From Phycisphaerae bacterium (GTDB lineage: Bacteria; Planctomycetota; Phycisphaerae; UBA1845; Fen-1342): a DNA stretch of 62,377 nucleotides. The first letter of the stretch is position 1. Every line of letters starts with the position of its first letter. The notes under the pieces were generated by a model. It was not told the origin of the DNA, made no database searches, and saw only the letters and a list, made by a program, of their open reading frames with translations. The translations under genes were made by a program, and so were the position numbers. The DNA lies in the NCBI GenBank assembly GCA_050115495.1, contig JASFQK010000041.1:1-62377 (forward strand). Reading direction: 5' to 3'. Of this stretch, positions 1 through 62,377 are shown piece by piece.

Positions 1-3000
1 CCCAGTCGCGATCCGCCGTCGCCACCGGCGTGCCCGAGCCGTACGTGCCGGTGTAGTACTCCGAGCCGGTCAGCTCGCTGCGGTCGTTGTAGGCGTACGA
101 CTCGTAGTACGCGCCGGCGAAGGCCGCACCGGTGCGCTGCAAGTGCGTCCGCAGGCCGATCTTGCCGTAGTACGGGTCGGCGCTTGCGTAGCCGTAGCCG
201 TAACCCGAGATCTCCGTGCCGGTCCCGCTGCCCCAGTAGTTCTGGACGGCGGTAACCAAAGCGCGGTCCGCGTCGTACGTCCGCGACGTCCACGCGACGA
301 TCGTTCCGGCGTCCTTGAACTCGAGCGCGTCGATCCAGTCCACATTCGCATTGTACGTGTAGAGGGCCCCGTCGGTTGCCCCGGTCGTGCCGGGCAGGCC
401 GGGACCGGTTACGTGGTTCAGCCGGCCGACGGCGTCGTAGCCGTAGCCAGCGGCGTAATACGTGTCCGGATAACCGTCTGTGCCCACCTGATAGCCGGAG
501 AACCGCCCGGCGATCGTCCCGCCGGAGCCGTCCTCGTAGACCTGCGTGATGATCTTGCCGGGGAAGAGGTTGTTCGTCCCCGAGGGGAAGGTCTCCGTGT
601 CCAGGGCCAGCGAGGTGGCGTCGTACGCGAAAGTTCGCTCGCCCGTGGCGTCCGTGACCGTGGCCAGCCGGCCGAGGCGGTCGTGCGTGTACCCGATGCT
701 CGGTGTGCCATCGCTGTACGTGACGCTGGTGAGCTCGCCGGTGTTGGCGTCGTAACCGTACGTCGTGGTGACGCCGCGGGCCCAGGTGCGTACGTAGAGC
801 TTGCCCTCGGCCGTGTACGTGTACGTGACGCTCTCGCTGTCGTCGTACTCCTTCTCCTCGAGCAAGCCGGTGGCGTCGTCGTAGGACCAGGTGGTCGTAT
901 CGGCGCTGGGCGGGCTCGCCGGCCAGGTGCCGGTCGTCCAGCCTGTGCCGCCGCGATAGGTCTCCAGCGTCGCACGCTGCCCGTAGGCGTCGTAGGTGGT
1001 CTGCGTCGGATAGGGGACGTCGCCCCAGACGTTCGTCGTCTGGCCGCGGTCGTTGTACCCGTAGTAGCTGTACTTGCTGCGGGCGTTCTCCACGGACTTC
1101 ACACGGCCGGGATAGACGAGGTCGCCCGAGTCGCTGCCCAGGTAGTAGGTGTACTCCGTGCGGTTGTCCGCCTCGTCATCCACCCAGTCCACCCGCCCGC
1201 AGGCGTCGTAGTGGGTCTCGGTGACCTTGCCGCGGCCGTCGGTGACGAGCGTCACGCGACCAAGAGCGTCGTGCGTGTACGCCGTCTGCACGCCGGTCTG
1301 GCTGATGTCATACGTCAACCGGCCGCCGCGCAGGTGGCGCTCGGCGGTCGAGCTGTCAGGGTGGATCGTGCTTTCGATGACCAGGGTGTTGGCGGCGTCG
1401 GTCTCGGTCTGATAGGTCGTCTGTTCGTTGAGGGCGTCGATCGAGATCGTCTCGCCGGTGATATCGCCGGTGAAGCCGGTCAGGCGAGTCCACTGGCTAC
1501 CGGTGGGCGTCTCGGTGGCGCTGCTGTCGGTGGCGTAGACCCAGGAGCGGGAGACGCTCCAGTAGACACTGCTGGCCTCTTCGATCGTGGACTGGTGCCG
1601 GGTGATGCGGTCGGCTTCGCCGTAGTCGATCGTGCCGTCGTCGTCGACGTCCTGGCAGGTGATGTCGACGCGGCCCAGTTCATCGTAATCGTAGAGCGTG
1701 TCCGCCCGGCCAGGGGTCTCCACACTCAGAAGCTGCCCCGTGGTCGTGCTGTAGTTGTACTGCGTGGTCAGCGTCCCCGGCGTGCCGCTAGCCCAACCCG
1801 GCCGCTGGATGCGGGCCGTTCGGCCGAGCATGTCGTAGTACGTCGTCTCGTAGCGCGGCGATGGCGAAGGTCCGGTAATGACGTTGGTGTAGGTCTCGGT
1901 GTGGTCCCCGACGGTGGCGACGCCGTACTCGTACTCCGTAGCCACCACGGTGGAACCGGTCACGCTCTTGACCCGGCCGTCGGCGTAGTACTCGGTAATG
2001 CGGTCGCGTACGCCGGGCGTGCCGGAACTGGCCGTTGCGAGGTAATCGCTGTACACGGTGACCTTGCGGCCACCGCCAGCGGCCGTGCCGTAGTCGTACA
2101 ACGTCCGGAGTGCGCCGTCGCCGGAGCCGCTGGTCGTCGTGATCAGCCGGTTGGCGCCGTCGTAGGCGTTTCTGGTGACCTGCGACAGCCCGCCGGCCGC
2201 GACCGTGATCTCGACGACGTTGGGTGTGGAGTAGTCGTAGCTCGTGACGATCTCTGCCTGGGCCGGATAACTCACGCTGTTCACGGTCGCGGCGGAGATG
2301 CTGTAGCGCGTTACGGAAACCTGCCGGCCCAACTCGTCGCTGACGTACTCCGTCTGGACGCCAGTGCTGTCCGTCACGATCCTCGTGCAGCATGAGTCGT
2401 AGCTGATCGTCTCGCCCGTGTTGTCGTGCCGGTCGACGGCGGTCAGCCGATGTTGATCGTCGTACGTCCGGGCGGTCCAACCCACACGCGCCCAGGCTGC
2501 CCCGGTGTAGACCCACTGCTCCTCGAGCACGGGCAATCCGCCCGGATCGACGATGACGACGTCCATCGTTGACTTGTTGGCGACGTAGACCGCTGCTCCG
2601 CTGTTGTCGTAACCGTGGGCGACTTGCCGGTAGTGGTAGCCCGGCGAATCCGTGCCCCCCAGGTTGTACGTGGGCGGCGTGCCAGCGTTGAGCGTGATCT
2701 CATCATCATAGTCGTATTCGTCACGACGGCCGTCCGGATAGACCACGTAGTCGAGCCGCTTGTGCGCCGCGTCCGCATACGCCCACGAGGTGTCCAACTC
2801 GTTTGTATCGCTCGTGTCGAGCCAGCGATGGGCAATCGTCTGGTCGGCCAAGGGATAGGTATAGTCGGTCGCCCGAACGAGCTGGCCGGCGTAGTGCCCC
2901 CGCACGCTGACGAGATGCGGCACAGGTGTGATACCGGTGCCAATCGCGAAGTGGTAGCACAGCCCAACGGAGCGCACATCAGTACCATCATGCGCGTCAA

Positions 3001-4360
3001 CGAATGACTCGTCCTCCACGCCGCTGGTCTCAGAGGCGCACAATTCCACCGTGGTCAGCCAGTTGCCCGGCCCGGTGGTCACGGGGGTGATGGTCCAGTC
3101 AGACTCGTAGGACGTCCACGAGCCATCCGGATGCTGAACAGACTCGCGGGTTATGCCCATTCCATCGACGTGCCAGCTCCACACCGTCTCCAGGTCCACG
3201 CCGTCCGGATCGACATTCTGCTGCGTGCGGAGCCAAACGCTCTCTCCGTTCCACGCGTACTCGCTGTATCGCTCGACGACCTTTAAGAGTTGGTTGGGAG
3301 GAGTGCTCCCATCCGTCACCGTGTAGGTCGAGACCTCATCGGCCCCGTCCACCGCCCACGCTATCCGCGCGACACGCAGCACACTGGCGCCGCCACCCAC
3401 GCCGTCCAGCGTCGTCAACGTCCAGTTGCGGCTCTGGTTGCCGTCCGCCACGTACTGATAGTGGACCCGCACGTCAAAGCCGCCGCCTACGGCAGCGACA
3501 TACTCGGTGACGTAGAGAGCGCTGTAGTCAGTCTCCGGGGACACCGCCGGGTTCTCAAGAACCCACTTCTTGTAAGGCGTACAAGAACTCATGTCACGGT
3601 ACCCGTATTGATCCGGTTCCGGCAGACCCACCAGCGTGAAGAAGTCCACCTCGTACGAATAGCTATCGAGCGCGTAGACGTCCACGAAGAGCTGCGGCGT
3701 TTCGACCTGAAAATCGTCACCAGGGCCCTCTACGACGAACACGTCATCGCGCACGAGGTCGTAATGCAGCGACGCCGGCGTGGCCAACTCGTGGCTGGGC
3801 CGGTCCTCGTGTACATACAGCACGCCGGCGGACTCGCCGTCTGTGGCCGTGCCCAGCGCGAAGCGGAGCGAGAGGCTCGTCATGTCCGTTTCGAGCCCGG
3901 GGACGGGCGGCGCGTACCCCGTGCCGCAGTTGGTGCACGTTCCGCTATCAGCGTGATCGGCCCCGTCATCGACGTGAACGCTGAAGACGTAAACGGCCGG
4001 TTCGTCGTCAAAGCAGATGGGCCCGTCATCTACGGTGATCATGATCATGTAGTCGCCTGTCCCCGGGAACGTATACCCTTGCCAGTCGTCGCCCAGGGAC
4101 GTGGCCACCCCGCATGGGTCAATAACCGTCACGTTGGTCGGACCGGCTTCGTCGTCGCAAGGGTCTCCGCCATCTGCGTCCGTGAAGCTGGCAGGATTGA
4201 TCCCCAGCCCGTCACCAACCGAGGCCCGTGCCGGCGGCGCGTTTCCTCTCGGCGCAGTCCCAGCCGTATACGAGTCCGCCCGACCGAACGGCGCAATGCT
4301 CAAGATCAGCACCGCGACCATGATCCCGACTACCCCGATGCCTCGCGGATTCTGCAGCAT
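1..4360 (-). CDS. YD/RHS-repeat protein with N-terminal signal peptide, 3' end outside window (>1450 aa)
   Basis: AGGAGG RBS then ATG at 4360 (MLQNPRGIGVVGIMVAVLILSIAPFGRA). Spot-translated segments in this frame give YD repeats (YDYDELGRV, YESYAYNDRSELTG) and the frame is still open at base 2. The ORF track lists no minus ORF starting here, consistent with no internal stop. The long + ORFs here are its codon-register shadows. Confidence 0.92.
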   Translation of the reverse strand, partial: MLQNPRGIGVVGIMVAVLILSIAPFGRADSYTAGTAPRGNAPPARASVGDGLGINPASFTDADGGDPCDDEAGPTNVTVIDPCGVATSLGDDWQGYTFPGTGDYMIMITVDDGPICFDDEPAVYVFSVHVDDGADHADSGTCTNCGTGYAPPVPGLETDMTSLSLRFALGTATDGESAGVLYVHEDRPSHELATPASLHYDLVRDDVFVVEGPGDDFQVETPQLFVDVYALDSYSYEVDFFTLVGLPEPDQYGYRDMSSCTPYKKWVLENPAVSPETDYSALYVTEYVAAVGGGFDVRVHYQYVADGNQSRNWTLTTLDGVGGGASVLRVARIAWAVDGADEVSTYTVTDGSTPPNQLLKVVERYSEYAWNGESVWLRTQQNVDPDGVDLETVWSWHVDGMGITRESVQHPDGSWTSYESDWTITPVTTGPGNWLTTVELCASETSGVEDESFVDAHDGTDVRSVGLCYHFAIGTGITPVPHLVSVRGHYAGQLVRATDYTYPLADQTIAHRWLDTSDTNELDTSWAYADAAHKRLDYVVYPDGRRDEYDYDDEITLNAGTPPTYNLGGTDSPGYHYRQVAHGYDNSGAAVYVANKSTMDVVIVDPGGLPVLEEQWVYTGAAWARVGWTARTYDDQHRLTAVDRHDNTGETISYDSCCTRIVTDSTGVQTEYVSDELGRQVSVTRYSISAATVNSVSYPAQAEIVTSYDYSTPNVVEITVAAGGLSQVTRNAYDGANRLITTTSGSGDGALRTLYDYGTAAGGGRKVTVYSDYLATASSGTPGVRDRITEYYADGRVKSVTGSTVVATEYEYGVATVGDHTETYTNVITGPSPSPRYETTYYDMLGRTARIQRPGWASGTPGTLTTQYNYSTTTGQLLSVETPGRADTLYDYDELGRVDITCQDVDDDGTIDYGEADRITRHQSTIEEASSVYWSVSRSWVYATDSSATETPTGSQWTRLTGFTGDITGETISIDALNEQTTYQTETDAANTLVIESTIHPDSSTAERHLRGGRLTYDISQTGVQTAYTHDALGRVTLVTDGRGKVTETHYDACGRVDWVDDEADNRTEYTYYLGSDSGDLVYPGRVKSVENARSKYSYYGYNDRGQTTNVWGDVPYPTQTTYDAYGQRATLETYRGGTGWTTGTWPASPPSADTTTWSYDDATGLLEEKEYDDSESVTYTYTAEGKLYVRTWARGVTTTYGYDANTGELTSVTYSDGTPSIGYTHDRLGRLATVTDATGERTFAYDATSLALDTETFPSGTNNLFPGKIITQVYEDGSGGTIAGRFSGYQVGTDGYPDTYYAAGYGYDAVGRLNHVTGPGLPGTTGATDGALYTYNANVDWIDALEFKDAGTIVAWTSRTYDADRALVTAVQNYWGSGTGTEISGYGYGYASADPYYGKIGLRTHLQRTGAAFAGAYYESYAYNDRSELTGSEYYTGTYGSGTPVATADRDW

Positions 4361-4706
4361 GACCTGTTCCTCCTTGTGCGCAGTGTTCCACATCGTCGAC
4401 ATTCGCTATTTGCCCCGTGCTTGCAGCGGAAGCGTCCCAGCAGCGCGCATAGACGCCCACTCGCTGGCTACCCCTCCGGGCACCTTCCGGTTCTTCGTTG
4501 ATTGCCCCACACGCCCCACAATAGTCCCCAAGTACTCGACTGTCTGCCAGAGGTCCTGCCTCAGCAGCCAATGCCTCAGGCTAACCCGACAACGCCCGCC
4601 TCTTCCCCAGAAAGAGAGCGAACCACTACTGCCGGCCGGTCGCGCATCTGCACCAACCCATCACGCCGTCGACACCCCAGGCCCCACTCCCCAAACTTCG
4701 ACGGAG

Positions 4707-4735
4707 ACTATAGCATGCCAATCCACGGGCCGCAA
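4707..4735 (-). promoter_or_regulatory. putative sigma70 promoter of the RHS gene
   Basis: Minus strand TTGCGG-N17-TATAGT with TGn extended -10 and an A-tract just upstream of the -35. Confidence 0.6.
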
Positions 4736-4827
4736 GAGTATTTTTCTCGGGCCTTCGGATTCGCCAGCGTGCGGGAGTCCCGCCTCCTCGAATGATCGGG
4801 CTGTCACCCCTCCGGAATCACGTCCAT

Positions 4828-5157
4828 TCAGTGACACCTGAGGTGCAGGCGCAGCGACGGTCCTCTGTGGTGGCCCGGCCGGGCGGCCACTGCGCCGCGC
4901 CGCCCACCGCGGATGATCACCGGCAGCCCGCGCGACCGGCCATTAGCCCCGGCCCGCAGGCCCCACCACACGCCCGTGGGGTCGATGGCCACGCACTGCT
5001 GGCCGGCGGCGAGCATTTCCTCCATCTGCACGATCGCCGTGTAGGTCTTGCCGGCGCCCTTGATCGCCAGGATGGCCTGCGTCCGCGTGACCAGGTCGGT
5101 CGGCAGCTCGAACCGCCTGCCGGCGCCCGTCCGTCCGATGTTGAGCTTCGCGTTCAT
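4828..5157 (-). pseudogene. truncated HerA/FtsK-like P-loop ATPase fragment
   Basis: RBS GAAAGGA; Walker A (AILAIKGAGKT) and IDPTGVWWGLR motif typical of HerA-like ATPases; only 109 aa, no Walker B, and the sequence degenerates after GLPVIIRGG. Confidence 0.7.
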
Positions 5158-5552
5158 CGTGACTGTTTCCTTTCGTCGTAGCCGGTGGCACCCGGTCGCG
5201 GTGCGTCGTAGCGGATCACGGCGGGTTGAATTTTGGACAGGGGAAAGAAAGTCTTTCTTCTACGGTGGCGGTTCCCGCGGCCATCAGGAAGGAAACCCGC
5301 CAGGAAGGACCCGCAACGTCGGTCAGCGGGTCCTACCGACGCGCCACATGCGGCAGCCGCGGCGGGAACAGTCACCGTGTTGGTTTAAATCGTTCGCCTT
5401 TCGCGCAATTGCTTGGCCGCCAGCACGTCAAGCCGTGTCGCACGTTGGCACACGTGCCCGTGTTTCGCGTTCCGCGGCCCGCTGGCGCGTTCAACATGCT
5501 CGGGTCGGCCCGACGGCACAGCGTGCCACGGCGCGGCCTCTCCGAGCGTTCT

Positions 5553-5846
5553 TCACGGCTTCCCCTTCGCCGTCTCGTCGGCCAGCAGCCGGCGGACCGC
5601 TTCGGCCCGCTCGGCGTCGGACAGCGGCAACCGGGCGAGCATGGCGACGGCTTCGGCGAAGCGCTCCCTCGCCGCGGCGGCGTCGCCCGCGCTCACCGCG
5701 TCGTCCGCGGTTGCCGGCGTCGCCTCAGACGGTCCGCCGTGCTCGATTTCCGCTCCGTTGGTACAAGCACTGGTACAAGCGTTCGACGGCGCGCTCGTAA
5801 GCTCTTGCCGCTCAACGCCTTCCGTGCGGCCCGGCGTGCCTTCCAA
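5553..5846 (-). CDS. possible small hypothetical protein overlapping the att region (start uncertain)
   Basis: C-terminal half looks helical and protein-like (RERFAEAVAMLARLPLSDAERAEAVRRLL); N-terminal half is just the translation of att-site DNA. Confidence 0.3.
   Translation of the reverse strand: MEGTPGRTEGVERQELTSAPSNACTSACTNGAEIEHGGPSEATPATADDAVSAGDAAAARERFAEAVAMLARLPLSDAERAEAVRRLLADETAKGKP
5759..5780. repeat. tandem 10-bp direct repeat TGGTACAAGC (candidate integrase arm-type sites)
   Basis: Perfect copies at 5759-5768 and 5771-5780, 57 bp from the tRNA-derived core. Confidence 0.7.
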
Positions 5847-5881
5847 GCTGAATGTTGCCGGTTCGAACCCGGTCGCCCGCT
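5838..5881 (+). mobile_element. attR-like site: 3' part of tRNA-Gly(TCC)
   Basis: Anticodon loop CTTCCAA, 3' stem GCTGA, T-arm GCCGG-TTCGAAC-CCGGT, acceptor 3' strand CGCCCGC and discriminator T; no 5' acceptor strand or D-arm upstream. Confidence 0.85.
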
Positions 5882-5981
5882 GTTGAAATGGGTTGCGTGA
5901 CGAACGCCGGGGGGTACGCTTGGCGCGGGTGAGGGCGCGAGGGGAGATCGTAGAGGGGGTGTCTCTTGGCAGACGGTAGTG

Positions 5982-8543
5982 CTACTGGCCCGGGTCCTGA
6001 CGGGGGAAGGCGCGGCGCGCGGGGTCGTGGAAGAACAGGAACCGCATGCGGGCCTCCTCGCCGTGACACTCCGTGCAGATGTTGGGCGGAACGAAGGGGC
6101 GGACCTGCGTTCGAATCGCACTCTGCTCAGCACGTGAGAGCGACTCACGCTGTGCCACCCGGCGGAGCAAGTCCAACCGGCCGTGCGAAAGGTGGCAGGT
6201 TCGGCACACGACACGCCCCGCCGGATGGATATGGCCCGCCGTGTCGAACAGCGGCAGGTAGCCGGGGGCATCCGGCGAGATCATGTTGAACATCTCCTTG
6301 TCAGGATGGGTCACGATCTGCGGGAGAGGGGCCACGCCGTCGGGACAGTGACACGCCAGGCAGGGCAGACGACCGCCGCGCATCTCTTCCGTCCCCTTGC
6401 ACCAGTCTCTCAGGAAACGCGGTGAGAGCATCTGCCCCCACAAGCCATCGCGGCTGGCGTGCATCGCGTGACACGGCTTGCAGGAATCAACGTCGAGGCC
6501 GAACCGGCTCAGGCTGTCCGCAGAGTGGCCGGTCTGCTTCACATACTCCTTCTCTTCATGGCAATGCAGGCACAAGCTCTCCGTCGGCTGATGGAGCGCG
6601 ACCCGGGCCAGGTGGACCGGCTCGACGCCGCCGTGGGGATCGTGACAGGTTCGACAGCCCATCCGCATGTTGCCGGCGTCGTCCTTGGGGACCAGCGCCA
6701 GCTTCACCTTGTCCTGCGTCGGCGAGATCTCGTGCGGGTGGATGGCCGCGATCCCGGAGTTCGCCCCCCAACCGGCATCGGGATGGCAGACCAGACACAC
6801 GTCGTCATGGTTCCCGACGGGCTCGGCGCCGCGGGCGCGGAACAGGTCCTTGCGCGCACCGCCGTGAGGCACGTGACAGGACAGGCAGGCCCCGCCCGGA
6901 GCACGGGACCCTTCGGGCCAGAGTTCGATATTCTGTGCGCTGTCATGCGGGCCGCCGACGAGCCGCGCCTGATCGGCATGGCAGGCGGAGCACAGCGTGA
7001 CTTGGTCCGCGGCCAGGTAGTTGGCGTGCTGGCGCTCGTGCGGATCGTGGCAATCCGTGCAAACCGTCTCCGGATGGTCGACGCCGTCGATCATGCGCTG
7101 TTCGCCGCACGCATCGGCCTGATGGCACGTGAGGCACTGTCCGGATGGATCGCCGGGGGCTGGCGCGGGCGGGCGAGCGAAGCGGTGCGAGAGGTGGCAG
7201 GCGCTACAGGCCCCGTACTCGGCGGGCGTCATGCCGGAGGCGTTCGGCTCGTCCGGGAAGTTCGTCCGCAGGTCGTGGGACGTGCCGAAAACGCCGTCGT
7301 GGCGCGGATGGCAGGCCCCGCACGTCTCGCCGTACTTCGGCTGGAACGCCAGCAGGGCCATCTTCGATTTGCTGCCGTGCACGCGATGGCAGGACACGCA
7401 CAGCAACTCGTTGTCGGGGCCGACACGTGTCTCCCACTGCCGAACGACTTCCTGTTGCTCCGAATTCAGAATGGGGCTCGCGCCGTGCCGCGGCACCACG
7501 CTCTCCGGCGAAGCCTCCACGCCGCGCTTGTCGTCGTGACAGGTCAGGCACAACTCGTTCGAGTCCGGACGTAACACGAGCAACGGCGCATACGCGCCGG
7601 CGTGTATCGAATGACACACCAGGCAGGTCAGCTCGTGAGAGCCCGCCGGTACATCCGCGCCCGCCGAGATCAGCGCCTGTGGAACCGGGTCGTCCATCGG
7701 TCCCAGCGGGTGCATGCCGACCAGCGCGCCGTCGGCGAGGCCCTCGTGACACGTGACACATAGGTCGCTGGCCGGCTGCTTGAGGAACTCGCCATGCGAC
7801 ATGTCGTGCGGATCGTGGCATTCGAGGCAATGCGCCTCGGGATGGTCCATCGCCATGCGGGCATGGTCCTCGGCACAGGCGTCGATCTGGTGGCAGGTCG
7901 TGCAGCGTCCGTCGGGGTCGTGCGCGCACGGCTGGAATTCGCGGGCGTACCGGTGGGCCAGGTGGCAGGGACTGCACGGGCCCCCTTCGTCGGCCGTCTC
8001 GCCGAGGCGGTTCCGCTCCGCCGGAGCCGAGGCACGCAGGTCGTGCGGCGTACCGCGGGCGTAGTGACCCGGGTGACAGCGTTCGCAGAGACTCCCGCCA
8101 CTCAGCGAGTCGGCGAGCATGTATCGCCCAGCCCGCCGCTCGCTCAGCGTGTGACAGGAAATGCAGATCAGGGTCTGGTCCAGACCGACGACCGTGCCCA
8201 TGTCGGCGACGGCCTGGAGTTGAGCGTCGCTGAGGTGGACGTTCTGCGGATGGCCATGCTCGACGTCCAGGCCGGCCATCGCCGGTCCGACCGGTTTGTG
8301 GCAGGCCAGGCAGTACGCGCTGCTTTCCGGGCTGCCCCAGTCGACGTCTTCCATGGTAGACGGCAGCCGTTGCGGCTCACGCTTCGCGGCGGCCTGGATA
8401 AAGGCCAACGCCGCGTAGCCTGTGCAAGCCAACATGGCCACGACGGCCAGGACGTGAACGACCGCGCCCACTTGCCGCAACCAGCGCCGGGGTCCGCCGG
8501 TCGAACGCGGTGGCTGGTGCGTGCTGTCGTGGCTGACGTTCAT
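5982..8543 (-). CDS. membrane-anchored multiheme cytochrome c, 23 CxxCH (doubled-CxxCH type)
   Basis: 853 aa; N-terminal hydrophobic helix; 23 CxxCH motifs counted, many in CxxCHxxH...CxxCH pairs. Confidence 0.95.
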   Translation of the reverse strand: MNVSHDSTHQPPRSTGGPRRWLRQVGAVVHVLAVVAMLACTGYAALAFIQAAAKREPQRLPSTMEDVDWGSPESSAYCLACHKPVGPAMAGLDVEHGHPQNVHLSDAQLQAVADMGTVVGLDQTLICISCHTLSERRAGRYMLADSLSGGSLCERCHPGHYARGTPHDLRASAPAERNRLGETADEGGPCSPCHLAHRYAREFQPCAHDPDGRCTTCHQIDACAEDHARMAMDHPEAHCLECHDPHDMSHGEFLKQPASDLCVTCHEGLADGALVGMHPLGPMDDPVPQALISAGADVPAGSHELTCLVCHSIHAGAYAPLLVLRPDSNELCLTCHDDKRGVEASPESVVPRHGASPILNSEQQEVVRQWETRVGPDNELLCVSCHRVHGSKSKMALLAFQPKYGETCGACHPRHDGVFGTSHDLRTNFPDEPNASGMTPAEYGACSACHLSHRFARPPAPAPGDPSGQCLTCHQADACGEQRMIDGVDHPETVCTDCHDPHERQHANYLAADQVTLCSACHADQARLVGGPHDSAQNIELWPEGSRAPGGACLSCHVPHGGARKDLFRARGAEPVGNHDDVCLVCHPDAGWGANSGIAAIHPHEISPTQDKVKLALVPKDDAGNMRMGCRTCHDPHGGVEPVHLARVALHQPTESLCLHCHEEKEYVKQTGHSADSLSRFGLDVDSCKPCHAMHASRDGLWGQMLSPRFLRDWCKGTEEMRGGRLPCLACHCPDGVAPLPQIVTHPDKEMFNMISPDAPGYLPLFDTAGHIHPAGRVVCRTCHLSHGRLDLLRRVAQRESLSRAEQSAIRTQVRPFVPPNICTECHGEEARMRFLFFHDPARRAFPRQDPGQ

Positions 8544-8567
8544 GTGTCCTTCAACCCATGTCGGAGG

Positions 8568-10595
8568 TCACTTGTCGCCGTCCGGGTCTGGTGGCGGTGT
8601 CCGCGCCGCGGAGAGCTGCGCGTGCCCGGGCGGCATCGGCACATAGGGCGCCAGCCGCCGGTGATCAGTGTCCTGGAATTCCCGATGGCAAAAGTCGCAT
8701 CGCCAGAACTCGACGCCGTAGACGTCCGGCTGCTCGTGGGCCATCTGCTCGTGGCACGTTATGCACAGGCCGTGCATGGCCTCCATGTACCCCGGGGCGA
8801 ATCCGGTCAGGCCGGCCTCGGTGGTGGGAACAACCGACCCCTCCACCACCATGTCTCCGTGGCATTCCCAGCAGGCTCGGGAAGTCTCGCGGGATTTGCG
8901 GCGGGTATCCGTCTGGTGGCAGACGGCGCACGCCGCATTGCCGCCCAGCTTGCGGGCGTGCAGCGTGTGATCGAACGTGTCGGTCGTCTCGTACATGTCG
9001 CGGTGACACTGATGACAGGCGGTGTTCTGATCGAAGGTCATGTTCTGGTGGTGGCAGAGGCGGCACGATTCGCGCTGGCCGAGGGCGGCCACGTGGTCGT
9101 CGTGCGTGAAGGCGACGAAGCGCCAGTTGCGGTTGCCGTCGATCATCACCACGGTCACCGGCCGTGAGCCCTCCGCCACCGGAGCTTCGCCCGCCAGCGA
9201 CGACAGGTGGAACTGGCGGCGGAGCGGGCCGTCCACGTCGATCGCCAGGGCCTCGACGGTCCTCGACGGGGAAACGGGCGTCGGCCGCGGGTGCGGTCCG
9301 AAGATCGCCTCGCGCGGGAGGAAGCCGATCGCCACCGCGGCGGCGATGATGAAGACCAGCGAGTGCCGCTTCAGGGCGGGCGTGAAGGAGAGTTCATCGA
9401 GACTCGCGATCGGGCGGCGTTGGCGCTCGCGGGGCGGGGCCACGGGCGTACGGTCGCCCTCCCCTGCCGGATGGTGCGCGATGATCCGGAGATTCTCGTT
9501 GAAGAAGATGAAGACGAGCGCTGCGCCCGAGACGATGCCGACGCTGACCGCCAATTCGATCCAGGTTGGGAAGTAGGGCATGTTCTCCGGGCGAGCGAAG
9601 GCGACGATGCAGGTGTCGAAGCGATAGCCGATGACGCCCAGCACGGTCATCGTCGAGCAGGTGGCCAGACCGGGGATGCTGGAGCGAATGCGGCGCCAGG
9701 CGAGCAGCGTGGCCGGTATTACGGCGCTGACGAGCAGCTCGACCAGGAACAGGCCGGCCTGCCAGGAGCCGTCGAGGGCCAGCATCAGCTTGTGGCGGTA
9801 GTACAGGTCGCCCAGGCGCAGCAGGACGTACACCGTCAGCACCAGGGAGGCCAGACGACCCAGGCCGGCCAGCAGATCAGTGCGTACCTCGTGGCCGAAG
9901 AGCCAGGCCGACACCAGTGATTCGAGCGTGACCATCATCAGGCCAAGCCCGATCGCGGACACGAGGAAGAGCAGCCACATGATCGGGCTGTACCAGAGGG
10001 GGTGCACGCGGAAAGGCTGGATCAGGAACAGCGAACCCAGCGAGGACTGGTGCAGGCACGACAGGACAATGCCGGCGATCACCAGCGGGATGGTCAGCCC
10101 CTTGATGATCCGCAGCAGCTTCTGAAACAAGGGGCGATGGAAGAGCGGGTGTTCGAGAATGGCGGGGCTGAACTCCAGGGCCAGCACCGTAAGGTAGAGC
10201 ATGACGCACATGGCCACTTCGAAGAGCACGGAGTGGTGCTGCGGCATGATCATCGGGTGCCAGATGTGCCAGGGCAGGCCCAGGTCGTAGAGCAGGCCGA
10301 CCGCTACGGCGATGTAGCCGAGCAGCGCCGTCAGGATTGCCGGGCGGGCGAACGGGTGATACTTCTGGAGGCCGAAGATGTAGACGGTGGCGGCGATCAC
10401 AAATCCGCCGGCGGCCAGGGCCACGCCGGCCATGACGTCGAAAGCGATCCAGAAACCCCAGGGGGCAACGTCGGTCAGCGCGCTGGTGGCGCCCAGACCA
10501 TGGGTGAAGCGGGCCACCGTGACGACCACCCAAACGCCCATCGCGGCCCAGAGGATGGTCTTGACGCGTTCCAGCGTTCGATTGGCGGTCGCCAT
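8568..10595 (-). CDS. NrfD/HybB/HmcC-family membrane subunit fused to a C-terminal 6-heme cytochrome c3-like domain
   Basis: PWGFWIAFDVMAGVALAAGG, YDLGLPWHIW, LHQSSLGSLF and HPLWYS are NrfD/HybB motifs; after a further TM helix come CRLCH, CHQCH, CAVCH, CWECH, CITCH and CDFCH. Confidence 0.93.
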   Translation of the reverse strand: MATANRTLERVKTILWAAMGVWVVVTVARFTHGLGATSALTDVAPWGFWIAFDVMAGVALAAGGFVIAATVYIFGLQKYHPFARPAILTALLGYIAVAVGLLYDLGLPWHIWHPMIMPQHHSVLFEVAMCVMLYLTVLALEFSPAILEHPLFHRPLFQKLLRIIKGLTIPLVIAGIVLSCLHQSSLGSLFLIQPFRVHPLWYSPIMWLLFLVSAIGLGLMMVTLESLVSAWLFGHEVRTDLLAGLGRLASLVLTVYVLLRLGDLYYRHKLMLALDGSWQAGLFLVELLVSAVIPATLLAWRRIRSSIPGLATCSTMTVLGVIGYRFDTCIVAFARPENMPYFPTWIELAVSVGIVSGAALVFIFFNENLRIIAHHPAGEGDRTPVAPPRERQRRPIASLDELSFTPALKRHSLVFIIAAAVAIGFLPREAIFGPHPRPTPVSPSRTVEALAIDVDGPLRRQFHLSSLAGEAPVAEGSRPVTVVMIDGNRNWRFVAFTHDDHVAALGQRESCRLCHHQNMTFDQNTACHQCHRDMYETTDTFDHTLHARKLGGNAACAVCHQTDTRRKSRETSRACWECHGDMVVEGSVVPTTEAGLTGFAPGYMEAMHGLCITCHEQMAHEQPDVYGVEFWRCDFCHREFQDTDHRRLAPYVPMPPGHAQLSAARTPPPDPDGDK

Positions 10596-10602
10596 GTTCA
10601 GC

Positions 10603-11433
10603 TCAGTCTTCCGATGCCTCGCGTGCGGCAGCTTCCGCCGCCTCGGCCTGGAGCTTCATCCGCCGCCCGATCACCCAGTAGATGACGGACATGGTCGTGG
10701 CCACACCGAGCGCGAGCGGCGGCACCTTCGTCAGCGCGCCCCAGGTCAGGGCGGGAATCGGCTGGTCCCCGAGGTTGGGATTCCAGCCCAGGAAGTCGAG
10801 CGAGATGTCGGAGATGTACAACACCGACGTGCCGCCGACTTCGTTCCAGCCCCAGAACTCCGGTTCGGACTCGTCCGGCTTCGTGAAGTACTTGCCCGGG
10901 TTGGCGGCAAACCGCGCCATGGCGATCTCGTACATCTCTGCCCGCGTGCCGAAGATCGTGGCCTCGTAGGGGCAGGCCTCGACGCACGCCGGCCGGGCGC
11001 CCTCCTTGATGCGGTCGTAGCAGAGGATGCACTTGCGCACGTACGGGACCGGGCTTTCCCACTTGTAGCGGGGAATGCCATAAGGGCAGGCCATCATGCA
11101 GTACCGGCAACCCATGCAGCGGTCTTCATCGTAGATCACCGGGCCGATGTCGGTTTTCTGCAACGCGCCCACCAGGCAGGCGGAAACACAGGCCGGCTCG
11201 AGGCAGTGGCGACATTGCTGTCGGACGTGGTGGCTGCCGGGGCGCGTGATGATGGTCGTGAAGCGCGTCGAGGAGAGGTCGTCGACCTTGCGTTTCCAGC
11301 GCCAGGCCCGGTCGCGGCCCAGTCCGTAAGTCTGCTTGCAGGCGTGTACACAGGTCTCGCAGCCGGTGCACAGCGTCGTGTCCGTCAGGATCGCGAAGCG
11401 CTTATGGTCTTCGGGCTTGACTTCGTATTTCAT
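10603..11433 (-). CDS. HybA/HmcB/NrfC-family 4x[4Fe-4S] ferredoxin subunit with C-terminal TM anchor
   Basis: Start ATG 11433 overlaps the upstream stop (TGATG); motifs CTGCETCVHAC, CRHCLEPACVSAC, CMGCRYCMMACP and CILC...ACVEACP; C-terminal hydrophobic helix followed by RR. Confidence 0.93.
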   Translation of the reverse strand: MKYEVKPEDHKRFAILTDTTLCTGCETCVHACKQTYGLGRDRAWRWKRKVDDLSSTRFTTIITRPGSHHVRQQCRHCLEPACVSACLVGALQKTDIGPVIYDEDRCMGCRYCMMACPYGIPRYKWESPVPYVRKCILCYDRIKEGARPACVEACPYEATIFGTRAEMYEIAMARFAANPGKYFTKPDESEPEFWGWNEVGGTSVLYISDISLDFLGWNPNLGDQPIPALTWGALTKVPPLALGVATTMSVIYWVIGRRMKLQAEAAEAAAREASED

Positions 11434-12179
11434 CAGTGCACTTCGCTTCCTTCGACCGGGGCCGGCTCCGGGCGCCCGGATACGTACGGTCTGAGCCACA
11501 CGGTCTCGGGCACGACGCGAGACAGTGGCGTGTGCATGCAAGACAACATGCGGGTAAACGGCAACAACACGAAGACCAGCGCTGCGCTGAGCAGGTGGAC
11601 CAGGAGCACGACGTGATAGTCCACCGGGCTCCACGTGGGATGCATGGCCAGCAGGCCGGTGATGAACGGCAGAATCAGGATCAGCGGCTTGATGAAGCTC
11701 CACGGCGGCTCAATGGCCCGCAGCACGGGCGAATAGAGCCGTCCCAGAAACAGCAACACACCGGCGACCACGGTCACGAGCGCCAGCACATCAGCCACGC
11801 CGCTCGGCAGTGCCGGCCAGGCGATACCGATGCCGCGCTCCCACAGATACACGTGGGCCATCATGAAGGCCGGCACGAGCAGTGCGCCGAGCCGGAAGAT
11901 CAGCGATAGCATGCACAAGCACAGATGAAAGGCGAACATGCCCGCAGAGCCCCCCGGCCGCACCTGGCGCAGCACGACGCTGGGCACGAAGAACCATAGG
12001 AGATGCTGGCGGAAACGGCGCCAGAAGACGGGTCGCGGCTCGATGGTCAGGTAGGCAGCCAGCGTATCCGAGAGGGTCAGGGCCACGTTCCGCAACAGGC
12101 CCAGCACCATCAGGGCGAACGAGAACCTGAACAGCGGCCCCCCGGCGAAGTCGAGCAGGCGCTGGACGGTATCGTCCAC
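11433..12179 (-). CDS. NarI/HmcE-like integral membrane cytochrome b subunit
   Basis: 248 aa, about 5-6 TM helices; LLDFAGGPLFRFSF start, AH..LW and H.LS...PF motifs of the NarI/HmcE/DsrM group. Confidence 0.82.
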   Translation of the reverse strand: MDDTVQRLLDFAGGPLFRFSFALMVLGLLRNVALTLSDTLAAYLTIEPRPVFWRRFRQHLLWFFVPSVVLRQVRPGGSAGMFAFHLCLCMLSLIFRLGALLVPAFMMAHVYLWERGIGIAWPALPSGVADVLALVTVVAGVLLFLGRLYSPVLRAIEPPWSFIKPLILILPFITGLLAMHPTWSPVDYHVVLLVHLLSAALVFVLLPFTRMLSCMHTPLSRVVPETVWLRPYVSGRPEPAPVEGSEVH

Positions 12180-12215
12180 GAGGCTGTCTCCCGTGCGTGG
12201 GCCGGTCGAGACTCG

Positions 12216-12614
12216 CTAGCCACCAGGGAAATCTGCGGGCGCTTCCGCAGTCTGCCGGATCTCCCGCAGCACGTCCTCTCGATCACGTGGCTGCGGCGGG
12301 TGAGGCTCGCTCAGCAGCCGAACCAATCCCTGGACCAACGTCGGCCGCAGGAGGTAGTAGCAGCGCAGGGGGCCGTTCGTATGGCACCCGACCAGCTCGA
12401 GCTTCCGCAGAGCCGCCATGTGTTGCGAGAGACGCGGCTGAGAGATCGGAACCCGGGCGTTGAGGTCCTTGACGCACTGGCTGCGTTCGGCGAGCGCTTC
12501 GAGGATCATCAGGCGGATAGGGTGCGCCACGATCCGGAGCAACTGCACGCACTCTTCGCGATTGCGTTCACGCTCCCGTTCACCATCCGTCCTCGTTGCC
12601 AGCACCGCTGCCAT
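12216..12614 (-). CDS. ArsR/SmtB-family transcriptional repressor
   Basis: AHPIRLMILEAL...CVKDL...ISQPRLSQHMAALR winged-helix signature; AAGG RBS. Confidence 0.92.
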   Translation of the reverse strand: MAAVLATRTDGERERERNREECVQLLRIVAHPIRLMILEALAERSQCVKDLNARVPISQPRLSQHMAALRKLELVGCHTNGPLRCYYLLRPTLVQGLVRLLSEPHPPQPRDREDVLREIRQTAEAPADFPGG

Positions 12615-12667
12615 CCTTGGCGGTCGCCCGCGAAATCAGGCCGACACACTCTAAATATCGGACAGGC

Positions 12668-12696
12668 ATCATATTACGTTTAATTAATATTGTCTA
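12668..12696 (-). promoter_or_regulatory. sigma70 promoter with overlapping inverted-repeat operator
   Basis: Minus strand TAGACA-N17-TATGAT in a sharply AT-rich patch; ATATTA-N8-TAATAT (12671-12690) fills the spacer and overlaps the -10. Confidence 0.72.
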
Positions 12697-12872
12697 TAGA
12701 GAATATTCCGAATCCTGCACATATGGCGAGGGCTCGGATCCGGAATGACGTTAATACGTTGGCTTTGCAGAGCTTCCACGCGTCGGGCCGCCGGCGCTCC
12801 TGAACGCTGAGGCGCGCTGCCGCTAACTCCCAATTCTTGTTCGGTTTACGACAGTCGGTCGCCGTCGTGGAT

Positions 12873-14555
12873 TCACGGCGAGGGGGTTTGTTCCCAGGTG
12901 ACGCCGGTCTGACCGAGGAGAACGCCGCAGGCGAAGGCGATATCCACTTGCGAGACTTCGTAGGCGGCCAGGGCCTGGATTTCGCGGGACTGGGCGGAGG
13001 CGAGCCGGGCCGCGGCTTCTAGGACGTCGGTGCTCGTGCGCAGACCTACCTCGAACTGGCGTTTCTCGGCTTCATAGGTACGTCCCGCCAGGACGACTTC
13101 CTGCCGGGCGGCGAGGATGCGTTGCCAGTCCTGCTCCAGGCCGTCCACCGCGTCGTAGACCTCCTGGCGGATGGCCAGCCGGCGCTGCTCGCGCGTGGCC
13201 AGCCGCTGGACGCGTTCGAGCATCGCCCGGCGCACGCGGGAGCGGGCGGCCTCGTTTCCGAGCGGGATCTCGGCGCGCAACGACAGCGTGTGATCGCCGT
13301 AGCGGTGACCGTCGGTGTCACGGAAGGCTTCGTGGAAGCTGCCGCCGACGCCGGCGGTCTGGTAAGTGTAGTCCAGCACGAACAGCGGCAGCGCGGCGTT
13401 GCGCTCGAAGTCGATCGAGCTGTCGTCGATCGCCAACTGTAACTCCAACTCGAGCAGCTCCATCCGCTCGGCGACGGCGTAGTCGGCCAGGCCCTCGGCA
13501 TCGAGCGTCAGCCCTACCGGGTCGGGGTCGGTGGTCGGGACCAGTGTCGTCGGCGAGTTCAGCGGCAGGTCGGCACGGTTCATCATGCGCTTCAGGTCGC
13601 GCTCGCGGCGGCGCAGCGACGTCCGGGCGATGATGATCGCTTCGAGCCGCGAGGCCACGCCGGACTCGGCCCGCATGATCTCGATTTCGGGCGAGTCGCC
13701 GGCGGCGACACGCTTGCGGGCGTCGCTGAGCTGCTGGAGCGCCAATTCGTGCTGCTGCTGCACGACCTCCAACTCGCGGCGGCCGGCGTAGACCAGCCAG
13801 TACGCCCGGTCCGCATTGGCCAGGATGCGGATGGCGGCCAGCTTGGTGCGGGCGCCGGCGATGTCGCGCTGGTACCGGGCGACACGGATGGTGTGCGTGT
13901 TGGCGCGAAAGCCGGCGTTGCGTAACAACGGCTGGCTGATTGAGAACTTCAGGCCGGCGTCATAGACGGGATCGTACGCGTAGCCGTTTTCCTGCGAGGC
14001 GCCGTGCGTGTTCTGCTGGTCGTTGGCGTAGGAGGCGGGCATGCTGAGCGTGATCTCGCCGCCGGTCGGCAAGGGGACTTTGAGGCCGGCCTCGCCCTGC
14101 GTCGTGCTCCACTCCTGCGGCACGCCATCCACGACGCTGGACGGCTCGTCGATGCGCCCGTGTTCGAGCGAGCCGAACAGCAGGGCCTCGAACCGCGCCC
14201 GGGCCTCGGAGATCGACTGCTCGGCGATCGTCGGCGTGACCAGCTCGACCTTCAAATCGAGGTTGCTGGCGAGGGCGGAGGCGCGGACTTCGTCGAGCGA
14301 CAGCTCAAGGCTGGCCGCCGGCTGCGAGGTCGGGGCCAGTTGCGCTGCGGCCTCGGTCGTGGCTTGTTCGACGGAGACAGGTGGCGCCTGCGACATGTCC
14401 TTGAGCCGCATGGCCAGGACTTCGTGCGTGTCCTGCGGCGGTGGACGATAACCGTCCGGTGCCGGCAGGCGACAGCCGAGGACGCAGAGCCCCATCGCCG
14501 CGCCGAGTGCGGCCAGATGCCGGATCGTGAGACGTCGTCTGTTCGTTACTCGCAT
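12873..14555 (-). CDS. TolC-family outer-membrane efflux protein (probable lipoprotein)
   Basis: Two OEP-like coiled-coil halves (FSISQPLLRNAG; EKRQFEVGLRTSTDVLEA); lipobox-like VLGC; start overlaps the end of P13. Confidence 0.93.
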   Translation of the reverse strand: MRVTNRRRLTIRHLAALGAAMGLCVLGCRLPAPDGYRPPPQDTHEVLAMRLKDMSQAPPVSVEQATTEAAAQLAPTSQPAASLELSLDEVRASALASNLDLKVELVTPTIAEQSISEARARFEALLFGSLEHGRIDEPSSVVDGVPQEWSTTQGEAGLKVPLPTGGEITLSMPASYANDQQNTHGASQENGYAYDPVYDAGLKFSISQPLLRNAGFRANTHTIRVARYQRDIAGARTKLAAIRILANADRAYWLVYAGRRELEVVQQQHELALQQLSDARKRVAAGDSPEIEIMRAESGVASRLEAIIIARTSLRRRERDLKRMMNRADLPLNSPTTLVPTTDPDPVGLTLDAEGLADYAVAERMELLELELQLAIDDSSIDFERNAALPLFVLDYTYQTAGVGGSFHEAFRDTDGHRYGDHTLSLRAEIPLGNEAARSRVRRAMLERVQRLATREQRRLAIRQEVYDAVDGLEQDWQRILAARQEVVLAGRTYEAEKRQFEVGLRTSTDVLEAAARLASAQSREIQALAAYEVSQVDIAFACGVLLGQTGVTWEQTPSP

Positions 14556-17008
14556 CGCAGCGCCACCATCGGATCGACCTCCGTTGCCCGGCGAGCCGGG
14601 ATATAGCTGGCAACAAGCCCCACCAGGAGCAGCGTGACGCCGGCGCCGATGAGCGTGAGCAGGTCGGTCGGCGACACGCCGTACAACAGTGTCCGCAGGC
14701 CCTTACCCAGGAGGAGCGCCAGGCCAACGCCGGCGAGAATGCCGGTCACGGTCAGCATCATGGAACGCCGCGCGACCAGGCGCAGCACATCACCTGGACG
14801 AGCGCCCACCGCCACGCGAATGCCGATCTCGTGCGTACGCTGGCCGACCGCATGGGCCATCGTACCGTACAGCCCGACGCCGGCCAGAAGGAGCGCGATG
14901 ACCGCGAACGCGGTCAGCAGGCCCGCGAGGATCCCGCCCGGGCGAAACTCGTCGAAGACGATGTCGTTCATCGCGCGTACGCGGTACACGGCCAGTTCCG
15001 GATCGATATCCCAGATGGCTTCCTGCACGTCTCGTGCCGCGCCGAGCGGCGGGCCGGCGGTGCGCACGGCGAACGACATCCGGCTCGCCGGCACCTGGGC
15101 ATGCGGACGGTACGTTTCCAGGCGTGTTTCGCGGGTCACGCCGCGCTGCTTCACGTCGCCCACAACGCCAACCACGGTCAGCCAGGGCCCTTCCGCATCG
15201 CGGGCCCCGTACTTGAGGCGCTTGCCGACGGCGGACTGACCCGGCCAGAACCGCTGCGCCAGCGTCCGGTTCACGATCACGACGCTCTGCGCCGCCACGT
15301 CGTCGAGTTCCGTGAAGTCGCGCCCTTCGAGCAAGGGAATGCCCATCGTCGCGAAGTACTCCGGCGTCACGGTGATTCGTCCGAGGAAGATCTCGCCGCG
15401 CGGGTGTCGTTCCACGTGCTCCTCGATCGTCGCGTAGGACCAGATGTCGAGCCCGTCGCAGGGCAGCGTGGAGATGGCGGCGGCGGCTGTAACGCCGGGC
15501 AGGGCACGGATCTCGTCCACAGCTCGCTCAACGAACGTGACCCGCCGCTCGGCGTCCCCGTACCGCTCCGGCGGCAGTTGCGTCCGCATGGTCAGGAGCT
15601 GTCGCGCATCGAAGCCGGGATCGGCCCCCAGCAGTCGCATGAAGCTCCTGGCCGTCAGGCCGGCCGACGCGGTCAGACCCATCGCCAAAGCGATCTGGCC
15701 GACGATGAGGGCGTCCACGGGCAGCCACCGCGCTCGGCCGATGGGCCGCGACGGTGACGCGTCGCGGAACATGTCACTGAGGCGAACGCGGCCGCTGCGC
15801 AGCGCCGGGACGAGACCGGCCGCGAGCATTGCGACACACGACAACCCGAGCGTCACGAGGAGTGCCGTTCGGTCAACGGCGATCTCGTTCTTGCGCGGGA
15901 CCACGTCGGGCAGATGCGTCACGAGAAGCGCCACACCCCAAGCCGCCAGCAGTGCGCCCAGCAGGCCGCCCGCCAGTGACAGGACGGCACACTCCGTGAG
16001 CATCTGGCGAATCAAACGTCCGCGGCTGGCCCCGAGCGCGGCCCGGATGACATACTCGCGTGCCTGGGTCTGACCGCGGGCGAGCAGCAGATTCGCCACG
16101 TTCACGCAGGCGATCAGCAGCACGAAGGCCACGGCCGCGGTCAACACCGTCAGGGCCTGTTTGACTTCCCGCCCGGCGATGGTGTCCAGGAGGGGCATGA
16201 CGTTAACGGTGTACCCCGTGTTCGAGTCGGGGTAGGTTTCGGCGAGGCTCGCGGCGATAGCTTCCAATTCCGCCCTGGCGCCCGCGACGCTGACGCCGGG
16301 TCGCAGCCGCCCGATCGCGTGGTACGAGCGATCCGCGCGGTTGTAGTCACCGGCGGCGAAGGCGAAAGGCACCCAGACGTCGAAGGGCTCCCAGATCTGA
16401 TCGAACCGCCCCCACGCTCGGCTGAACTCCGGCGGGAGCACGCCGAGGACTTCGTAAGGCATGCCGTCGAGCAGGATGGTCTGGCCGACGATTTGTGGAT
16501 TGGCGGCGAAGCGCCGCCGCCAGAAGCCGTCCGACAGCAACGCAACACGCTCGTGTCCGGGAAGGTCTTCGTCCGGCCCGAAGATACGGCCGATCCGGGC
16601 CTCGAAGCCCAGCACCGGCAGCAAGCTGGCGGAAGCGCGGGCGGCGATCACGCGTTCCGGGCGATCGCCGCCGGTGAGGTTGTAGCTCGTGTACGTGCAA
16701 ATGCCCATGTCGATGAAGGAGCGGCTCCGGGCGCGCCAGTCCACGAAATCGTTGGCGGAGACATTCGAGCGGTCCCAGCCTTCGGTGGGCTGAGCGGCCT
16801 GAAGCGTGGCGTTGGCCGAGAAGATACCGACGAGCCGGTCCGCCTCCGGATATCCGAGCGGCCGGAGCAGAATACCGTTGACGATGCTGAATACGGCGGT
16901 GCACGCGCCGATACCGATGGCCAGCGTCACGACGACCACCGCCGTAAAGCCCGGCCGTTTCGCCAGCGTGCGTACCGCGTAGCGCAGATCCTGGAGCACG
17001 TTGCTCAC
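14546..17008 (-). CDS. double MacB/FtsX ABC permease P13 (ADOP-like)
   Basis: 820 aa; LQDLRYA..PGF..TLAIGIG, LLIACVNVANLLL, RTHEIGIR and DPMVALRCE motifs. Confidence 0.95.
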   Translation of the reverse strand: MSNVLQDLRYAVRTLAKRPGFTAVVVVTLAIGIGACTAVFSIVNGILLRPLGYPEADRLVGIFSANATLQAAQPTEGWDRSNVSANDFVDWRARSRSFIDMGICTYTSYNLTGGDRPERVIAARASASLLPVLGFEARIGRIFGPDEDLPGHERVALLSDGFWRRRFAANPQIVGQTILLDGMPYEVLGVLPPEFSRAWGRFDQIWEPFDVWVPFAFAAGDYNRADRSYHAIGRLRPGVSVAGARAELEAIAASLAETYPDSNTGYTVNVMPLLDTIAGREVKQALTVLTAAVAFVLLIACVNVANLLLARGQTQAREYVIRAALGASRGRLIRQMLTECAVLSLAGGLLGALLAAWGVALLVTHLPDVVPRKNEIAVDRTALLVTLGLSCVAMLAAGLVPALRSGRVRLSDMFRDASPSRPIGRARWLPVDALIVGQIALAMGLTASAGLTARSFMRLLGADPGFDARQLLTMRTQLPPERYGDAERRVTFVERAVDEIRALPGVTAAAAISTLPCDGLDIWSYATIEEHVERHPRGEIFLGRITVTPEYFATMGIPLLEGRDFTELDDVAAQSVVIVNRTLAQRFWPGQSAVGKRLKYGARDAEGPWLTVVGVVGDVKQRGVTRETRLETYRPHAQVPASRMSFAVRTAGPPLGAARDVQEAIWDIDPELAVYRVRAMNDIVFDEFRPGGILAGLLTAFAVIALLLAGVGLYGTMAHAVGQRTHEIGIRVAVGARPGDVLRLVARRSMMLTVTGILAGVGLALLLGKGLRTLLYGVSPTDLLTLIGAGVTLLLVGLVASYIPARRATEVDPMVALRCE

Positions 17009-17017
17009 GCTCGACTC

Positions 17018-19492
17018 CTACTCGTGGCGCAAGGCAACCAACGGATCGACTCGGGCCGCCCGCCGTGCGGGCACGTAGCCGGCGAGCAAGGCGACCGCCA
17101 GCAGCAACAGAGCGACGCCGGCGAAAGTCGCCGGATCGAGCGGGCTGGTCTTGTACAACAGCGACGTAAGCACGCGCGTGGCCGGGACGGCGGCCGTCAC
17201 GCCGATGAGCGTACCCACGGTGACGAGCATGAAACAGCGCTTGAGGATCAGCATGATGACCTTTCGGCTCTCGGCGCCCAAGGCGATCCGCACGCCGATC
17301 TCGTGCGTTCGGCAAACCACGGCATAAGCCATCACGCCGTACAGGCCGGCCGACGCCAGGCCCAGGGCGAGCAGGCCGAAGACGCTGAACAGGCCGGCGG
17401 CGAGTCTGGCCGGCAACATGACGTAGCTGATGAAATGCGTCAGGCGGCCCGTGTCCGCCGGCACGAGGTCGGGATCGAGTCCGCGCATGACCTCGCGTAC
17501 GCCGCCGAGGAGCGCGAGCGGATCACGCTCCGCCCGGACGAGCAGCACGGATACGTCGGTGTCGGGCCGCTGGGTCATGGGCAGGTAAACGTACGGCCGC
17601 GGCGGCTCGCCGGGCAGGCGGTACTTGATGGTCTCGGTCACGCCGACGACCTCGAGCCACGGTCCGTCGGGGCCGGTGGTGCTGATGTGCCGGCCGAGAG
17701 GGTCGACGTCGGGCCAGAACCTGTCGACGAAGGCCTGATTGACGATGGCGACGCCGGGAGCGTCCGGCGTGTCGTGGATGTTGAAGTCGCGGCCACGAAG
17801 CAACGCGATATCCAGGTTGTCGAAGTGGCCGGGCGTGACCACGCTGTTGTCGAGATCGACGGAGGTATCCCTCGGCCGGCCGCCGGCCGCCTCCGCGATC
17901 CAGTACTCGCGTGAGGACGTCCCCGGGCCCAGCGCCGGGCAGGTCTCGATGCTGACCGAGCGGACGCTGGGTTGTTCGCGCGTGCGGTCGACGAGCTGGG
18001 CAACAAGTTCGGCCTTGGCTGCCGACGTCGTGTCCCGGCCGCCGAGCTCGAGCATGACATACAGGATGTGCTCGTGCTCGAAACCGGGGTCGAGGGCTTG
18101 TGCTTTCTGAAGGCTGCGGGTGAACAGGCCGGCGCAGATGAGCAATACGCAGGAGACGGCGACCTGGCAGATGACGAGCGCGTTTCGCGAGCGCTGGGCG
18201 GGTTGGCCGACCGTGCTGCCCCAGGCGGCGCCCCCTTTCAGTACGGGCGCCACATGGACGCGCGTCGCGTGCAGCGCCGGCCACAGACCGAAGATGACAC
18301 CCGTGATCAACGACACGACCAGCGTGAAAGCCAATACGCGAAGGTCGGGGTGCACGTCGAGATTGGCCGCCACACCGAAGGGAAGGTTTGGCAGGAGCCG
18401 CAGGGCTGCGTCGAGCGTCCAGACCGCCAGCAAAATGCCCACGCCGCCGCCCAGGACGGCGAGCAGCACGCTCTCGACCAGCACGTGTTGGACGATCCGC
18501 CAGCGTGATGCGCCCAGCGCCAGGCGGATGCCGATTTCCCGGCGTCGTGTGCTGGCGCGGGCCAACAGGATATTCGCCACGTTGGCGCAGGCGATCAGCA
18601 GGACGAGTCCGGCCATGGCCAGGACGAGCAGCGAGATCGCCAGAACAATGCTGCGGATCTCGGGCGTTAGCGAAACCACACCGCTGACGGGCAGCAGCAC
18701 CGCGCGGTCGTAGTCCGCGGGCTGCTCGTGCTGAGCGATGACCTGCGGGGCGATGACGTCCAGGCGAGCCCGGGCCTGCTGGAGCGACAGGTCGGGCGGA
18801 AGGCGGCCGATCACCTGGAGCCAGTCGGATTCGCGCTGCTCCAGCGTACCCGCATCCCCGGGCCGAACCTGGTCGAGCATCGCCATCGGCACCCACAGAT
18901 CCGGCACAACGATGGTCATGGCGCCACTGAAGCCGACGGCCGCAACGCCGACGATCGTGAAGGGCCTCCCGGCGATGAGCAGGTGTTGACCGATGACTTG
19001 AGGATCCGCCTGCCACGCGGTCCGCCAGTAGCGGTCCGACAGGACCACCACGGGATGTCCGCCGGGAACTTCGTCGTCGGCCTCGGTGAGCAGGCGGCCC
19101 AACTGCGGCTCGGCACCGAGTGTCTGGAAGTAGTTGCCGGTGATGATCTGGCCGAAGCGAATGCTGGTGGCGTCGCCGCGGCCCATGCTGAGAGGCAGCA
19201 TGCTGTAGGCGGCCAGTTCGTCGAACAGGTCCTGGTTCGCGCGGTAATCGCGGTAGTCGGGGTAGGACATCGTGATGCCGGCCAGCCCCTGCGTCGTGTG
19301 GCGCTGGAGAGAGACGAGCCGTTTGCCGTACGGGCCGGGCAGCGGCCGGAACAGGACGGTGTTGACCAGGCTGAACATGGCGGTGTTCACGCCGATGCCA
19401 AGGGCGAGGGTCAGGATCACGAGCAAGGCAAAGCCGGGAGCCCGCCCGAGCGTGCGGCCGGCATGGCGAATATCCTGGAGCAGAGAGCTCAT
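17018..19492 (-). CDS. double MacB/FtsX ABC permease P12
   Basis: Start MSSLLQDIR after GGGAGG; same motif set; ends DPLVALRHE. Confidence 0.95.
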   Translation of the reverse strand: MSSLLQDIRHAGRTLGRAPGFALLVILTLALGIGVNTAMFSLVNTVLFRPLPGPYGKRLVSLQRHTTQGLAGITMSYPDYRDYRANQDLFDELAAYSMLPLSMGRGDATSIRFGQIITGNYFQTLGAEPQLGRLLTEADDEVPGGHPVVVLSDRYWRTAWQADPQVIGQHLLIAGRPFTIVGVAAVGFSGAMTIVVPDLWVPMAMLDQVRPGDAGTLEQRESDWLQVIGRLPPDLSLQQARARLDVIAPQVIAQHEQPADYDRAVLLPVSGVVSLTPEIRSIVLAISLLVLAMAGLVLLIACANVANILLARASTRRREIGIRLALGASRWRIVQHVLVESVLLAVLGGGVGILLAVWTLDAALRLLPNLPFGVAANLDVHPDLRVLAFTLVVSLITGVIFGLWPALHATRVHVAPVLKGGAAWGSTVGQPAQRSRNALVICQVAVSCVLLICAGLFTRSLQKAQALDPGFEHEHILYVMLELGGRDTTSAAKAELVAQLVDRTREQPSVRSVSIETCPALGPGTSSREYWIAEAAGGRPRDTSVDLDNSVVTPGHFDNLDIALLRGRDFNIHDTPDAPGVAIVNQAFVDRFWPDVDPLGRHISTTGPDGPWLEVVGVTETIKYRLPGEPPRPYVYLPMTQRPDTDVSVLLVRAERDPLALLGGVREVMRGLDPDLVPADTGRLTHFISYVMLPARLAAGLFSVFGLLALGLASAGLYGVMAYAVVCRTHEIGVRIALGAESRKVIMLILKRCFMLVTVGTLIGVTAAVPATRVLTSLLYKTSPLDPATFAGVALLLLAVALLAGYVPARRAARVDPLVALRHE

Positions 19493-19503
19493 CGCGGCCT
19501 CCC

Positions 19504-22008
19504 TCATTCACATCGCAGGGCCACCATCGGATCGACTCTGGTCGCCCGGCGAGCAGGTAGATAACAGGCCAGAACGGCGACGACGGCGAGCAGTCCGGCG
19601 ACGCCTACGAACGTGGTCGCATCCGTCACTTCAACGCCGTAGAGGAAGCTGGCCAGAAGGCGCGTCGCCGCGAGGGAAACGGCCAGTCCGATGGCCAGCC
19701 CGACGCCGGCAAGCATCAGTCCGCGGCCGAGTACGGCACGTAACACGTCGGCGCGTCGCGCCCCCAGGGCCATGCGGACGCCGATCTCATGCGTGCTCTG
19801 GCTGACGATGTGGGCCAGGACCGCGTATAGGCCGACGACCGCCAGCACGAGCGCAATACCGGCGAAGACCACCAGCAGCGCGAGAGAGAACCGGCGTTGC
19901 GAGAGGATGTCGGACAGGCGCTGCTCCATCGTGGCGACCTGCATCAGCGGCCTGTCCTTGTCGAGGCTCCAGACTTCCTTCGCAACGGCATTGACCAACG
20001 CCTCGGGATCGGTGGAGGTGCAGACCGTCAGGTACATCCCCCGCTGGGCCCACTGCGGATACGGCCGGTAGTAGGTCATTGTCGGGAGCGAGTCGAGGTC
20101 CGATTGCCTCACGGCGCCGACGACGCCGACGACCGTCAGCCAGGAGAGCTGTGAGCCCGGCCACGGAGCTTTGATCCGCCTGCCGATGGCAGTTTCGGAG
20201 GGCCAGAAGCGTCTGGCGAAGGTCTCGTCGACGATGACCACGGGCAGGCTGTCGGAGGTGTCGTACTCGTTGAAGAATCGCCCGGCGATCAGCGGGATCT
20301 TCATGGTCTCGAAGTAGTCCCGGAGAACGACGCGCTCGTCAGCCGTGGTGCACGTGTCCTCATCCGCCGGTAGCTGGCCCTCGACGGCGACGGGGCCCGT
20401 GCAATCCCCGGGCGTCATGGGCAGTACGTTCACTCCGCCGACAGATTCCACGCCCGGCAGCGCGGCGATGCGCTGGCCGACTTCGTCGAAGAAGGCGGCG
20501 TGCCTAGCCATGTCCCTCCCGTAGTCCGGATTCGGCGGCAACTGAAACGTCAACACGTTGTCGGGCGCGAACCCCGGGTCCACGCTCTGTAACCTGCAGA
20601 AACTGTGAATGAGCAGGCCGGCACCGATCAGCAGAATGACCGAGAGACTGAGTTCACCCACGACCAGCAGATGCCGGGCGTCGCTGCGCCAATGCCAGAA
20701 GGAGCCCGCGCCGACGGCGCTGCGCGGCCCTTCGCGAAGCGTCTGTTCCAGACCCATGCGCGACGCGGTCCACGCGGGCACGAGCCCGAAGATGATACCC
20801 GTGAGCACGGACAGGCCCAGGGTGAACGTCACGACCGAGACACTGACGCCCACCTCGTTGATCCGCGGTATCTTCTCGGCGCCGATCGCCAGGAGCAGCG
20901 ATGTGCCCCAGGAGCCGAGCAGCAAGCCGCCACCGCCGCCCAGCACCGACAGCAGGATCGCCTCGGTCAGGAGCTGACGCATGATGCGCAGGCGGCTCGC
21001 GCCGAGAGCCAGGCGCATCCCGATCTCTTTGCGGCGTTTCGTCGCCCGTGCCAGCAGCAGGTTGGCGATGTTCGCGCACGCGATCAGCAGCACCAGGGCC
21101 ACCGCCCCGCTGAACGACCACAGGGCCGGTCGCACCGCCCGTACCACGAGATCGTCCATGGGCAGGACATCGACGGTGAAGCCGGCCTGGGTCGGATAGA
21201 AATCCGGGTGTTGCTGAACCATGCGGCCGACCAGCAGACGCAGTTCCGCCCTGGCGTCTGCGAGGGTGACGCCGTAAGCCAGGCGGGCGAACAGGCGGTA
21301 GTTCTGGCGACCGTGCTCGTAGCGGTCCGCGGCGCTCAGCGAGAGCGGTATCCAGTAGTCGATCCTGGCCGCCGGGTCGCGGAACATCGGCAGGTACGCG
21401 CGCGTGGCGGGGAAGTCCTCCGCCAATACGCCGATGACGCCGTAGCTCTGGCCGTCGAGTTCAAGGAGCGTGCCGATCACGCCGGGATCGCAGCCGAAGC
21501 GGCGTTGCCACAGGGCGTGACTTAGGACGATCGTATGCGGCCTGCCCGGGTCATCATCTGCCGGCGAGAACACGCGGCCGAGCGCCGGCTTCGCACCCAG
21601 TGTCGCCAGACACCATGCGGAAGCACGCATACCGCGGACCCGCTCGGGAACACCGCCCTCCGTGAGCGTGAAAGAATGCGTATGGAGAATGGCGACGTCG
21701 TCGAAGACACGGGACTGGTCCTTGATCTCGAAGTACATGGCCGGCGAGAAGACACCGTCCTCGTCGTTGAACAGGTCTCCCAAGACGAGCCCCTCCCCGT
21801 TCAGCCCGGGAAGCCGGCTCCACAGCACGACCAGATGGTCCGCATCGGCGAAAGGCAAGGGTCGCAGCAGAACGCCGTGAACGACACTGAAGATCGCCGT
21901 GCTGGCACCGATGCCCAGCGACAGCGTCAGGATGACGACGAGGGCAAAGCCGGGGGAGCGCCACAGCGTTCGGGCGGCGTAACGCAGGTCCTGAAGCAGC
22001 GCGCTCAT
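19504..22008 (-). CDS. double MacB/FtsX ABC permease P11
   Basis: 834 aa; same motif set; ends DPMVALRCE. Confidence 0.95.
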   Translation of the reverse strand: MSALLQDLRYAARTLWRSPGFALVVILTLSLGIGASTAIFSVVHGVLLRPLPFADADHLVVLWSRLPGLNGEGLVLGDLFNDEDGVFSPAMYFEIKDQSRVFDDVAILHTHSFTLTEGGVPERVRGMRASAWCLATLGAKPALGRVFSPADDDPGRPHTIVLSHALWQRRFGCDPGVIGTLLELDGQSYGVIGVLAEDFPATRAYLPMFRDPAARIDYWIPLSLSAADRYEHGRQNYRLFARLAYGVTLADARAELRLLVGRMVQQHPDFYPTQAGFTVDVLPMDDLVVRAVRPALWSFSGAVALVLLIACANIANLLLARATKRRKEIGMRLALGASRLRIMRQLLTEAILLSVLGGGGGLLLGSWGTSLLLAIGAEKIPRINEVGVSVSVVTFTLGLSVLTGIIFGLVPAWTASRMGLEQTLREGPRSAVGAGSFWHWRSDARHLLVVGELSLSVILLIGAGLLIHSFCRLQSVDPGFAPDNVLTFQLPPNPDYGRDMARHAAFFDEVGQRIAALPGVESVGGVNVLPMTPGDCTGPVAVEGQLPADEDTCTTADERVVLRDYFETMKIPLIAGRFFNEYDTSDSLPVVIVDETFARRFWPSETAIGRRIKAPWPGSQLSWLTVVGVVGAVRQSDLDSLPTMTYYRPYPQWAQRGMYLTVCTSTDPEALVNAVAKEVWSLDKDRPLMQVATMEQRLSDILSQRRFSLALLVVFAGIALVLAVVGLYAVLAHIVSQSTHEIGVRMALGARRADVLRAVLGRGLMLAGVGLAIGLAVSLAATRLLASFLYGVEVTDATTFVGVAGLLAVVAVLACYLPARRATRVDPMVALRCE

Positions 22009-22018
22009 GGGGTCATCC

Positions 22019-24493
22019 TCACTCGCAGCGCAGCGCCACCATCGGATCGACTCTGGTTGCCCGGCGGACGGGGACGTAGCCCGCGAGCAACGCCACCAGT
22101 GTCGACAGCAGCGCGACGCCGATGAAGGTCACCGGATCGATCGGGCTGACGCCGAACAACAGCGATCCCAGCCACTGCGTCGCCACGCCCGCGATCGCGA
22201 GACCGGCCAACGTGCCGACGGCCGTCAGGAAGGCGCAGCGTTTGAGCACCAGGGCGACGATGTTGCGACGTTCTGCGCCGAGGGCGACGCGGACGCCGAT
22301 CTCGTGCGTTCGGCAGGCGACCGCGTAGGCCATCACGCCGTAGAGACCGACGGAAGCCAAACCGAGAGCCAGCAGGCCGAACAGGCCGAACAGACCGGCG
22401 GCGAACCTGGCAGGCAGCAGCACGTAGCCGATGAGATCCGTGAGCCGGCCGACGCTGGTGGGCGCCATCTCCGGATCGAGCTCGGCCATGACGTGACGTA
22501 CGTCGGCGACGTGCGCGAGAGGATCGTCCGCCGCCCGAACGAGCAGAACGCATGTCGTGGCGTTCGGTTGCTGGGCAAAGCGCAGGTAGACGTACGGGCG
22601 TGGCGACTCGCTGGGCATTCGGTACTTGATGGTCTCGGTGACGCCGACGATTTCGAGCAGCGGTTCGCCGGGGCCGTGCGTGGTGATGTGCTTGCCGACG
22701 GCGTCCTGGCCCGGCCAGAAGCGGTCGACGAAGGCTTGGTTGACGATGGCCACGCCGGGGGCATCCGCTGTGTCCTGTATGGTGAATTCGCGGCCGCGCA
22801 GCAGCGTGATGCCGAGATTCGCCAGGTGACCGGGAGTGATGGTACTGCCGTCCAGATCGAAGAAGGCGTCGTCGGGCGACACGCCGACGACGCCCGGAAT
22901 CCAGTAGCTGCGCGTGGACATCATCGGGCCGAGGGCCGGGCAGTCCTCGACGCTCGCGGACTCGACGCCCGGCAGGCCGCGGGTGCGGTCGACGAGCTGG
23001 GCCAGCAGTTCCGCCTTGGCGGCGGGTTCGGTGTTGCGCCCGCCGAGCTCGAGCATGATCGATAGGATGTTCTCGTGCTCAAACCCAAGGTCCATGGACT
23101 GGGCGTTCATGAGGCTCCGGACGAAGAGCCCGGCGCAGACGAGCAACACGCACGACACGGCCACCTGTGACAGAACGAGGGCGCTACGCAGGCGGTTGCC
23201 GGACCGCCTCAGACCACCGCCCCAGCCCGCCCCCTCCTTCAACGTCGGCGCCACGTTGACGCTCGTGGCCTGTAGCGACGGCAGCAGGCCGAACAGCAGG
23301 CCCGTGAGCAGCGAGACACACGCCGTGAAGAGGAGAGTGCGGCCGTCGGGCCGTAAGTCCAGCTCGGAGCCGATGCGCAGCGGCAGGTTGGGCAGGAACC
23401 GCATGGCACCATCGAGGGCCCACGTGGCTAGCAGCACGCCGACGGCGCCACCCAGGAAGGCCAGCAGCACGCTCTCCACGAGCAGTTGCCGCACGATCCG
23501 CCAACGCGAGGCGCCGAGCGCGAGGCGAATGCCGATCTCCTTGCGCCGCGTGCTGGCCCGGGCCAGCAGGACGTTCGCGACGTTGGCACAGGCGATGACG
23601 AGGATGAGCCCCACGACGGCGAGCACGAGCCCCGAGACCCCGATGACGGTGCTACGCTGGTCGGGCGTCAGCGGCACGGCCCCCGTCGCCGGCACGAGCG
23701 CTACACGGTCGTATTGCCCCGGGCTGGTGCGTTTGGCCACGATGCGCGGAGCGATCACGTCGAGCCGGGCCTGGGCCTGCTCGGGCGAGACGCCCTGCTG
23801 CAAGCAGCCGAGCACCTGGACCCAGTTCGACTGCCGCGCTTCGAGGCCGCCGGCCATCTCCGGCCGCACCTGCGCCACCATCATCAGCGGCACCCACAAG
23901 TCCGGCCCCCAGGCGCGCACGGCGCCGTTGAATCCCGGCGGAGCCACGCCGACGATCGTGAACGGCTGGCCGGCGATGAGCATCTCCTGCCCGACGGCCT
24001 GCGGATCGGCCTGCCACGCCGTCTGCCAGCAACGATACGACAGCACGGCGACGGGATGTCCGCCAGGCGTCTCGTTGTCGGCGTCGTTGAGCAGCCGGCC
24101 GAGGTGGGGTTTCGCGCCGAGCATGCGGAAGTAGTTGCCCTCGACGACCTGTCCCATGCGAACCGCGGCGCCGTCGCCGCGCCCAACACACATGGGCAGC
24201 ATGCCGAACGCGGTCAGATCGGCGAAGACGTCGCGGCTTTCGCGGTAATCGGTGAAGTCTGGATAGGACATTGCCATCCGGCCCATTCCGCGCGCAGACC
24301 AGCGCTGGAGGAACATCAGCCGGTCGGCGTTGGGGCCGGGCAGCGGACGAAACAGCGCCGCGTTGACCAGGCTCAACATGGCTGTGTTCGCGCCGATGCC
24401 CAGGGCCAGCGTGATGATGACGACCAGGGCAAAGCCCGGCGACCGCCACAGCGTGCGGCCGGCGTAACGCAGATCCAGGAGCAGCGAACCCAT
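22019..24493 (-). CDS. double MacB/FtsX ABC permease P10
   Basis: Start MGSLLLDLRY after GAGGA, chosen by homology to the paralogues; ends DPMVALRCE. Confidence 0.95.
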   Translation of the reverse strand: MGSLLLDLRYAGRTLWRSPGFALVVIITLALGIGANTAMLSLVNAALFRPLPGPNADRLMFLQRWSARGMGRMAMSYPDFTDYRESRDVFADLTAFGMLPMCVGRGDGAAVRMGQVVEGNYFRMLGAKPHLGRLLNDADNETPGGHPVAVLSYRCWQTAWQADPQAVGQEMLIAGQPFTIVGVAPPGFNGAVRAWGPDLWVPLMMVAQVRPEMAGGLEARQSNWVQVLGCLQQGVSPEQAQARLDVIAPRIVAKRTSPGQYDRVALVPATGAVPLTPDQRSTVIGVSGLVLAVVGLILVIACANVANVLLARASTRRKEIGIRLALGASRWRIVRQLLVESVLLAFLGGAVGVLLATWALDGAMRFLPNLPLRIGSELDLRPDGRTLLFTACVSLLTGLLFGLLPSLQATSVNVAPTLKEGAGWGGGLRRSGNRLRSALVLSQVAVSCVLLVCAGLFVRSLMNAQSMDLGFEHENILSIMLELGGRNTEPAAKAELLAQLVDRTRGLPGVESASVEDCPALGPMMSTRSYWIPGVVGVSPDDAFFDLDGSTITPGHLANLGITLLRGREFTIQDTADAPGVAIVNQAFVDRFWPGQDAVGKHITTHGPGEPLLEIVGVTETIKYRMPSESPRPYVYLRFAQQPNATTCVLLVRAADDPLAHVADVRHVMAELDPEMAPTSVGRLTDLIGYVLLPARFAAGLFGLFGLLALGLASVGLYGVMAYAVACRTHEIGVRVALGAERRNIVALVLKRCAFLTAVGTLAGLAIAGVATQWLGSLLFGVSPIDPVTFIGVALLSTLVALLAGYVPVRRATRVDPMVALRCE

Positions 24494-24504
24494 GCGTGAT
24501 TTCC

Positions 24505-26958
24505 TCACTCGCAGCGTAATGCGATCATCGGATCCACTTTCGTCGCCCGGCGCGCCGGGAGGTAGCCGGCCAACGCTGCCACGGCGAGAAGCACCGCGCT
24601 GACGCCCGCGTACGCCGCCGGGTCTATGCCGCTCACGCGGTACAAGAGCGATTGAATCGCCAGTCCCACGGGAACGGAGAGCGCCAGCCCGATGACGATT
24701 CCGAGCGCGTCCAGCCTCAGGCAACGCTGGAGTACGAGCCACAGGACCCGGCCGCGATCAGCACCCAGCGCCATGCGAATGCCGATCTCATGCGTCCGCT
24801 GCACGACGCTGTACGACATCACGCCATAGAGGCCGATGCAGGTCAGACTCAGGGCCAGTGCTGCCATGCCGGCCAGGAAGGCCGCCACCATGCGGTCGTC
24901 ACGGCAGAACCGGTACATGATCTCGTCCACCGTGGCGAAATCCTGCACGGGGACGCCCGCGTCGATCTCGTGGATCGCCTGCCGCGCCGCCGCAACAGCA
25001 TCCTTCGGCGGGCCGGTGGTGCGGACGGCGAGGTGCATGTCCGGACGAACGCACTGGGCCAGTGGGACGTACAGCGTTGGGCGGGGCGGGGCGGGGTTGC
25101 TGCCTTCCATAGAATGGCCGATGTCCCCCACGACGCCGACGATCGTGAGTGTCTTGGGTTCCGCGCGGTCCTGTGACCGGTCCTGTCCCAGCGTGAGCAT
25201 CAACTGCCAGCCAAGGGGATCCTGGCCGGGCCAGTAGCGGTTGGCCATGCGTTGGTTGATGACCGCGACCGGTTCTCCGTCGGTCTGGTCGTGCTCGGCG
25301 AAGAACCGCCCGCGGACAAGCGGTGCCTGCAGTGTCTCGAAGAAGCCCGGGCTCACCGGCTGGCAGCCATGGACGTCTGCGGCACTCTCCAGTGGTTGCT
25401 CTGCAAAGTCCGGAATGTCGATGCGTGCGCCGATCACGGAACCCCTGATGACAGGCAGAGAGAAGGCGGCCCCGGCGCGTTCGATCCCGGGGACGGACTC
25501 GAGTCGTTCGAGAGCTTCGCCGTAGAAGGCGGCCTGCTGGGCCGCAGTGGCGTAACGGTGCGCAGGCAACTCGACTTCGAGCGTGAGTAGCCGCGAGGTG
25601 TCGTAGCCGAAGTCGACCGTCCGGTACGCGGCCAGGTGGCGCAGGGTCAGCCCGCAGCAGATCAGCAACGGCATGGCGATGGCGAGTTGCCCAACGACCA
25701 AGGCGCTGCGCAGGCGGTTTCTCGCCCGACCTCCCACAGCATCGCCCTGTCCGTCCTTCAATGTCTCGTTGACCGACACGCGTGAGGACAGCAGCGCCGG
25801 CGCCAGCCCGAAGACCAGCGCGGCCAGGGTTGATATGGCCAGGGCGTGGACCAGAACCGGCCAGCTCAGGGCAACCTCTTCGCGCCGCAGCGACATGTCC
25901 GGCAGCCAGGTGACCAGGGCATCGACAACCCAAGTGCCGAGAGTCACGCCGAGGGCGCCGCCCAGTAAGGCCAACAGGAGGCTTTCGGTGAGCACCTGGC
26001 GAATCAACCGCAGGCGTCCGGCCCCCAGCGCCGTCCGCATGGCGAACTCCCTGGCACGCGAAGCCGCCTTGGCCAACAGCAGGTTGGCAAGATTCGCACA
26101 GGCGATCAGGAGTATCAGTCCCACGGCGGCGAGCAACGCGAGATTGCCCGCGCGGTCCGAGGGGGACACCAGGTATTCCAGCAACGGTGTGATCACAACG
26201 GCGATCTTGTCGTTGGTGGCCGGATAAGCCTCGGCCAGACGGGCAGCGATGCCGTTCATTTCCGTCCGGGCCTGCTCGACCGTCGTGCCGGGAGCCAGCC
26301 GGGCGATGCTCGTGTAGCGGATGTGCTCGCCGCGTTTCCAGGTCGGGTCGATGCGCACGGGCGTCAGCACGTCGGGCTCATACCACAGTCTCGGCACGCT
26401 GTATTCCCGCGGCAGCACGCCGATGATCGTGTACGGTTTGCCGTCCAAGACGATCGTCCGGCCCAGCACCTGTGGGTCCGAGGCGAATTTCCGCTGCCAG
26501 AACTTCTCCGCCAGCAGCACCACGCGGGGCGCCGACGGCGCGTCTTCCTCCTTCGTGTGCAGGCGGCCCAGCACGGGCCGCATGCCCAGCATCGGCAGCA
26601 GATTGGCACTGGCCCGCGTCTCGCGGATCTGCTCGGGCTCGCCCTGCCCCGTGAACGTGACCGTACGATCCTGTCGCAATCCGATGTCGGAGAACGAGCG
26701 TGCCTGCTTGCGCCAATCGCGGCAGTCGACGGGACAGATGCCCACGTGCGCGCGGTCCTCAGCAGTGCGCGTGATCACCATCAGCCGGTCCACGTCGGCG
26801 AAGTGCTGCGGCGCACCCTGCTCCGCCTTGACCAGGGTGAACATGGCGGTGTTCACGCCGACACCCAGGGCCAGTGTCAGCAGCGCCACCGCAGTCGTGA
26901 CCGGTGTCTTGATGAGCATGCGCCAGGCGTATTGCACGTCTGCGAGCAATCCGCTCAT
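24505..26958 (-). CDS. double MacB/FtsX ABC permease P9
   Basis: 817 aa; same motif set but more divergent; ends DPMIALRCE. Confidence 0.95.
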   Translation of the reverse strand: MSGLLADVQYAWRMLIKTPVTTAVALLTLALGVGVNTAMFTLVKAEQGAPQHFADVDRLMVITRTAEDRAHVGICPVDCRDWRKQARSFSDIGLRQDRTVTFTGQGEPEQIRETRASANLLPMLGMRPVLGRLHTKEEDAPSAPRVVLLAEKFWQRKFASDPQVLGRTIVLDGKPYTIIGVLPREYSVPRLWYEPDVLTPVRIDPTWKRGEHIRYTSIARLAPGTTVEQARTEMNGIAARLAEAYPATNDKIAVVITPLLEYLVSPSDRAGNLALLAAVGLILLIACANLANLLLAKAASRAREFAMRTALGAGRLRLIRQVLTESLLLALLGGALGVTLGTWVVDALVTWLPDMSLRREEVALSWPVLVHALAISTLAALVFGLAPALLSSRVSVNETLKDGQGDAVGGRARNRLRSALVVGQLAIAMPLLICCGLTLRHLAAYRTVDFGYDTSRLLTLEVELPAHRYATAAQQAAFYGEALERLESVPGIERAGAAFSLPVIRGSVIGARIDIPDFAEQPLESAADVHGCQPVSPGFFETLQAPLVRGRFFAEHDQTDGEPVAVINQRMANRYWPGQDPLGWQLMLTLGQDRSQDRAEPKTLTIVGVVGDIGHSMEGSNPAPPRPTLYVPLAQCVRPDMHLAVRTTGPPKDAVAAARQAIHEIDAGVPVQDFATVDEIMYRFCRDDRMVAAFLAGMAALALSLTCIGLYGVMSYSVVQRTHEIGIRMALGADRGRVLWLVLQRCLRLDALGIVIGLALSVPVGLAIQSLLYRVSGIDPAAYAGVSAVLLAVAALAGYLPARRATKVDPMIALRCE

Positions 26959-26968
26959 CTCGTGCCTC

Positions 26969-29389
26969 CTACTCGCACCGCAGTGCGATCATCGGATCCA
27001 CCTTCGTCGCGCCGCGCGCCGGCAGGTAGCCGGCCAACAACGCGGCCGCCGCCACCACGACCACAGCCATCAGCAGGGTCTGTGGATCGTGCGGCGAGAC
27101 GTTGAAGAGCAGCGACTCGAGCAGTCGGCTGACCAGCAGTGTGAGGCCGGTGCCGGCCAGCAGGCCGATAGCCGCCAGCAGGACGTAGCGCCGCCCAATG
27201 AAATGCAGAATGTCGCGACTCGTGGCCCCAAAGGCGATACGGATGCCGATCTCACGCGTCCGGCGGGCCACTGTGTAGGCAATCACGCCGGCCACACCGA
27301 GGCCGGTCAGCACGAGCGACACTGCCCCGAGCCCCGTCAGTAACCCCGCCAGCGTAGACCGCACGCCGATGCTGCGGTTCACGACCTCGCGCATCGACTG
27401 CACCGCACAAACCGGCTGATCCGGATCAACGCTCCAGATCGCCTGTTGCACGAGCTGCGTGGCGGCGGCCGGGTCACCCGTCGTCCGGACCACAAAGCGC
27501 AGGCGGGGCCAGGGACGCTGCGTGATCGGGAAGTACATCTGCGGATCCACTTCCGTGTCGAGCCCCCAATGGCGCACATCGCCGACGACACCGACGACGG
27601 TGCATTCCTGGCTGCCGACCGTAACGTGCCGGCCGAGCGGATTCCGGTTCGGCCAGTAACGCTCCACGAAGCTCTCGCTGACCAGCGTGATCAGCGGGCT
27701 ATCGCCGGTGTCGTCCACCGAAACATCGCGGCCGGCGTGGAGCAGGATACCCATCGCCGCGAAGTACCCGGGCGTGACCGCAACGAGCCCCGCGGAGGGC
27801 TGTTGCTCCGGCTCAGGCGGCTCGTACCCTTCGATCACCATGCTCGTGGCGAGGCTGCCGTCGCTCATCGGCATGCTCGACACGCCGCCGACGGCCGTCA
27901 CGCCGGGCAGCCGGCGAATCTCCTGGACGGACCGCATGTAGAAGTCGGGAAATCGCCGCCAGTCGGCGGCGCTCGTCCAGGACAACTCCGCCCGCATGGT
28001 GAGAACGTGCTCCGGATCGAAGCCTGGATCGACCGCGGACAGCCCGCGGATCGTGCGGATCATCAGGCCGGCACAGGCCAGCAGCGCGACGGCCAGCGTG
28101 ACCTGGCCGACGACGAGGATGTCGCGGCGGTGGCCCGCCCACCGACTGGTCGACAACGTCTGCGTTCCCGCCTGAAGGACCGCGTTGAGCGAAACGCCGG
28201 AACAACGCAGGGCCGGCCCCAGGCCGCACAGCAGACACGTCACCACGGAGAGCCCCACGGCGAACAGCAGCACGGGTGCATCCAGGGCAATTTCGTTGCG
28301 GCGTGGAAAGTCGGCGGGCAGAAGGTTGGTCAGGGCACTGACGCCCCACGTCGCCAGCAGAATACTCACCGCGGCCCCGACGAACGTCAGCAGGGCGCAC
28401 TCGGTCAGGACGTGCCGCACGAGTTGCGCCCGGCTGCCGCCGAGCGCCGCCCGCACGGCCAGCTCCGTCGCCCGCGAACTGCCCCGGGCCAGCATCAGAC
28501 TCGCCACGTTCACACAGGCGATGATGAGCACGACCACCACCGCGCCCATCAACGCCAGCAGCGCCGCACGGTGATTCTGACCGACCAGCGTGCCGATCAA
28601 CGGCTGGCTCTCCAGCGTCCAGCCCGGGTCGGCATTTCGTTCACCGTCTTGAATGGCCGCGGCCAGATTGGCGAGATCCGCGCGGGCGTCCTCAGATGTG
28701 ACGTGCGGGCGCAGACGGCCGATCACGCGGAGGCAGATGGAGCCCTCAGGCTCGCGGCGTAGCGAATCGGGAAACGGCGTCCAGATGCCCATCTTGCCCA
28801 GGAGCCGCTCGCCCCACGCCACCTCGAACCACGCCGGCAGGACGCCGATGACTGTGTTTGGCACATCATTGAGCATCACGACGCGGCCGATGACGGCCGG
28901 ATCGCCGGCGAACTGGCGCCGCCAGACACTGTGCGACAACAGCACCACGGGGGCCGCGCCCACGTCGGCTTCCTCCGCGGTGAACGGGCGACCCAGCGCC
29001 GGCGTGACGCCGAGCACGGACAGCAGGTTGGGCGTCGCACAGATCGCTCGGACGCTCTCGGGCGTGGCGCCGCCGGTGAGGTTGCAGGATTCTTCCAGGT
29101 ACGCGCCGGCGTCCTCGAACGCGCGGCTGGTATGGCGAATGATATCGTACTCGGGCACCGACATGACCAGGTCGTGTGCGTTCCTGGCCGGCTTCGCGCC
29201 GGTGACGTGGAGCAGGCGCTCTTCGGCGGGATAGCCGAGCGGCTTGAGCAGCACGCCCCGCAACACGCTGTACACGGCGATGTTGGCTCCGATGCCCAGA
29301 GCGAGCATCGCCAGGGCGGCCAGCGTGAAACCGGGGGAGCGCCACAACGTTCGGGCGGCGTATCGCATGTCCTGGAGCAGCGCACTCAC
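26969..29389 (-). CDS. double MacB/FtsX ABC permease P8
   Basis: GTG start (VSALLQDMRY) after AGGAGG; ends DPMIALRCE. Confidence 0.95.
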   Translation of the reverse strand: MSALLQDMRYAARTLWRSPGFTLAALAMLALGIGANIAVYSVLRGVLLKPLGYPAEERLLHVTGAKPARNAHDLVMSVPEYDIIRHTSRAFEDAGAYLEESCNLTGGATPESVRAICATPNLLSVLGVTPALGRPFTAEEADVGAAPVVLLSHSVWRRQFAGDPAVIGRVVMLNDVPNTVIGVLPAWFEVAWGERLLGKMGIWTPFPDSLRREPEGSICLRVIGRLRPHVTSEDARADLANLAAAIQDGERNADPGWTLESQPLIGTLVGQNHRAALLALMGAVVVVLIIACVNVASLMLARGSSRATELAVRAALGGSRAQLVRHVLTECALLTFVGAAVSILLATWGVSALTNLLPADFPRRNEIALDAPVLLFAVGLSVVTCLLCGLGPALRCSGVSLNAVLQAGTQTLSTSRWAGHRRDILVVGQVTLAVALLACAGLMIRTIRGLSAVDPGFDPEHVLTMRAELSWTSAADWRRFPDFYMRSVQEIRRLPGVTAVGGVSSMPMSDGSLATSMVIEGYEPPEPEQQPSAGLVAVTPGYFAAMGILLHAGRDVSVDDTGDSPLITLVSESFVERYWPNRNPLGRHVTVGSQECTVVGVVGDVRHWGLDTEVDPQMYFPITQRPWPRLRFVVRTTGDPAAATQLVQQAIWSVDPDQPVCAVQSMREVVNRSIGVRSTLAGLLTGLGAVSLVLTGLGVAGVIAYTVARRTREIGIRIAFGATSRDILHFIGRRYVLLAAIGLLAGTGLTLLVSRLLESLLFNVSPHDPQTLLMAVVVVAAAALLAGYLPARGATKVDPMIALRCE

Positions 29390-29399
29390 GGGGACCTCC

Positions 29400-31829
29400 T
29401 CACTCACATCGCAGGGCCGCCAGCGGATCGACCTTCGCGGCCCGGCGCGCCGGTACGTAGCTCGCCAATAGGGCGACCGCCACCATGGCCACCCCAACGA
29501 TGGCGAACGTCGCCGGGTCTGTCGGCGTGACCCCGAACATCAGAGAACGGAAGGTGTGTCCGAGGACCGAAGCGACTGCGACGCCAGCGATTGAACCGAT
29601 CAGCGTCAGCACAACGGAGCGTGCCAGGATCGGGCCGATGACCGTCTGTGCTCGCGCCCCCAGTGCCATGCGAATACCGATCTCGCGCGTACGCCGGCTG
29701 ACCGTGTACGACAAGGCGCCGTACAGCCCCACAGCGGCCAGCACGAGCACACCACCGGAGAACGCACTTAGCAGTAGTGCCAGACTGCGTAAATCGCGTG
29801 TGTTCTCGGTGACGATCTGCTTCATGGAACGCACGCAAAACGCCGGCTGATCCGGGTCAATCTCCCAGACGGCGGCCCGGATCGTCGCCCCCAACGCCAA
29901 CGGGGCGGCGGCCGTACGAGCCACGACAGTGAGGTGCGACGTGTACGACCCACCCTGCGACAACGTGCGGTATACCTGAAGCGGACGGCCGTGGCCCAGG
30001 CCGTGTTGCGTGATATCGCCGACCACACCGACAACCGTCACCCACGGTTGATCGCCGTCGCTCCAGCCGTAGCGGATGCGCTTGCCGATCGGATCCTCGT
30101 CCGGCCAGAACTCCTGGGCGGCGCGTCGGCTCACGATCATGACCTCGTCCGCGCCGTACACGTCTTCCGCCGTGAACGACCGTCCGCGGATAAGGGGAAC
30201 GCCCAGCGTTTCGAAATACCCGGGCGTCACGATGACGTTGTCGACCATGATCTCGCCGCCGCCGACCGGGCCCTCGTAGCCCTCCACGACGACGCCATTG
30301 CCGTGATCCGTCTCGATCAGGGGCGTAATCTGCGCCGCGGCCACCGCGGTGATCCCTGGCGTTTGCCGAATGCGCTCGAGAACCGCGTCGAAGAATTTCA
30401 CCCGGTGCATGTAGTTGCCCGGGTACTTGTTGCGATCGACGCTCACCTCCATCGTCAGCAGGTTCTTCGTATCGAAACCGGGATCGACGTGGCGTAGCGT
30501 GACGAAGCTACGGATCAGCAGCGCAGCACAGACGACCGTGGCAAAGGCCATCGCCACCTGCCCCACCAGCAGCAGGTCGCGCCCGCGCCAGCCCGTGGCG
30601 TGGGCAGAGATCGACCCGATACCGGGCTTCAGCGATTCACTCAGATTGACGGCCGACGCCAGCACGGCGGGCGCCAGCCCGAACACGAAGACGGTCAACA
30701 CAGAGACTGCGAGTGTAAACGCCAGCACGCTCGCATCGATGCCGGTGTTGTATGTTGTCAAGCTGTCGGAGAAGGGCGCCCGCACGAGTTCCGTCCCCCA
30801 GCACGCCAGCAACGCCCCCACGCCGCCGCCCGCCAGGGCGAGCAACACTCCTTCGGTCAGTAGTTGGCGGATGAGCTGCCACCGGCTCGCGCCGAGCGCA
30901 GCGCGAACAGCGAGTTCGCCGCGGCGACCGACCGCTTTGGCCAGCAGGAGGTTGGCCACGTTCGCACAGGCTACGAGCAGGACAACGCCGACGGTCGCGG
31001 CCAGAATGAGCATCGCCGCTTCATCGCGTTCGCTGAAGCGAGTATCCAAGAGCGGCACGACGCTGACGGTGTGCGGGTTGAGCTGTGGATGAACCTGGGC
31101 GAGCCAGGCCGCGACGGCGTTCATCTCCTCCTGTGCCTGAGCCTGACTCACGCCCGGCTTCAGCCGGGCGATGGGGACCCACCCCACGCCACCGCGGTTC
31201 GCCCGGGCGGGATCGGCGCGCAGCGGCGTCCAGAGATCGAAGTGGCCGAGTTCGCGCTCCAGTTCAGGCGGCAGCACGCCCAGCACCGTGTGCGGCGTGC
31301 TCTCCAACGCAATCGTCCGTCCAATGACAGCGCGATCACCATTGAAGTACCGCCGCCAGAATCCCGCCGACAACAGCGCGACGCGCTCGGCCTGCGGAGT
31401 ATCTTCCGCCGGACCGAATGTGCGGCCGAGGGAGGCGTTCACCCCCAGCGCCGACAGCACGCTCGCCGTCGCGCGGATCACTTCGACGCGTTCCGGCCGA
31501 TCGCCACCCGTCAGGTTGTAGCCGAAGCGATGATAGACCCCAATGTCAGTGTACGCGTCACACTGCTCCAGCCAATCGAAGTATTCCGCGACCGACACGC
31601 CGAGATTGCCACCGTCCGCGCGCCGCGCCTCCCGCGTTTCGAACGTCACGAGCCGCTCCGGCGCAAGGTAGGGTACAGCTTGCAGCACCGTGCCGCGTAC
31701 CACGCTGAACACCGCCGTGTTCGCGCCGATACCAAGTCCAAGCGCAAGCAGGATGACGAGCGTCGATCCTGGGCGCTGTGCGAGCACTCGGATTGCGAAC
31801 CACAAGTCCTGCCGCAATGCGTCCATCAT
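29400..31829 (-). CDS. double MacB/FtsX ABC permease P7
   Basis: 809 aa; same motif set; ends DPLAALRCE. Confidence 0.95.
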   Translation of the reverse strand: MMDALRQDLWFAIRVLAQRPGSTLVILLALGLGIGANTAVFSVVRGTVLQAVPYLAPERLVTFETREARRADGGNLGVSVAEYFDWLEQCDAYTDIGVYHRFGYNLTGGDRPERVEVIRATASVLSALGVNASLGRTFGPAEDTPQAERVALLSAGFWRRYFNGDRAVIGRTIALESTPHTVLGVLPPELERELGHFDLWTPLRADPARANRGGVGWVPIARLKPGVSQAQAQEEMNAVAAWLAQVHPQLNPHTVSVVPLLDTRFSERDEAAMLILAATVGVVLLVACANVANLLLAKAVGRRGELAVRAALGASRWQLIRQLLTEGVLLALAGGGVGALLACWGTELVRAPFSDSLTTYNTGIDASVLAFTLAVSVLTVFVFGLAPAVLASAVNLSESLKPGIGSISAHATGWRGRDLLLVGQVAMAFATVVCAALLIRSFVTLRHVDPGFDTKNLLTMEVSVDRNKYPGNYMHRVKFFDAVLERIRQTPGITAVAAAQITPLIETDHGNGVVVEGYEGPVGGGEIMVDNVIVTPGYFETLGVPLIRGRSFTAEDVYGADEVMIVSRRAAQEFWPDEDPIGKRIRYGWSDGDQPWVTVVGVVGDITQHGLGHGRPLQVYRTLSQGGSYTSHLTVVARTAAAPLALGATIRAAVWEIDPDQPAFCVRSMKQIVTENTRDLRSLALLLSAFSGGVLVLAAVGLYGALSYTVSRRTREIGIRMALGARAQTVIGPILARSVVLTLIGSIAGVAVASVLGHTFRSLMFGVTPTDPATFAIVGVAMVAVALLASYVPARRAAKVDPLAALRCE

Positions 31830-31977
31830 CCTCCCTCTATTCGCGCCACTGACGGTGGATCCGTTCGCAGTGTGCGCACGGCGGCTCGAGGTGCTCCGTT
31901 GTGTTGGGTCTCCATATCCGACGAAGAATCACGTGCTGGGCGGAGACGACCAACGCTGCAGTTATGCGGGGACCGTT

Positions 31978-32706
<729 letters not shown>

Positions 32707-32757
32707 GGATCAAACCTCCGTGCGTCTTTCTTGTCCTGGCCACGACGGGCCGGTTCT

Positions 32758-35181
32758 CTAACCACTTCGCAGCGCCACCAACGGATCGGTCTTTGTTGCC
32801 TGTCGCGCGGGGAAGTAACTCGCCAGAAGAGCTGCCGTGACCAGCAGTAAGGAGACCCCGAGGAACGTGAGCGGGTCTGTGGTCCCGATCTCGTAGAGCA
32901 GGCTGCTCAGCACGCGTGTTGCCACCGCTGAGATCGCCAATCCGATGCACAGCCCGATCGCGGTGAGTGTCAGCGTCTGACGGACGACGAGCCGCAGAAC
33001 ATGGGCCCGCTGTGCTCCCAAAGCCATGCGCACGCCGATCTCGTGCGTTCTTCTGCTAACAGCGTTGGAAAGCGTTCCGTAGATCCCGATTGCGGCGAGG
33101 GCGACCGCCAGAGCGGCGAAGATCGCCAACAGCAGCATGGGGCAGCGGCGATTCGCGACCGAGGCCGCGAGGTGTTGCCGCGTGGTGGCGAAATCGTACG
33201 GCGCCTGAGTGGGGATCAACTCCGCCAGCTCATGTCTGACGGCCTGCACCAGGCTCAGGGGGCTTGCATCCGTGCGCAGGATGAAGCTCACGAAGCCGCG
33301 CGGATGTTGTGCGTACGGCACGTATATCTGAGGGCGGGCGACACTGTCGAGCTGTCGGTCTCGCGTACTGCCAACGACTCCCACGATCTCGTACGATTCG
33401 GGGCCGCCGCTACTGGCACTGGCGTAGGGTTTGATGACTTCGCCGAGGGGATTCCTGTCCGGGAAGAACTGCCGAGCCAGCGTCTCGTTGATGACCGCGA
33501 CAGCCGACGTCTCTCCGGCATCGTGCTCGGTGAAACCGCGCCCCGCCAGCAGGGGAATGTCCATGGCGCTGAAGTACTCAGGATTAACCGCGTTGAAGGC
33601 GGCCATCGGGGACGTGCCGGAAGAGCGTCCATCATCCCCGGCGATCGTGAAGCTGGTCGTCCAACCGTGTGGCGTGAAGGGAGCCCCGTCGCAGACCCCT
33701 ACGTAGCGAACGCCGGGCAAGCTCGACAGGCGTTCGACAGCCGCACTGCAGAGAGGGCCTCTCTCCGCGACCGGTCGATCCAACAGCATGTGGCACGTAA
33801 GCGTGTCTTCCGTGGCGAAGCCCGGGTCAACGTCCATCAGGCGCTTGAAGCTGCGCAGGAGGAGACCTGCGCCGATCAGCAGCACACACGCCAGCGTCAC
33901 TTCGCTCACCACCAGCGCTCGCTGCAATCGTTGAGACCCGCCGGACGTTCCAACTCCGCCGCCCTCCTTGAGCGACGAGTTCACGTCGAACTTCAACCCC
34001 TTCAACGCTCCGGGAAGACCAAACAGCACGCCCGTTAGCACGGAGAGCGCGAGCGTGAAGCCAAACACGTGCAGGTCAATGCCGATTCCCGCCGTTCGCG
34101 GGACACTCGCAGGAAGCACGAGGGCAAGCGACTGAATACTCCACGAGGCCACCGCCAGGCCGACCATGCCACCGGCGAGCCCCAGCATGACGCTTTCCGT
34201 GAGTAACTGCGTGACAAGACGCCAGCGCGGCGCCCCGAGCGCGATTCGCACCGCCAGCTCTCGTCGCCGTCCCAGGCCCCGTGCCAGCAGCAGGTTCGCG
34301 ATGTCGGCGCAGGCGATGAGCAGGACGAGGCCGGCGGCCCCCAGGAGCAACATCATCAGTGAACGCGACTCACCCACGATGCAATCGTGCAGGGAGCGAA
34401 GCTCGATCTGGCACTGGGCGTGGGTTTCCGGGTTCTCCTGCTCGAGGCGGGCCGCGATGGTGTCGAAGCGAGCCTGCGCGCTGGCAAGCGTCACGCCGGG
34501 CTGGAGTCGGCCGATGGCGGTCAGCAGACGCCAGCCCTGCGCTTCGTACTGCCCCTGATCATTCGGCAGAGGCGTGAAGACCTCCGCTCCCGCGATGTTG
34601 AGGGGGGGCTCGAACTGCTGGGGGAGAATGCCGACCACGATGTAGCTGGTCTGGTCGAGAACGATTGGCTGCCCGATCAGGCTCGCGTCCTCGCCGAAGC
34701 AGCGTCGCCAGAGACTGTGCGCCAGGACCGCGACCTTGGGAGCGCCGAGGACGTCCTCTTCGGACGTCAGCAGCCGGCCGGCAACCGGCCTGGTTCCGAG
34801 TGCGTAGAAGAACCCCGACGTCACGTACGCGCCGTGCACGCGCTCCGGCGTTTCGGTGCCGGTCAGTGTGAACTCCGCTTCCTGAAAGCCGCCGGCCGCC
34901 GACAGCACATCGTCTTGCGCGGCGAAGGTCTGAACCTCCGGGAGCGTGACAGCGTGGCACCGTTTCGGCCGACGCCCGAACTGCACGCTCCCGTCGATAA
35001 CGACCAGCCGCTCGGGATCATCGAACGAAAGTGGCCGGAACACGACCGCGTTGACCACACTGAAGATGGCAGTATTGGCACCGATGCCCAAGGCCAGGCA
35101 CAGGATAACTACGGCCAGGAACCCGGGGCTGTGCCCCAGTGATCGCAACGCGTAGCGGATATCCTGAAGCAACACGCCCAC
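32758..35181 (-). CDS. double MacB/FtsX ABC permease P6
   Basis: 807 aa; same motif set; ends DPLVALRSG. Confidence 0.95.
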   Translation of the reverse strand: MGVLLQDIRYALRSLGHSPGFLAVVILCLALGIGANTAIFSVVNAVVFRPLSFDDPERLVVIDGSVQFGRRPKRCHAVTLPEVQTFAAQDDVLSAAGGFQEAEFTLTGTETPERVHGAYVTSGFFYALGTRPVAGRLLTSEEDVLGAPKVAVLAHSLWRRCFGEDASLIGQPIVLDQTSYIVVGILPQQFEPPLNIAGAEVFTPLPNDQGQYEAQGWRLLTAIGRLQPGVTLASAQARFDTIAARLEQENPETHAQCQIELRSLHDCIVGESRSLMMLLLGAAGLVLLIACADIANLLLARGLGRRRELAVRIALGAPRWRLVTQLLTESVMLGLAGGMVGLAVASWSIQSLALVLPASVPRTAGIGIDLHVFGFTLALSVLTGVLFGLPGALKGLKFDVNSSLKEGGGVGTSGGSQRLQRALVVSEVTLACVLLIGAGLLLRSFKRLMDVDPGFATEDTLTCHMLLDRPVAERGPLCSAAVERLSSLPGVRYVGVCDGAPFTPHGWTTSFTIAGDDGRSSGTSPMAAFNAVNPEYFSAMDIPLLAGRGFTEHDAGETSAVAVINETLARQFFPDRNPLGEVIKPYASASSGGPESYEIVGVVGSTRDRQLDSVARPQIYVPYAQHPRGFVSFILRTDASPLSLVQAVRHELAELIPTQAPYDFATTRQHLAASVANRRCPMLLLAIFAALAVALAAIGIYGTLSNAVSRRTHEIGVRMALGAQRAHVLRLVVRQTLTLTAIGLCIGLAISAVATRVLSSLLYEIGTTDPLTFLGVSLLLVTAALLASYFPARQATKTDPLVALRSG

Positions 35182-35190
35182 GATCCTCTC

Positions 35191-37611
35191 CTATTCACAT
35201 CGCAGCGCCGCCAGCGGATCGACCTTCGTGGCCCGCCGGGCGGGAATGAAACACGCCACCAGCACGACGCCGATGAGCAGGGCCGCCGCGCCGGCGAAGG
35301 TCGCGGTGTCGGTCGGCTGCACGCCGAATAGCCAGGCTCTCAGCACACGCGTGCCCGCATACGCCCCGACCAGCCCCAACCCGACGCCGATGATGGCCAG
35401 CCATAATCCCTGGCGAAGCACGAGTTGCAGGACCTGCCCGGCGCGGGCACCGAGCGCCAGACGCACGCCGAGCTCGTGCGTGCGCTGCGACACCGAGAAG
35501 GCCAGCACGCCGTAGATGCCGACCGCGGCTAGCGTGAGCGCCAGCGTGGCGAACAGACCGAGCAGCAGCATCGGGTAACGCCGATGGGCGACCGACCTGG
35601 ACAGGTACTGCTGCATCGTGGCGAAGGCGAACGGTGCATCGTCCGTGGTCAGCTCGGCCATCGTCCGGCGGATGTCGCCAACCAGGGCCAGCGGGTCGCG
35701 CTCGCTGTGCAGAATGAGTACGACGCTGCCGGCAGGGAACTGGCGATAGGGCACGTACATGTTCGGCTGGGCAGCGACGTCGAGGCCGTCGTCACGGACG
35801 TTGCCGACGACGCCGATAATCTCGTACTCGCGCTCGTGGCCAACCGTGGCGCCGGGTCGCAGGCGCTGGCCGATCGGGTTGCCCGTGGGCCAGTACTTGC
35901 GCGCCAGCATCTCGTCGATCACCATGACGCCGAGCTTCCCCCGCGCGTCGGCGTCATCGAAGAGCCGCCCGCGCAGCAACGGGATGTCGAACGTCGAGAA
36001 GTACTCCGGCGAAACCGAGCGCAGCCCGGCCATCGGGATCTTTGCCGATCTCGAATCGACACCGTCCACGATCGTCGCACCGGTGCGCACGCCCGTGTCC
36101 GTGAGCGGCACGCCGTTGCTCACGCTCACCTCGCGGACGGCCGGCAGGGCGCGCAGACGCTGGCAGATTCCATCCAGAACGTCGGCCCGTTGCGGATAGG
36201 GCGTCGTGGCGCCGAGGTCCATCTGGAAGGTCAGGAGGCCCTCCGTCGCGTAGCCCGGATCGGTGCCCGCCACCGTCCAGAAACTGCGGATCAGGAGACC
36301 GGCTCCGATCAGCAGCGCCGTGGCCACCGCCACCTCGCTCACGACGAGCGAGTTTTGCAGCCGGTGCTTGGCACCGGCGCCCGCCTGCCGCGTGCCGGAT
36401 TTCAGCGCAGACTGCAAGTCGACACGCGTCACGCTGATAGCCGCCGGCAAACCGAACAACACGCCGGTCAACACGGCGACGACCAGCGAGAACGAAAGCA
36501 CACGGCCGTCGATCGCAACCTCATCCAGGCGTGGGATATCCCCGGGCAGCAGCGCCATCAACGCATCACGCCCCCAGAACGCCAACAGGCAACCGAGGGC
36601 GCCGCCTAGCACGCCGAGCAACGTGCTTTCTGTCAGCAGTTGCCGCGCGAGGCGAAGCCGGCCCGCTCCCATGGCGGCGCGGATCGCCAACTCGCGCTTG
36701 CGTCCCAGACCGTGTGAGAGAAACAGGTTGGCGACGTTGCCGCAGGCGATCAGCAGGACCAGCCCCACCGCCCCCAGCAGCATCCACAACGACGAGCGCG
36801 AGCGGCCGGTCAGCGAATCCTGCAAGCCGGTCAATTGAACGCGATAGCCGTTGTTGATGTCGGGGTGTTCCTGCGCCAACCGGGCGGCGATTCCGTCCAT
36901 CTGCGCCTGGGCCTGGGCCGGCGTGACTCCAGGTTTCAGGCGGCCAATCGCGGACAGCGTCGAACTGCCGCGTGAGCAGTAGATCTGCGAGATCGCGGGC
37001 ACCGGCATCCACAACTGCGCATCCTTCACGTGGTACGGGAAGCGGAACCGCGGCAGGACACCCACGACAACGTAGCTCTCCTGATCGAGCAGGATGGACT
37101 GCCCGACAATCGCCGGGTCGGCGCCGAACTGGCGGTGCCACAGCTCACTGCCGAGCATGGCCACGTTGCCGTTGTTCCCGTCCACGTCGTCATCGGTCAG
37201 CAGTCGTCCCAGAGCGGGCTTCACACCCAGGGCCGTGAAGAAGCCGCCCGTCACCAAGGCGGCTTCGAGCCGCTCCGGCTGGACCGTGCCGGACAAGGTA
37301 CACCCGATCGGCGTGAACGCTCCGAGGCCGGTGAAGGCATCGCTCTGCGCCTGCCAGTCCCGGAAGTTCGGTAGATCCACGCCGCGCATCAACACCGGCC
37401 AGCGCACCGGGCGACGCTCCGCCGACAGCACGACCAGTTCCTCGGGCGACGCGAAATCCAGCGGCCGAAGCACGACCGCGTTGACGACGCTGAAGATAGC
37501 CGTGTTGACGCCGATGCCCAGAGCGAGCGTGAGGACCACGCAGATGGTGAAGCCGGGGCTCCGCGTCAGATCGCGAGCGGCGAATCGAATGTCCTGTAAC
37601 AGCCCATTCAC
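35191..37611 (-). CDS. double MacB/FtsX ABC permease P5
   Basis: 806 aa; close paralogue of P1; ends DPLAALRCE. Confidence 0.95.
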   Translation of the reverse strand: MNGLLQDIRFAARDLTRSPGFTICVVLTLALGIGVNTAIFSVVNAVVLRPLDFASPEELVVLSAERRPVRWPVLMRGVDLPNFRDWQAQSDAFTGLGAFTPIGCTLSGTVQPERLEAALVTGGFFTALGVKPALGRLLTDDDVDGNNGNVAMLGSELWHRQFGADPAIVGQSILLDQESYVVVGVLPRFRFPYHVKDAQLWMPVPAISQIYCSRGSSTLSAIGRLKPGVTPAQAQAQMDGIAARLAQEHPDINNGYRVQLTGLQDSLTGRSRSSLWMLLGAVGLVLLIACGNVANLFLSHGLGRKRELAIRAAMGAGRLRLARQLLTESTLLGVLGGALGCLLAFWGRDALMALLPGDIPRLDEVAIDGRVLSFSLVVAVLTGVLFGLPAAISVTRVDLQSALKSGTRQAGAGAKHRLQNSLVVSEVAVATALLIGAGLLIRSFWTVAGTDPGYATEGLLTFQMDLGATTPYPQRADVLDGICQRLRALPAVREVSVSNGVPLTDTGVRTGATIVDGVDSRSAKIPMAGLRSVSPEYFSTFDIPLLRGRLFDDADARGKLGVMVIDEMLARKYWPTGNPIGQRLRPGATVGHEREYEIIGVVGNVRDDGLDVAAQPNMYVPYRQFPAGSVVLILHSERDPLALVGDIRRTMAELTTDDAPFAFATMQQYLSRSVAHRRYPMLLLGLFATLALTLAAVGIYGVLAFSVSQRTHELGVRLALGARAGQVLQLVLRQGLWLAIIGVGLGLVGAYAGTRVLRAWLFGVQPTDTATFAGAAALLIGVVLVACFIPARRATKVDPLAALRCE

Positions 37612-37620
37612 AGCAGACTC

Positions 37621-40032
37621 CTACTCGCAGCGCAGCGCAACCAGGGGATCGATCTTCGTGGCTCGCCGGGCGGGCAGGTATCCGGCCCCGAGGGCTGCGC
37701 CGCCCAGTACGACCGCCGCAGCCACCAGCGTCGCCGGATCCAGCGGCGTTACTTCGAACAGCAGACTTCGCAGGAAGCGGCCGGCGATCAGCGCCCCGAC
37801 GAGCCCGATCGCCAATCCCAGTCCGGTCAGCAGCGCCGAGCGCCGCATCACCATCCCGAGAATCGCCCCGCCGGACGCCCCTACCGCGATGCGTACGCCG
37901 ATCTCCCGCTGGCGTTGCCCGACGGCGTGTGACATCACCGCGTAGACGCCGACCGCGGCCAGGATCAGCGCCACACCGGCGAATCCCGCCAACAAACCGG
38001 CGTACGCCCGCCAACGGAAGAGCACACGTCCCAGGCACTCGCGCAGCGTCCGCATGTTGTGAATCGGCTGGCTCGCGTCCACGGCCCATACCGCCCGCCG
38101 CACGGCGCCGGCCAGCGCCTGCGGGTTGCCTTGCGCGGCCCGCACGAGCAGGACGGCGCTGGACTGCGGCCAGCAGGCGTTGGGCACGTAGACCTCCGGC
38201 CGTACTTCGTCTCGCGGCCCCTGCCGCGTGTTCGCCGCCACACCGACCACCGTGCACCACGGATGTCCCAGCGTGAAACGCAGGCGCTTGCCGAGCGGGT
38301 CCTGGCCCGGCCAGTACGCGTCGGCAAACGCCTGGTTAACGACGGCTACCGGCGACGCGTCGGCGTCGTCCGTGTCTGCCAGCGCCCGCCCCCGCAGCAG
38401 CGGAACGCCCATCGTCGCCCAGTAACCCGGTGTGACGATCATTCGTCCGGGATAGCCGCGCTGCTCCGCCTCCTCCACCGTGTATCCCTCCGGCTGGCAG
38501 AACGTCCACGACGAACTCACGCCGGGGGGGCTGTCGGCGATCGCGGCCGCGGCACATCCCGGCTCCTGTTGCAGCCGTTCCAGGACGCCGGCGAAGAAGG
38601 CGGATCGGTCGCGCGGCTCGGGGTACCGGTAATCGGGCAGGCTGACTCGCGCGGTGAGGACGTCGTCGGAGTCGTACCCGACCGCAACGTGTTCGAGGTG
38701 GTAGAGGCTGTTCAACATGAGCCCGGCCCCGACGAGCAGCACGGTCGCCAGGGCGATCTGCGACACGACGAACGTCTCCCGCAGCCGTCCGCGCCGGCCG
38801 CTCGAACCGACCGTGTGGCCGCCGGCAAGCTGAGCGAGCCGAAGCTGCGCCCGGGCGGCGGTCAGGGCCGGGGCGACGCCGATGGGCAGCACTGCGACGG
38901 CCGCCACCAGCACGACGATCAACAGCACCGACCCGCTCGCGACGTCCGTACCGCCCTCGATCGACGGCGACGACAGCAGCCGGTGAACGGCCTGGCTGCC
39001 CCATAGCGTCAGCAACCCACCGAGGACGGCGGCGGCGCCCGCCAGGACCGCGCTTTCGGCCACAAACTGACGCAGCAGGCGGCCAGGGCCGGCACCGAGT
39101 GCGGCTCGCAGCGCGATCTCCCCGCTACGGCCGAGCGCCCGGGCCAGCAGCAGGCTGGCGACGTTGCAGCAGGCGATCAGCAGCACGAACGTAACGCCCA
39201 GCGCCAGGACCTTGAGGGCCAGGGGACGTTCGGGTCCCAGACGCGCGTCGCGCAGCGACAGCGCCCGCAGTCGGGCGTGTGGGACCTCGGTCGGGTACGC
39301 CTCTTCGAGCCGCTGTTCGATCGCATTCAGCTCCTGGTCCAGTTGGGCCAGGCTGGTATCGGGTTTGCGGACACCGAGCAGACGAATCGTGTTGGCGTAG
39401 CGCTCGTTCACGTCGACCGCCGGCGCCAACGGCATCCAGACGTCCGCCTCAAACGTCCCGTCGTCGAACGATTCGGGGATCACGCCGAGAACGGTGTACT
39501 CCTGGTTGCCCAGCGTCACCTGCTGTCCAACGACAACCGGCGAAGCGTTCAGTCGGCGACGCCAGAACTGCTCGCCCAGCAGCACGACCGGTTCGGCCCC
39601 GGGCTCGTCCTGCGACGGGCCGAATGTGTTGCCGACGAGCGCCGGAATGCCGAGCATGCCGAAGGCGTTGGCGGTGATCTGGACGGCGGCCAGACGCTCC
39701 GGCGGCTGCGTGACGGTGTAGTTCACGTGAGTGATGCGGTAGGCGGCCAGATCTTCAAGCCCCGCACATTGCTCGCGGAAGTCGCAGTAGTTCGGAAAGC
39801 TGCTGTGGGCGTCGAACCAGTTGTCGAGTGGCGGGTAAGCCGCGTGGATCACAACCAGGCGATCCTGGTCGCGGTACGGCAGCGGGCGAATCAGGGCGTG
39901 GTACCCGGCGTCGAAGACAACCGCGCACGCAGCGACGGCGACGGCCAGTGTCACCACAACCACTACGGAGAACCCCGGCTCCCGCCAGAGCTTCCGCAGA
40001 GCGAATTTCAGGTCCTGCACCAGTCCGCTCAT
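37621..40032 (-). CDS. double MacB/FtsX ABC permease P4
   Basis: 803 aa; same motif set; ends DPLVALRCE. Confidence 0.95.
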   Translation of the reverse strand: MSGLVQDLKFALRKLWREPGFSVVVVVTLAVAVAACAVVFDAGYHALIRPLPYRDQDRLVVIHAAYPPLDNWFDAHSSFPNYCDFREQCAGLEDLAAYRITHVNYTVTQPPERLAAVQITANAFGMLGIPALVGNTFGPSQDEPGAEPVVLLGEQFWRRRLNASPVVVGQQVTLGNQEYTVLGVIPESFDDGTFEADVWMPLAPAVDVNERYANTIRLLGVRKPDTSLAQLDQELNAIEQRLEEAYPTEVPHARLRALSLRDARLGPERPLALKVLALGVTFVLLIACCNVASLLLARALGRSGEIALRAALGAGPGRLLRQFVAESAVLAGAAAVLGGLLTLWGSQAVHRLLSSPSIEGGTDVASGSVLLIVVLVAAVAVLPIGVAPALTAARAQLRLAQLAGGHTVGSSGRRGRLRETFVVSQIALATVLLVGAGLMLNSLYHLEHVAVGYDSDDVLTARVSLPDYRYPEPRDRSAFFAGVLERLQQEPGCAAAAIADSPPGVSSSWTFCQPEGYTVEEAEQRGYPGRMIVTPGYWATMGVPLLRGRALADTDDADASPVAVVNQAFADAYWPGQDPLGKRLRFTLGHPWCTVVGVAANTRQGPRDEVRPEVYVPNACWPQSSAVLLVRAAQGNPQALAGAVRRAVWAVDASQPIHNMRTLRECLGRVLFRWRAYAGLLAGFAGVALILAAVGVYAVMSHAVGQRQREIGVRIAVGASGGAILGMVMRRSALLTGLGLAIGLVGALIAGRFLRSLLFEVTPLDPATLVAAAVVLGGAALGAGYLPARRATKIDPLVALRCE

Positions 40033-40047
40033 GCGTCACTCCCTGCC

Positions 40048-42477
40048 CTACTCACACCGCAACGCCGTCAGAGGATCGACGCGCGTCGCCCGCCACGCCG
40101 GCACGAGGCAGGCGAGCGTCGCCACCACCACCAGGACGACCGGTGCGATGGCGAACGTGATCGGGTCGGCGGCGCTCACGCCGAAGAGCATGCCCGAAAC
40201 GAGTCGCGACGCCGCCAGTGACGCGACGAGCCCCGCGACGATTCCGATTCCGACGAGCACCATGGCCTGCCGCAGGACGAGTCCCCGGACCTGGCCAGCC
40301 TGCGCGCCGAGCGCAACGCGCAACCCGATCTCCTGCGTCCGCTGGGCGACGATGTACGACAGCACGCCGTACAGCCCCAGCGAAGCGAGCACGAGCGCCG
40401 CACCGGCAAACGCGACCAGCAGAAACGTCATCGCTCGCCGCGGGTGCACCGTGCGGTCGATGTAGAACTCGAGCGTCCGCATCGCAAACGGGGCCTCGTC
40501 GCCCGTCAGCTCGGTCACCTCACGCCGGACGGTGTCGACGAGCTGCTCCGGATCGCCCGCCGTCCGCAGGACGAAGTACATCTGCGGCCAGGCGAGCTGT
40601 TGGTAAGGAACGTACAGATAGGGCTCCGGGCCGGCGTTAAGGCCGGCATCGCGGGCGTTGCGGACGATGCCGACGACCTCGTAGTCGGCGGGCTCGTTGT
40701 CGGTGATCCTGGCGCCGACGAACAGCCGCCGGCCGATGGGATCCTCGTCGGGCCAGAACTTCCGGGCCATTGCCTCGTTGATGAGCAGCGCGCCGGAGGC
40801 GTTTTCGGTGTCGTGCTCGTCCAGCATGCGACCCTTGAGCAACGGGACGCCGAGCGTCTGGAAGTAGTCCGGGCTCACGGCGCAGAACCGCACAACCGGC
40901 ATCTTCTCCGGATCGACGTCCGGGCGATCGAGCAGCCGGATGTGGAGCATCTGGTGACCGGGCACGAGCGGCAGCGACGTGCTCGTCCCAACGGCCGTCA
41001 CGCCCGGCACCGCGGCCAGCCGCTCCCGCAACTGGTCGTACATCCGCGCTCGCGCCGGCGGGTCCTCGTACTCAGAGAACGGCACCGCCAACTGGAACGT
41101 CAGCAGGTTTCGCGGGTTGAATCCCGGATCGACGTCCAGCAGTTGCCCCAGGCTCCGCAGCAGCAAGCCGGTCACCACCAGCAACACGACCGACAGCCCC
41201 ACCTCGCAGACGACCAGCCCGCCACGAAGGCGGCTTCGCGGCCGGCCGACGGCGGACTGGCGGTTCGTGGTCAGCATGCCGTGCGATGCCCGACGGGCGG
41301 CCTGTATGCCGGGGACGAGCCCGAAGGCGAGCGCGGTCACGACCGACAGCGCCAGCGTAAACAGCACGACGGGCGTGCCGACTTCCACATCGACCCGTCG
41401 GGGCAGTTGCTCCGGCAGCAACCCGCGCAGGGCGTCGCCGGACCACGCGGCCAGCGCCACACCCAGCAGCCCCCCCACCACACTCAATAGCAGGCTCTCG
41501 GCCAGGAACAGCCGCATCAACTGCCAGCGGCTGGCGCCGAGCGCACCGTGGACCGCCAATTCGCGGCTACGTGCCGTGCCGCGGGCCAGCAGCATGTTCC
41601 CCACGTTCGCGCACGCGATCAGCAGCACGAGCACCACCGCGCCGAAGAGCAGCTTCAGCGCGGGCCGCACGGTGGCCACGACCTCGTCATGCAGCGGGAC
41701 GACCTCGAGCGACCAGTCGTGGTTGGCGGTCGCGTACTCGGCACGCAACCGCTCGGCGATTGTGCCCAGCTCCACGCGGGCCTGCGACGCCGTAACGCCG
41801 TCGCGTAGCCGGCCGACGACGCGCAGGCGCTGGGTGGCCCGGTTCGAGTAGATGGTCGAATCGCGGGCCGTCGTCATCCAGATTTCGACGTCACTAATGC
41901 CCAGGGGGAAGGCGAAGCCCGGCGGCAGAACGCCGACGATCGTGAAGCTCAGACCGTCGATCAGGGCCGACCGGCCGATGACGTCGGGCGTGCCACCGAA
42001 GCGATTCTTCCAGCAGGCGTCGCTGATGACCATCACGTTGTCGGCGCCGGGCTCATCCTCGCCGGCCTGAAACAGCCGCCCGAGGGCCGGCCGGACGCCC
42101 AGCACCGACCAGAAGCCGTCCGTGGCGATCGTGCCGCGGAGACGCTCGGGCACGCCGACGCCACTCAGCGTCACCAGCGTGCCCCTCTGGCCGGCAAGGT
42201 TTTCGAAGCTGCTCGCCTGCTGCCGCAGGTCGGCGAGATTGGCGTACGAGATGACGCCGGCGGCGCGGCGTTGTCCGCCGTGCAGCTCGGCGACGACGAC
42301 CAGGCGATCCGCATCCGCGAAGGACAGCGGTTTGAGCAGGATGCCGTAGACGACGCTGAACATCGCCGAATTCGCGCCGATGCCCAGGGCGAGGCAGATG
42401 ATGATCGCCGCGGAAACACCCGGGCTGCGTATCAGCACGCGTGAGCCGTATCGCAGATCCTGGAGCCATCCGCGCAT
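40048..42477 (-). CDS. double MacB/FtsX ABC permease P3
   Basis: 809 aa; same motif set; ends DPLTALRCE. Confidence 0.95.
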   Translation of the reverse strand: MRGWLQDLRYGSRVLIRSPGVSAAIIICLALGIGANSAMFSVVYGILLKPLSFADADRLVVVAELHGGQRRAAGVISYANLADLRQQASSFENLAGQRGTLVTLSGVGVPERLRGTIATDGFWSVLGVRPALGRLFQAGEDEPGADNVMVISDACWKNRFGGTPDVIGRSALIDGLSFTIVGVLPPGFAFPLGISDVEIWMTTARDSTIYSNRATQRLRVVGRLRDGVTASQARVELGTIAERLRAEYATANHDWSLEVVPLHDEVVATVRPALKLLFGAVVLVLLIACANVGNMLLARGTARSRELAVHGALGASRWQLMRLFLAESLLLSVVGGLLGVALAAWSGDALRGLLPEQLPRRVDVEVGTPVVLFTLALSVVTALAFGLVPGIQAARRASHGMLTTNRQSAVGRPRSRLRGGLVVCEVGLSVVLLVVTGLLLRSLGQLLDVDPGFNPRNLLTFQLAVPFSEYEDPPARARMYDQLRERLAAVPGVTAVGTSTSLPLVPGHQMLHIRLLDRPDVDPEKMPVVRFCAVSPDYFQTLGVPLLKGRMLDEHDTENASGALLINEAMARKFWPDEDPIGRRLFVGARITDNEPADYEVVGIVRNARDAGLNAGPEPYLYVPYQQLAWPQMYFVLRTAGDPEQLVDTVRREVTELTGDEAPFAMRTLEFYIDRTVHPRRAMTFLLVAFAGAALVLASLGLYGVLSYIVAQRTQEIGLRVALGAQAGQVRGLVLRQAMVLVGIGIVAGLVASLAASRLVSGMLFGVSAADPITFAIAPVVLVVVATLACLVPAWRATRVDPLTALRCE

Positions 42478-42486
42478 GCCCGTCTC

Positions 42487-44886
42487 CTATTCACACCGCA
42501 GCGCCACCAGCGGATCGACTCTCGCCGCTCGCCGGGCCGGGACGCAGGAAGCCAGCAGGGCCACCGCAAGCAGAACGAACGGAACGAAAGCGAAGGTCTT
42601 CAAGTCGGTTGGTTCCACGCCGTAGAGCAGGCCCGTCAGCACGCGCGACAGGGCAAAGGCACCCGCGAGCCCAGCGGCAGTGCCGATGAGAACCGGAATC
42701 ATGCACCAGCCCACGGTGGTCCGAAGAACGCTCCAGCCGCTCGCCCCCAGCGCGACGCGCACGCCGATCTCGCGCGTGCGCTGCGAGACCGAGTAGCTCA
42801 GCGTGCCGTAGATGCCCACCGCAGCCAGCCCGAGCGCGACCAGGGCGAAGATGTCCATCAACAACATGCGGAAGCGCGGAGCCGCTGCCTGCCGGCCCAG
42901 GTACTCTTCCAGCGTGCGCATGGCTGACACCGGCATGTCCGGGTCCAGTCCGTGCAGACGCTCGCATAGCAAACGCTCGAGCTGCCGAGGATCGGAGCTG
43001 GTGCGAATGACGAGGTAGGTGGCGCCGCGCGGGTTCTGTTTCGCGGGCCAGTAGACCATCGGTTCCGCCGGCGCGCCGGGTCGTAGCGGCGCCACGTCGG
43101 CCGCCACGCCCACGATCGTGTGGGGCCCGCGTCCGATCGTGATCTGCTGGCCGATTGAGTCCTGGTCGAGCCAGTACTGCCTGGCCATTGTCTCGTTGAT
43201 GATGGCCACGCGCGGCGTGTCGCGCACATCGTCTTGTGTGAAGTGTCGTCCGCACAGCAGCGGGATCCCGAGCGTGCGCAGGAAGGTCGGGCTGACGTCG
43301 CAGGTGTTCGCCACCTGCGGCCGGTCAATCGACGGATCGGGTCGGCCCACGATGGTGAATTCCCCCGTTTCCCGACCGCCGAACAGCGGGCCGGCACTGC
43401 CGAGTCCGGCGGAGATCACTCCGGGTAGAGACTGCGCCTCTTCGGCGGCGCGGGCGAAAAGGTCCGTCGCCTCCCAGCCGGTCTTGTGTTTCCCGGACGA
43501 AGCCTGCAACCAGACGGTCGCGATGTTCTCTCGGTCGAATCCCGTTCCCCACCCCATCAGACTCGTGAAGCTGCGGGTGAGCAGCCCAGCCCCGACGAGC
43601 AGCATCAACGTCAGCGCAACCTCCGAGACGATCAGGCCGCCGCCGGCCCAGGACGATGCCGACCCACCTCCCTGGCGATCGCCCTTGAGTGCCTGGAACG
43701 GCGCGGCGCGACAGGACTGAATCGCCGGCACCAGCCCCGAGAGCACGCTGGCCAGCAGCGAGACCGCCAGCGCGAAGAGGAGAGCGCGGCCGTCGACAGA
43801 GACTCCACCAAGCCTCGGGATGTTCCCGGGGGCGGCTTTCGCCACCATGCCCACGACCCACGAGGCCGTCAACGCCCCCGCCAGGCCCCCCAGCAGAGAC
43901 AGCACCACGTTCTCCGCGAGCACCAGTCGCGCCAGTCGGAATCGGCCGGCGCCTACAGCGGCTCGCACCGCCAGTTCGCGGCGACGCCCCGTTGCCCGCA
44001 CCAGCAGCACGTTCGTCACGTTGGCGCAGCCGATCAGCAACACCAGCCCCGCCGCTCCGGTGAAGACCGCCATCGCCGGACGCACCGTGCCAACGATCTG
44101 CTCGTGCAGTGATTCGACGCGTACGCCCCAGCCCTCGTTCGTGTTGGGGTACTGCTGAGCCAGCCGGGCGGCGATCGTCGTCATCTCAGTGCGGGCGCGT
44201 TCGAGAGATGCACCGGGTGCCAGGCGCCCGTACGCGTAGAACCCACGCCAACTCCGCCACTGCGCCTCGCGTGGCTCGTACTGCGGCGGCGTCCAAAGCT
44301 GAACAGCCTCCAGCCGCGGGATGGACAAGCCGGCCGGCAACACGCCCACGACGACGTACGGGGTCGCGTCGAGCACGAGCGTCTGGCCGACGATGTTCGG
44401 CGAGCCGCCCAGCCGGTCGCGCCACAGCTTGTGGCTGAGAACCACGACGCGATCGGAGCCCGGGTCCAGGTCCTCCGGCGTCAAGACACGCCCGTACAAC
44501 GGGTCGATGCCCAGCACGGAGAACAGGCCCGGCATGGCCAGCCCACCGTTGACGCCCTCGGCGCCGCCGGGTCGATTGAGAATAAAGGGCCATTCGCGCC
44601 CGAGACCGAACTCCTCGATCGCCTGACTCTGCTGAGCCCAGTCCTGCACGTTCGCCACGGAGGCGACTCGGAAGCCGCTGACCTCGGGGTTGGTCTCGTA
44701 CAGACAGACGAGTCGATCGGCGTTCGGGAACGCCAGTGGGCGGAGCAGCACGCCGTCCACTACACTGAAGACGGCGGTGTTGACGCCGATACCCAGGGCG
44801 AGGCAGATGATGACCGCCGCGGAAACACCGGGGCTGCGAATCAGCACGCGTGCGCCGTACCGCAGATCCTGGAGCCATCCGCTCAT
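42487..44886 (-). CDS. double MacB/FtsX ABC permease P2
   Basis: 799 aa; same motif set; ends DPLVALRCE. Confidence 0.95.
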   Translation of the reverse strand: MSGWLQDLRYGARVLIRSPGVSAAVIICLALGIGVNTAVFSVVDGVLLRPLAFPNADRLVCLYETNPEVSGFRVASVANVQDWAQQSQAIEEFGLGREWPFILNRPGGAEGVNGGLAMPGLFSVLGIDPLYGRVLTPEDLDPGSDRVVVLSHKLWRDRLGGSPNIVGQTLVLDATPYVVVGVLPAGLSIPRLEAVQLWTPPQYEPREAQWRSWRGFYAYGRLAPGASLERARTEMTTIAARLAQQYPNTNEGWGVRVESLHEQIVGTVRPAMAVFTGAAGLVLLIGCANVTNVLLVRATGRRRELAVRAAVGAGRFRLARLVLAENVVLSLLGGLAGALTASWVVGMVAKAAPGNIPRLGGVSVDGRALLFALAVSLLASVLSGLVPAIQSCRAAPFQALKGDRQGGGSASSWAGGGLIVSEVALTLMLLVGAGLLTRSFTSLMGWGTGFDRENIATVWLQASSGKHKTGWEATDLFARAAEEAQSLPGVISAGLGSAGPLFGGRETGEFTIVGRPDPSIDRPQVANTCDVSPTFLRTLGIPLLCGRHFTQDDVRDTPRVAIINETMARQYWLDQDSIGQQITIGRGPHTIVGVAADVAPLRPGAPAEPMVYWPAKQNPRGATYLVIRTSSDPRQLERLLCERLHGLDPDMPVSAMRTLEEYLGRQAAAPRFRMLLMDIFALVALGLAAVGIYGTLSYSVSQRTREIGVRVALGASGWSVLRTTVGWCMIPVLIGTAAGLAGAFALSRVLTGLLYGVEPTDLKTFAFVPFVLLAVALLASCVPARRAARVDPLVALRCE

Positions 44887-44895
44887 CCCGGCCTC

Positions 44896-47319
44896 CTATT
44901 CACACCGCAGCGCCACGAGCGGGTCGACCTTCGTCGCCCGCCGGGCGGGAATGAGACACGCCAGCAGCGCGATGCCGACGAAGACTACCGCGGCGACAGC
45001 GAAGGTCGGTGGATCCGTCGCCTCAACGCCGAACAGCCACGCCCGCAGCAGCCGCGTGCCCGCGTAGGCACCGGTCAGCCCCAGGCCAACACCGATGATC
45101 GCCAGCCGTAAACCCTGCCAAAGCACCAGGCGTAGCACCTGGCCGGCGCGGGCCCCGAGCGCCAGCCGCACACCCAACTCGTGCGTGCGCTGGGTAACTG
45201 AGAAAGCCAGCACGCCGTAGATGCCCAGCACTGCCAATAGCAGGGCGAGCGCTGCGAACAGGCCCAGCAGCAGCATGGGATAGCGGCGATGGGCGACGGA
45301 GTCGGAGTAATACTGCTCCATCGTCGCGAAGGCGAAGGGCGCATCGTTCGCCGTCAGCTCGGCGACCGCACCGCGAATGTTGTCGATCAGGGCCAGCGGG
45401 TTGCCGCCGGTTCGCAGGCTGAGCAGGACACTGCCGTCCGGGAACTGGCGGTATGGGACGTAGATGTTCGGCCACGCCTTGACTTCGAGGCTGTTGTCAC
45501 GCACGTCGCCCACGACGCCGACGATCTCGTAGTCGCGCTTCGGTCCGATCGACGCCCCGGGGCAAACCATGTGTCCGAGCGGGTCGCCGTCCGGCCAGTA
45601 GCGGCGCGCCGTCGACTCGTCGATCAACATCGCTCCCACCTGGCTCCGCGCGTCGTTGTCGTCGAAGAGCCGCCCGCGCAGCAGCGGGATGCCGAGCGTC
45701 GCGAAGTAGCTCGGCGACACGGCCCGCATCATCGTGAACGAGGTCTCGGCCGCCTCCGGATCGGGAGCGTCCAGGATCGTGACGTTGCAGGCCATGCCCC
45801 GCCTCGTCAGCGGTAGCCCGTTGCTCAGGCATACGTTGCGCACGGTGGGCAGGCCGCGCAGGCGTTCGCAGAGCTGCTCGAAGAAATCCGCCCGTTGCGG
45901 ATGGGGCGTCGTGGCCCCGACGTCCATCTGGAAGGTCAGCACGTGGTCGGTGACGTAACCGAGCGGGACACTGGTCAGTCCGTGGAAGCTGCGGACGAGC
46001 AGGGCCGCGCCGATGAGCAGCGTCGTCGCCAGGGCGATTTCGCTAACGACGAGCGTGCTTTGCAGACGATGCCGGACGGCGACGCCGGAAGAGCGGACGC
46101 CGGACTTCAGTGCGCCGTGGAGGTCGGCGCGGGCACTGCCAATCGCCGCCGGCAGACCGAAGAGCAGGCCGGTCAGCATGGCGACGGCCACGGCGAACGC
46201 CAGCACGCGGCCGTCGATCGCCACCTCGTCCAGCCGCGGGATGTCCGCGGGCAGCAGGGCCACGAGCGCATCGAGGGCCCAGAAGGCCAATGCCACGCCG
46301 AGCGCGCCGCCGACGAGGCCGACCAGCACGCTCTCGGTCAGCAGTTGCCGCATCAGACGCAGCCGGGCGGCACCCAGGGCCGCCCGCACGGCCAATTCGC
46401 GCCGGCGTTGCAGGCCCTGCGCCAGGTAGAGGTTGGCGATGTTCGCGCAGGCGATGAGCAGCACCAGCCCCACGGCACCCAGCAGCAGCCACAGCGCCGA
46501 GCGCGATTCGCCGACGAGCGATTCGCGCATCGAAACCACGCCGATGCGATAGTTGGAATTGACGTTCGGGTATTCCTGCGCGAGGCGGGCCGCGATGTCG
46601 GTCATCTGCGTCTGCGCCTGCGCCAGGCTGACGCCCGGCTTCAGTCGGCCGGCCACGCGCAGCATCGAGCTGCTCCGCCTGCCGTACATCTGCGACTCGG
46701 CCGGCACGGGCGTCCACAGTTGCGCGTCGCGCACCTCGTACGGAAACCGGAAGCCCGGCGGCAGAACGCCGACGACCGCGAAGCCCTCCTGATCGAGCAC
46801 GATCGTCCGGCCGATGACGTCGGGGTCGGCGTCGAACCGTTTGCGCCACAGCTTGTCGCCGAGCACGACGACGTTGCCGCTCTTCCCTTCGACGTCGTCG
46901 GCGGTCAGCAGCCGGCCGAGGGCGGGCTGCGCGCCGAGCATCGGGAAGAAGCCCTCCGTGACGAACGCAGCCTCCAGTTGCACGGGCGCCCCTACGCCGG
47001 ACAACGTGTATTTCGTTGCGGAGAACGCCCCCAGGCCGTCGAAGACGGTGCTCTGCTGCTCCCAATCCCGGAAGTTCGGCAGGGCCGCGCCGCTGAGCCT
47101 CACGTTGTACGCCGGCAGTTCACGCTCAGATTCCAGCGACACGAGTTGCTCGGGGGCCTGGAAGTCCAGCGGCCGCAGCACGACCGCGTTGATGACGCTG
47201 AAGATGGCGGTGTTGGCCCCGATGCCCAACGCCAGGCAGGCGACGACAACCGCCGCGAACCCGGGCCGGCGGCCCAGCGCCCGTATCGCGTAGCGGAGAT
47301 CCTGAAGCAACGTGTTCAC
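44896..47319 (-). CDS. double MacB/FtsX ABC permease P1
   Basis: GTG start (VNTLLQDLRY) after GGGAGA; ends DPLVALRCE. Confidence 0.95.
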   Translation of the reverse strand: MNTLLQDLRYAIRALGRRPGFAAVVVACLALGIGANTAIFSVINAVVLRPLDFQAPEQLVSLESERELPAYNVRLSGAALPNFRDWEQQSTVFDGLGAFSATKYTLSGVGAPVQLEAAFVTEGFFPMLGAQPALGRLLTADDVEGKSGNVVVLGDKLWRKRFDADPDVIGRTIVLDQEGFAVVGVLPPGFRFPYEVRDAQLWTPVPAESQMYGRRSSSMLRVAGRLKPGVSLAQAQTQMTDIAARLAQEYPNVNSNYRIGVVSMRESLVGESRSALWLLLGAVGLVLLIACANIANLYLAQGLQRRRELAVRAALGAARLRLMRQLLTESVLVGLVGGALGVALAFWALDALVALLPADIPRLDEVAIDGRVLAFAVAVAMLTGLLFGLPAAIGSARADLHGALKSGVRSSGVAVRHRLQSTLVVSEIALATTLLIGAALLVRSFHGLTSVPLGYVTDHVLTFQMDVGATTPHPQRADFFEQLCERLRGLPTVRNVCLSNGLPLTRRGMACNVTILDAPDPEAAETSFTMMRAVSPSYFATLGIPLLRGRLFDDNDARSQVGAMLIDESTARRYWPDGDPLGHMVCPGASIGPKRDYEIVGVVGDVRDNSLEVKAWPNIYVPYRQFPDGSVLLSLRTGGNPLALIDNIRGAVAELTANDAPFAFATMEQYYSDSVAHRRYPMLLLGLFAALALLLAVLGIYGVLAFSVTQRTHELGVRLALGARAGQVLRLVLWQGLRLAIIGVGLGLTGAYAGTRLLRAWLFGVEATDPPTFAVAAVVFVGIALLACLIPARRATKVDPLVALRCE

Positions 47320-47381
47320 GGATGTCTCCCGAATGTTGTTCAGTCGCGGCCGCCCCCCGGTCGGCCGACGCGGGTTCGCCG

Positions 47382-48149
<768 letters not shown>

Positions 48150-48225
48150 GATTGTGCTCGCTTGCCGATCCGCGGCTGAAACACCCTCTCCAACGTATTC
48201 GTCACCCGGGGGCGACCATTGCCCG

Positions 48226-49479
48226 CTAACGCAGACATACGCGGTCGAACTCGTCCCAGCGGGACATGTCTGACAACACCACCTGGTCCCCAACCTCCAG
48301 GCCACGGCGAATCTCCACCGTGTCCACCGAGTTGCTGCCCAATTCCACCGGGACGCGATCCGCCGTCGTTCCGTCGGCACGCAGCCGGAACAGGCTGATC
48401 GTGCTGTTGGCCTGGGCATGGACGGGCCGGCCCACGAAGAGCACGTCGTCCAGCCGCTCGATCTCGATCGTGCCGACGATGCTCAGGTCGGGCCGGGCGC
48501 CACGCGGCAGTTCGCCCTCCAGGGCCACATCCACCGCGACCGTGGCCTCCTGCACCGCCGGGTCGATCCGCACGACGCGGCCGGGCACGATGCCGTTGCG
48601 GGTGTCGATCGACGCGACCTGGCCCGGCTGCACATCGCGGGCCTGAGTCTCCGGAATCCGCACGACGGCCTTGAGCGTGCGCACGTCGGTGACCTTGGCG
48701 AGAATTGTGCCGGCCGCCACGCGCTGCCCCACCTCGACCGGAAGCTGCTCGAGGATACCGGCCGTGCCCGCCCGCACGCGCAGCGCGTCCACCTGCGCCG
48801 CCTTCAGAGCGTGGCGGGCTCGAGCCTGCTCGATTCGCGCCCGCTGCGCCGCCAGGCGGGCCTCCCGCGAGGTGTCCCACGTCTCCAGCCGCGCCTTCTC
48901 GATTTCGATGAGCCTGGCCAACTGGTCTACGCGGGCCCGCGACAGCCGGACGTTCCGCTCAGAGATCAATCCGTCAGCGAAGAGCTCCTCATCCACTTCG
49001 CGTTGCAGAACCGCCTCCTGGTGATCGGCCTCCAGCCGGGCCACGGACGCCTCCAACGTCAGCCGCTCGTTCTGAAGCGTGACCTGGAGCGCCGCGAGAT
49101 CCGCCTCGGCGGAGGTGGCCTCCCACTCGGCGTCGGCGGCTGCCAGATCCAGCTCGGGATTGCTCAGTTCGAGCAGGACCGTCTCCGCGTCCACCTGTGC
49201 ACCGGGCAGGACGAGGACGCGCTCCACGCGCCCGTCGGTGACCGCCGGTATCCACCAGATCACTTCGGGCACGAGCGTGCCCGTGCCGCGCACGGCCCGC
49301 AGCATCGGGCCGCGTTTGACCGTGTCCAACCACACGGCGGAGCGCTCGACGCTCGGCGCCGCCGGCTCCAGCCGGGACAGGCCCCACGTGACGGCGACGA
49401 TCGCTACGGCGGCAACCACGAGCAGGCTGCTGCGAACGATCCAGCGGCGACGAGCGATGTTGGCGCGAGGTATATCCAC
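48226..49479 (-). CDS. MacA/HlyD-family periplasmic adaptor (membrane fusion protein)
   Basis: N-terminal TM helix, lipoyl half-motifs (GRVERVLVLPG; GILEQLPVEVGQRV), long alpha-hairpin, GLEVGDQVVLSD; GTG start inferred (TTG 49491 is an alternative). Confidence 0.95.
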   Translation of the reverse strand: MDIPRANIARRRWIVRSSLLVVAAVAIVAVTWGLSRLEPAAPSVERSAVWLDTVKRGPMLRAVRGTGTLVPEVIWWIPAVTDGRVERVLVLPGAQVDAETVLLELSNPELDLAAADAEWEATSAEADLAALQVTLQNERLTLEASVARLEADHQEAVLQREVDEELFADGLISERNVRLSRARVDQLARLIEIEKARLETWDTSREARLAAQRARIEQARARHALKAAQVDALRVRAGTAGILEQLPVEVGQRVAAGTILAKVTDVRTLKAVVRIPETQARDVQPGQVASIDTRNGIVPGRVVRIDPAVQEATVAVDVALEGELPRGARPDLSIVGTIEIERLDDVLFVGRPVHAQANSTISLFRLRADGTTADRVPVELGSNSVDTVEIRRGLEVGDQVVLSDMSRWDEFDRVCLR

Positions 49480-49509
49480 GTTACAGCCCAATCCTTAGTG
49501 GCCGGAGTG

Positions 49510-49524
49510 GCAAGTGACGTGCCG
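49510..49524 (-). promoter_or_regulatory. sigma54 (-24/-12) promoter of the exporter operon
   Basis: Minus strand CGGCACGTCACTTGC: GG-N10-GC, matching consensus TGGCACG-N4-TTGC, 30 bp before the adaptor start. Confidence 0.85.
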
Positions 49525-49598
49525 GCGACGAATACGTACAGAATGCGAGCGCCGACGGCCATTCGTGGCCGTTGCCGCACAACAGACACGGCTGAGGT

Positions 49599-49634
49599 GT
49601 CCGGAAATGGGACGGTCGATTCCGGAACCGGGCG
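49599..49634. promoter_or_regulatory. candidate tandem enhancer (UAS) for the NtrC-type activator
   Basis: Palindrome GTCC-N7-GGAC at 49599-49613 and a degenerate copy TTCC-N7-GGCG 21 bp away, 75-110 bp upstream of the -24 element. Confidence 0.55.
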
Positions 49635-49800
49635 CAGTCGGCGACACCGTCGCGACAGCAGCGGCCCCCCTGCCGCCGCCATAGGCTCCCGGCGCCGCTG
49701 GCCCGCGACGTGCACGTCAGACCTGCTGCGGCCGGCCGCCATGCGTTACACTGGCCGGCGACGGCGACGGCCGATCGGCCGGTAGACCGGCGGAGCGAGC

Positions 49801-51183
49801 ATGCCCCAACAGAAAGCCACAGCGACGCGGATTCTCATCGCCGACGACCAGCCGGACGTGTTGAAGGCCCTCCGCCTGCTGCTCAAGCCGGAAGGCTACG
49901 AGGTCGCCGAAGCCACCGCGCCACCGGCGATCATCGCTGCCCTGGAGAGCGAGCGGTTCGACGCCCTGCTCATGGACCTGAACTACGCTCGGGACACGAC
50001 CTCCGGACGCGAGGGGCTCGATCTGCTGCCACGCCTGCGCGAGCTGGACGACACGCTCCCGATTGTGGTGATGACCGCCTTCGGCAGCGTCGATGTGGCG
50101 GTCGAGGCGATGCGGCGCGGGGCCCGCGACTTCGTCGAGAAACCGTGGGACAACGATCGGCTGCTGACCATCCTGCGAACCCAGATCGAGTTGACGCGGG
50201 CCCTGCGGCGTGGGCAGCAACTGGAGGCCGCCAACCAAGCGCTCGGAGCCGAAGGGCAGCCCACGCTCATCGCCGAATCCCCCGCCATGCACCCCGTGCT
50301 GCAACTGATCGCCAACGTCGGCCCGTCGGAGGCCAACGTGCTGATCACCGGCGAGAACGGCACCGGCAAGGGCGTCGTCGCCCGGGCCCTGCACGCCGTC
50401 TCGACGCGCGCCGGCCGGCCGCTGATCACCGTCAACGCCCCGGGCCTGTCCGAGGGTCTGTTCGAGAGCGAGTTGTTCGGCCACGTGCGCGGGGCGTTCA
50501 CCGACGCGAAGTCCGACCGCATCGGGCGGTTCGAAATGGCCGACGGCGGCACGCTCTTCCTGGACGAAATCGCCGACCTGCCGCTGAACCTGCAAGCAAA
50601 ACTGCTGCGCGTGCTGGAAACCGGCGAGTTCGAGCGGGTCGGCTCCTCCCGTACGCAGCAGGCCAACTTCCGCGTGATCTCAGCCACAAACGCCGACGTC
50701 CAGCAGGAAATCGCCGGACGACGGTTCCGACAAGATCTGCTGTACCGACTGAACACCGTCGAGATCAGACTGCCGCCGCTGCGCGATCGGCAGGGAGACA
50801 TCGCCCTGTTGGCGGCGCACTTCCTTCGCGTCCACGCACAGCGTTGCCGCAAGCCGGTCAGCGAGTTCGAGCCGGCGGCCGTGGAGTCGCTGCTGCGCTA
50901 CGCCTGGCCGGGAAACGTCCGCGAACTGGATCACGTTGTCGAGCGCGGCGTGCTGATGGCGCGGGACGGCATCGTGCGTCGAACCGACCTCGGGCTGGAG
51001 TCGGCGGCCACGGCGAGCCAGCGGCTCGAGGACATGCCCCTCGACGAGGTGGAGGCCGTGCTGATCCGCAAGGCCCTCGCCCGGTACGACGGAAACGTGA
51101 AGCAGGCGGCCCGGGAACTCGGCCTCAGCCGCAGCGCCCTGTACCGCCGGCTGGTCAAGCACGGGTTGGCACATCGTGAGTGA
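49801..51183 (+). CDS. NtrC-family sigma54-dependent response regulator (REC-AAA+-Fis HTH)
   Basis: LLMDLNY/MTAFG/EKPW receiver; [47 protein letters not shown]-terminal HTH. Confidence 0.96.
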
Positions 51184-52594
51184 GCCAGACACGGCACGAC
51201 GGGTCACCAACGGCGAACCGCTCGCCACCGAACCGCCGGTCGCCGGCGCCGCCCATCGTGCCGGGGCGCCGAGCCGGTGGCGTTTCGAACGGCGTATTCA
51301 ACTCCTGGCCTGTCTGGCGGGTCTGCCGGCGGCGGTCGTCGCGCTGGCGCTGCTGTGGTTCGGCGATTTCACGCCCCGGACGCAATGGACGCTCACGCTG
51401 TTCGTCGTGGGCGGCTGGGCCGTCTGCGCCGCCGCCCTCGTGCAGCGCGTAGTCTATCCGCTGCGCACGATTTCCAACATGCTGGCGGCGCTGCGCGAGG
51501 GTGACTTCTCGTTACGCGGCCGCGGAGCGCGATCGGACGATGCCCTGGGCGAAGTCCTGCTCGAAATCAACGCCCTGAGCCAGACGCTCCGCGAACAGCG
51601 GCTCGGTGCCGTCGAGGCAACGACGCTGCTGCGGAAGGTCGTCGATGAGATCGACGTCGCCGTCTTCGCCTTCGATGCCGAACGCCGACTGCGCCTGGCC
51701 AACGAGGCCGGCCGGCGGCTGCTGGGCCTTGCGGACAAGCGGCTGTCCGGGCAGACCGCCGAGACGCTGGGACTGGCCCCCTGCCTCGAAGGCGAACCGA
51801 CGCGAACCGCAGACATGGCCTTTCCCGGCGGCGTCGGCCGTTGGGAGGTGCGGCGCACGACGTTCCGCACGGCGGGCCGCACGCATCAACTGGTCGTGCT
51901 CTCGGATCTCACCCGCGCTCTGCGCGAGGAGGAGCGGCAGGCGTGGAAACGCCTCGTTCAGGTTCTTCGGCACGAGATCAACAACTCGCTCGCCCCCATC
52001 GACTCGCTCGCCGGCAGTCTGGCCGCCCTGCTCAAGCGCGAGCCGCGGCCGGCGGACTGGGAGGCCGATCTCACCGAAGGCCTGACCGTCATCCGCGAAC
52101 GATCGCGAGCCCTGAACCGCTTCATGACCGCGTACAGCCAACTGACGCGACTGCCGAAACCGAAGCTCGCCCCCATGGACGTCGGCGCCTGGGCTCGCCG
52201 TGTGGCCGACCTCGAATCTCGCCTGCGCGTCACCGTGGTGCCGGGCCCCCCTGCCACGATTCAGGCCGACGCCGACCAGCTCGATCAGCTCCTGATCAAC
52301 CTGGTCCGCAACGCGGTCGATGCGGCCCTCGAAACCAGCGGCGGCGTGCACGTCGGCTGGCAACAGGACAGCGACGTGCCCGCCTGGCTGGACGTGTGGG
52401 TCGAGGACGACGGCCCCGGCCTGTCGGATAGCGAGAACCTGTTCGTGCCGTTCTTCACCACGAAACCCGACGGCGCCGGCATCGGCTTGGCACTGTGTCG
52501 GCAAATCGCCGAAGGGCACGGCGGCCAGCTCTATCTGCGAAACCGTTCCGATCGCACGGGCTGCCGGGCGTGCCTGCGCCTGCCGATGGCGTGA
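51176..52594 (+). CDS. sensor histidine kinase (2 TM with short loop, HAMP, PAS-like, HisKA, HATPase)
   Basis: HEINNSL H-box, NLVRNA N-box, DDGPG, FVPFFTTK, GAGIGL; overlaps the regulator stop. Confidence 0.95.
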   Translation: MSEPDTARRVTNGEPLATEPPVAGAAHRAGAPSRWRFERRIQLLACLAGLPAAVVALALLWFGDFTPRTQWTLTLFVVGGWAVCAAALVQRVVYPLRTISNMLAALREGDFSLRGRGARSDDALGEVLLEINALSQTLREQRLGAVEATTLLRKVVDEIDVAVFAFDAERRLRLANEAGRRLLGLADKRLSGQTAETLGLAPCLEGEPTRTADMAFPGGVGRWEVRRTTFRTAGRTHQLVVLSDLTRALREEERQAWKRLVQVLRHEINNSLAPIDSLAGSLAALLKREPRPADWEADLTEGLTVIRERSRALNRFMTAYSQLTRLPKPKLAPMDVGAWARRVADLESRLRVTVVPGPPATIQADADQLDQLLINLVRNAVDAALETSGGVHVGWQQDSDVPAWLDVWVEDDGPGLSDSENLFVPFFTTKPDGAGIGLALCRQIAEGHGGQLYLRNRSDRTGCRACLRLPMA

Positions 52595-52750
52595 CGCCCA
52601 GCTTCGAGCGCGACTGATGGGGATGCACTGCACAGACAACTGCTCGCGTTGCGACCGCGAGCGGACGGGCTACCGGTCGCTTCGCCATGGCAGGTCGCAC
52701 GTCGTGCCGTGGCCCGGCTCGCGGGCGGTCCGAACCCTCCGAGATTAAGG

Positions 52751-52797
52751 TTGCATGTAGATTCCGCGAACACCTACAATGTGCTCGAAGGTGTTCG
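52751..52797 (+). promoter_or_regulatory. putative sigma70 promoter with overlapping inverted repeat
   Basis: TTGCAT-N18-TACAAT; perfect 9-bp IR CGAACACCT-N13-AGGTGTTCG straddling the -10. Confidence 0.5.
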
Positions 52798-52889
52798 GTG
52801 AACTCCGGTGGCATCAGCCGCCCGAGACACGCCGAGCAGCGCCGCTTGCGGCGGCGTCCACTTCGTCACGTCTTGCGGGAGAAGAACGC

Positions 52890-55643
52890 ATGCACACCAA
52901 CCACCACATCATCACGATCACTGTCTTCGCTGCTCTGTTCACCATCGGCCCGTGCCTCCACACCGCTGTGGCCGGCGACAATGCCCCGTACTGGAGCCCG
53001 TGCTTCGGCCGGCCCGGCGTGTACGACATGTATGACCCGCCGGTTGTTCGCGCCATCGCCGTCTCCGACAGCCGCGGCGGTCCCCTCGTCTATCTTGGGG
53101 GGAACTTCGATTTTGCAGGCGGGTACGACGAGGACGGCATCCCGGCCGCCAACATCGTCCAGTGGGACGGCTGTAGCTTCTCCGCTTTGGGTGACGGCAC
53201 TGACGGCGGCGTCGACGCGGCAGCCCTCTTCGACGACGGCGCCGGCCCGGTTCTCTACGTCGGCGGCGACTTCGATACGGCGGGCGGTGTCGCGGTCAAC
53301 AACATCGCTCGCTGGGACGGGCAAACGTGGTCGACGCTGGGCGACGGCACCAACAACCGCGTCTACGCCCTGCACGTCCACGACGACGGTAGCGGCCCCG
53401 CGCTCTTCGTCGGCGGCAGATTCACCAGCGTCGACGGCCAGCCGTGCAACAGCCGCGTTGCCAAGTGGGACGGGGCCGTCTGGACACCCATCAACGAGGG
53501 AGTAACGGGGATCAGCGTCACCACGATGACCACGTTCGCCGAACAGCTCTACGTGGGCGGCGGCCTCAACGACTTCGGCGGGTTCATCAGCATATGGGAT
53601 GGCACCACTTGGTCGGGCTTGCCCTACCGCTTGGACAGCCTGGTCTATGCGCTCGTGACCGCCGACGCGGGCGAACCGGGCGGACCGGCGCTCTACGCCG
53701 GGGGCATGTTCACCGAGGCCGAACAGGCTGGCGGCCCCAACCTCACCGTCAACCACGTCGCCAAATGGGACGGCACCACCTGGACCTCGCTGGGGACGGG
53801 CACGGACCACCACGTCCGCGCCCTCGAGTATCGCCAAGGCCGCGGCGGACCGCTGCTCTATGCCGGCGGGGGGTTCTCCACTGCCGGCGGCCAGCCGGCC
53901 GACCGCGTCGCCCAATGGGACGGCGCCGCTTGGTCGGAGCTGAGTGGCACCTTTACCCATCCGTCCAATCCCTGGGTCTACGCCCTGAAGTGCGTCGGCT
54001 TGGGCGATACCGAATCGCTCTTCGTCGGCGGCTCCCTCAGCATGCTGGACCACGTCATCTTCCAAGGCATCGTTGAGTGGAACGGCGACGCCTGGCACAC
54101 GCTGGGCAAAGGTCTGCGCACCGCGGGCACCGCCATGACCGTCTTCGACGACGGCAGCGGCCCGGCGCTCTACCTTGCCGGCGACTTCGTCTATGACCAC
54201 TTCGGCATCGCCGAGGAGGGCATCGTGCGCTGGAACGGTACGGAGTGGCAGGCCATCCCCAGCGTCCTCTCCTCCCTCGACGAGATCCTCGTTATGACGG
54301 TGTTCGACGATGGCGACGGCCCGGCTCTCTACGCCGCCGGCGACTTCACAACGATTGACGGTGTAGCCGCCAATCACATCGCCAAGTGGGACGGCACCAC
54401 GTGGTCTGCCCTGGGTGAAGGAATCACTCACTATGACCGCCCCGTTTACGCACTCGCCGTGTACGATGACGGGAGCGGTCCCGCCCTCTTCGTCGGCGGC
54501 ACCTTCAGGTACGTCGCCGGAGACCCTGTCTACTACATCGCCAAGTGGGACGGCAGCCAATGGTCGCCGCTCGGTGAGAGTGTCAACAACAGCGTCAGCG
54601 CGCTCGCTGTCTACGACGACGGCGACGGACCGGTCCTCTACGTCGCCGGTAGTTTCACTTCCGCCGGCGGCAATCCCGCTGCCGGTCTGGCCAAATGGGA
54701 CGGCGCAGACTGGCATCCCGTGGAGACTTCCGCGGCGTATATCCACGTGGACGCGCTGACCGTCTTTGATGACGGCACCGGTGGTGGCCCCGCGCTCTAC
54801 GCAGGTGGGAGCTTCACCGAAATGGGCGGCCAGACCGTCAACCACATCGCCAAGTGGAACGGCACCGAGTGGTCCCCGCTCGGTGACGGACTTGGCAGCA
54901 GCTACGTCTACGTTAACGCTTTCGCCGTGGCCGACGACGGCTCCGGCGACGGCCGCGCCCTCTACGTCGCCGGCGCGTTTGAACAGGCTGGCGGCGTCGA
55001 AGTCAACAACATCGCTCGCTGGGACGGACAGACCTGGTCCGACCTCGATCTCGGGACAGACGGCGAGGTTGACGCCCTCGCCCTGTACGACACGTGCGGG
55101 GAAGCGGCCCTTTACCTGAGCGGGTCATTTCTTCACGCCGGCGGCATCCCCTCGGCGCGCATCGCCCAGTGGGTGATCCCGACGCAGGAGACGCTCATCG
55201 ACGTCCATCCGTCCGGCCAGGCTGTATGCCGGCTCGACCCGGCCAGCTTCCATGTGGCCGCCTTCGGGCCACCGCCGCTGACGTACCAGTGGCGCAGAGA
55301 AGGGGAAGCGATCCCCGGGGCCACCTGGCGGCAGCTCACGCTCGACGGTGTCACCGTGGACGACGAGGGCAGCTATGACTGCGTGGTGACCAGTGCCTGC
55401 GACGTCGCGACCAGCGACGCGGCGCTCCTGTCGATCACCCTACCCACCGTGGGCGACCTCAACTGCGATTGCCACGTCGACAACTTCGACATCGGCCCCT
55501 TCGTGCTGGCCGTGGCCCGCCCGGAAGACTATGCACTGGCCTACCCGGACTGCGACTACATGCTGGCTGACTGCAACGACGACGGCGCCGTCAACAACTT
55601 CGACATCTCCCCCTTCGTCGACCTGTTGGCGCCCGATCCGTAG
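52890..55643 (+). CDS. secreted beta-propeller repeat protein with Ig-like and dockerin-type C-terminal domains
   Basis: GGAGA RBS and signal peptide; 13 W[DN]G repeats plus a partial 14th (unit DDGxGPALYxGGxF...IAKWDGxxWxxLG); LTYQWRR...DEGSYDCVV Ig domain; GDLNCD...ADCNDDGAVNNFDISPFV dockerin-like pair. Confidence 0.92.
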   Translation: MHTNHHIITITVFAALFTIGPCLHTAVAGDNAPYWSPCFGRPGVYDMYDPPVVRAIAVSDSRGGPLVYLGGNFDFAGGYDEDGIPAANIVQWDGCSFSALGDGTDGGVDAAALFDDGAGPVLYVGGDFDTAGGVAVNNIARWDGQTWSTLGDGTNNRVYALHVHDDGSGPALFVGGRFTSVDGQPCNSRVAKWDGAVWTPINEGVTGISVTTMTTFAEQLYVGGGLNDFGGFISIWDGTTWSGLPYRLDSLVYALVTADAGEPGGPALYAGGMFTEAEQAGGPNLTVNHVAKWDGTTWTSLGTGTDHHVRALEYRQGRGGPLLYAGGGFSTAGGQPADRVAQWDGAAWSELSGTFTHPSNPWVYALKCVGLGDTESLFVGGSLSMLDHVIFQGIVEWNGDAWHTLGKGLRTAGTAMTVFDDGSGPALYLAGDFVYDHFGIAEEGIVRWNGTEWQAIPSVLSSLDEILVMTVFDDGDGPALYAAGDFTTIDGVAANHIAKWDGTTWSALGEGITHYDRPVYALAVYDDGSGPALFVGGTFRYVAGDPVYYIAKWDGSQWSPLGESVNNSVSALAVYDDGDGPVLYVAGSFTSAGGNPAAGLAKWDGADWHPVETSAAYIHVDALTVFDDGTGGGPALYAGGSFTEMGGQTVNHIAKWNGTEWSPLGDGLGSSYVYVNAFAVADDGSGDGRALYVAGAFEQAGGVEVNNIARWDGQTWSDLDLGTDGEVDALALYDTCGEAALYLSGSFLHAGGIPSARIAQWVIPTQETLIDVHPSGQAVCRLDPASFHVAAFGPPPLTYQWRREGEAIPGATWRQLTLDGVTVDDEGSYDCVVTSACDVATSDAALLSITLPTVGDLNCDCHVDNFDIGPFVLAVARPEDYALAYPDCDYMLADCNDDGAVNNFDISPFVDLLAPDP

Positions 55644-55862
55644 GGCTTTCGGGATCCGGCACACAAGCTCGCCTGCACCTCAGCCCCCACCAATTGTCCG
55701 TACCGTCGGCGGCATGGCGTGGAGTACAAGCCATACTGCGGATTATAATGGGAAGCCCACGCCAGTCTGTGGGAAATAAAGGGCCCATTCCGGCGGAACA
55801 CGTCGGGGAGAGGTGCAGGGTCCATTCACGGCGGCACAAACAACGAAGAGGGAGACGATTAC

Positions 55863-57902
55863 ATGCTCACGAACCGGCGATGGATTGGGCTGCTCATCGG
55901 AATGCTGGCCGCAAGTTGTTGTGCTGCTGCCGGCGATGACCGCGTCGAGGATCTGAAGACGCGGGCGATCGAGATCCGTACGATCGACCCGCTGGACGAC
56001 GACTTCGCTGACCTCATGCCGCTCGTCGACGTTATCGGCGACGCACGCGTCGTCATGCTCGGCGAGCAGTCGCACGGCGACGGGGCGACGTTCTACGCGA
56101 AGACGCGGCTCATCCGCTTCCTGCACGAGGTCATGGGCTTCGACGTGCTCGTGTGGGAATCCGGCATGTGGGACTGCCGCCGGACGGACGCCGCCCTCGA
56201 CTCCTCGGCCCCCCTGGACGATGCCCTCAAAACCGGCGTGTTCTCGATCTGGACGGCGAGCGCACACATTCGACCGCTATTCGAATACGCCCGGTCGACG
56301 CGCGGCACGACGAGCCCCCTGCACATGGCCGGCTGCGATTGCCAGTTCTCCGACGCCGACTCGCCGGACCAGTACGCCGATTGGCTGATGGCGTTCTTCG
56401 ACCGCGCTGATGAAGACCTGCTCAGCGCAGATCAGCGTCGGACGCTACGGCAGTTTGTCGGCGCGGTCTTCGGCGTGCCGGCGGAGGATGGCGAGTACCC
56501 CGCCGACGAGTTCGCCGCCCTGCTCGATGCGCTCGACGCCCTGTGCGAAAAGGACGAGCTGCGGCGCGTGCACGGCGCTCGCGAGATCGCCTTTGCCCGG
56601 CAGACGATCGGCAACCTGCGCGCCTTCGAGCAGATGCGGCTCGACAAGGACAAAGACAAGTACGCCGCCTCGAACGACCGTGACGCCCGCATGGGTGAAA
56701 ACGTGCTGTGGCTCGCCAACGAGTATTACCGCGGCCACAAGCTGATCGTGTGGGCCGCGAGCTTCCACGTGATGCACAACCCGGCGGCGGTGAAGACACT
56801 ACGCGACGACCTGACCTACGAAAGTCTCACGACGATGGGCAGTGGTGTATGCGCCGAGCTCGGCCGCGATGTGTACACGGTCGCCTTCACGGCGTACGCC
56901 GGCAAGGCGGGCAATCCGTTCCACGGCGTGCGGGACATCGCCGAGGCGGTGGCCGGTTCGTTCGAAGCGTTACTGCACGAAGCCGGCCGGCCGTACGTGT
57001 TCATCGACTTCCGCGGCCTGCCGGCGGACCACTGGCTGCGCGGCCCGCTCAGCGCCCGCCCGCTCGGCTATGCGGCGATGGAGGCCGATTGGACGAACGT
57101 GTTCGACGCCATGATCTTCACCGACCAGATGTTCCCGAGCACACGTGACGGCGCCGTGCCCGACGGCGTGCGTACGACGACACAGCCGGCCTCTGGCGGA
57201 CAGGACGTCGTCGCGGAAGCGCTCGCCGACCTGCGTCAAGCGGCGGTCTGCTACGAGCTGACGTTCGAACAGGTGCTGGCCCCGGAGCTGTCGCCGTTTG
57301 ACGAGAGCCGAATGGCCCTCTTCCCCACCAACGATTCCTGGCCGCAGATGCTCGGCAACACGAAGCCGCACGCCGGCGAATACACGAAGATCGGCGGCGA
57401 CGGCGAGGGTTACGAGAGTGACCGCGGCGGCGGCTATCTGTTCACCGAACCACTGACGGCCGGGCTCAAGGTCGGAAGTTATCAGACGCTCGTCTTCGCC
57501 GAGGGGATCGCGGATTCGGGGGCGGTGCTGGTCGATAGCTACGCGACGGTGTACTGCCGCGGGGAGATGGCGGGGACGCTCAACGTGCAGAGCTACGCGA
57601 CGGTGGTCATTCGCGGCGACGTGTCCGGGCAGGTCGTGTCGAGTTCGTACTCGCACACGGTGGTCTACGGCGACCTGAGCGGCAAGCATACGCAGTCGGC
57701 GTCGGGCACGCTGCGCGTCCTGGGCAGCTTCACCGGCGAAATCGTCGCCGGCCCGCGCACGAAGATCTACCTCGCCGGCCACACGCCGGAAGCAGCCCTC
57801 GACCGCATCACCGGCCCGGCGAAGGTCTACCTGGAACGCTCCGACCTCCCGGCGGGAACGCATAAGCTTGGGGAGCTGGAGGTGGTGGTGTTGGGGGAGT
57901 AG
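55863..57902 (+). CDS. erythromycin-esterase (Ere)-family protein with signal peptide and C-terminal beta-solenoid-like extension
   Basis: [28 protein letters not shown] and IVWAASFH Ere-family motifs; tail with ~18-aa periodic repeats. Confidence 0.85.
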
Positions 57903-57989
57903 CATCCTGCTGACAAGTGTAAGCTCCGGTCGGTGGCGACACGAAGGACGCGCCGGACCAACTGCGGCTTGCGTTCAGAGGCGTGATGT

Positions 57990-58643
57990 ATGACGGTGGG
58001 CTTCAGAGTAATCGTCGAAGGCGGCCTCGGCACATGGATGATGCTTACCTGGTTCCCGCTGATTCTCGTGAGCATCGTCGTCTATGGGCTTCAAGAGCGT
58101 TCCTTTGCACGCCGTGTCGACTTGGCGGACGCCAGCCAACACGGCGACTTGCTGGCCCAGCGGCACGCCCTGGTCCGGCGCGACGACGAGACCGTGATCA
58201 CCTTCAGATCGCACGCAATCCGATACCTGTTCCTCTGCTTGCTCCTCGCGTCTGGCGCTGTACAGCTATGGCCGGACTCGCCGGTGCACGCCGGCGTGGT
58301 GGCAGCCGCCAGCGTCTGCACCGCCGTCCTGTTTCTAACCTGGCGAATCACCGTGACGCTCTCGAGAGTCGGAGCAGAGCTGCGTGCGGAGGGGGCGGGC
58401 TACGTTCTGGGGATCAGGTTTTGGCGACGCCGCTTGCAGGCCACGACATTGACCTTTCATGTGCGGGAGTTGTATCACGATGACACCGGAACGCCAGAAT
58501 TCGTAGCCATTTCGCCGGACGGTGCGAAGGCCATCCTGCCGGGCGGCCTGGTGCCCGGCTGGAAGCCCTCCCCGAATGCGTCGACCCTGAGGTGCTGTGC
58601 GTCCGTCTTGAACGCGTACGCACAGGAACGGGCACCTGTGTAA
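57990..58643 (+). CDS. hypothetical membrane protein
   Basis: 217-aa ORF with about three hydrophobic segments filling the intergenic space; start uncertain. Confidence 0.55.
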   Translation: MTVGFRVIVEGGLGTWMMLTWFPLILVSIVVYGLQERSFARRVDLADASQHGDLLAQRHALVRRDDETVITFRSHAIRYLFLCLLLASGAVQLWPDSPVHAGVVAAASVCTAVLFLTWRITVTLSRVGAELRAEGAGYVLGIRFWRRRLQATTLTFHVRELYHDDTGTPEFVAISPDGAKAILPGGLVPGWKPSPNASTLRCCASVLNAYAQERAPV

Positions 58644-58838
58644 CGGCGGTCGGTCGCGTTCGCGCAGCCCTACCACGCCAATCGTCGCCGGCGGCATGCC
58701 AACCGCCGCTACGGCCCCTCCAGTCGGTGCAGGACGTCTTTCAGGGTCAGTCCCTTCATGCGGCAGAGCGTTCCGAAGAACCACCGCCCGCGGCGAAGGG
58801 TGCTCGCGCATGCGTTGCATGGCACAACGCGTCCACAC

Positions 58839-59426
58839 TCAACGCGGCAACAGCGTCTTCAACAAGTCCGTACTCCACAGCCAGTATACCGCGTAGACCA
58901 TCGCTGCAAGAACGAGCAATCCAAGAAGTGAGCGATGTTTCCTGTGGCCTTTGCCGACGGTAGTGATCCGACCAGGTCTGATGACCATCGGCGTATCGGC
59001 GGCAAGACGGTCAGATTCGAGCAACTCCTCGATTTCGCATTCACAGGCCCAGTATTGGCAAACCCCTTCGTAAGGCGGCAGCAGCTCAGGATATCTCAAC
59101 GCCACCTGCGTCGGGACGAAGGCCCCGTGATACTGTTTCGCTGAGTCACAACGCTTTCCGATGCGAATTCGGAAGCCGGCAATTGCGCCTTCGGAATCAC
59201 GCGCCTGCCGAATCTCCGCCCGGCAGTACTCACGCTCTCGCTTGAACCACTCGCGCTGAACCTTCTGCCGCTGGCGGATCAGTTCCTTCTCCAGCTTGGC
59301 TGAATCCCGCCCGGCCTTTCGGCCGTCGATCAAGAAGCTGGCTTCGCCCTTCGTTCGTGGGGCTTCACCGCTGTATCCCAACTTATCGAGGAAACGAAGC
59401 TGCGCGTCAGATGGTCCATCTGTCAT
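58839..59426 (-). CDS. hypothetical protein with C-terminal TM helix
   Basis: Purine-rich RBS; N-terminal PSDAQLRFLDKLG...TKGEASFLID motif; Cys cluster CQYWACEC; hydrophobic C-terminus. Confidence 0.7.
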   Translation of the reverse strand: MTDGPSDAQLRFLDKLGYSGEAPRTKGEASFLIDGRKAGRDSAKLEKELIRQRQKVQREWFKREREYCRAEIRQARDSEGAIAGFRIRIGKRCDSAKQYHGAFVPTQVALRYPELLPPYEGVCQYWACECEIEELLESDRLAADTPMVIRPGRITTVGKGHRKHRSLLGLLVLAAMVYAVYWLWSTDLLKTLLPR

Positions 59427-59628
59427 CCCCTCGCTCCCTTCCGACCGGTGCGTGACAGTCTCATTCCAGTCTACGTGTCCGATTCCGGCCGCATCATCCT
59501 GCTTTCTTGGTCTGGCATGCAGGTGTTGTTGCCGACAAATCGGTCGCCGTCAAGATGGAATCTCCCGCGTCGCTCGCTTGGCAAGTGTCGCGCGCACACG
59601 GTGCTCGACAACAGGGCCCCTCGCGAGT

Positions 59629-61056
59629 CTACTTCCCCCCTCGCCCCAACCCCCGAAACGCCTGCATCACGAACTCCCGCGTTCGGCGGCGGTCGACGAT
59701 CGGCGGTGGGTAGCCGGTCGCCGAGCGCAACGCTTCGTCGGGGCAGTGCACCTGCTTCGCGGGGAGCGTCGCCAGTTCGGGGAGCCAGCGGCGGATGAAG
59801 TCGCCGGCGGGGTCGTAGCGGCGGCTCTGGTTGAGCGGGTTGAAGATGCGGAAGTACGGGGCGGCGTCGGTGCCGGTCGAGGCTGACCATTGCCAGCCGC
59901 CGTTGTTGCTGGCGAAATCGCCGTCGACGAGGTGCCGCATGAAGTGCCGCTCGCCCCACCGCCAGTCGATGAACAGGTCCTTCGTCAGGAACATCGCCAC
60001 GATCATCCGCAGCCGGTTGTGCATCCAGCCGGTCTCGGCCAGTTGCCGCATACCCGCGTCGACGATCGGATAGCCCGTCCGCCCCGCACACCACGCGGCC
60101 AGCGCCCGCTCGTCCTGACGCCACGGCAACGCCTCGGTCTCGGGCTTGAACGGGCGGTCCATGCACACGCGCGGATAGCCGAGCAGAATGTGCCGGTAGA
60201 ACTCCCGCCAGATGAGCTCGCTGATCCAGGTCGTCACGCCCTTCCGCCCCGTGTCGAGCCGGCCGGCGTTCGCTTCGAGAGCCGCGTGCAGGCACTGTCG
60301 CGGCGACAGGACGCCCGCCGACAGGTACGGCGAGAGCGTGCTGGTGCCGTCAAGGGCGGGGAGGTCGCGGTGTTGGTGATAGTCGCCAATTGTCGCGGAA
60401 ATGAAGGATTTGAGCCTCTTCTGCGCCGCCCGCTCGCCCGCCGGCCAGAGGTCCGCCCGTCCGCCGCCGGCGAAGCCGCGAAGCGTGGTCGGGATGGGGT
60501 CGGGAGCGATTCCGGTCGGGTCCTGTCGGCGAGGCTTGGGCCAGACCGTCGGCGGGCCGTCGTTTCGCACGGTCTCGCACCATTTGCGCTTGAATGGCGT
60601 AAATACGGTGTACCAGCCGCCGGCGCCGGTGCGCAGCCGGCTGACGTCCGCCGCCGTCTGGTCGACGAAAGCGTGCACGGTGCGGCCGCTCCGCTCGAAC
60701 AGGTCGGTAACCGCGTCGTCCCGTCGGCGTTCGTTCAGCTCGGGCTCGCGGTTGAAGTAGAGTGCGTCGCAGTGGTGGCGTTTGGCGAGCTGGAGCAGCT
60801 TCTGCGGCACGGCGGCGAATCGCTCGGTGCGGATGAGCAGAAGCGGGATGTTGAGCTTCGCGAGGGCGACGGAGAGCGCGGCGACGCCGCGGAGGACGAA
60901 ATCCACCTTCGCCGAGCCCCAATGGTGCTCCGCCCACTGCCGCGGGCAGACGGCGAACACGCCGACCACGCCGGCGTCGGCCGACCGGGCGGCGTGGTGC
61001 AACGCCGTATTGTCGGCGACCCGCAGATCGGCCCGAAACCACATCAGCGTCCGCAT
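59629..61056 (-). CDS. phrB: deoxyribodipyrimidine photolyase (class I CPD)
   Basis: WFRADLRVADN, TSTLSPYL, ELIWREFY, GRTGYPIVDAGMRQL, GWMHNRLRM, DGDFASNNGGWQW, YFRIFNP. Confidence 0.96.
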   Translation of the reverse strand: MRTLMWFRADLRVADNTALHHAARSADAGVVGVFAVCPRQWAEHHWGSAKVDFVLRGVAALSVALAKLNIPLLLIRTERFAAVPQKLLQLAKRHHCDALYFNREPELNERRRDDAVTDLFERSGRTVHAFVDQTAADVSRLRTGAGGWYTVFTPFKRKWCETVRNDGPPTVWPKPRRQDPTGIAPDPIPTTLRGFAGGGRADLWPAGERAAQKRLKSFISATIGDYHQHRDLPALDGTSTLSPYLSAGVLSPRQCLHAALEANAGRLDTGRKGVTTWISELIWREFYRHILLGYPRVCMDRPFKPETEALPWRQDERALAAWCAGRTGYPIVDAGMRQLAETGWMHNRLRMIVAMFLTKDLFIDWRWGERHFMRHLVDGDFASNNGGWQWSASTGTDAAPYFRIFNPLNQSRRYDPAGDFIRRWLPELATLPAKQVHCPDEALRSATGYPPPIVDRRRTREFVMQAFRGLGRGGK

Positions 61057-61241
61057 GATCGGTCTTCCCTGGCTCGGCCGGACGTTCGCCGCCGGCGGGC
61101 CCGACGGTCGGCGGGCCCCACGCCGTGCCCCGATCTCACCCTGCCGGCGGGCGCGGCTGCCGGGCGGCGTCCTGGGTATCGTATCGGACGTTGGCCGGCG
61201 TGGCTGCGGGGGGCAGCCGACGGCCAAGCCGGGCCCGGCGC

Positions 61242-61269
61242 TTGACTTGACGGGCGGGGGTGATACGCT
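61242..61269 (+). promoter_or_regulatory. putative sigma70 promoter for tRNA-Asn
   Basis: TTGACT-N16-TACGCT with TGn extended -10. Confidence 0.5.
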
Positions 61270-61305
61270 AAGGGTCTGTCGGCGGTCCGCCGAACGCCCC
61301 GCCGA

Positions 61306-61377
61306 TCCCCGATAGCTCAATGGTAGAGCGAGCGGCTGTTAACCGCTAGGTTGTAGGTTCGAGTCCTACTCGGGGAG
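61306..61377 (+). tRNA. tRNA-Asn(GTT), CCA not encoded
   Basis: Acceptor TCCCCGA/TCGGGGA, D-arm GCTC-AATGGTA-GAGC, anticodon AGCGG-CTGTTAA-CCGCT, T-arm GTAGG-TTCGAGT-CCTAC. Confidence 0.97.
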
Positions 61378-61423
61378 ATCAACAATCGGTCGCGAATCTG
61401 GCGACCGTCCAGTTCACACAAGA

Positions 61424-61458
61424 CCCCGGGCAAGAGAGTGCTCGGGGCTGTTTGTTTT
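61424..61458 (+). terminator. probable intrinsic terminator after tRNA-Asn
   Basis: Stem CCCCGGGCA/TGCTCGGGG with a 6-nt loop, then CTGTTTGTTTT. Confidence 0.65.
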
Positions 61459-61581
61459 AACGCGAGGACTCGCAAGGATTTACGGATGCGACCGAACCTG
61501 CCCGGGCGACGAGAGAGCGCCGTTTCGGCCCGCTCCCACGCTGCTGGGCGGTTCAGGCCGTCCTTCTGGGCCAGCGCTCTC

Positions 61582-61645
61582 TGTTTCTCTCGTTAACAAC
61601 CGACCATCCTGTTTACAGCGCACCAATCAGTTCACAGCGGCCGCC
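61582..61645 (+). mobile_element. candidate transposon end (TGT terminus plus three 19-bp-period repeats)
   Basis: TGT at 61582; GTTAACAAC (61592), GTTTACAGC (61611), GTTCACAGC (61630). Confidence 0.4.
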
Positions 61646-62377
61646 CTGGGCTCCCGGCGGCTTCCGCTGCCGCTAGCACAAGCGACAGCCCAGTCTCCGT
61701 CTTCGTCGAATCGCTCGCGAAGCTCCGGCTGGCTGCGGCAGAGCTTCTGACACTCTCAATGAACACCGACAGATATCCAGAGCCACAGGTCAACGCGTAC
61801 CACGACGCGCTGCGTGCCGCGATCGAGCGTGTTGACAATATGAGCGCCACTCTGGTGAACGGGTGTGAACACCTGGGCCAAGTCGAAACCACGGCGCGTG
61901 AATAGCCGCACAAGCTGTCCCAGGCCATGCGGCACGTAGCTTCCAACGACAACAATCGCCCGGGCGGGTATCCACTGAGTCGGAACATCACTGGGCCCGC
62001 GTGGCAGGTTCTGAACGAGTCCGCCGCAATTGAGTTGACGTTGAAAATGACCACCATCTCATCCGAAGAGCTGCGAATGAGCGACGAAGAGCGGCGCGTA
62101 TCCGCGTTAGTCATGCTCATGCTGCTCGCGCAGGCCTACTACAGGATGCTCTAGTCCACGATATCCATGGCGAGCTCGTGTAACGCGCTCGACATGGAAC
62201 TCAACCAGTACTATCTTTGGGTCACCACAAGTCTTACGGACCTGCTCAGGAATGACGAGGATCTCGCAGACTTCCCGACACCATTTGAGCCGTTGTTTGC
62301 GAGCTATAACCGAATTTCGTTGATGGCGGGATGAAAAAAGGCGGCGTACTCTCGGGATCAAGATTGGTTCCGAGCCG

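Follow-up and report, generated by a model that had tools for sequence, protein, structure and literature searches.

Thirteen ADOP permeases with one adaptor and one TolC-family duct in a single operon of an uncultured wetland planctomycete

Introduction

In the MacAB-TolC pump, ATP binding squeezes the periplasmic domains and substrate is driven through the adaptor to TolC. The word "orphan" in the name of the ADOP permeases refers to a permease without an adjoining ATPase gene, and the family has been described as orphan and dispersed. Among the genes of abundant soil and sediment bacteria that still lack an explanation, those for ADOP permeases rank with the most expanded: an acidobacterium carries 102 copies, 80 of them transcribed (PMC10564751), and Dyadobacter has 28-33 (PMC11573002). 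In Psychroflexus torquis ATCC 700755 a 42-kb cluster of ten ADOPs (P700755_003736-003761) begins with a divergent response regulator and two-TM kinase and continues with an adaptor, an ATPase, the ten ADOPs in tandem, a second ATPase and TolC (PMC3914696). The ADOPs were reported there as 8-TM proteins, efflux was suggested, and an abundant 247-aa signal-peptide protein is encoded inside the cluster. Proteomics in the same report detected all these components, among them the ten intact ADOPs at relative abundances of 7-542 (sum 1293), with the ATPases at 1458 and 1235, the adaptor at 1458, TolC at 1102 and the kinase at 10; the summed ADOP abundance is near that of each ATPase, on spectral counts that are rough and under-count membrane proteins. 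The "orphan" label fails in this cluster also, with ATPase genes inside it. The portions of that paper drawn on here hold no proposal of shared partners and no treatment of the two ATPases, promoter or kinase. Our literature search found no paper testing or proposing shared partners, with some supplementary material, which may bear on novelty, lying outside it.

Results

The window, a 62,377-nucleotide stretch of DNA from an uncultured wetland planctomycete (Phycisphaerae bacterium), carries 17 minus-strand genes in the order adaptor, ATPase1, permeases P1-P6, ATPase2, P7-P13 and TolC, the order given in the initial annotation. The upper bound given there, 49524, marks where a sigma-54 promoter begins on the minus strand; the adaptor reading frame itself starts at 49479 (or 49491). 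The adaptor gene (48226..49479, minus strand) encodes a MacA-like periplasmic membrane fusion protein of 417 aa with one TM, matching TIGR01730 (101 bits versus a cut-off of 94.9), HlyD_3 and HlyD_D23. At the other end, a TolC-family outer-membrane duct (12873..14555, minus strand; two OEP stretches, 128.9 bits) has a lipobox-like Cys near its N-terminus, and a Cys follows a hydrophobic stretch in all eight homologues displayed. Adaptor and TolC each have one match in the genome (E<1e-20).

Between them are the ADOP permease genes, all on the minus strand: P1 (44896..47319, 807 aa, TIGR03434 942.7 bits), P2 (42487..44886, 799 aa, 864.1 bits), P3 (40048..42477, 809 aa, 925.7 bits), the most divergent P4 (37621..40032, 803 aa, 786.4 bits), P5 (35191..37611, 806 aa, 930 bits; 66% to P1), P6 (32758..35181, 807 aa, 906.1 bits), P7 (29400..31826, 808 aa, 844.4 bits), P8 (26969..29389, 806 aa, 874.9 bits; 66% to p8 of genome G043), P9 (24505..26958, 817 aa, 877.2 bits), P10 (22019..24493, 824 aa, 860.3 bits; 64% to P12), P11 (19504..22008, 834 aa, 939.4 bits), P12 (17018..19492, 824 aa, 872.7 bits) and P13 (14546..17008, 820 aa, 902.5 bits; 69% to p7 of G043). 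The claim of 13 intact permeases was confirmed (799-834 aa with refined starts, zero internal stops), as was the ADOP assignment, with all 13 above the TIGR03434 cut-off of 622.3 (786-943 bits); matches over cut-off in the whole genome number exactly 13, all within the array. The 11 gaps at permease-permease junctions measure 9-15 nt, the stop overlaps a Shine-Dalgarno-like stretch in 10, and the permease genes appear translationally coupled.

Composition does not set the array apart. Its GC3 (0.79-0.89, versus 0.83-0.88 in five flanking genes) is host-like and gives no sign of recent transfer. Flanking genes encode erythromycin-esterase-like, beta-propeller and multiheme cytochrome proteins that are not kept beside related loci, and the ORF at 12003-12683 had no family and no credible Atlas match. 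No substrate, cargo gene or biosynthetic cluster was found in or beside the array, nor any recurring family among inserted ORFs of related loci (28 of 38 scanned).

The genome is a metagenome bin, and assembly chimerism was a danger raised in the initial annotation. In run X1, possibly the source sample and so not independent, unitigs of 26,369, 15,389 and 13,627 bp carry the stretch 29600-49599 at a flat depth of 22-23 with no differing letters, and break there only inside the two ATPase genes. The paralogues are 32-66% identical pairwise, the longest exact repeat in their DNA is 26 bp, and like arrays occur in other genomes, some on chromosome-length records. Because of this low identity, the short repeats, the unitig support and the arrays elsewhere, the array is taken not to be an assembly artefact, and the likelihood of a chimera is vanishingly small.

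Each of the 13 permeases has two MacB_PCD and two FtsX stretches in Pfam, and the halves of P1 align at 24% identity (E 2e-9). There are eight hydrophobic segments in the sequence and eight long membrane helices in an AlphaFold2 model of P13 (pLDDT 90.5, pTM 0.86), for which the best Foldseek matches were YbbAP 9GE6 and MacB 5GKO. Sequence matches in the PDB were to MacB, a pneumococcal permease and YtrF, with no solved ADOP among them. Alignment and model together show the ADOP chain as two MacB permease units joined head to tail, and with eight TM helices and two periplasmic domains in the fused protein, one chain takes the place of the MacB dimer.

Divergence is concentrated in the periplasmic regions, as had been claimed (31% versus 49% mean identity in the membrane regions, membrane higher in 78 of 78 pairs), a pattern expected in many transporters. 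Identity is 54% over TM2-coupling helix-TM3 and 59% in the C-terminal part versus 31-32% in the periplasmic domains, and both coupling-helix motifs are present in all 13. The dN/dS check suggested in the initial annotation returned 0.19-0.51 in five pairs, by a basic count whose precision is limited at such divergence, consistent with purifying selection; constraint on the periplasmic part is more relaxed among within-array duplicates (0.51 and 0.38) than among cross-genome counterparts (0.20-0.33). Since every value is below 1, in membrane and periplasmic parts alike, there is no sign of positive selection, and this explanation was rejected. Gene conversion at junctions was not supported, four-fold-site identity at gene ends (0.44-0.48) being similar to that of the interior (0.42-0.46) with only a mild rise, to 0.56 (n=136), at adjacent C-ends. 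An N-terminal prefix domain occurs in two of four outside ADOPs examined and is missing from both window permeases examined.

The "orphan" criterion fails here, with two ATPase genes within the operon. ATPase1 (47382..48149, minus strand) is a stand-alone MacB/LolD-type nucleotide-binding domain (ABC_tran) with canonical motifs and a GNLD D-loop. ATPase2 (31978..32706, minus strand) belongs to a separate clade, 46% identical to ATPase1, with intact Walker A/B, Q-loop and H-loop, a GNLH D-loop and QQQL after the signature. At the D-loop position His is found in 24 of 24 ATPase2 sequences and Asp in 53 of 53 of ATPase1. Asp also occupies this position in the top three ATPases of solved structure in an alignment to the ATPase2 profile. 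DarD is the top NCBIfam match for both, under cut-off. ATPase2 was not found in 16 of 41 genomes searched, some of them holding 12-18 ADOPs, and had no match on plasmids at 1e-65. It is therefore not a needed partner, and an obligate heterodimer was rejected, one of the 16 genomes being 97% complete. ATPase2 could well be an optional second motor subunit, most simply in an ATPase1/ATPase2 pair tuning hydrolysis, a reading we hold at just under even confidence.

The operon would be driven by one sigma-54 promoter under a divergent regulator. The sigma-54 (-24/-12) site (49510..49524, minus strand; motif scan) is the sole such site on that strand within 12000-50000, and the motif recurs in 29 of 58 adaptor upstream regions versus 2 of 57 regions within the adaptor gene, and shuffled sequences gave a mean of 1.6. 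Beyond it is an enhancer-like dyad, likely the site of the sigma-54 regulator (49598..49634, minus strand; pattern scan). Dyads of the type TGTCCG-N5-GGGA-N7/8-TCCC-N5-CGGACA were found in 33 of 58 adaptor upstream regions (<=4 mismatches) and in 0 of 30 shuffles, with a consensus drawn by eye from those same regions; among 22 dyad matches in this genome, the one at this locus alone is followed by a sigma-54 site. Counts in sigma-70 promoter and terminator scans were at chance level. The plus strand encodes a divergent sigma-54-dependent response regulator (49801..51183; receiver, AAA+ and Fis HTH by domain search) and a histidine kinase (51176..52594; TM 40-66 and 71-90, then PAS and HATPase); of 62 loci, 25 carry such a pair at most 10 kb away from the adaptor. 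A very short loop joins the two kinase TM helices, as in all 25 homologues displayed. The kinase has no periplasmic sensor domain and so probably reads the membrane or the pump; that it reads the pump itself is a possibility we rate somewhat below even. The sigma-54 control unit, the altered D-loop of ATPase2 and the one-permease versions on ATPase1 alone were absent from the initial annotation.

Chassis components are 64-84% identical to those of G043, while the best permease matches there reach only 38-69%. The minimal form, adaptor-ATPase1-one ADOP-TolC, occurs in G044/G167 (97% complete), where ATPase2 was not found, and ATPase1 alone is predicted from this gene content to suffice for a minimal pump. 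All 20 further adaptor-bearing genomes have ADOPs over cut-off, and copy-number comparison, proposed in the initial annotation, gave from 1 to over 50 ADOPs per genome. Only 4 of 62 loci have TolC <=10 kb from the adaptor; in 8 longer regions it forms the array end. In 200 genomes of the class, ADOP and ATPase1 were both found in one and the same genome only. The system was not found in 6 of 6 same-genus genomes and was found in 1 of 24 of the same family, so either gain or wide loss may account for its distribution. A one-permease version with ATPase1 alone is also found on a Gloeobacter plasmid, where the ADOP (788 bits) shares its operon with an adaptor of 52% identity, an ORF of 83 aa and a radical SAM peptide maturase of the cyclophane type; this peptide lead is one locus. 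Trees showed permease subfamilies common to several genomes, in other orders, and on well-supported branches window copies were placed at least nine separate times among copies from other genomes. On these trees one recent local expansion was rejected, and we propose that duplication, loss and reshuffling keep changing the set of permeases.

Discussion

Patterns detected are probably best explained by a type VII ABC (MacB-like) tripartite exporter working from periplasm to outside, in which permeases of a varying set share one chassis. The shared chassis, originally an inference of the initial annotation, is backed by gene content (one operon containing every ADOP of the genome, 13 in all, together with one adaptor and one TolC), by the conserved coupling helices, by the one-permease version and by the published P. 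torquis proteomics. Conservation and the YbbAP structure suggest that the ADOP, which has no ATPase of its own, would dock two stand-alone ATPases through both coupling helices and the helix at its C-terminus. By analogy with MacAB-TolC, ATP binding would squeeze the ADOP periplasmic domains, and a substrate that is in the periplasm or bound to the membrane would be pushed out by way of the adaptor hexamer and TolC. The 13 permeases would alternate on the common adaptor, duct and motors and may differ in the substrates they recognise. It is possible, at nearly balanced confidence, that the cargo consists of peptides or other envelope-active compounds that in this genome are foreign rather than self-made. 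Against the model are the absence of any substrate, cargo gene or biosynthetic cluster at the array, the few loci with TolC near the adaptor, the many genomes in which ATPase2 was not found and the lack of any dN/dS above 1.

A more elaborate scheme appears doubtful as a whole. In it, exchangeable permeases of a plug-in pump compete for one adaptor-TolC conduit driven by an asymmetric ATPase1/ATPase2 pair, with the invariant His D-loop as a tuned or gating site; the sensor-less kinase reads pump activity and raises expression of the entire library via a single sigma-54 enhancer; the array serves as a heritable, reshuffled repertoire for recognising peptides from the environment; and this chassis also powers the "orphan" ADOPs (tens to hundreds) of Acidobacteria, Gemmatimonadota and Bacteroidota. 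If true, a plug-in efflux pump would be a new route to broad specificity for an ABC transporter.

Another explanation could be secretion of products that the cell makes itself (small proteins, lipids or modified peptides), with each permease serving a cargo encoded elsewhere. The Gloeobacter locus with its radical SAM enzyme and small ORF fits this, as do the signal-peptide protein abundant in the P. torquis cluster and the 2-4-fold fall in darobactin yield reported on deletion of darBCD (PMC8442675), but no precursor or maturase was present in the window or among the inserted genes scanned and the top DarB score was 28 bits (cut-off 700), so that we regard own-product secretion as unlikely. 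Less likely still is a sensing role, in which the permeases would chiefly recognise ligands in the periplasm and pass the signal on through the sensor-less kinase, with export secondary. Flux sensing by BceAB-BceS is established (PMC10314905), all 25 kinase homologues displayed have two TM and no periplasmic domain, and a preprint describes other ADOP-type proteins whose N-terminus bears a signalling domain that is coupled to PadR (bioRxiv 2020.09.24.301986). That prefix domain is, however, missing from both window permeases examined, the operon includes an adaptor and TolC whose P. torquis counterparts far exceed the kinase (1458 and 1102 versus 10), and one regulator output could not distinguish 13 inputs. 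Finally, copies doing the same job might accumulate by unequal crossing-over, through dosage or drift, which would fit the uniform junctions, the range in copy number and the frameshifted pieces in G045, G046 and G047 (possibly sequencing errors). This is very improbable given 13 of 13 intact copies at 32-66% identity, dN/dS below 1, the nine or more separate tree placements and no excess of synonymous identity at junctions. Export through a shared chassis remains the preferred reading, and the locus presents the whole system in one operon: all ADOPs of the genome, their likely partners, promoter, enhancer and regulator pair. The one-permease version and cultured P. torquis make permease sharing, the role of ATPase2 and the exported cargo testable.

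Comparison with known systems

The operon resembles MacAB-TolC in its adaptor, TolC, MacB fold and coupling helices, and its genes for an adaptor, a TolC-family duct and type VII permeases make up a tripartite-pump gene set. MacB is a homodimer with fused ATPase from one permease gene, whereas this locus has pseudo-dimers fused in one chain, two kinds of free ATPase encoded by separate genes and 13 permease genes, and scores of 52-128 bits fall below the PRK10535 cut-off of 966. Bce modules (BceAB-BceRS) likewise place a type VII permease next to a kinase that has no sensor domain outside the cell, but are Gram-positive, without adaptor or TolC, and BceB has 10 TM and one extracellular domain rather than eight TM and two periplasmic domains; the Bce regulator is not of the sigma-54 type. 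The darobactin exporter DarBCD shares the double permease, adaptor and free ATPase. It has one permease only, with a precursor and a radical SAM gene, neither found here (a scan of 31 window proteins gave no radical SAM gene), and DarB, DarC and DarD models gave 28, 39 and 257 bits against cut-offs of 700, 450 and 375. YbbAP-TesA (PDB 9GE6-8), the best Foldseek match, is a single-chain pseudo-symmetric permease with two free ATPases (PMC12646458); YbbP differs from the ADOPs in having 10 TM rather than eight, the TesA hydrolase and no adaptor or TolC, NF041854 scores were <=26 bits versus 999, and no GDSL hydrolase is in the window. The ADOPs in this genome are neither orphan nor dispersed. 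The P. torquis cluster was described as a genomic island of a member of the Bacteroidota, with transposases and with two of the copies disrupted, in contrast to 13 intact, tightly coupled genes of host-like GC3 here. Its layout was already published (PMC3914696), so the initial claim of an undescribed system does not stand, and the array is a further member of a published, still unexplained arrangement.

Results

The array runs on the minus strand from 49479 down to 12873 in the order adaptor, ATPase1, P1-P6, ATPase2, P7-P13, TolC, on contig C41 of a 5.97 Mb bin that is 92% complete and for which the listed sequencing runs are wetland metagenomes. The 17-gene order with 13 uninterrupted permeases proposed in the initial annotation was borne out: all are intact (799-834 aa) and 13/13 pass the ADOP cut-off (TIGR03434, 622.3 bits), with no further ADOP above it elsewhere in a whole-genome search. 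Gaps at the 11 direct permease-permease junctions are 9-15 nt and a Shine-Dalgarno-like stretch overlaps the stop codon in 10 of them, which points to a single coupled transcript. The array is genuine and not an assembly artefact, a concern raised in that annotation: paralogues have pairwise identities of 32-66% and share no exact repeats >26 bp, similar arrays occur in other genomes, and in the comparison with sequencing run X1 (possibly the source sample of the bin), which spans 20 kb of the array, three long unitigs had a flat depth of 22-23 and zero differences.

Thirteen permeases is not a record. At least 15 lie on one contig of genome G255, G047 has 14 at full length plus pieces, G041 has 10 plus 3, G042 has 3, and the G043 array reads adaptor-ATPase1-2 permeases-ATPase2-6 permeases-TolC-regulator-kinase. 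The G041 array is apparently split between G041:C1:5082538-5089944 and 3558413-3586078, which are separated by 1.5 Mb and each bordered by a truncated permease, reflecting rearrangement or scaffolding error. Single genes inserted in arrays encode a beta-lactamase-family serine hydrolase (L027:14941-16593), a C45-like acyltransferase/peptidase (L002:12257-13522) and a weak Toastrack (DUF4097) match (L031:9992-10810), none recurring among the related loci scanned. Among kin of the window genome the system is patchy, occurring in 0/6 same-genus and 1/24 same-family genomes and over the cut-off in 1/200 class genomes and 2/300 phylum genomes, the latter survey scoring few candidates per genome. 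The bin falls in one order with a genome labelled Planctomycetota. The closest adaptor relatives (70-78% identical) are from Phycisphaerae or Planctomycetota bins, and others were found in Acidobacteriota, Gemmatimonadota, Gammaproteobacteria and Verrucomicrobiota (62 loci).

In P1, 8 hydrophobic segments were counted and the two halves of the chain align at 24%; the predicted structure of P13 (pLDDT 90.5) best matches YbbAP and next MacB, and YbbP has 10 TM helices with two coupling helices that bind two free ATPases (PMC12646458). Periplasmic regions had been described as more variable than membrane segments, and over 78 permease pairs mean identity is indeed 31% versus 49%, the best-kept parts being those that face the ATPases (54%, 47%, 59%). 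By a rough method on five pairs only, dN/dS is 0.19-0.29 in membrane parts and 0.20-0.51 in periplasmic parts, highest periplasmically in two within-array duplicates. Permease trees (86 and 39 sequences) intermix genomes, branches with good support require window copies to be placed separately at least 9 times, and P13, P8 and P11 have 57-69% counterparts at other positions in G043, while the non-permease parts are 64-84% identical to those of G043. So the core is stable, and around it old permease subfamilies have been retained or lost, have duplicated and have changed order.

ATPase1 and ATPase2 are 46% identical and form two separate clades. Among 77 distinct ATPases from array loci, the D-loop is GNLD and the post-signature motif QQQR in 53/53 ATPase1-like proteins, versus GNLH or GSLH and QQQL in 24/24 ATPase2-like proteins; the best 120 database matches to an ATPase2 profile also have His there (117 GNLH, 3 GSLH), being picked by that profile and hence not independent evidence. 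Walker A, catalytic Glu, Q-loop and H-loop are intact in ATPase2. The D-loop Asp controls both coupling and the contact within the ATPase dimer, and TAP without it becomes a passive facilitator (PMC4242082, PMC7756269). ATPase2, found in 25/41 adaptor-bearing genomes, is thus optional and leans to larger permease sets: it was not found with the minimal G044/G167 locus, which consists of adaptor, ATPase1, one ADOP and TolC, and two or fewer ADOPs occur in 8/15 genomes without it versus 1/16 with it, in 31 genomes whose counts were entered by hand, are partly lower bounds, and come from related and incomplete bins including the unpublished G249. Some genomes without ATPase2 carry 12-18 ADOPs. 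Two copies with near-identical scores lie within one array at G046:C1:5582256-5586366, and G261 likewise has two.

A sigma-54 site (49510..49524, minus strand) lies 45 nt upstream of the adaptor start, and the motif recurs in 29/58 adaptor upstream regions (57/62 loci and the window, five loci having too little upstream match) versus 2/57 coding controls. A dyad 73 nt further upstream (49598..49634, minus strand), its consensus drawn by eye, recurs in 33/58 of these regions and in no shuffles; its spacings from the promoter cluster near 63, 74, 85 and 94 nt, in steps of roughly one helical turn, and among 22 dyad-like matches in the window genome the only dyad-plus-promoter pair is that of this operon. 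Divergently transcribed are a sigma-54 regulator (49801..51183, plus strand) and a kinase (51176..52594, plus strand), a pair that lies no more than 10 kb from the adaptor in 25/62 loci; 25/25 kinase homologues listed have two TM helices and a short loop between them. BceS, whose activation runs through its type VII transporter, has the same build (PMC10314905). The dyad is a likely binding site for the regulator, and the kinase may sense the pump. An acidobacterial-type PadR (TIGR03433, over cut-off) lies on another contig at G000:C12:59246-59542 with no ADOP adjoining.

Directly after the kinase is a beta-propeller protein of 954 aa whose C-terminus carries an Ig domain (52779-55643, plus strand); this protein has one weak relative in the 62 loci. 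A protein of the erythromycin-esterase family (679 aa; 55863-57902, plus strand), near the pump's regulator and starting like a signal peptide, was not found adjoining related loci. On the minus strand at 5982-11703 is a three-gene respiratory cluster (sub-cut-off best matches HmcB/HmcC) of a 4Fe-4S protein, an NrfD-like membrane protein carrying a fused 6-CXXCH cytochrome, and a cytochrome of 853 aa that has 23 CXXCH motifs.

Discussion

In MacB-type pumps no substrate is carried over the inner membrane; instead, periplasmic domains that close on ATP binding expel periplasmic substrate through adaptor and TolC (PMC5985334). A single ADOP chain takes the place of a MacB dimer, so each of the 13 can act as the complete membrane part, and because the genome has a single adaptor, a single duct and two ATPase genes, the permeases must either share these partners or stay idle. 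Published data for Psychroflexus torquis ATCC 700755 favour sharing. Its locus comprises ten intact 8-TM ADOPs together with an adaptor, two ATPases, TolC, a divergent regulator and a 2-TM kinase. Ten of ten intact ADOPs were detected, at abundances of 7-542; the two ATPases stood at 1458 and 1235, the adaptor at 1458 and TolC at 1102 (PMC3914696, Table S1). By our summation the ADOPs total 1293, and the near 1:1:1 ATPase:ATPase:permease ratio, our own reading of rough spectral counts, agrees with each permease working with one copy of either motor, in which case a hexameric adaptor would be limiting.

No cargo gene was found in the window, and no recurring family was seen among the inserted ORFs scanned from related loci (28/38). 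On a Gloeobacter morelensis plasmid (NZ_CP063846.1, L093:15001-24250), an operon adjoining a transposase encodes an adaptor of the window family, an 83-aa ORF, a cyclophane-type radical SAM enzyme, ATPase1, an ADOP (788 bits), sensor and regulator, a candidate modified-peptide cluster with ADOP exporter. It resembles DarBCD, whose loss lowers darobactin yield 2-4-fold (PMC8442675), and our best guess is therefore a peptide-like cargo for the window pump. Detoxification fits better than secretion here, since no precursor is present. One-permease versions with sigma-54 regulator and kinase, their permeases slightly below the ADOP cut-off (606 and 611 bits), occur in Pseudoalteromonas (L094:7941-19064), with a divergent LodA/GoxA oxidase operon, and on a Xenorhabdus plasmid (L095:7845-15946), adjoining a phosphopantetheinyl transferase.

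The initial annotation's suggestion of an undescribed system is not supported: the ADOP family and its expansions (PMC10564751, PMC11573002) and the operon layout in P. torquis (PMC3914696) are in print. In a literature search that reached a minority of subscription papers, no study was found to have tested or suggested a sharing of partners, and none dealt with the promoter, the kinase or the second ATPase of ADOP arrays. If true, a plug-in pump with an asymmetric motor and flux sensing would make the array of much greater interest. The window array probably works like MacAB-TolC but is not MacAB, and belongs to none of YbbAP, DarBCD or Bce; it is a clean, complete example of an ADOP system.

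Follow-up and report, generated by a model that had tools for sequence, protein, structure and literature searches.

Several membrane kinases whose signalling involves a transporter have been described. BceS reads the ABC transporter BceAB (PMC10314905), and the components of Bce modules co-evolve (PMC3023708). PhoR has been proposed to read the conformations of PstSCAB (PMC5775613), and DcuS needs its cytoplasmic PAS domain to contact DctA (PMC3892338). Sensing coupled to a transporter in a Gram-negative bacterium, put forward as an analogue of the Bce systems in the first-pass annotation of the DNA analysed here, is thus already known from PhoR-PstSCAB and DcuS-DctA. On the side of gene control, sigma-54 promoters ahead of FtsX-like permeases have been predicted for three classes in a 2025 survey (PMC12316311).

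The window is an entire 62-kb contig (62,377 nucleotides), part of a 5.97-Mb genome. Close matches with a name belong to Phycisphaerales, which makes a Phycisphaerae planctomycete the probable host. Its pump operon consists of 17 tightly packed genes that occupy 36.6 kb of the minus strand, from 49479 to 12873, in the order adaptor, ATPase 1, six permeases, ATPase 2, seven permeases and TolC (Table 1). The widest gap of the operon, 148 nt, follows ATPase 2, and no gap between permeases exceeds 15 nt. A kinase and an activator are encoded on the plus strand, head-to-head with the pump operon, and the end of the activator gene overlaps the start of the kinase gene by 8 nt.

Table 1. Positions in the window of the pump operon, the regulatory pair and the predicted control sites.
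Feature	Position	Strand	Remarks
TolC-like outer-membrane exit channel, last gene of the operon	12873..14555	-	PF02321 twice
ADOP permeases 7-13	14546..31829	-	gaps of at most 11 nt
ADOP permeases 11-13	19504-22008, 17018-19507, 14546-17008	-	
ADOP permeases 7-10	29400-31829, 26969-29389, 24505-26958, 22019-24493	-	
ABC ATPase 2, separate conserved family	31978..32706	-	His replaces the D-loop Asp (GNLH)
ADOP permeases 1-6	32758..47319	-	intergenic gaps 9-15 nt
ADOP permeases 4-6	37621-40032, 35191-37611, 32758-35181	-	
ADOP permeases 1-3	44896-47319, 42487-44886, 40048-42477	-	
ABC ATPase 1, MacB/LolD-like	47382..48149	-	start codon inferred
Periplasmic adaptor, MacA/HlyD-like	48226..49479	-	TIGR01730 above cut-off; start codon inferred
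Predicted sigma-54 -24/-12 promoter of the pump operon, CGGCACGTCACTTGC	49510..49524	-	73 nt from the dyad
37-bp dyad, predicted enhancer for the activator	49598..49634	.	two inverted 16-bp sites, 5-bp spacer
Sigma-54 enhancer-binding response regulator	49801..51183	+	receiver, AAA with GAFTDA, Fis-type HTH (HTH_8)
Membrane histidine kinase, 472 aa	51176..52594	+	TM1-short turn-TM2-HAMP-PAS-DHp(His266)-CA; without periplasmic domain
Kinase membrane hairpin, about residues 41-92	51296..51451	+	hydropathy, AlphaFold2 model, family alignment
HAMP-like domain, about residues 93-143	51452..51604	+	weak PF00672 match and model
Compact cytoplasmic PAS, residues 151-246	51626..51913	+	domain search and model

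The count of 13 permeases given by the first-pass annotation holds, as every one of them scores 786-943 bits over the full TIGR03434 (ADOP) model, whose cut-off is 622.3 bits, and a whole-genome scan found no gene outside these 13 that exceeds it. Their mutual identity is 33-65%, and each contains two MacB_PCD and two FtsX stretches. In permease 1, seven hydrophobic blocks rise above the threshold and large loops follow TM1 and TM5. The name of the ADOP family describes its members as orphans, that is, without an ATPase gene alongside. Here, in contrast, two ATPases, the adaptor and TolC share one operon with the ADOP permeases. Some acidobacterial genomes hold from 25 to more than 50 ADOP permease matches. 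The family of ATPase 2 has a His at the position of the D-loop Asp in the consensus of 39 sequences, and in the loci of relatives its gene is often the one directly before the activator. The proteobacterial and Bacteroidota loci that we saw lack ATPase 2, which is therefore not needed everywhere. With its variant D-loop, it is a candidate signalling subunit. From the precedent of the MacB family, we would guess that the pump exports envelope-active peptides or hydrophobic compounds.

The kinase is present as a single copy in the genome. Hydropathy revealed two segments, at about residues 41-63 and 70-93, joined by the linker WFGDFTPRTQW, and the AlphaFold2 model agrees, with two helices, H37-62 and H67-108, arranged as a hairpin around a turn of 4 residues (pLDDT 78-88 at residues 41-90; pTM 0.43 overall). 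The topology first described for this kinase, two transmembrane helices with a link of about ten residues and no periplasmic input domain, is therefore confirmed. In the family alignment, from which 8 of 135 rows were dropped for not spanning both ends, two hydrophobic segments were found in 122 of the 127 sequences used, and the distance from mid-TM1 to mid-TM2 was 26-33 residues in 125 of them, so that the absence of an outer sensor domain is a trait of the whole kinase family. The original layout was right about the two helices and the PAS domain but had overlooked a probable HAMP domain between TM2 and PAS, where PF00672 matches residues 88-140 (E 0.014, under the cut-off) and the AlphaFold2 model has a helix-connector-helix; PF00672 matches at E<=0.05 in 8 of 36 family members. 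Conservation within the kinase is lowest in the helices and loop, with top-residue frequencies of 0.39, 0.19 and 0.29 compared to 0.49 for HAMP and 0.48 for PAS.

This kinase family is very large: all 8000 candidates that were scored beat E 1e-40, which makes at least 8000 members, and there are 1643 clusters at 50% identity with E 1e-30 or better, some of which may be other kinases. By sequence, no close relative with a solved structure was found (best E 3e-16). Fold searches with the whole model were dominated by the kinase core, and the layout resembles that of HAMP-PAS-DHp-CA kinases such as WalK. Among the 20 models listed, a set that includes none for NtrY, the kinase passes that of no named kinase, its best scores against the NCBIfam cut-offs being those for AtoS (99.5 of 646 bits), ZraS (74 of 479) and PhoR (48 of 334).

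The activator has all the parts expected from Table 1, including the Walker motifs of its AAA domain and a DNA-binding HTH, and the genome contains one rpoN. Its sigma-54 contact motif is GAFTDA, compared to GAFTGA, and the same motif is present in 77 of 82 relatives; NorR with a GAFTDA-type change was still able to activate (PMC2941729). Scores of the activator against the NtrX, NtrC, AtoC and ZraR models were far below the cut-offs.

A -24/-12 promoter between the operon and the divergent pair had been proposed in the first-pass annotation. The divergent layout stands; the box by itself, however, is near what chance would give. It is the only match with one mismatch in the window, and matches with up to two mismatches number 60 against 68.4 expected by chance. 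What makes the box credible is its position together with the adjoining dyad. Upstream of the adaptor, a box with at most two mismatches was found in 14 of 22 relatives, a count made without a shuffle control, and three of the 8 misses are adaptors inside an operon. No sigma-70 promoter match was found in 49400-53000. A sigma-54-like site on the plus strand at 49699, with 2 mismatches, is at chance level.

We sketched the template of the dyad by eye, having the sequence of the window in sight, and then trained a matrix on the 10 of 22 relatives that fit it with at most 8 mismatches; only 11 of 23 upstream regions fit the template at this threshold. The dyad of the window ranks first among the 5,971,034 positions of the genome (24.3 bits, with 20.9 for the runner-up), and it alone among the top 25 matches of the genome has a one-mismatch box nearby. 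Thirteen loci were examined after the matrix had been trained. Five held-out relatives from the window's order have the dyad, with 1-3 mismatches in 24, directly upstream of the adaptor, and in four of these five a -24/-12 box accompanies it. The dyad is absent from the pump region of G712 (locus L189), where no kinase was found, three stretches had no adaptor, and four loci from the class of L023's genome gave no dyad match under 6 mismatches. In G127 the dyad and the promoter are kept, while kinase and activator were not found.

The pair is also linked to pump genes far beyond this genome. Among the best 80 of 598 genome loci, the activator adjoins the kinase in 77, and a permease, adaptor or cognate ATPase lies within 10 kb of the pair in 55 of the 64 loci with at least 4.5 kb upstream, 16 short loci having been set aside. 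In the other nine the pair is detached from pump genes, and all nine genomes hold ADOP elsewhere. In a set of 80 metagenome loci, the activator is beside the kinase in 62 of 66, and a pump part is within 10 kb in 32 of 33. Of 30 matches in a plasmid collection, 12 annotated records were examined, and 10 of these, at a kinase identity of 27-38% and in six cases with the head-to-head layout of the window, have an adaptor and/or an 800-aa permease beside the pair: Rahnella, three Pseudoalteromonas, Xenorhabdus, Acetobacter, Fulvitalea, two Hymenobacter and one Parabacteroides. The remaining two are Parabacteroides copies. One of them adjoins TolC; the other has an MFS transporter as its neighbor and lacks any MacB part within 15 kb. 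An adaptor and/or 800-aa permease adjoins the pair in four of five regions from the class of L023's genome, and in locus L144 a permease gene sits between activator and kinase. The linkage spans at least seven phyla; the named loci come from Acidobacteriota, Gemmatimonadota, Verrucomicrobiota, Pseudomonadota, Bacteroidota and others. Judged from these gene neighborhoods, the cassette is common in many Gram-negative bacteria. A search among longer proteins for fusions of kinase and permease gave five matches, none of which carried a permease domain (three were activator-kinase read-throughs and two were other joins), a blank that is weak evidence.

Among 279 genomes of the window's order, the kinase was found in 12, ADOP in 21 and both in 11, where about 0.9 would be expected from independence, an expectation that treats related genomes as independent. 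G056, which is counted among these 11, is a decayed remnant. The lone genome with kinase and no ADOP is 76% complete. ADOP occurs without the kinase in 10 of the 21 genomes; many of these are fragmented, and G127, G618 and G712 are 94-99% complete. By gene content, then, the kinase is nearly always accompanied by the pump, and the pump can occur without the kinase. Neither kinase nor ADOP was found in six genus mates of the window's genome, and by this patchy presence in order and genus the cassette is mobile or often lost. In this order, where the cassette is rare, the co-occurrence of kinase and ADOP is nested.

The conserved linkage, the nested co-occurrence and the dyad with its box together support control of the operon by the pair well. 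Induction of the whole operon by this pair, as first proposed, is what we infer from them. Very probably, the kinase would phosphorylate the activator, which would bind the 37-bp dyad and open the sigma-54 promoter 73 nt away. Many matches to the kinase bear the automatic name "nitrogen regulation sensor histidine kinase NtrY", and the pair might accordingly be read as an NtrY/NtrX-like nitrogen or general regulator that lies beside the pump by chance. This is highly improbable, as both proteins score far under the cut-offs of the NtrX, NtrC, AtoC/AtoS and ZraR/ZraS models, linkage over at least seven phyla contradicts a chance adjacency, and the best dyad of the genome is located at the pump promoter.

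What the kinase senses is a separate question, which linkage cannot answer, because any regulator and its target will be linked whether or not the transporter is coupled to the kinase. Indeed, a kinase that senses directly and has the pump only as its regulatory target would lead one to expect every comparative result presented here just as much. A strong rival is that the hairpin itself responds to a hydrophobic compound or to an altered bilayer, with the pump as output only. The same linkage and enhancer evidence fits it, no dedicated partner permease was found, and one family member adjoins a transporter of another type (MFS). There is also a precedent in HssS: heme in the membrane reportedly activates this kinase, which induces the efflux pump HrtBA (PMC11237747), of which HrtB has been discussed as a MacB homologue (PMC5985334). 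However, the family alignment contains no conserved polar residue inside the helices that would mark a binding site, Pro51 (87%) being the sole membrane residue past 80% conservation, and the single kinase without ADOP among 12 in the order comes from the incomplete genome mentioned above. All in all, we consider direct sensing by the hairpin rather unlikely, strong as it is as a competitor. We regard as more doubtful still that the PAS domain binds a cytoplasmic metabolite or cofactor, with the helices as an anchor only and the pair in control of the operon. PAS is conserved as much as HAMP and more than the helices, it has conserved charged residues (Arg226 70%, Arg231 82%, Asp244 92%), and the overall layout is that of WalK-like kinases. 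Against this, no Cys or His of the domain reaches 80% in the family alignment (Cys203 17%, His237 62%), so nothing points to heme or flavin as a ligand. The AlphaFold2 model shows a compact domain, and the cytoplasmic PAS of DcuS functions in passing on the signal and in contacting the transporter (PMC3892338). The first-pass annotation had named PAS as an alternative input. The domain is there, but it need not be an alternative, because PAS is the site of coupling in the PhoR and DcuS systems.

The reading that we tentatively prefer, at a little less than an even chance, is that the pair switches on the pump operon and the kinase reads the working state of the pump, without a ligand of its own. 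Transporter-coupled input, taken as a claim about the kinase only, is a possibility that we would place just short of that, by analogy with the known systems. In its favor are the sensor domain missing throughout the family, the lack of a conserved polar site in the helices and of a cofactor signature in PAS, and the precedents. Against it count the low conservation of the helices and loop, the genomes of the order with ADOP and no kinase, the dyad and promoter kept in G127 where neither kinase nor activator was found, the Parabacteroides copy beside an MFS transporter and the nine detached genome loci. That permeases may act as the sensors is a reasonable inference. A dedicated sensor permease, suspected from best-match labels, was not borne out by a tree of 115 permeases. 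The tree is star-like, with the 13 permeases of the window spread over four groups, and none of its lineages runs parallel to the kinase, whereas the components of Bce modules co-evolve (PMC3023708); in the loci that contributed to the tree, kinases are 55-63% identical to that of the window and permeases near 40%. Coupling, if any, is more likely to use a shared part. Pairwise identities of the kinase correlate with those of the adaptor at 0.83, the activator at 0.53, ATPase 2 at 0.49, ATPase 1 at 0.40 and the nearest permease at 0.32, values that carry no weight since the locus sets differ and ancestry is shared. A complex prediction of the kinase TM-HAMP dimer (36-132) with permease 1, one of the 13, scored 0.00 and is neutral, its controls not having been folded. 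Even a failed interface prediction would not refute coupling, because the BceS-BceB contact covers only about 460 square angstroms and has lipids between the partners (PMC10314905).

If the kinase does read the pump, contact would more likely be made with pump parts common to all forms than through 13 permease-specific signals. The ATPases, the anchor of the adaptor or a generic permease surface are candidates, and the signal would pass through HAMP and PAS. Different permeases might plug into one motor and exit duct, widening what a single switch responds to. The full version, in which one kinase docks on the common pump core, integrates the turnover of many interchangeable permeases, perhaps via ATPase 2, and scales the operon to need, is unlikely as it stands.

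The cassette is real, widespread and uncharacterised. A literature search, with most subscription journals outside its reach, found neither an experimental study of the kinase-activator-pump module nor a functional study of ADOP permeases, a large family in soil bacteria. New here are the 13-permease form in a single operon, which is the largest among the loci examined, the predicted enhancer, which is kept in held-out relatives, and the nested co-occurrence. As all ADOPs of the genome, their motors, adaptor and exit duct, the pair and a candidate enhancer are found at one locus, inducers and substrates can be sought with a direct reporter assay. The sensing question can be addressed with few deletions, because single-permease versions exist in culturable Pseudoalteromonas, among them that of Pseudoalteromonas xiamenensis with the gene order adaptor, ATPase, permease, activator, kinase. 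Should the pump prove to be the sensor, control of efflux by need, in the style of Bce, would reach Gram-negative tripartite pumps as well, with a single kinase reading many permeases. Otherwise, this is still an uncharacterised and very common sigma-54 efflux regulon.

Among the described Gram-negative systems, PhoB is not known as a sigma-54 activator, and DcuS responds to fumarate and has a periplasmic sensor domain. PhoR-PhoU-PstSCAB of E. coli resembles the locus in that a Gram-negative kinase combines a membrane anchor with PAS, DHp and CA and has no periplasmic sensor (PMC5775613); Pst, however, is an importer that needs PhoU, and the window's cassette has no such adaptor gene. DcuS-DctA, also of E. 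coli, shares a cytoplasmic PAS between the membrane and kinase parts that is needed for contact with the co-sensor (PMC3892338), although DctA is a secondary carrier and the transporter here is an ABC pump. The survey of COG0577 FtsX-like permeases reports enrichment of sigma-54 promoters in gamma-Proteobacteria, Opitutia and Bacteroidia and, in the text available, makes no mention of an activator, a kinase, an enhancer or a way of sensing (PMC12316311). The pump itself is built like the type VII systems MacAB-TolC and YbbAP, with adaptor, ATPase, MacB-fold permease and TolC, and an ADOP, like YbbP, consists of two fused MacB units, the ATPase being separate (PMC5985334, PMC12646458). MacAB is under PhoPQ and has one permease, whereas the window has a neighboring sigma-54 pair and a permease array.

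BceR is an OmpR-type regulator, whereas the regulator of the window is a sigma-54 activator of receiver-AAA-HTH_8 architecture and its kinase has a PAS domain. Apart from this, the kinase is like that of BceRS-BceAB from Firmicutes in its two helices, a loop under 11 residues and HAMP (PMC3023708, PMC10314905), and it falls within the published definition of Bce kinases (two TM, loop of 3-11 residues; PMC3023708). It is likewise encoded beside a type VII (MacB/FtsX-like) ABC transporter that it would induce. The 13 permeases fall outside the Bce definition of ten TM with a large loop between TM7 and TM8, having two periplasmic MacB domains and about eight helices in place of ten helices and one loop. 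The window adds an adaptor, TolC, 13 permeases and two ATPases, and coupling is putative. Bce modules are restricted to Firmicutes, unlike the present cassette, whose Gram-negative hosts include the five phyla named above and others. The locus may perhaps work in the manner of a Bce module without being one.

The cassette is accompanied by two separate conserved ATPase families, both in the window and in genome loci L003-L082. The second family (window 31978-32706) carries a D-loop change that appears invariant, reading GNLH instead of GNLD, and its remaining motifs are intact. This suggests that the fused permease may be served by an asymmetric ATPase pair.

On a contig of genome G127 (L102, G127:C92, 523-7030), an adaptor-ATPase-ADOP-TolC operon retains an intact dyad and -24/-12 box, and no cognate kinase or activator for it was found in this genome, which is 97% complete. 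Locus L101 (G056:C27, 10140-14852) is a decayed cassette remnant, in which the kinase lacks its N-terminal 198 residues, the start of the adaptor is joined onto part of an ATPase, and a partial permease and TolC are also present. At L144 (4713-10993), activator and kinase are separated by a permease gene.

Among the other genes of the window, those on the minus strand at 5982-11703 are a respiratory cluster. The two genes 3' of the kinase were not seen as conserved neighbours, and a Pfam search with the 750-aa ORF gave zero matches.

Other genes of the window, with positions and strand
Feature	Position	Strand	Remark
750-aa ORF	143-2395	+	
Multiheme cytochrome, paired CXXCH	within 5982-11703	-	respiratory cluster member
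NrfD fused to class III cytochrome	within 5982-11703	-	respiratory cluster member
4Fe-4S protein	within 5982-11703	-	respiratory cluster member
ArsR-type regulator	12216-12614		
954-aa beta-propeller + Ig surface protein	within 52779-57902	+	3' of kinase
679-aa erythromycin-esterase-family protein	within 52779-57902	+	3' of kinase
DNA photolyase	59629-61320	-	

A phosphopantetheinyl transferase gene comes after the cassette in Rahnella and Xenorhabdus (L083, 5966-13834; L085, 5863-13964). The Rahnella cassette sits within a biosynthetic cluster, which hints that it might export a natural product.
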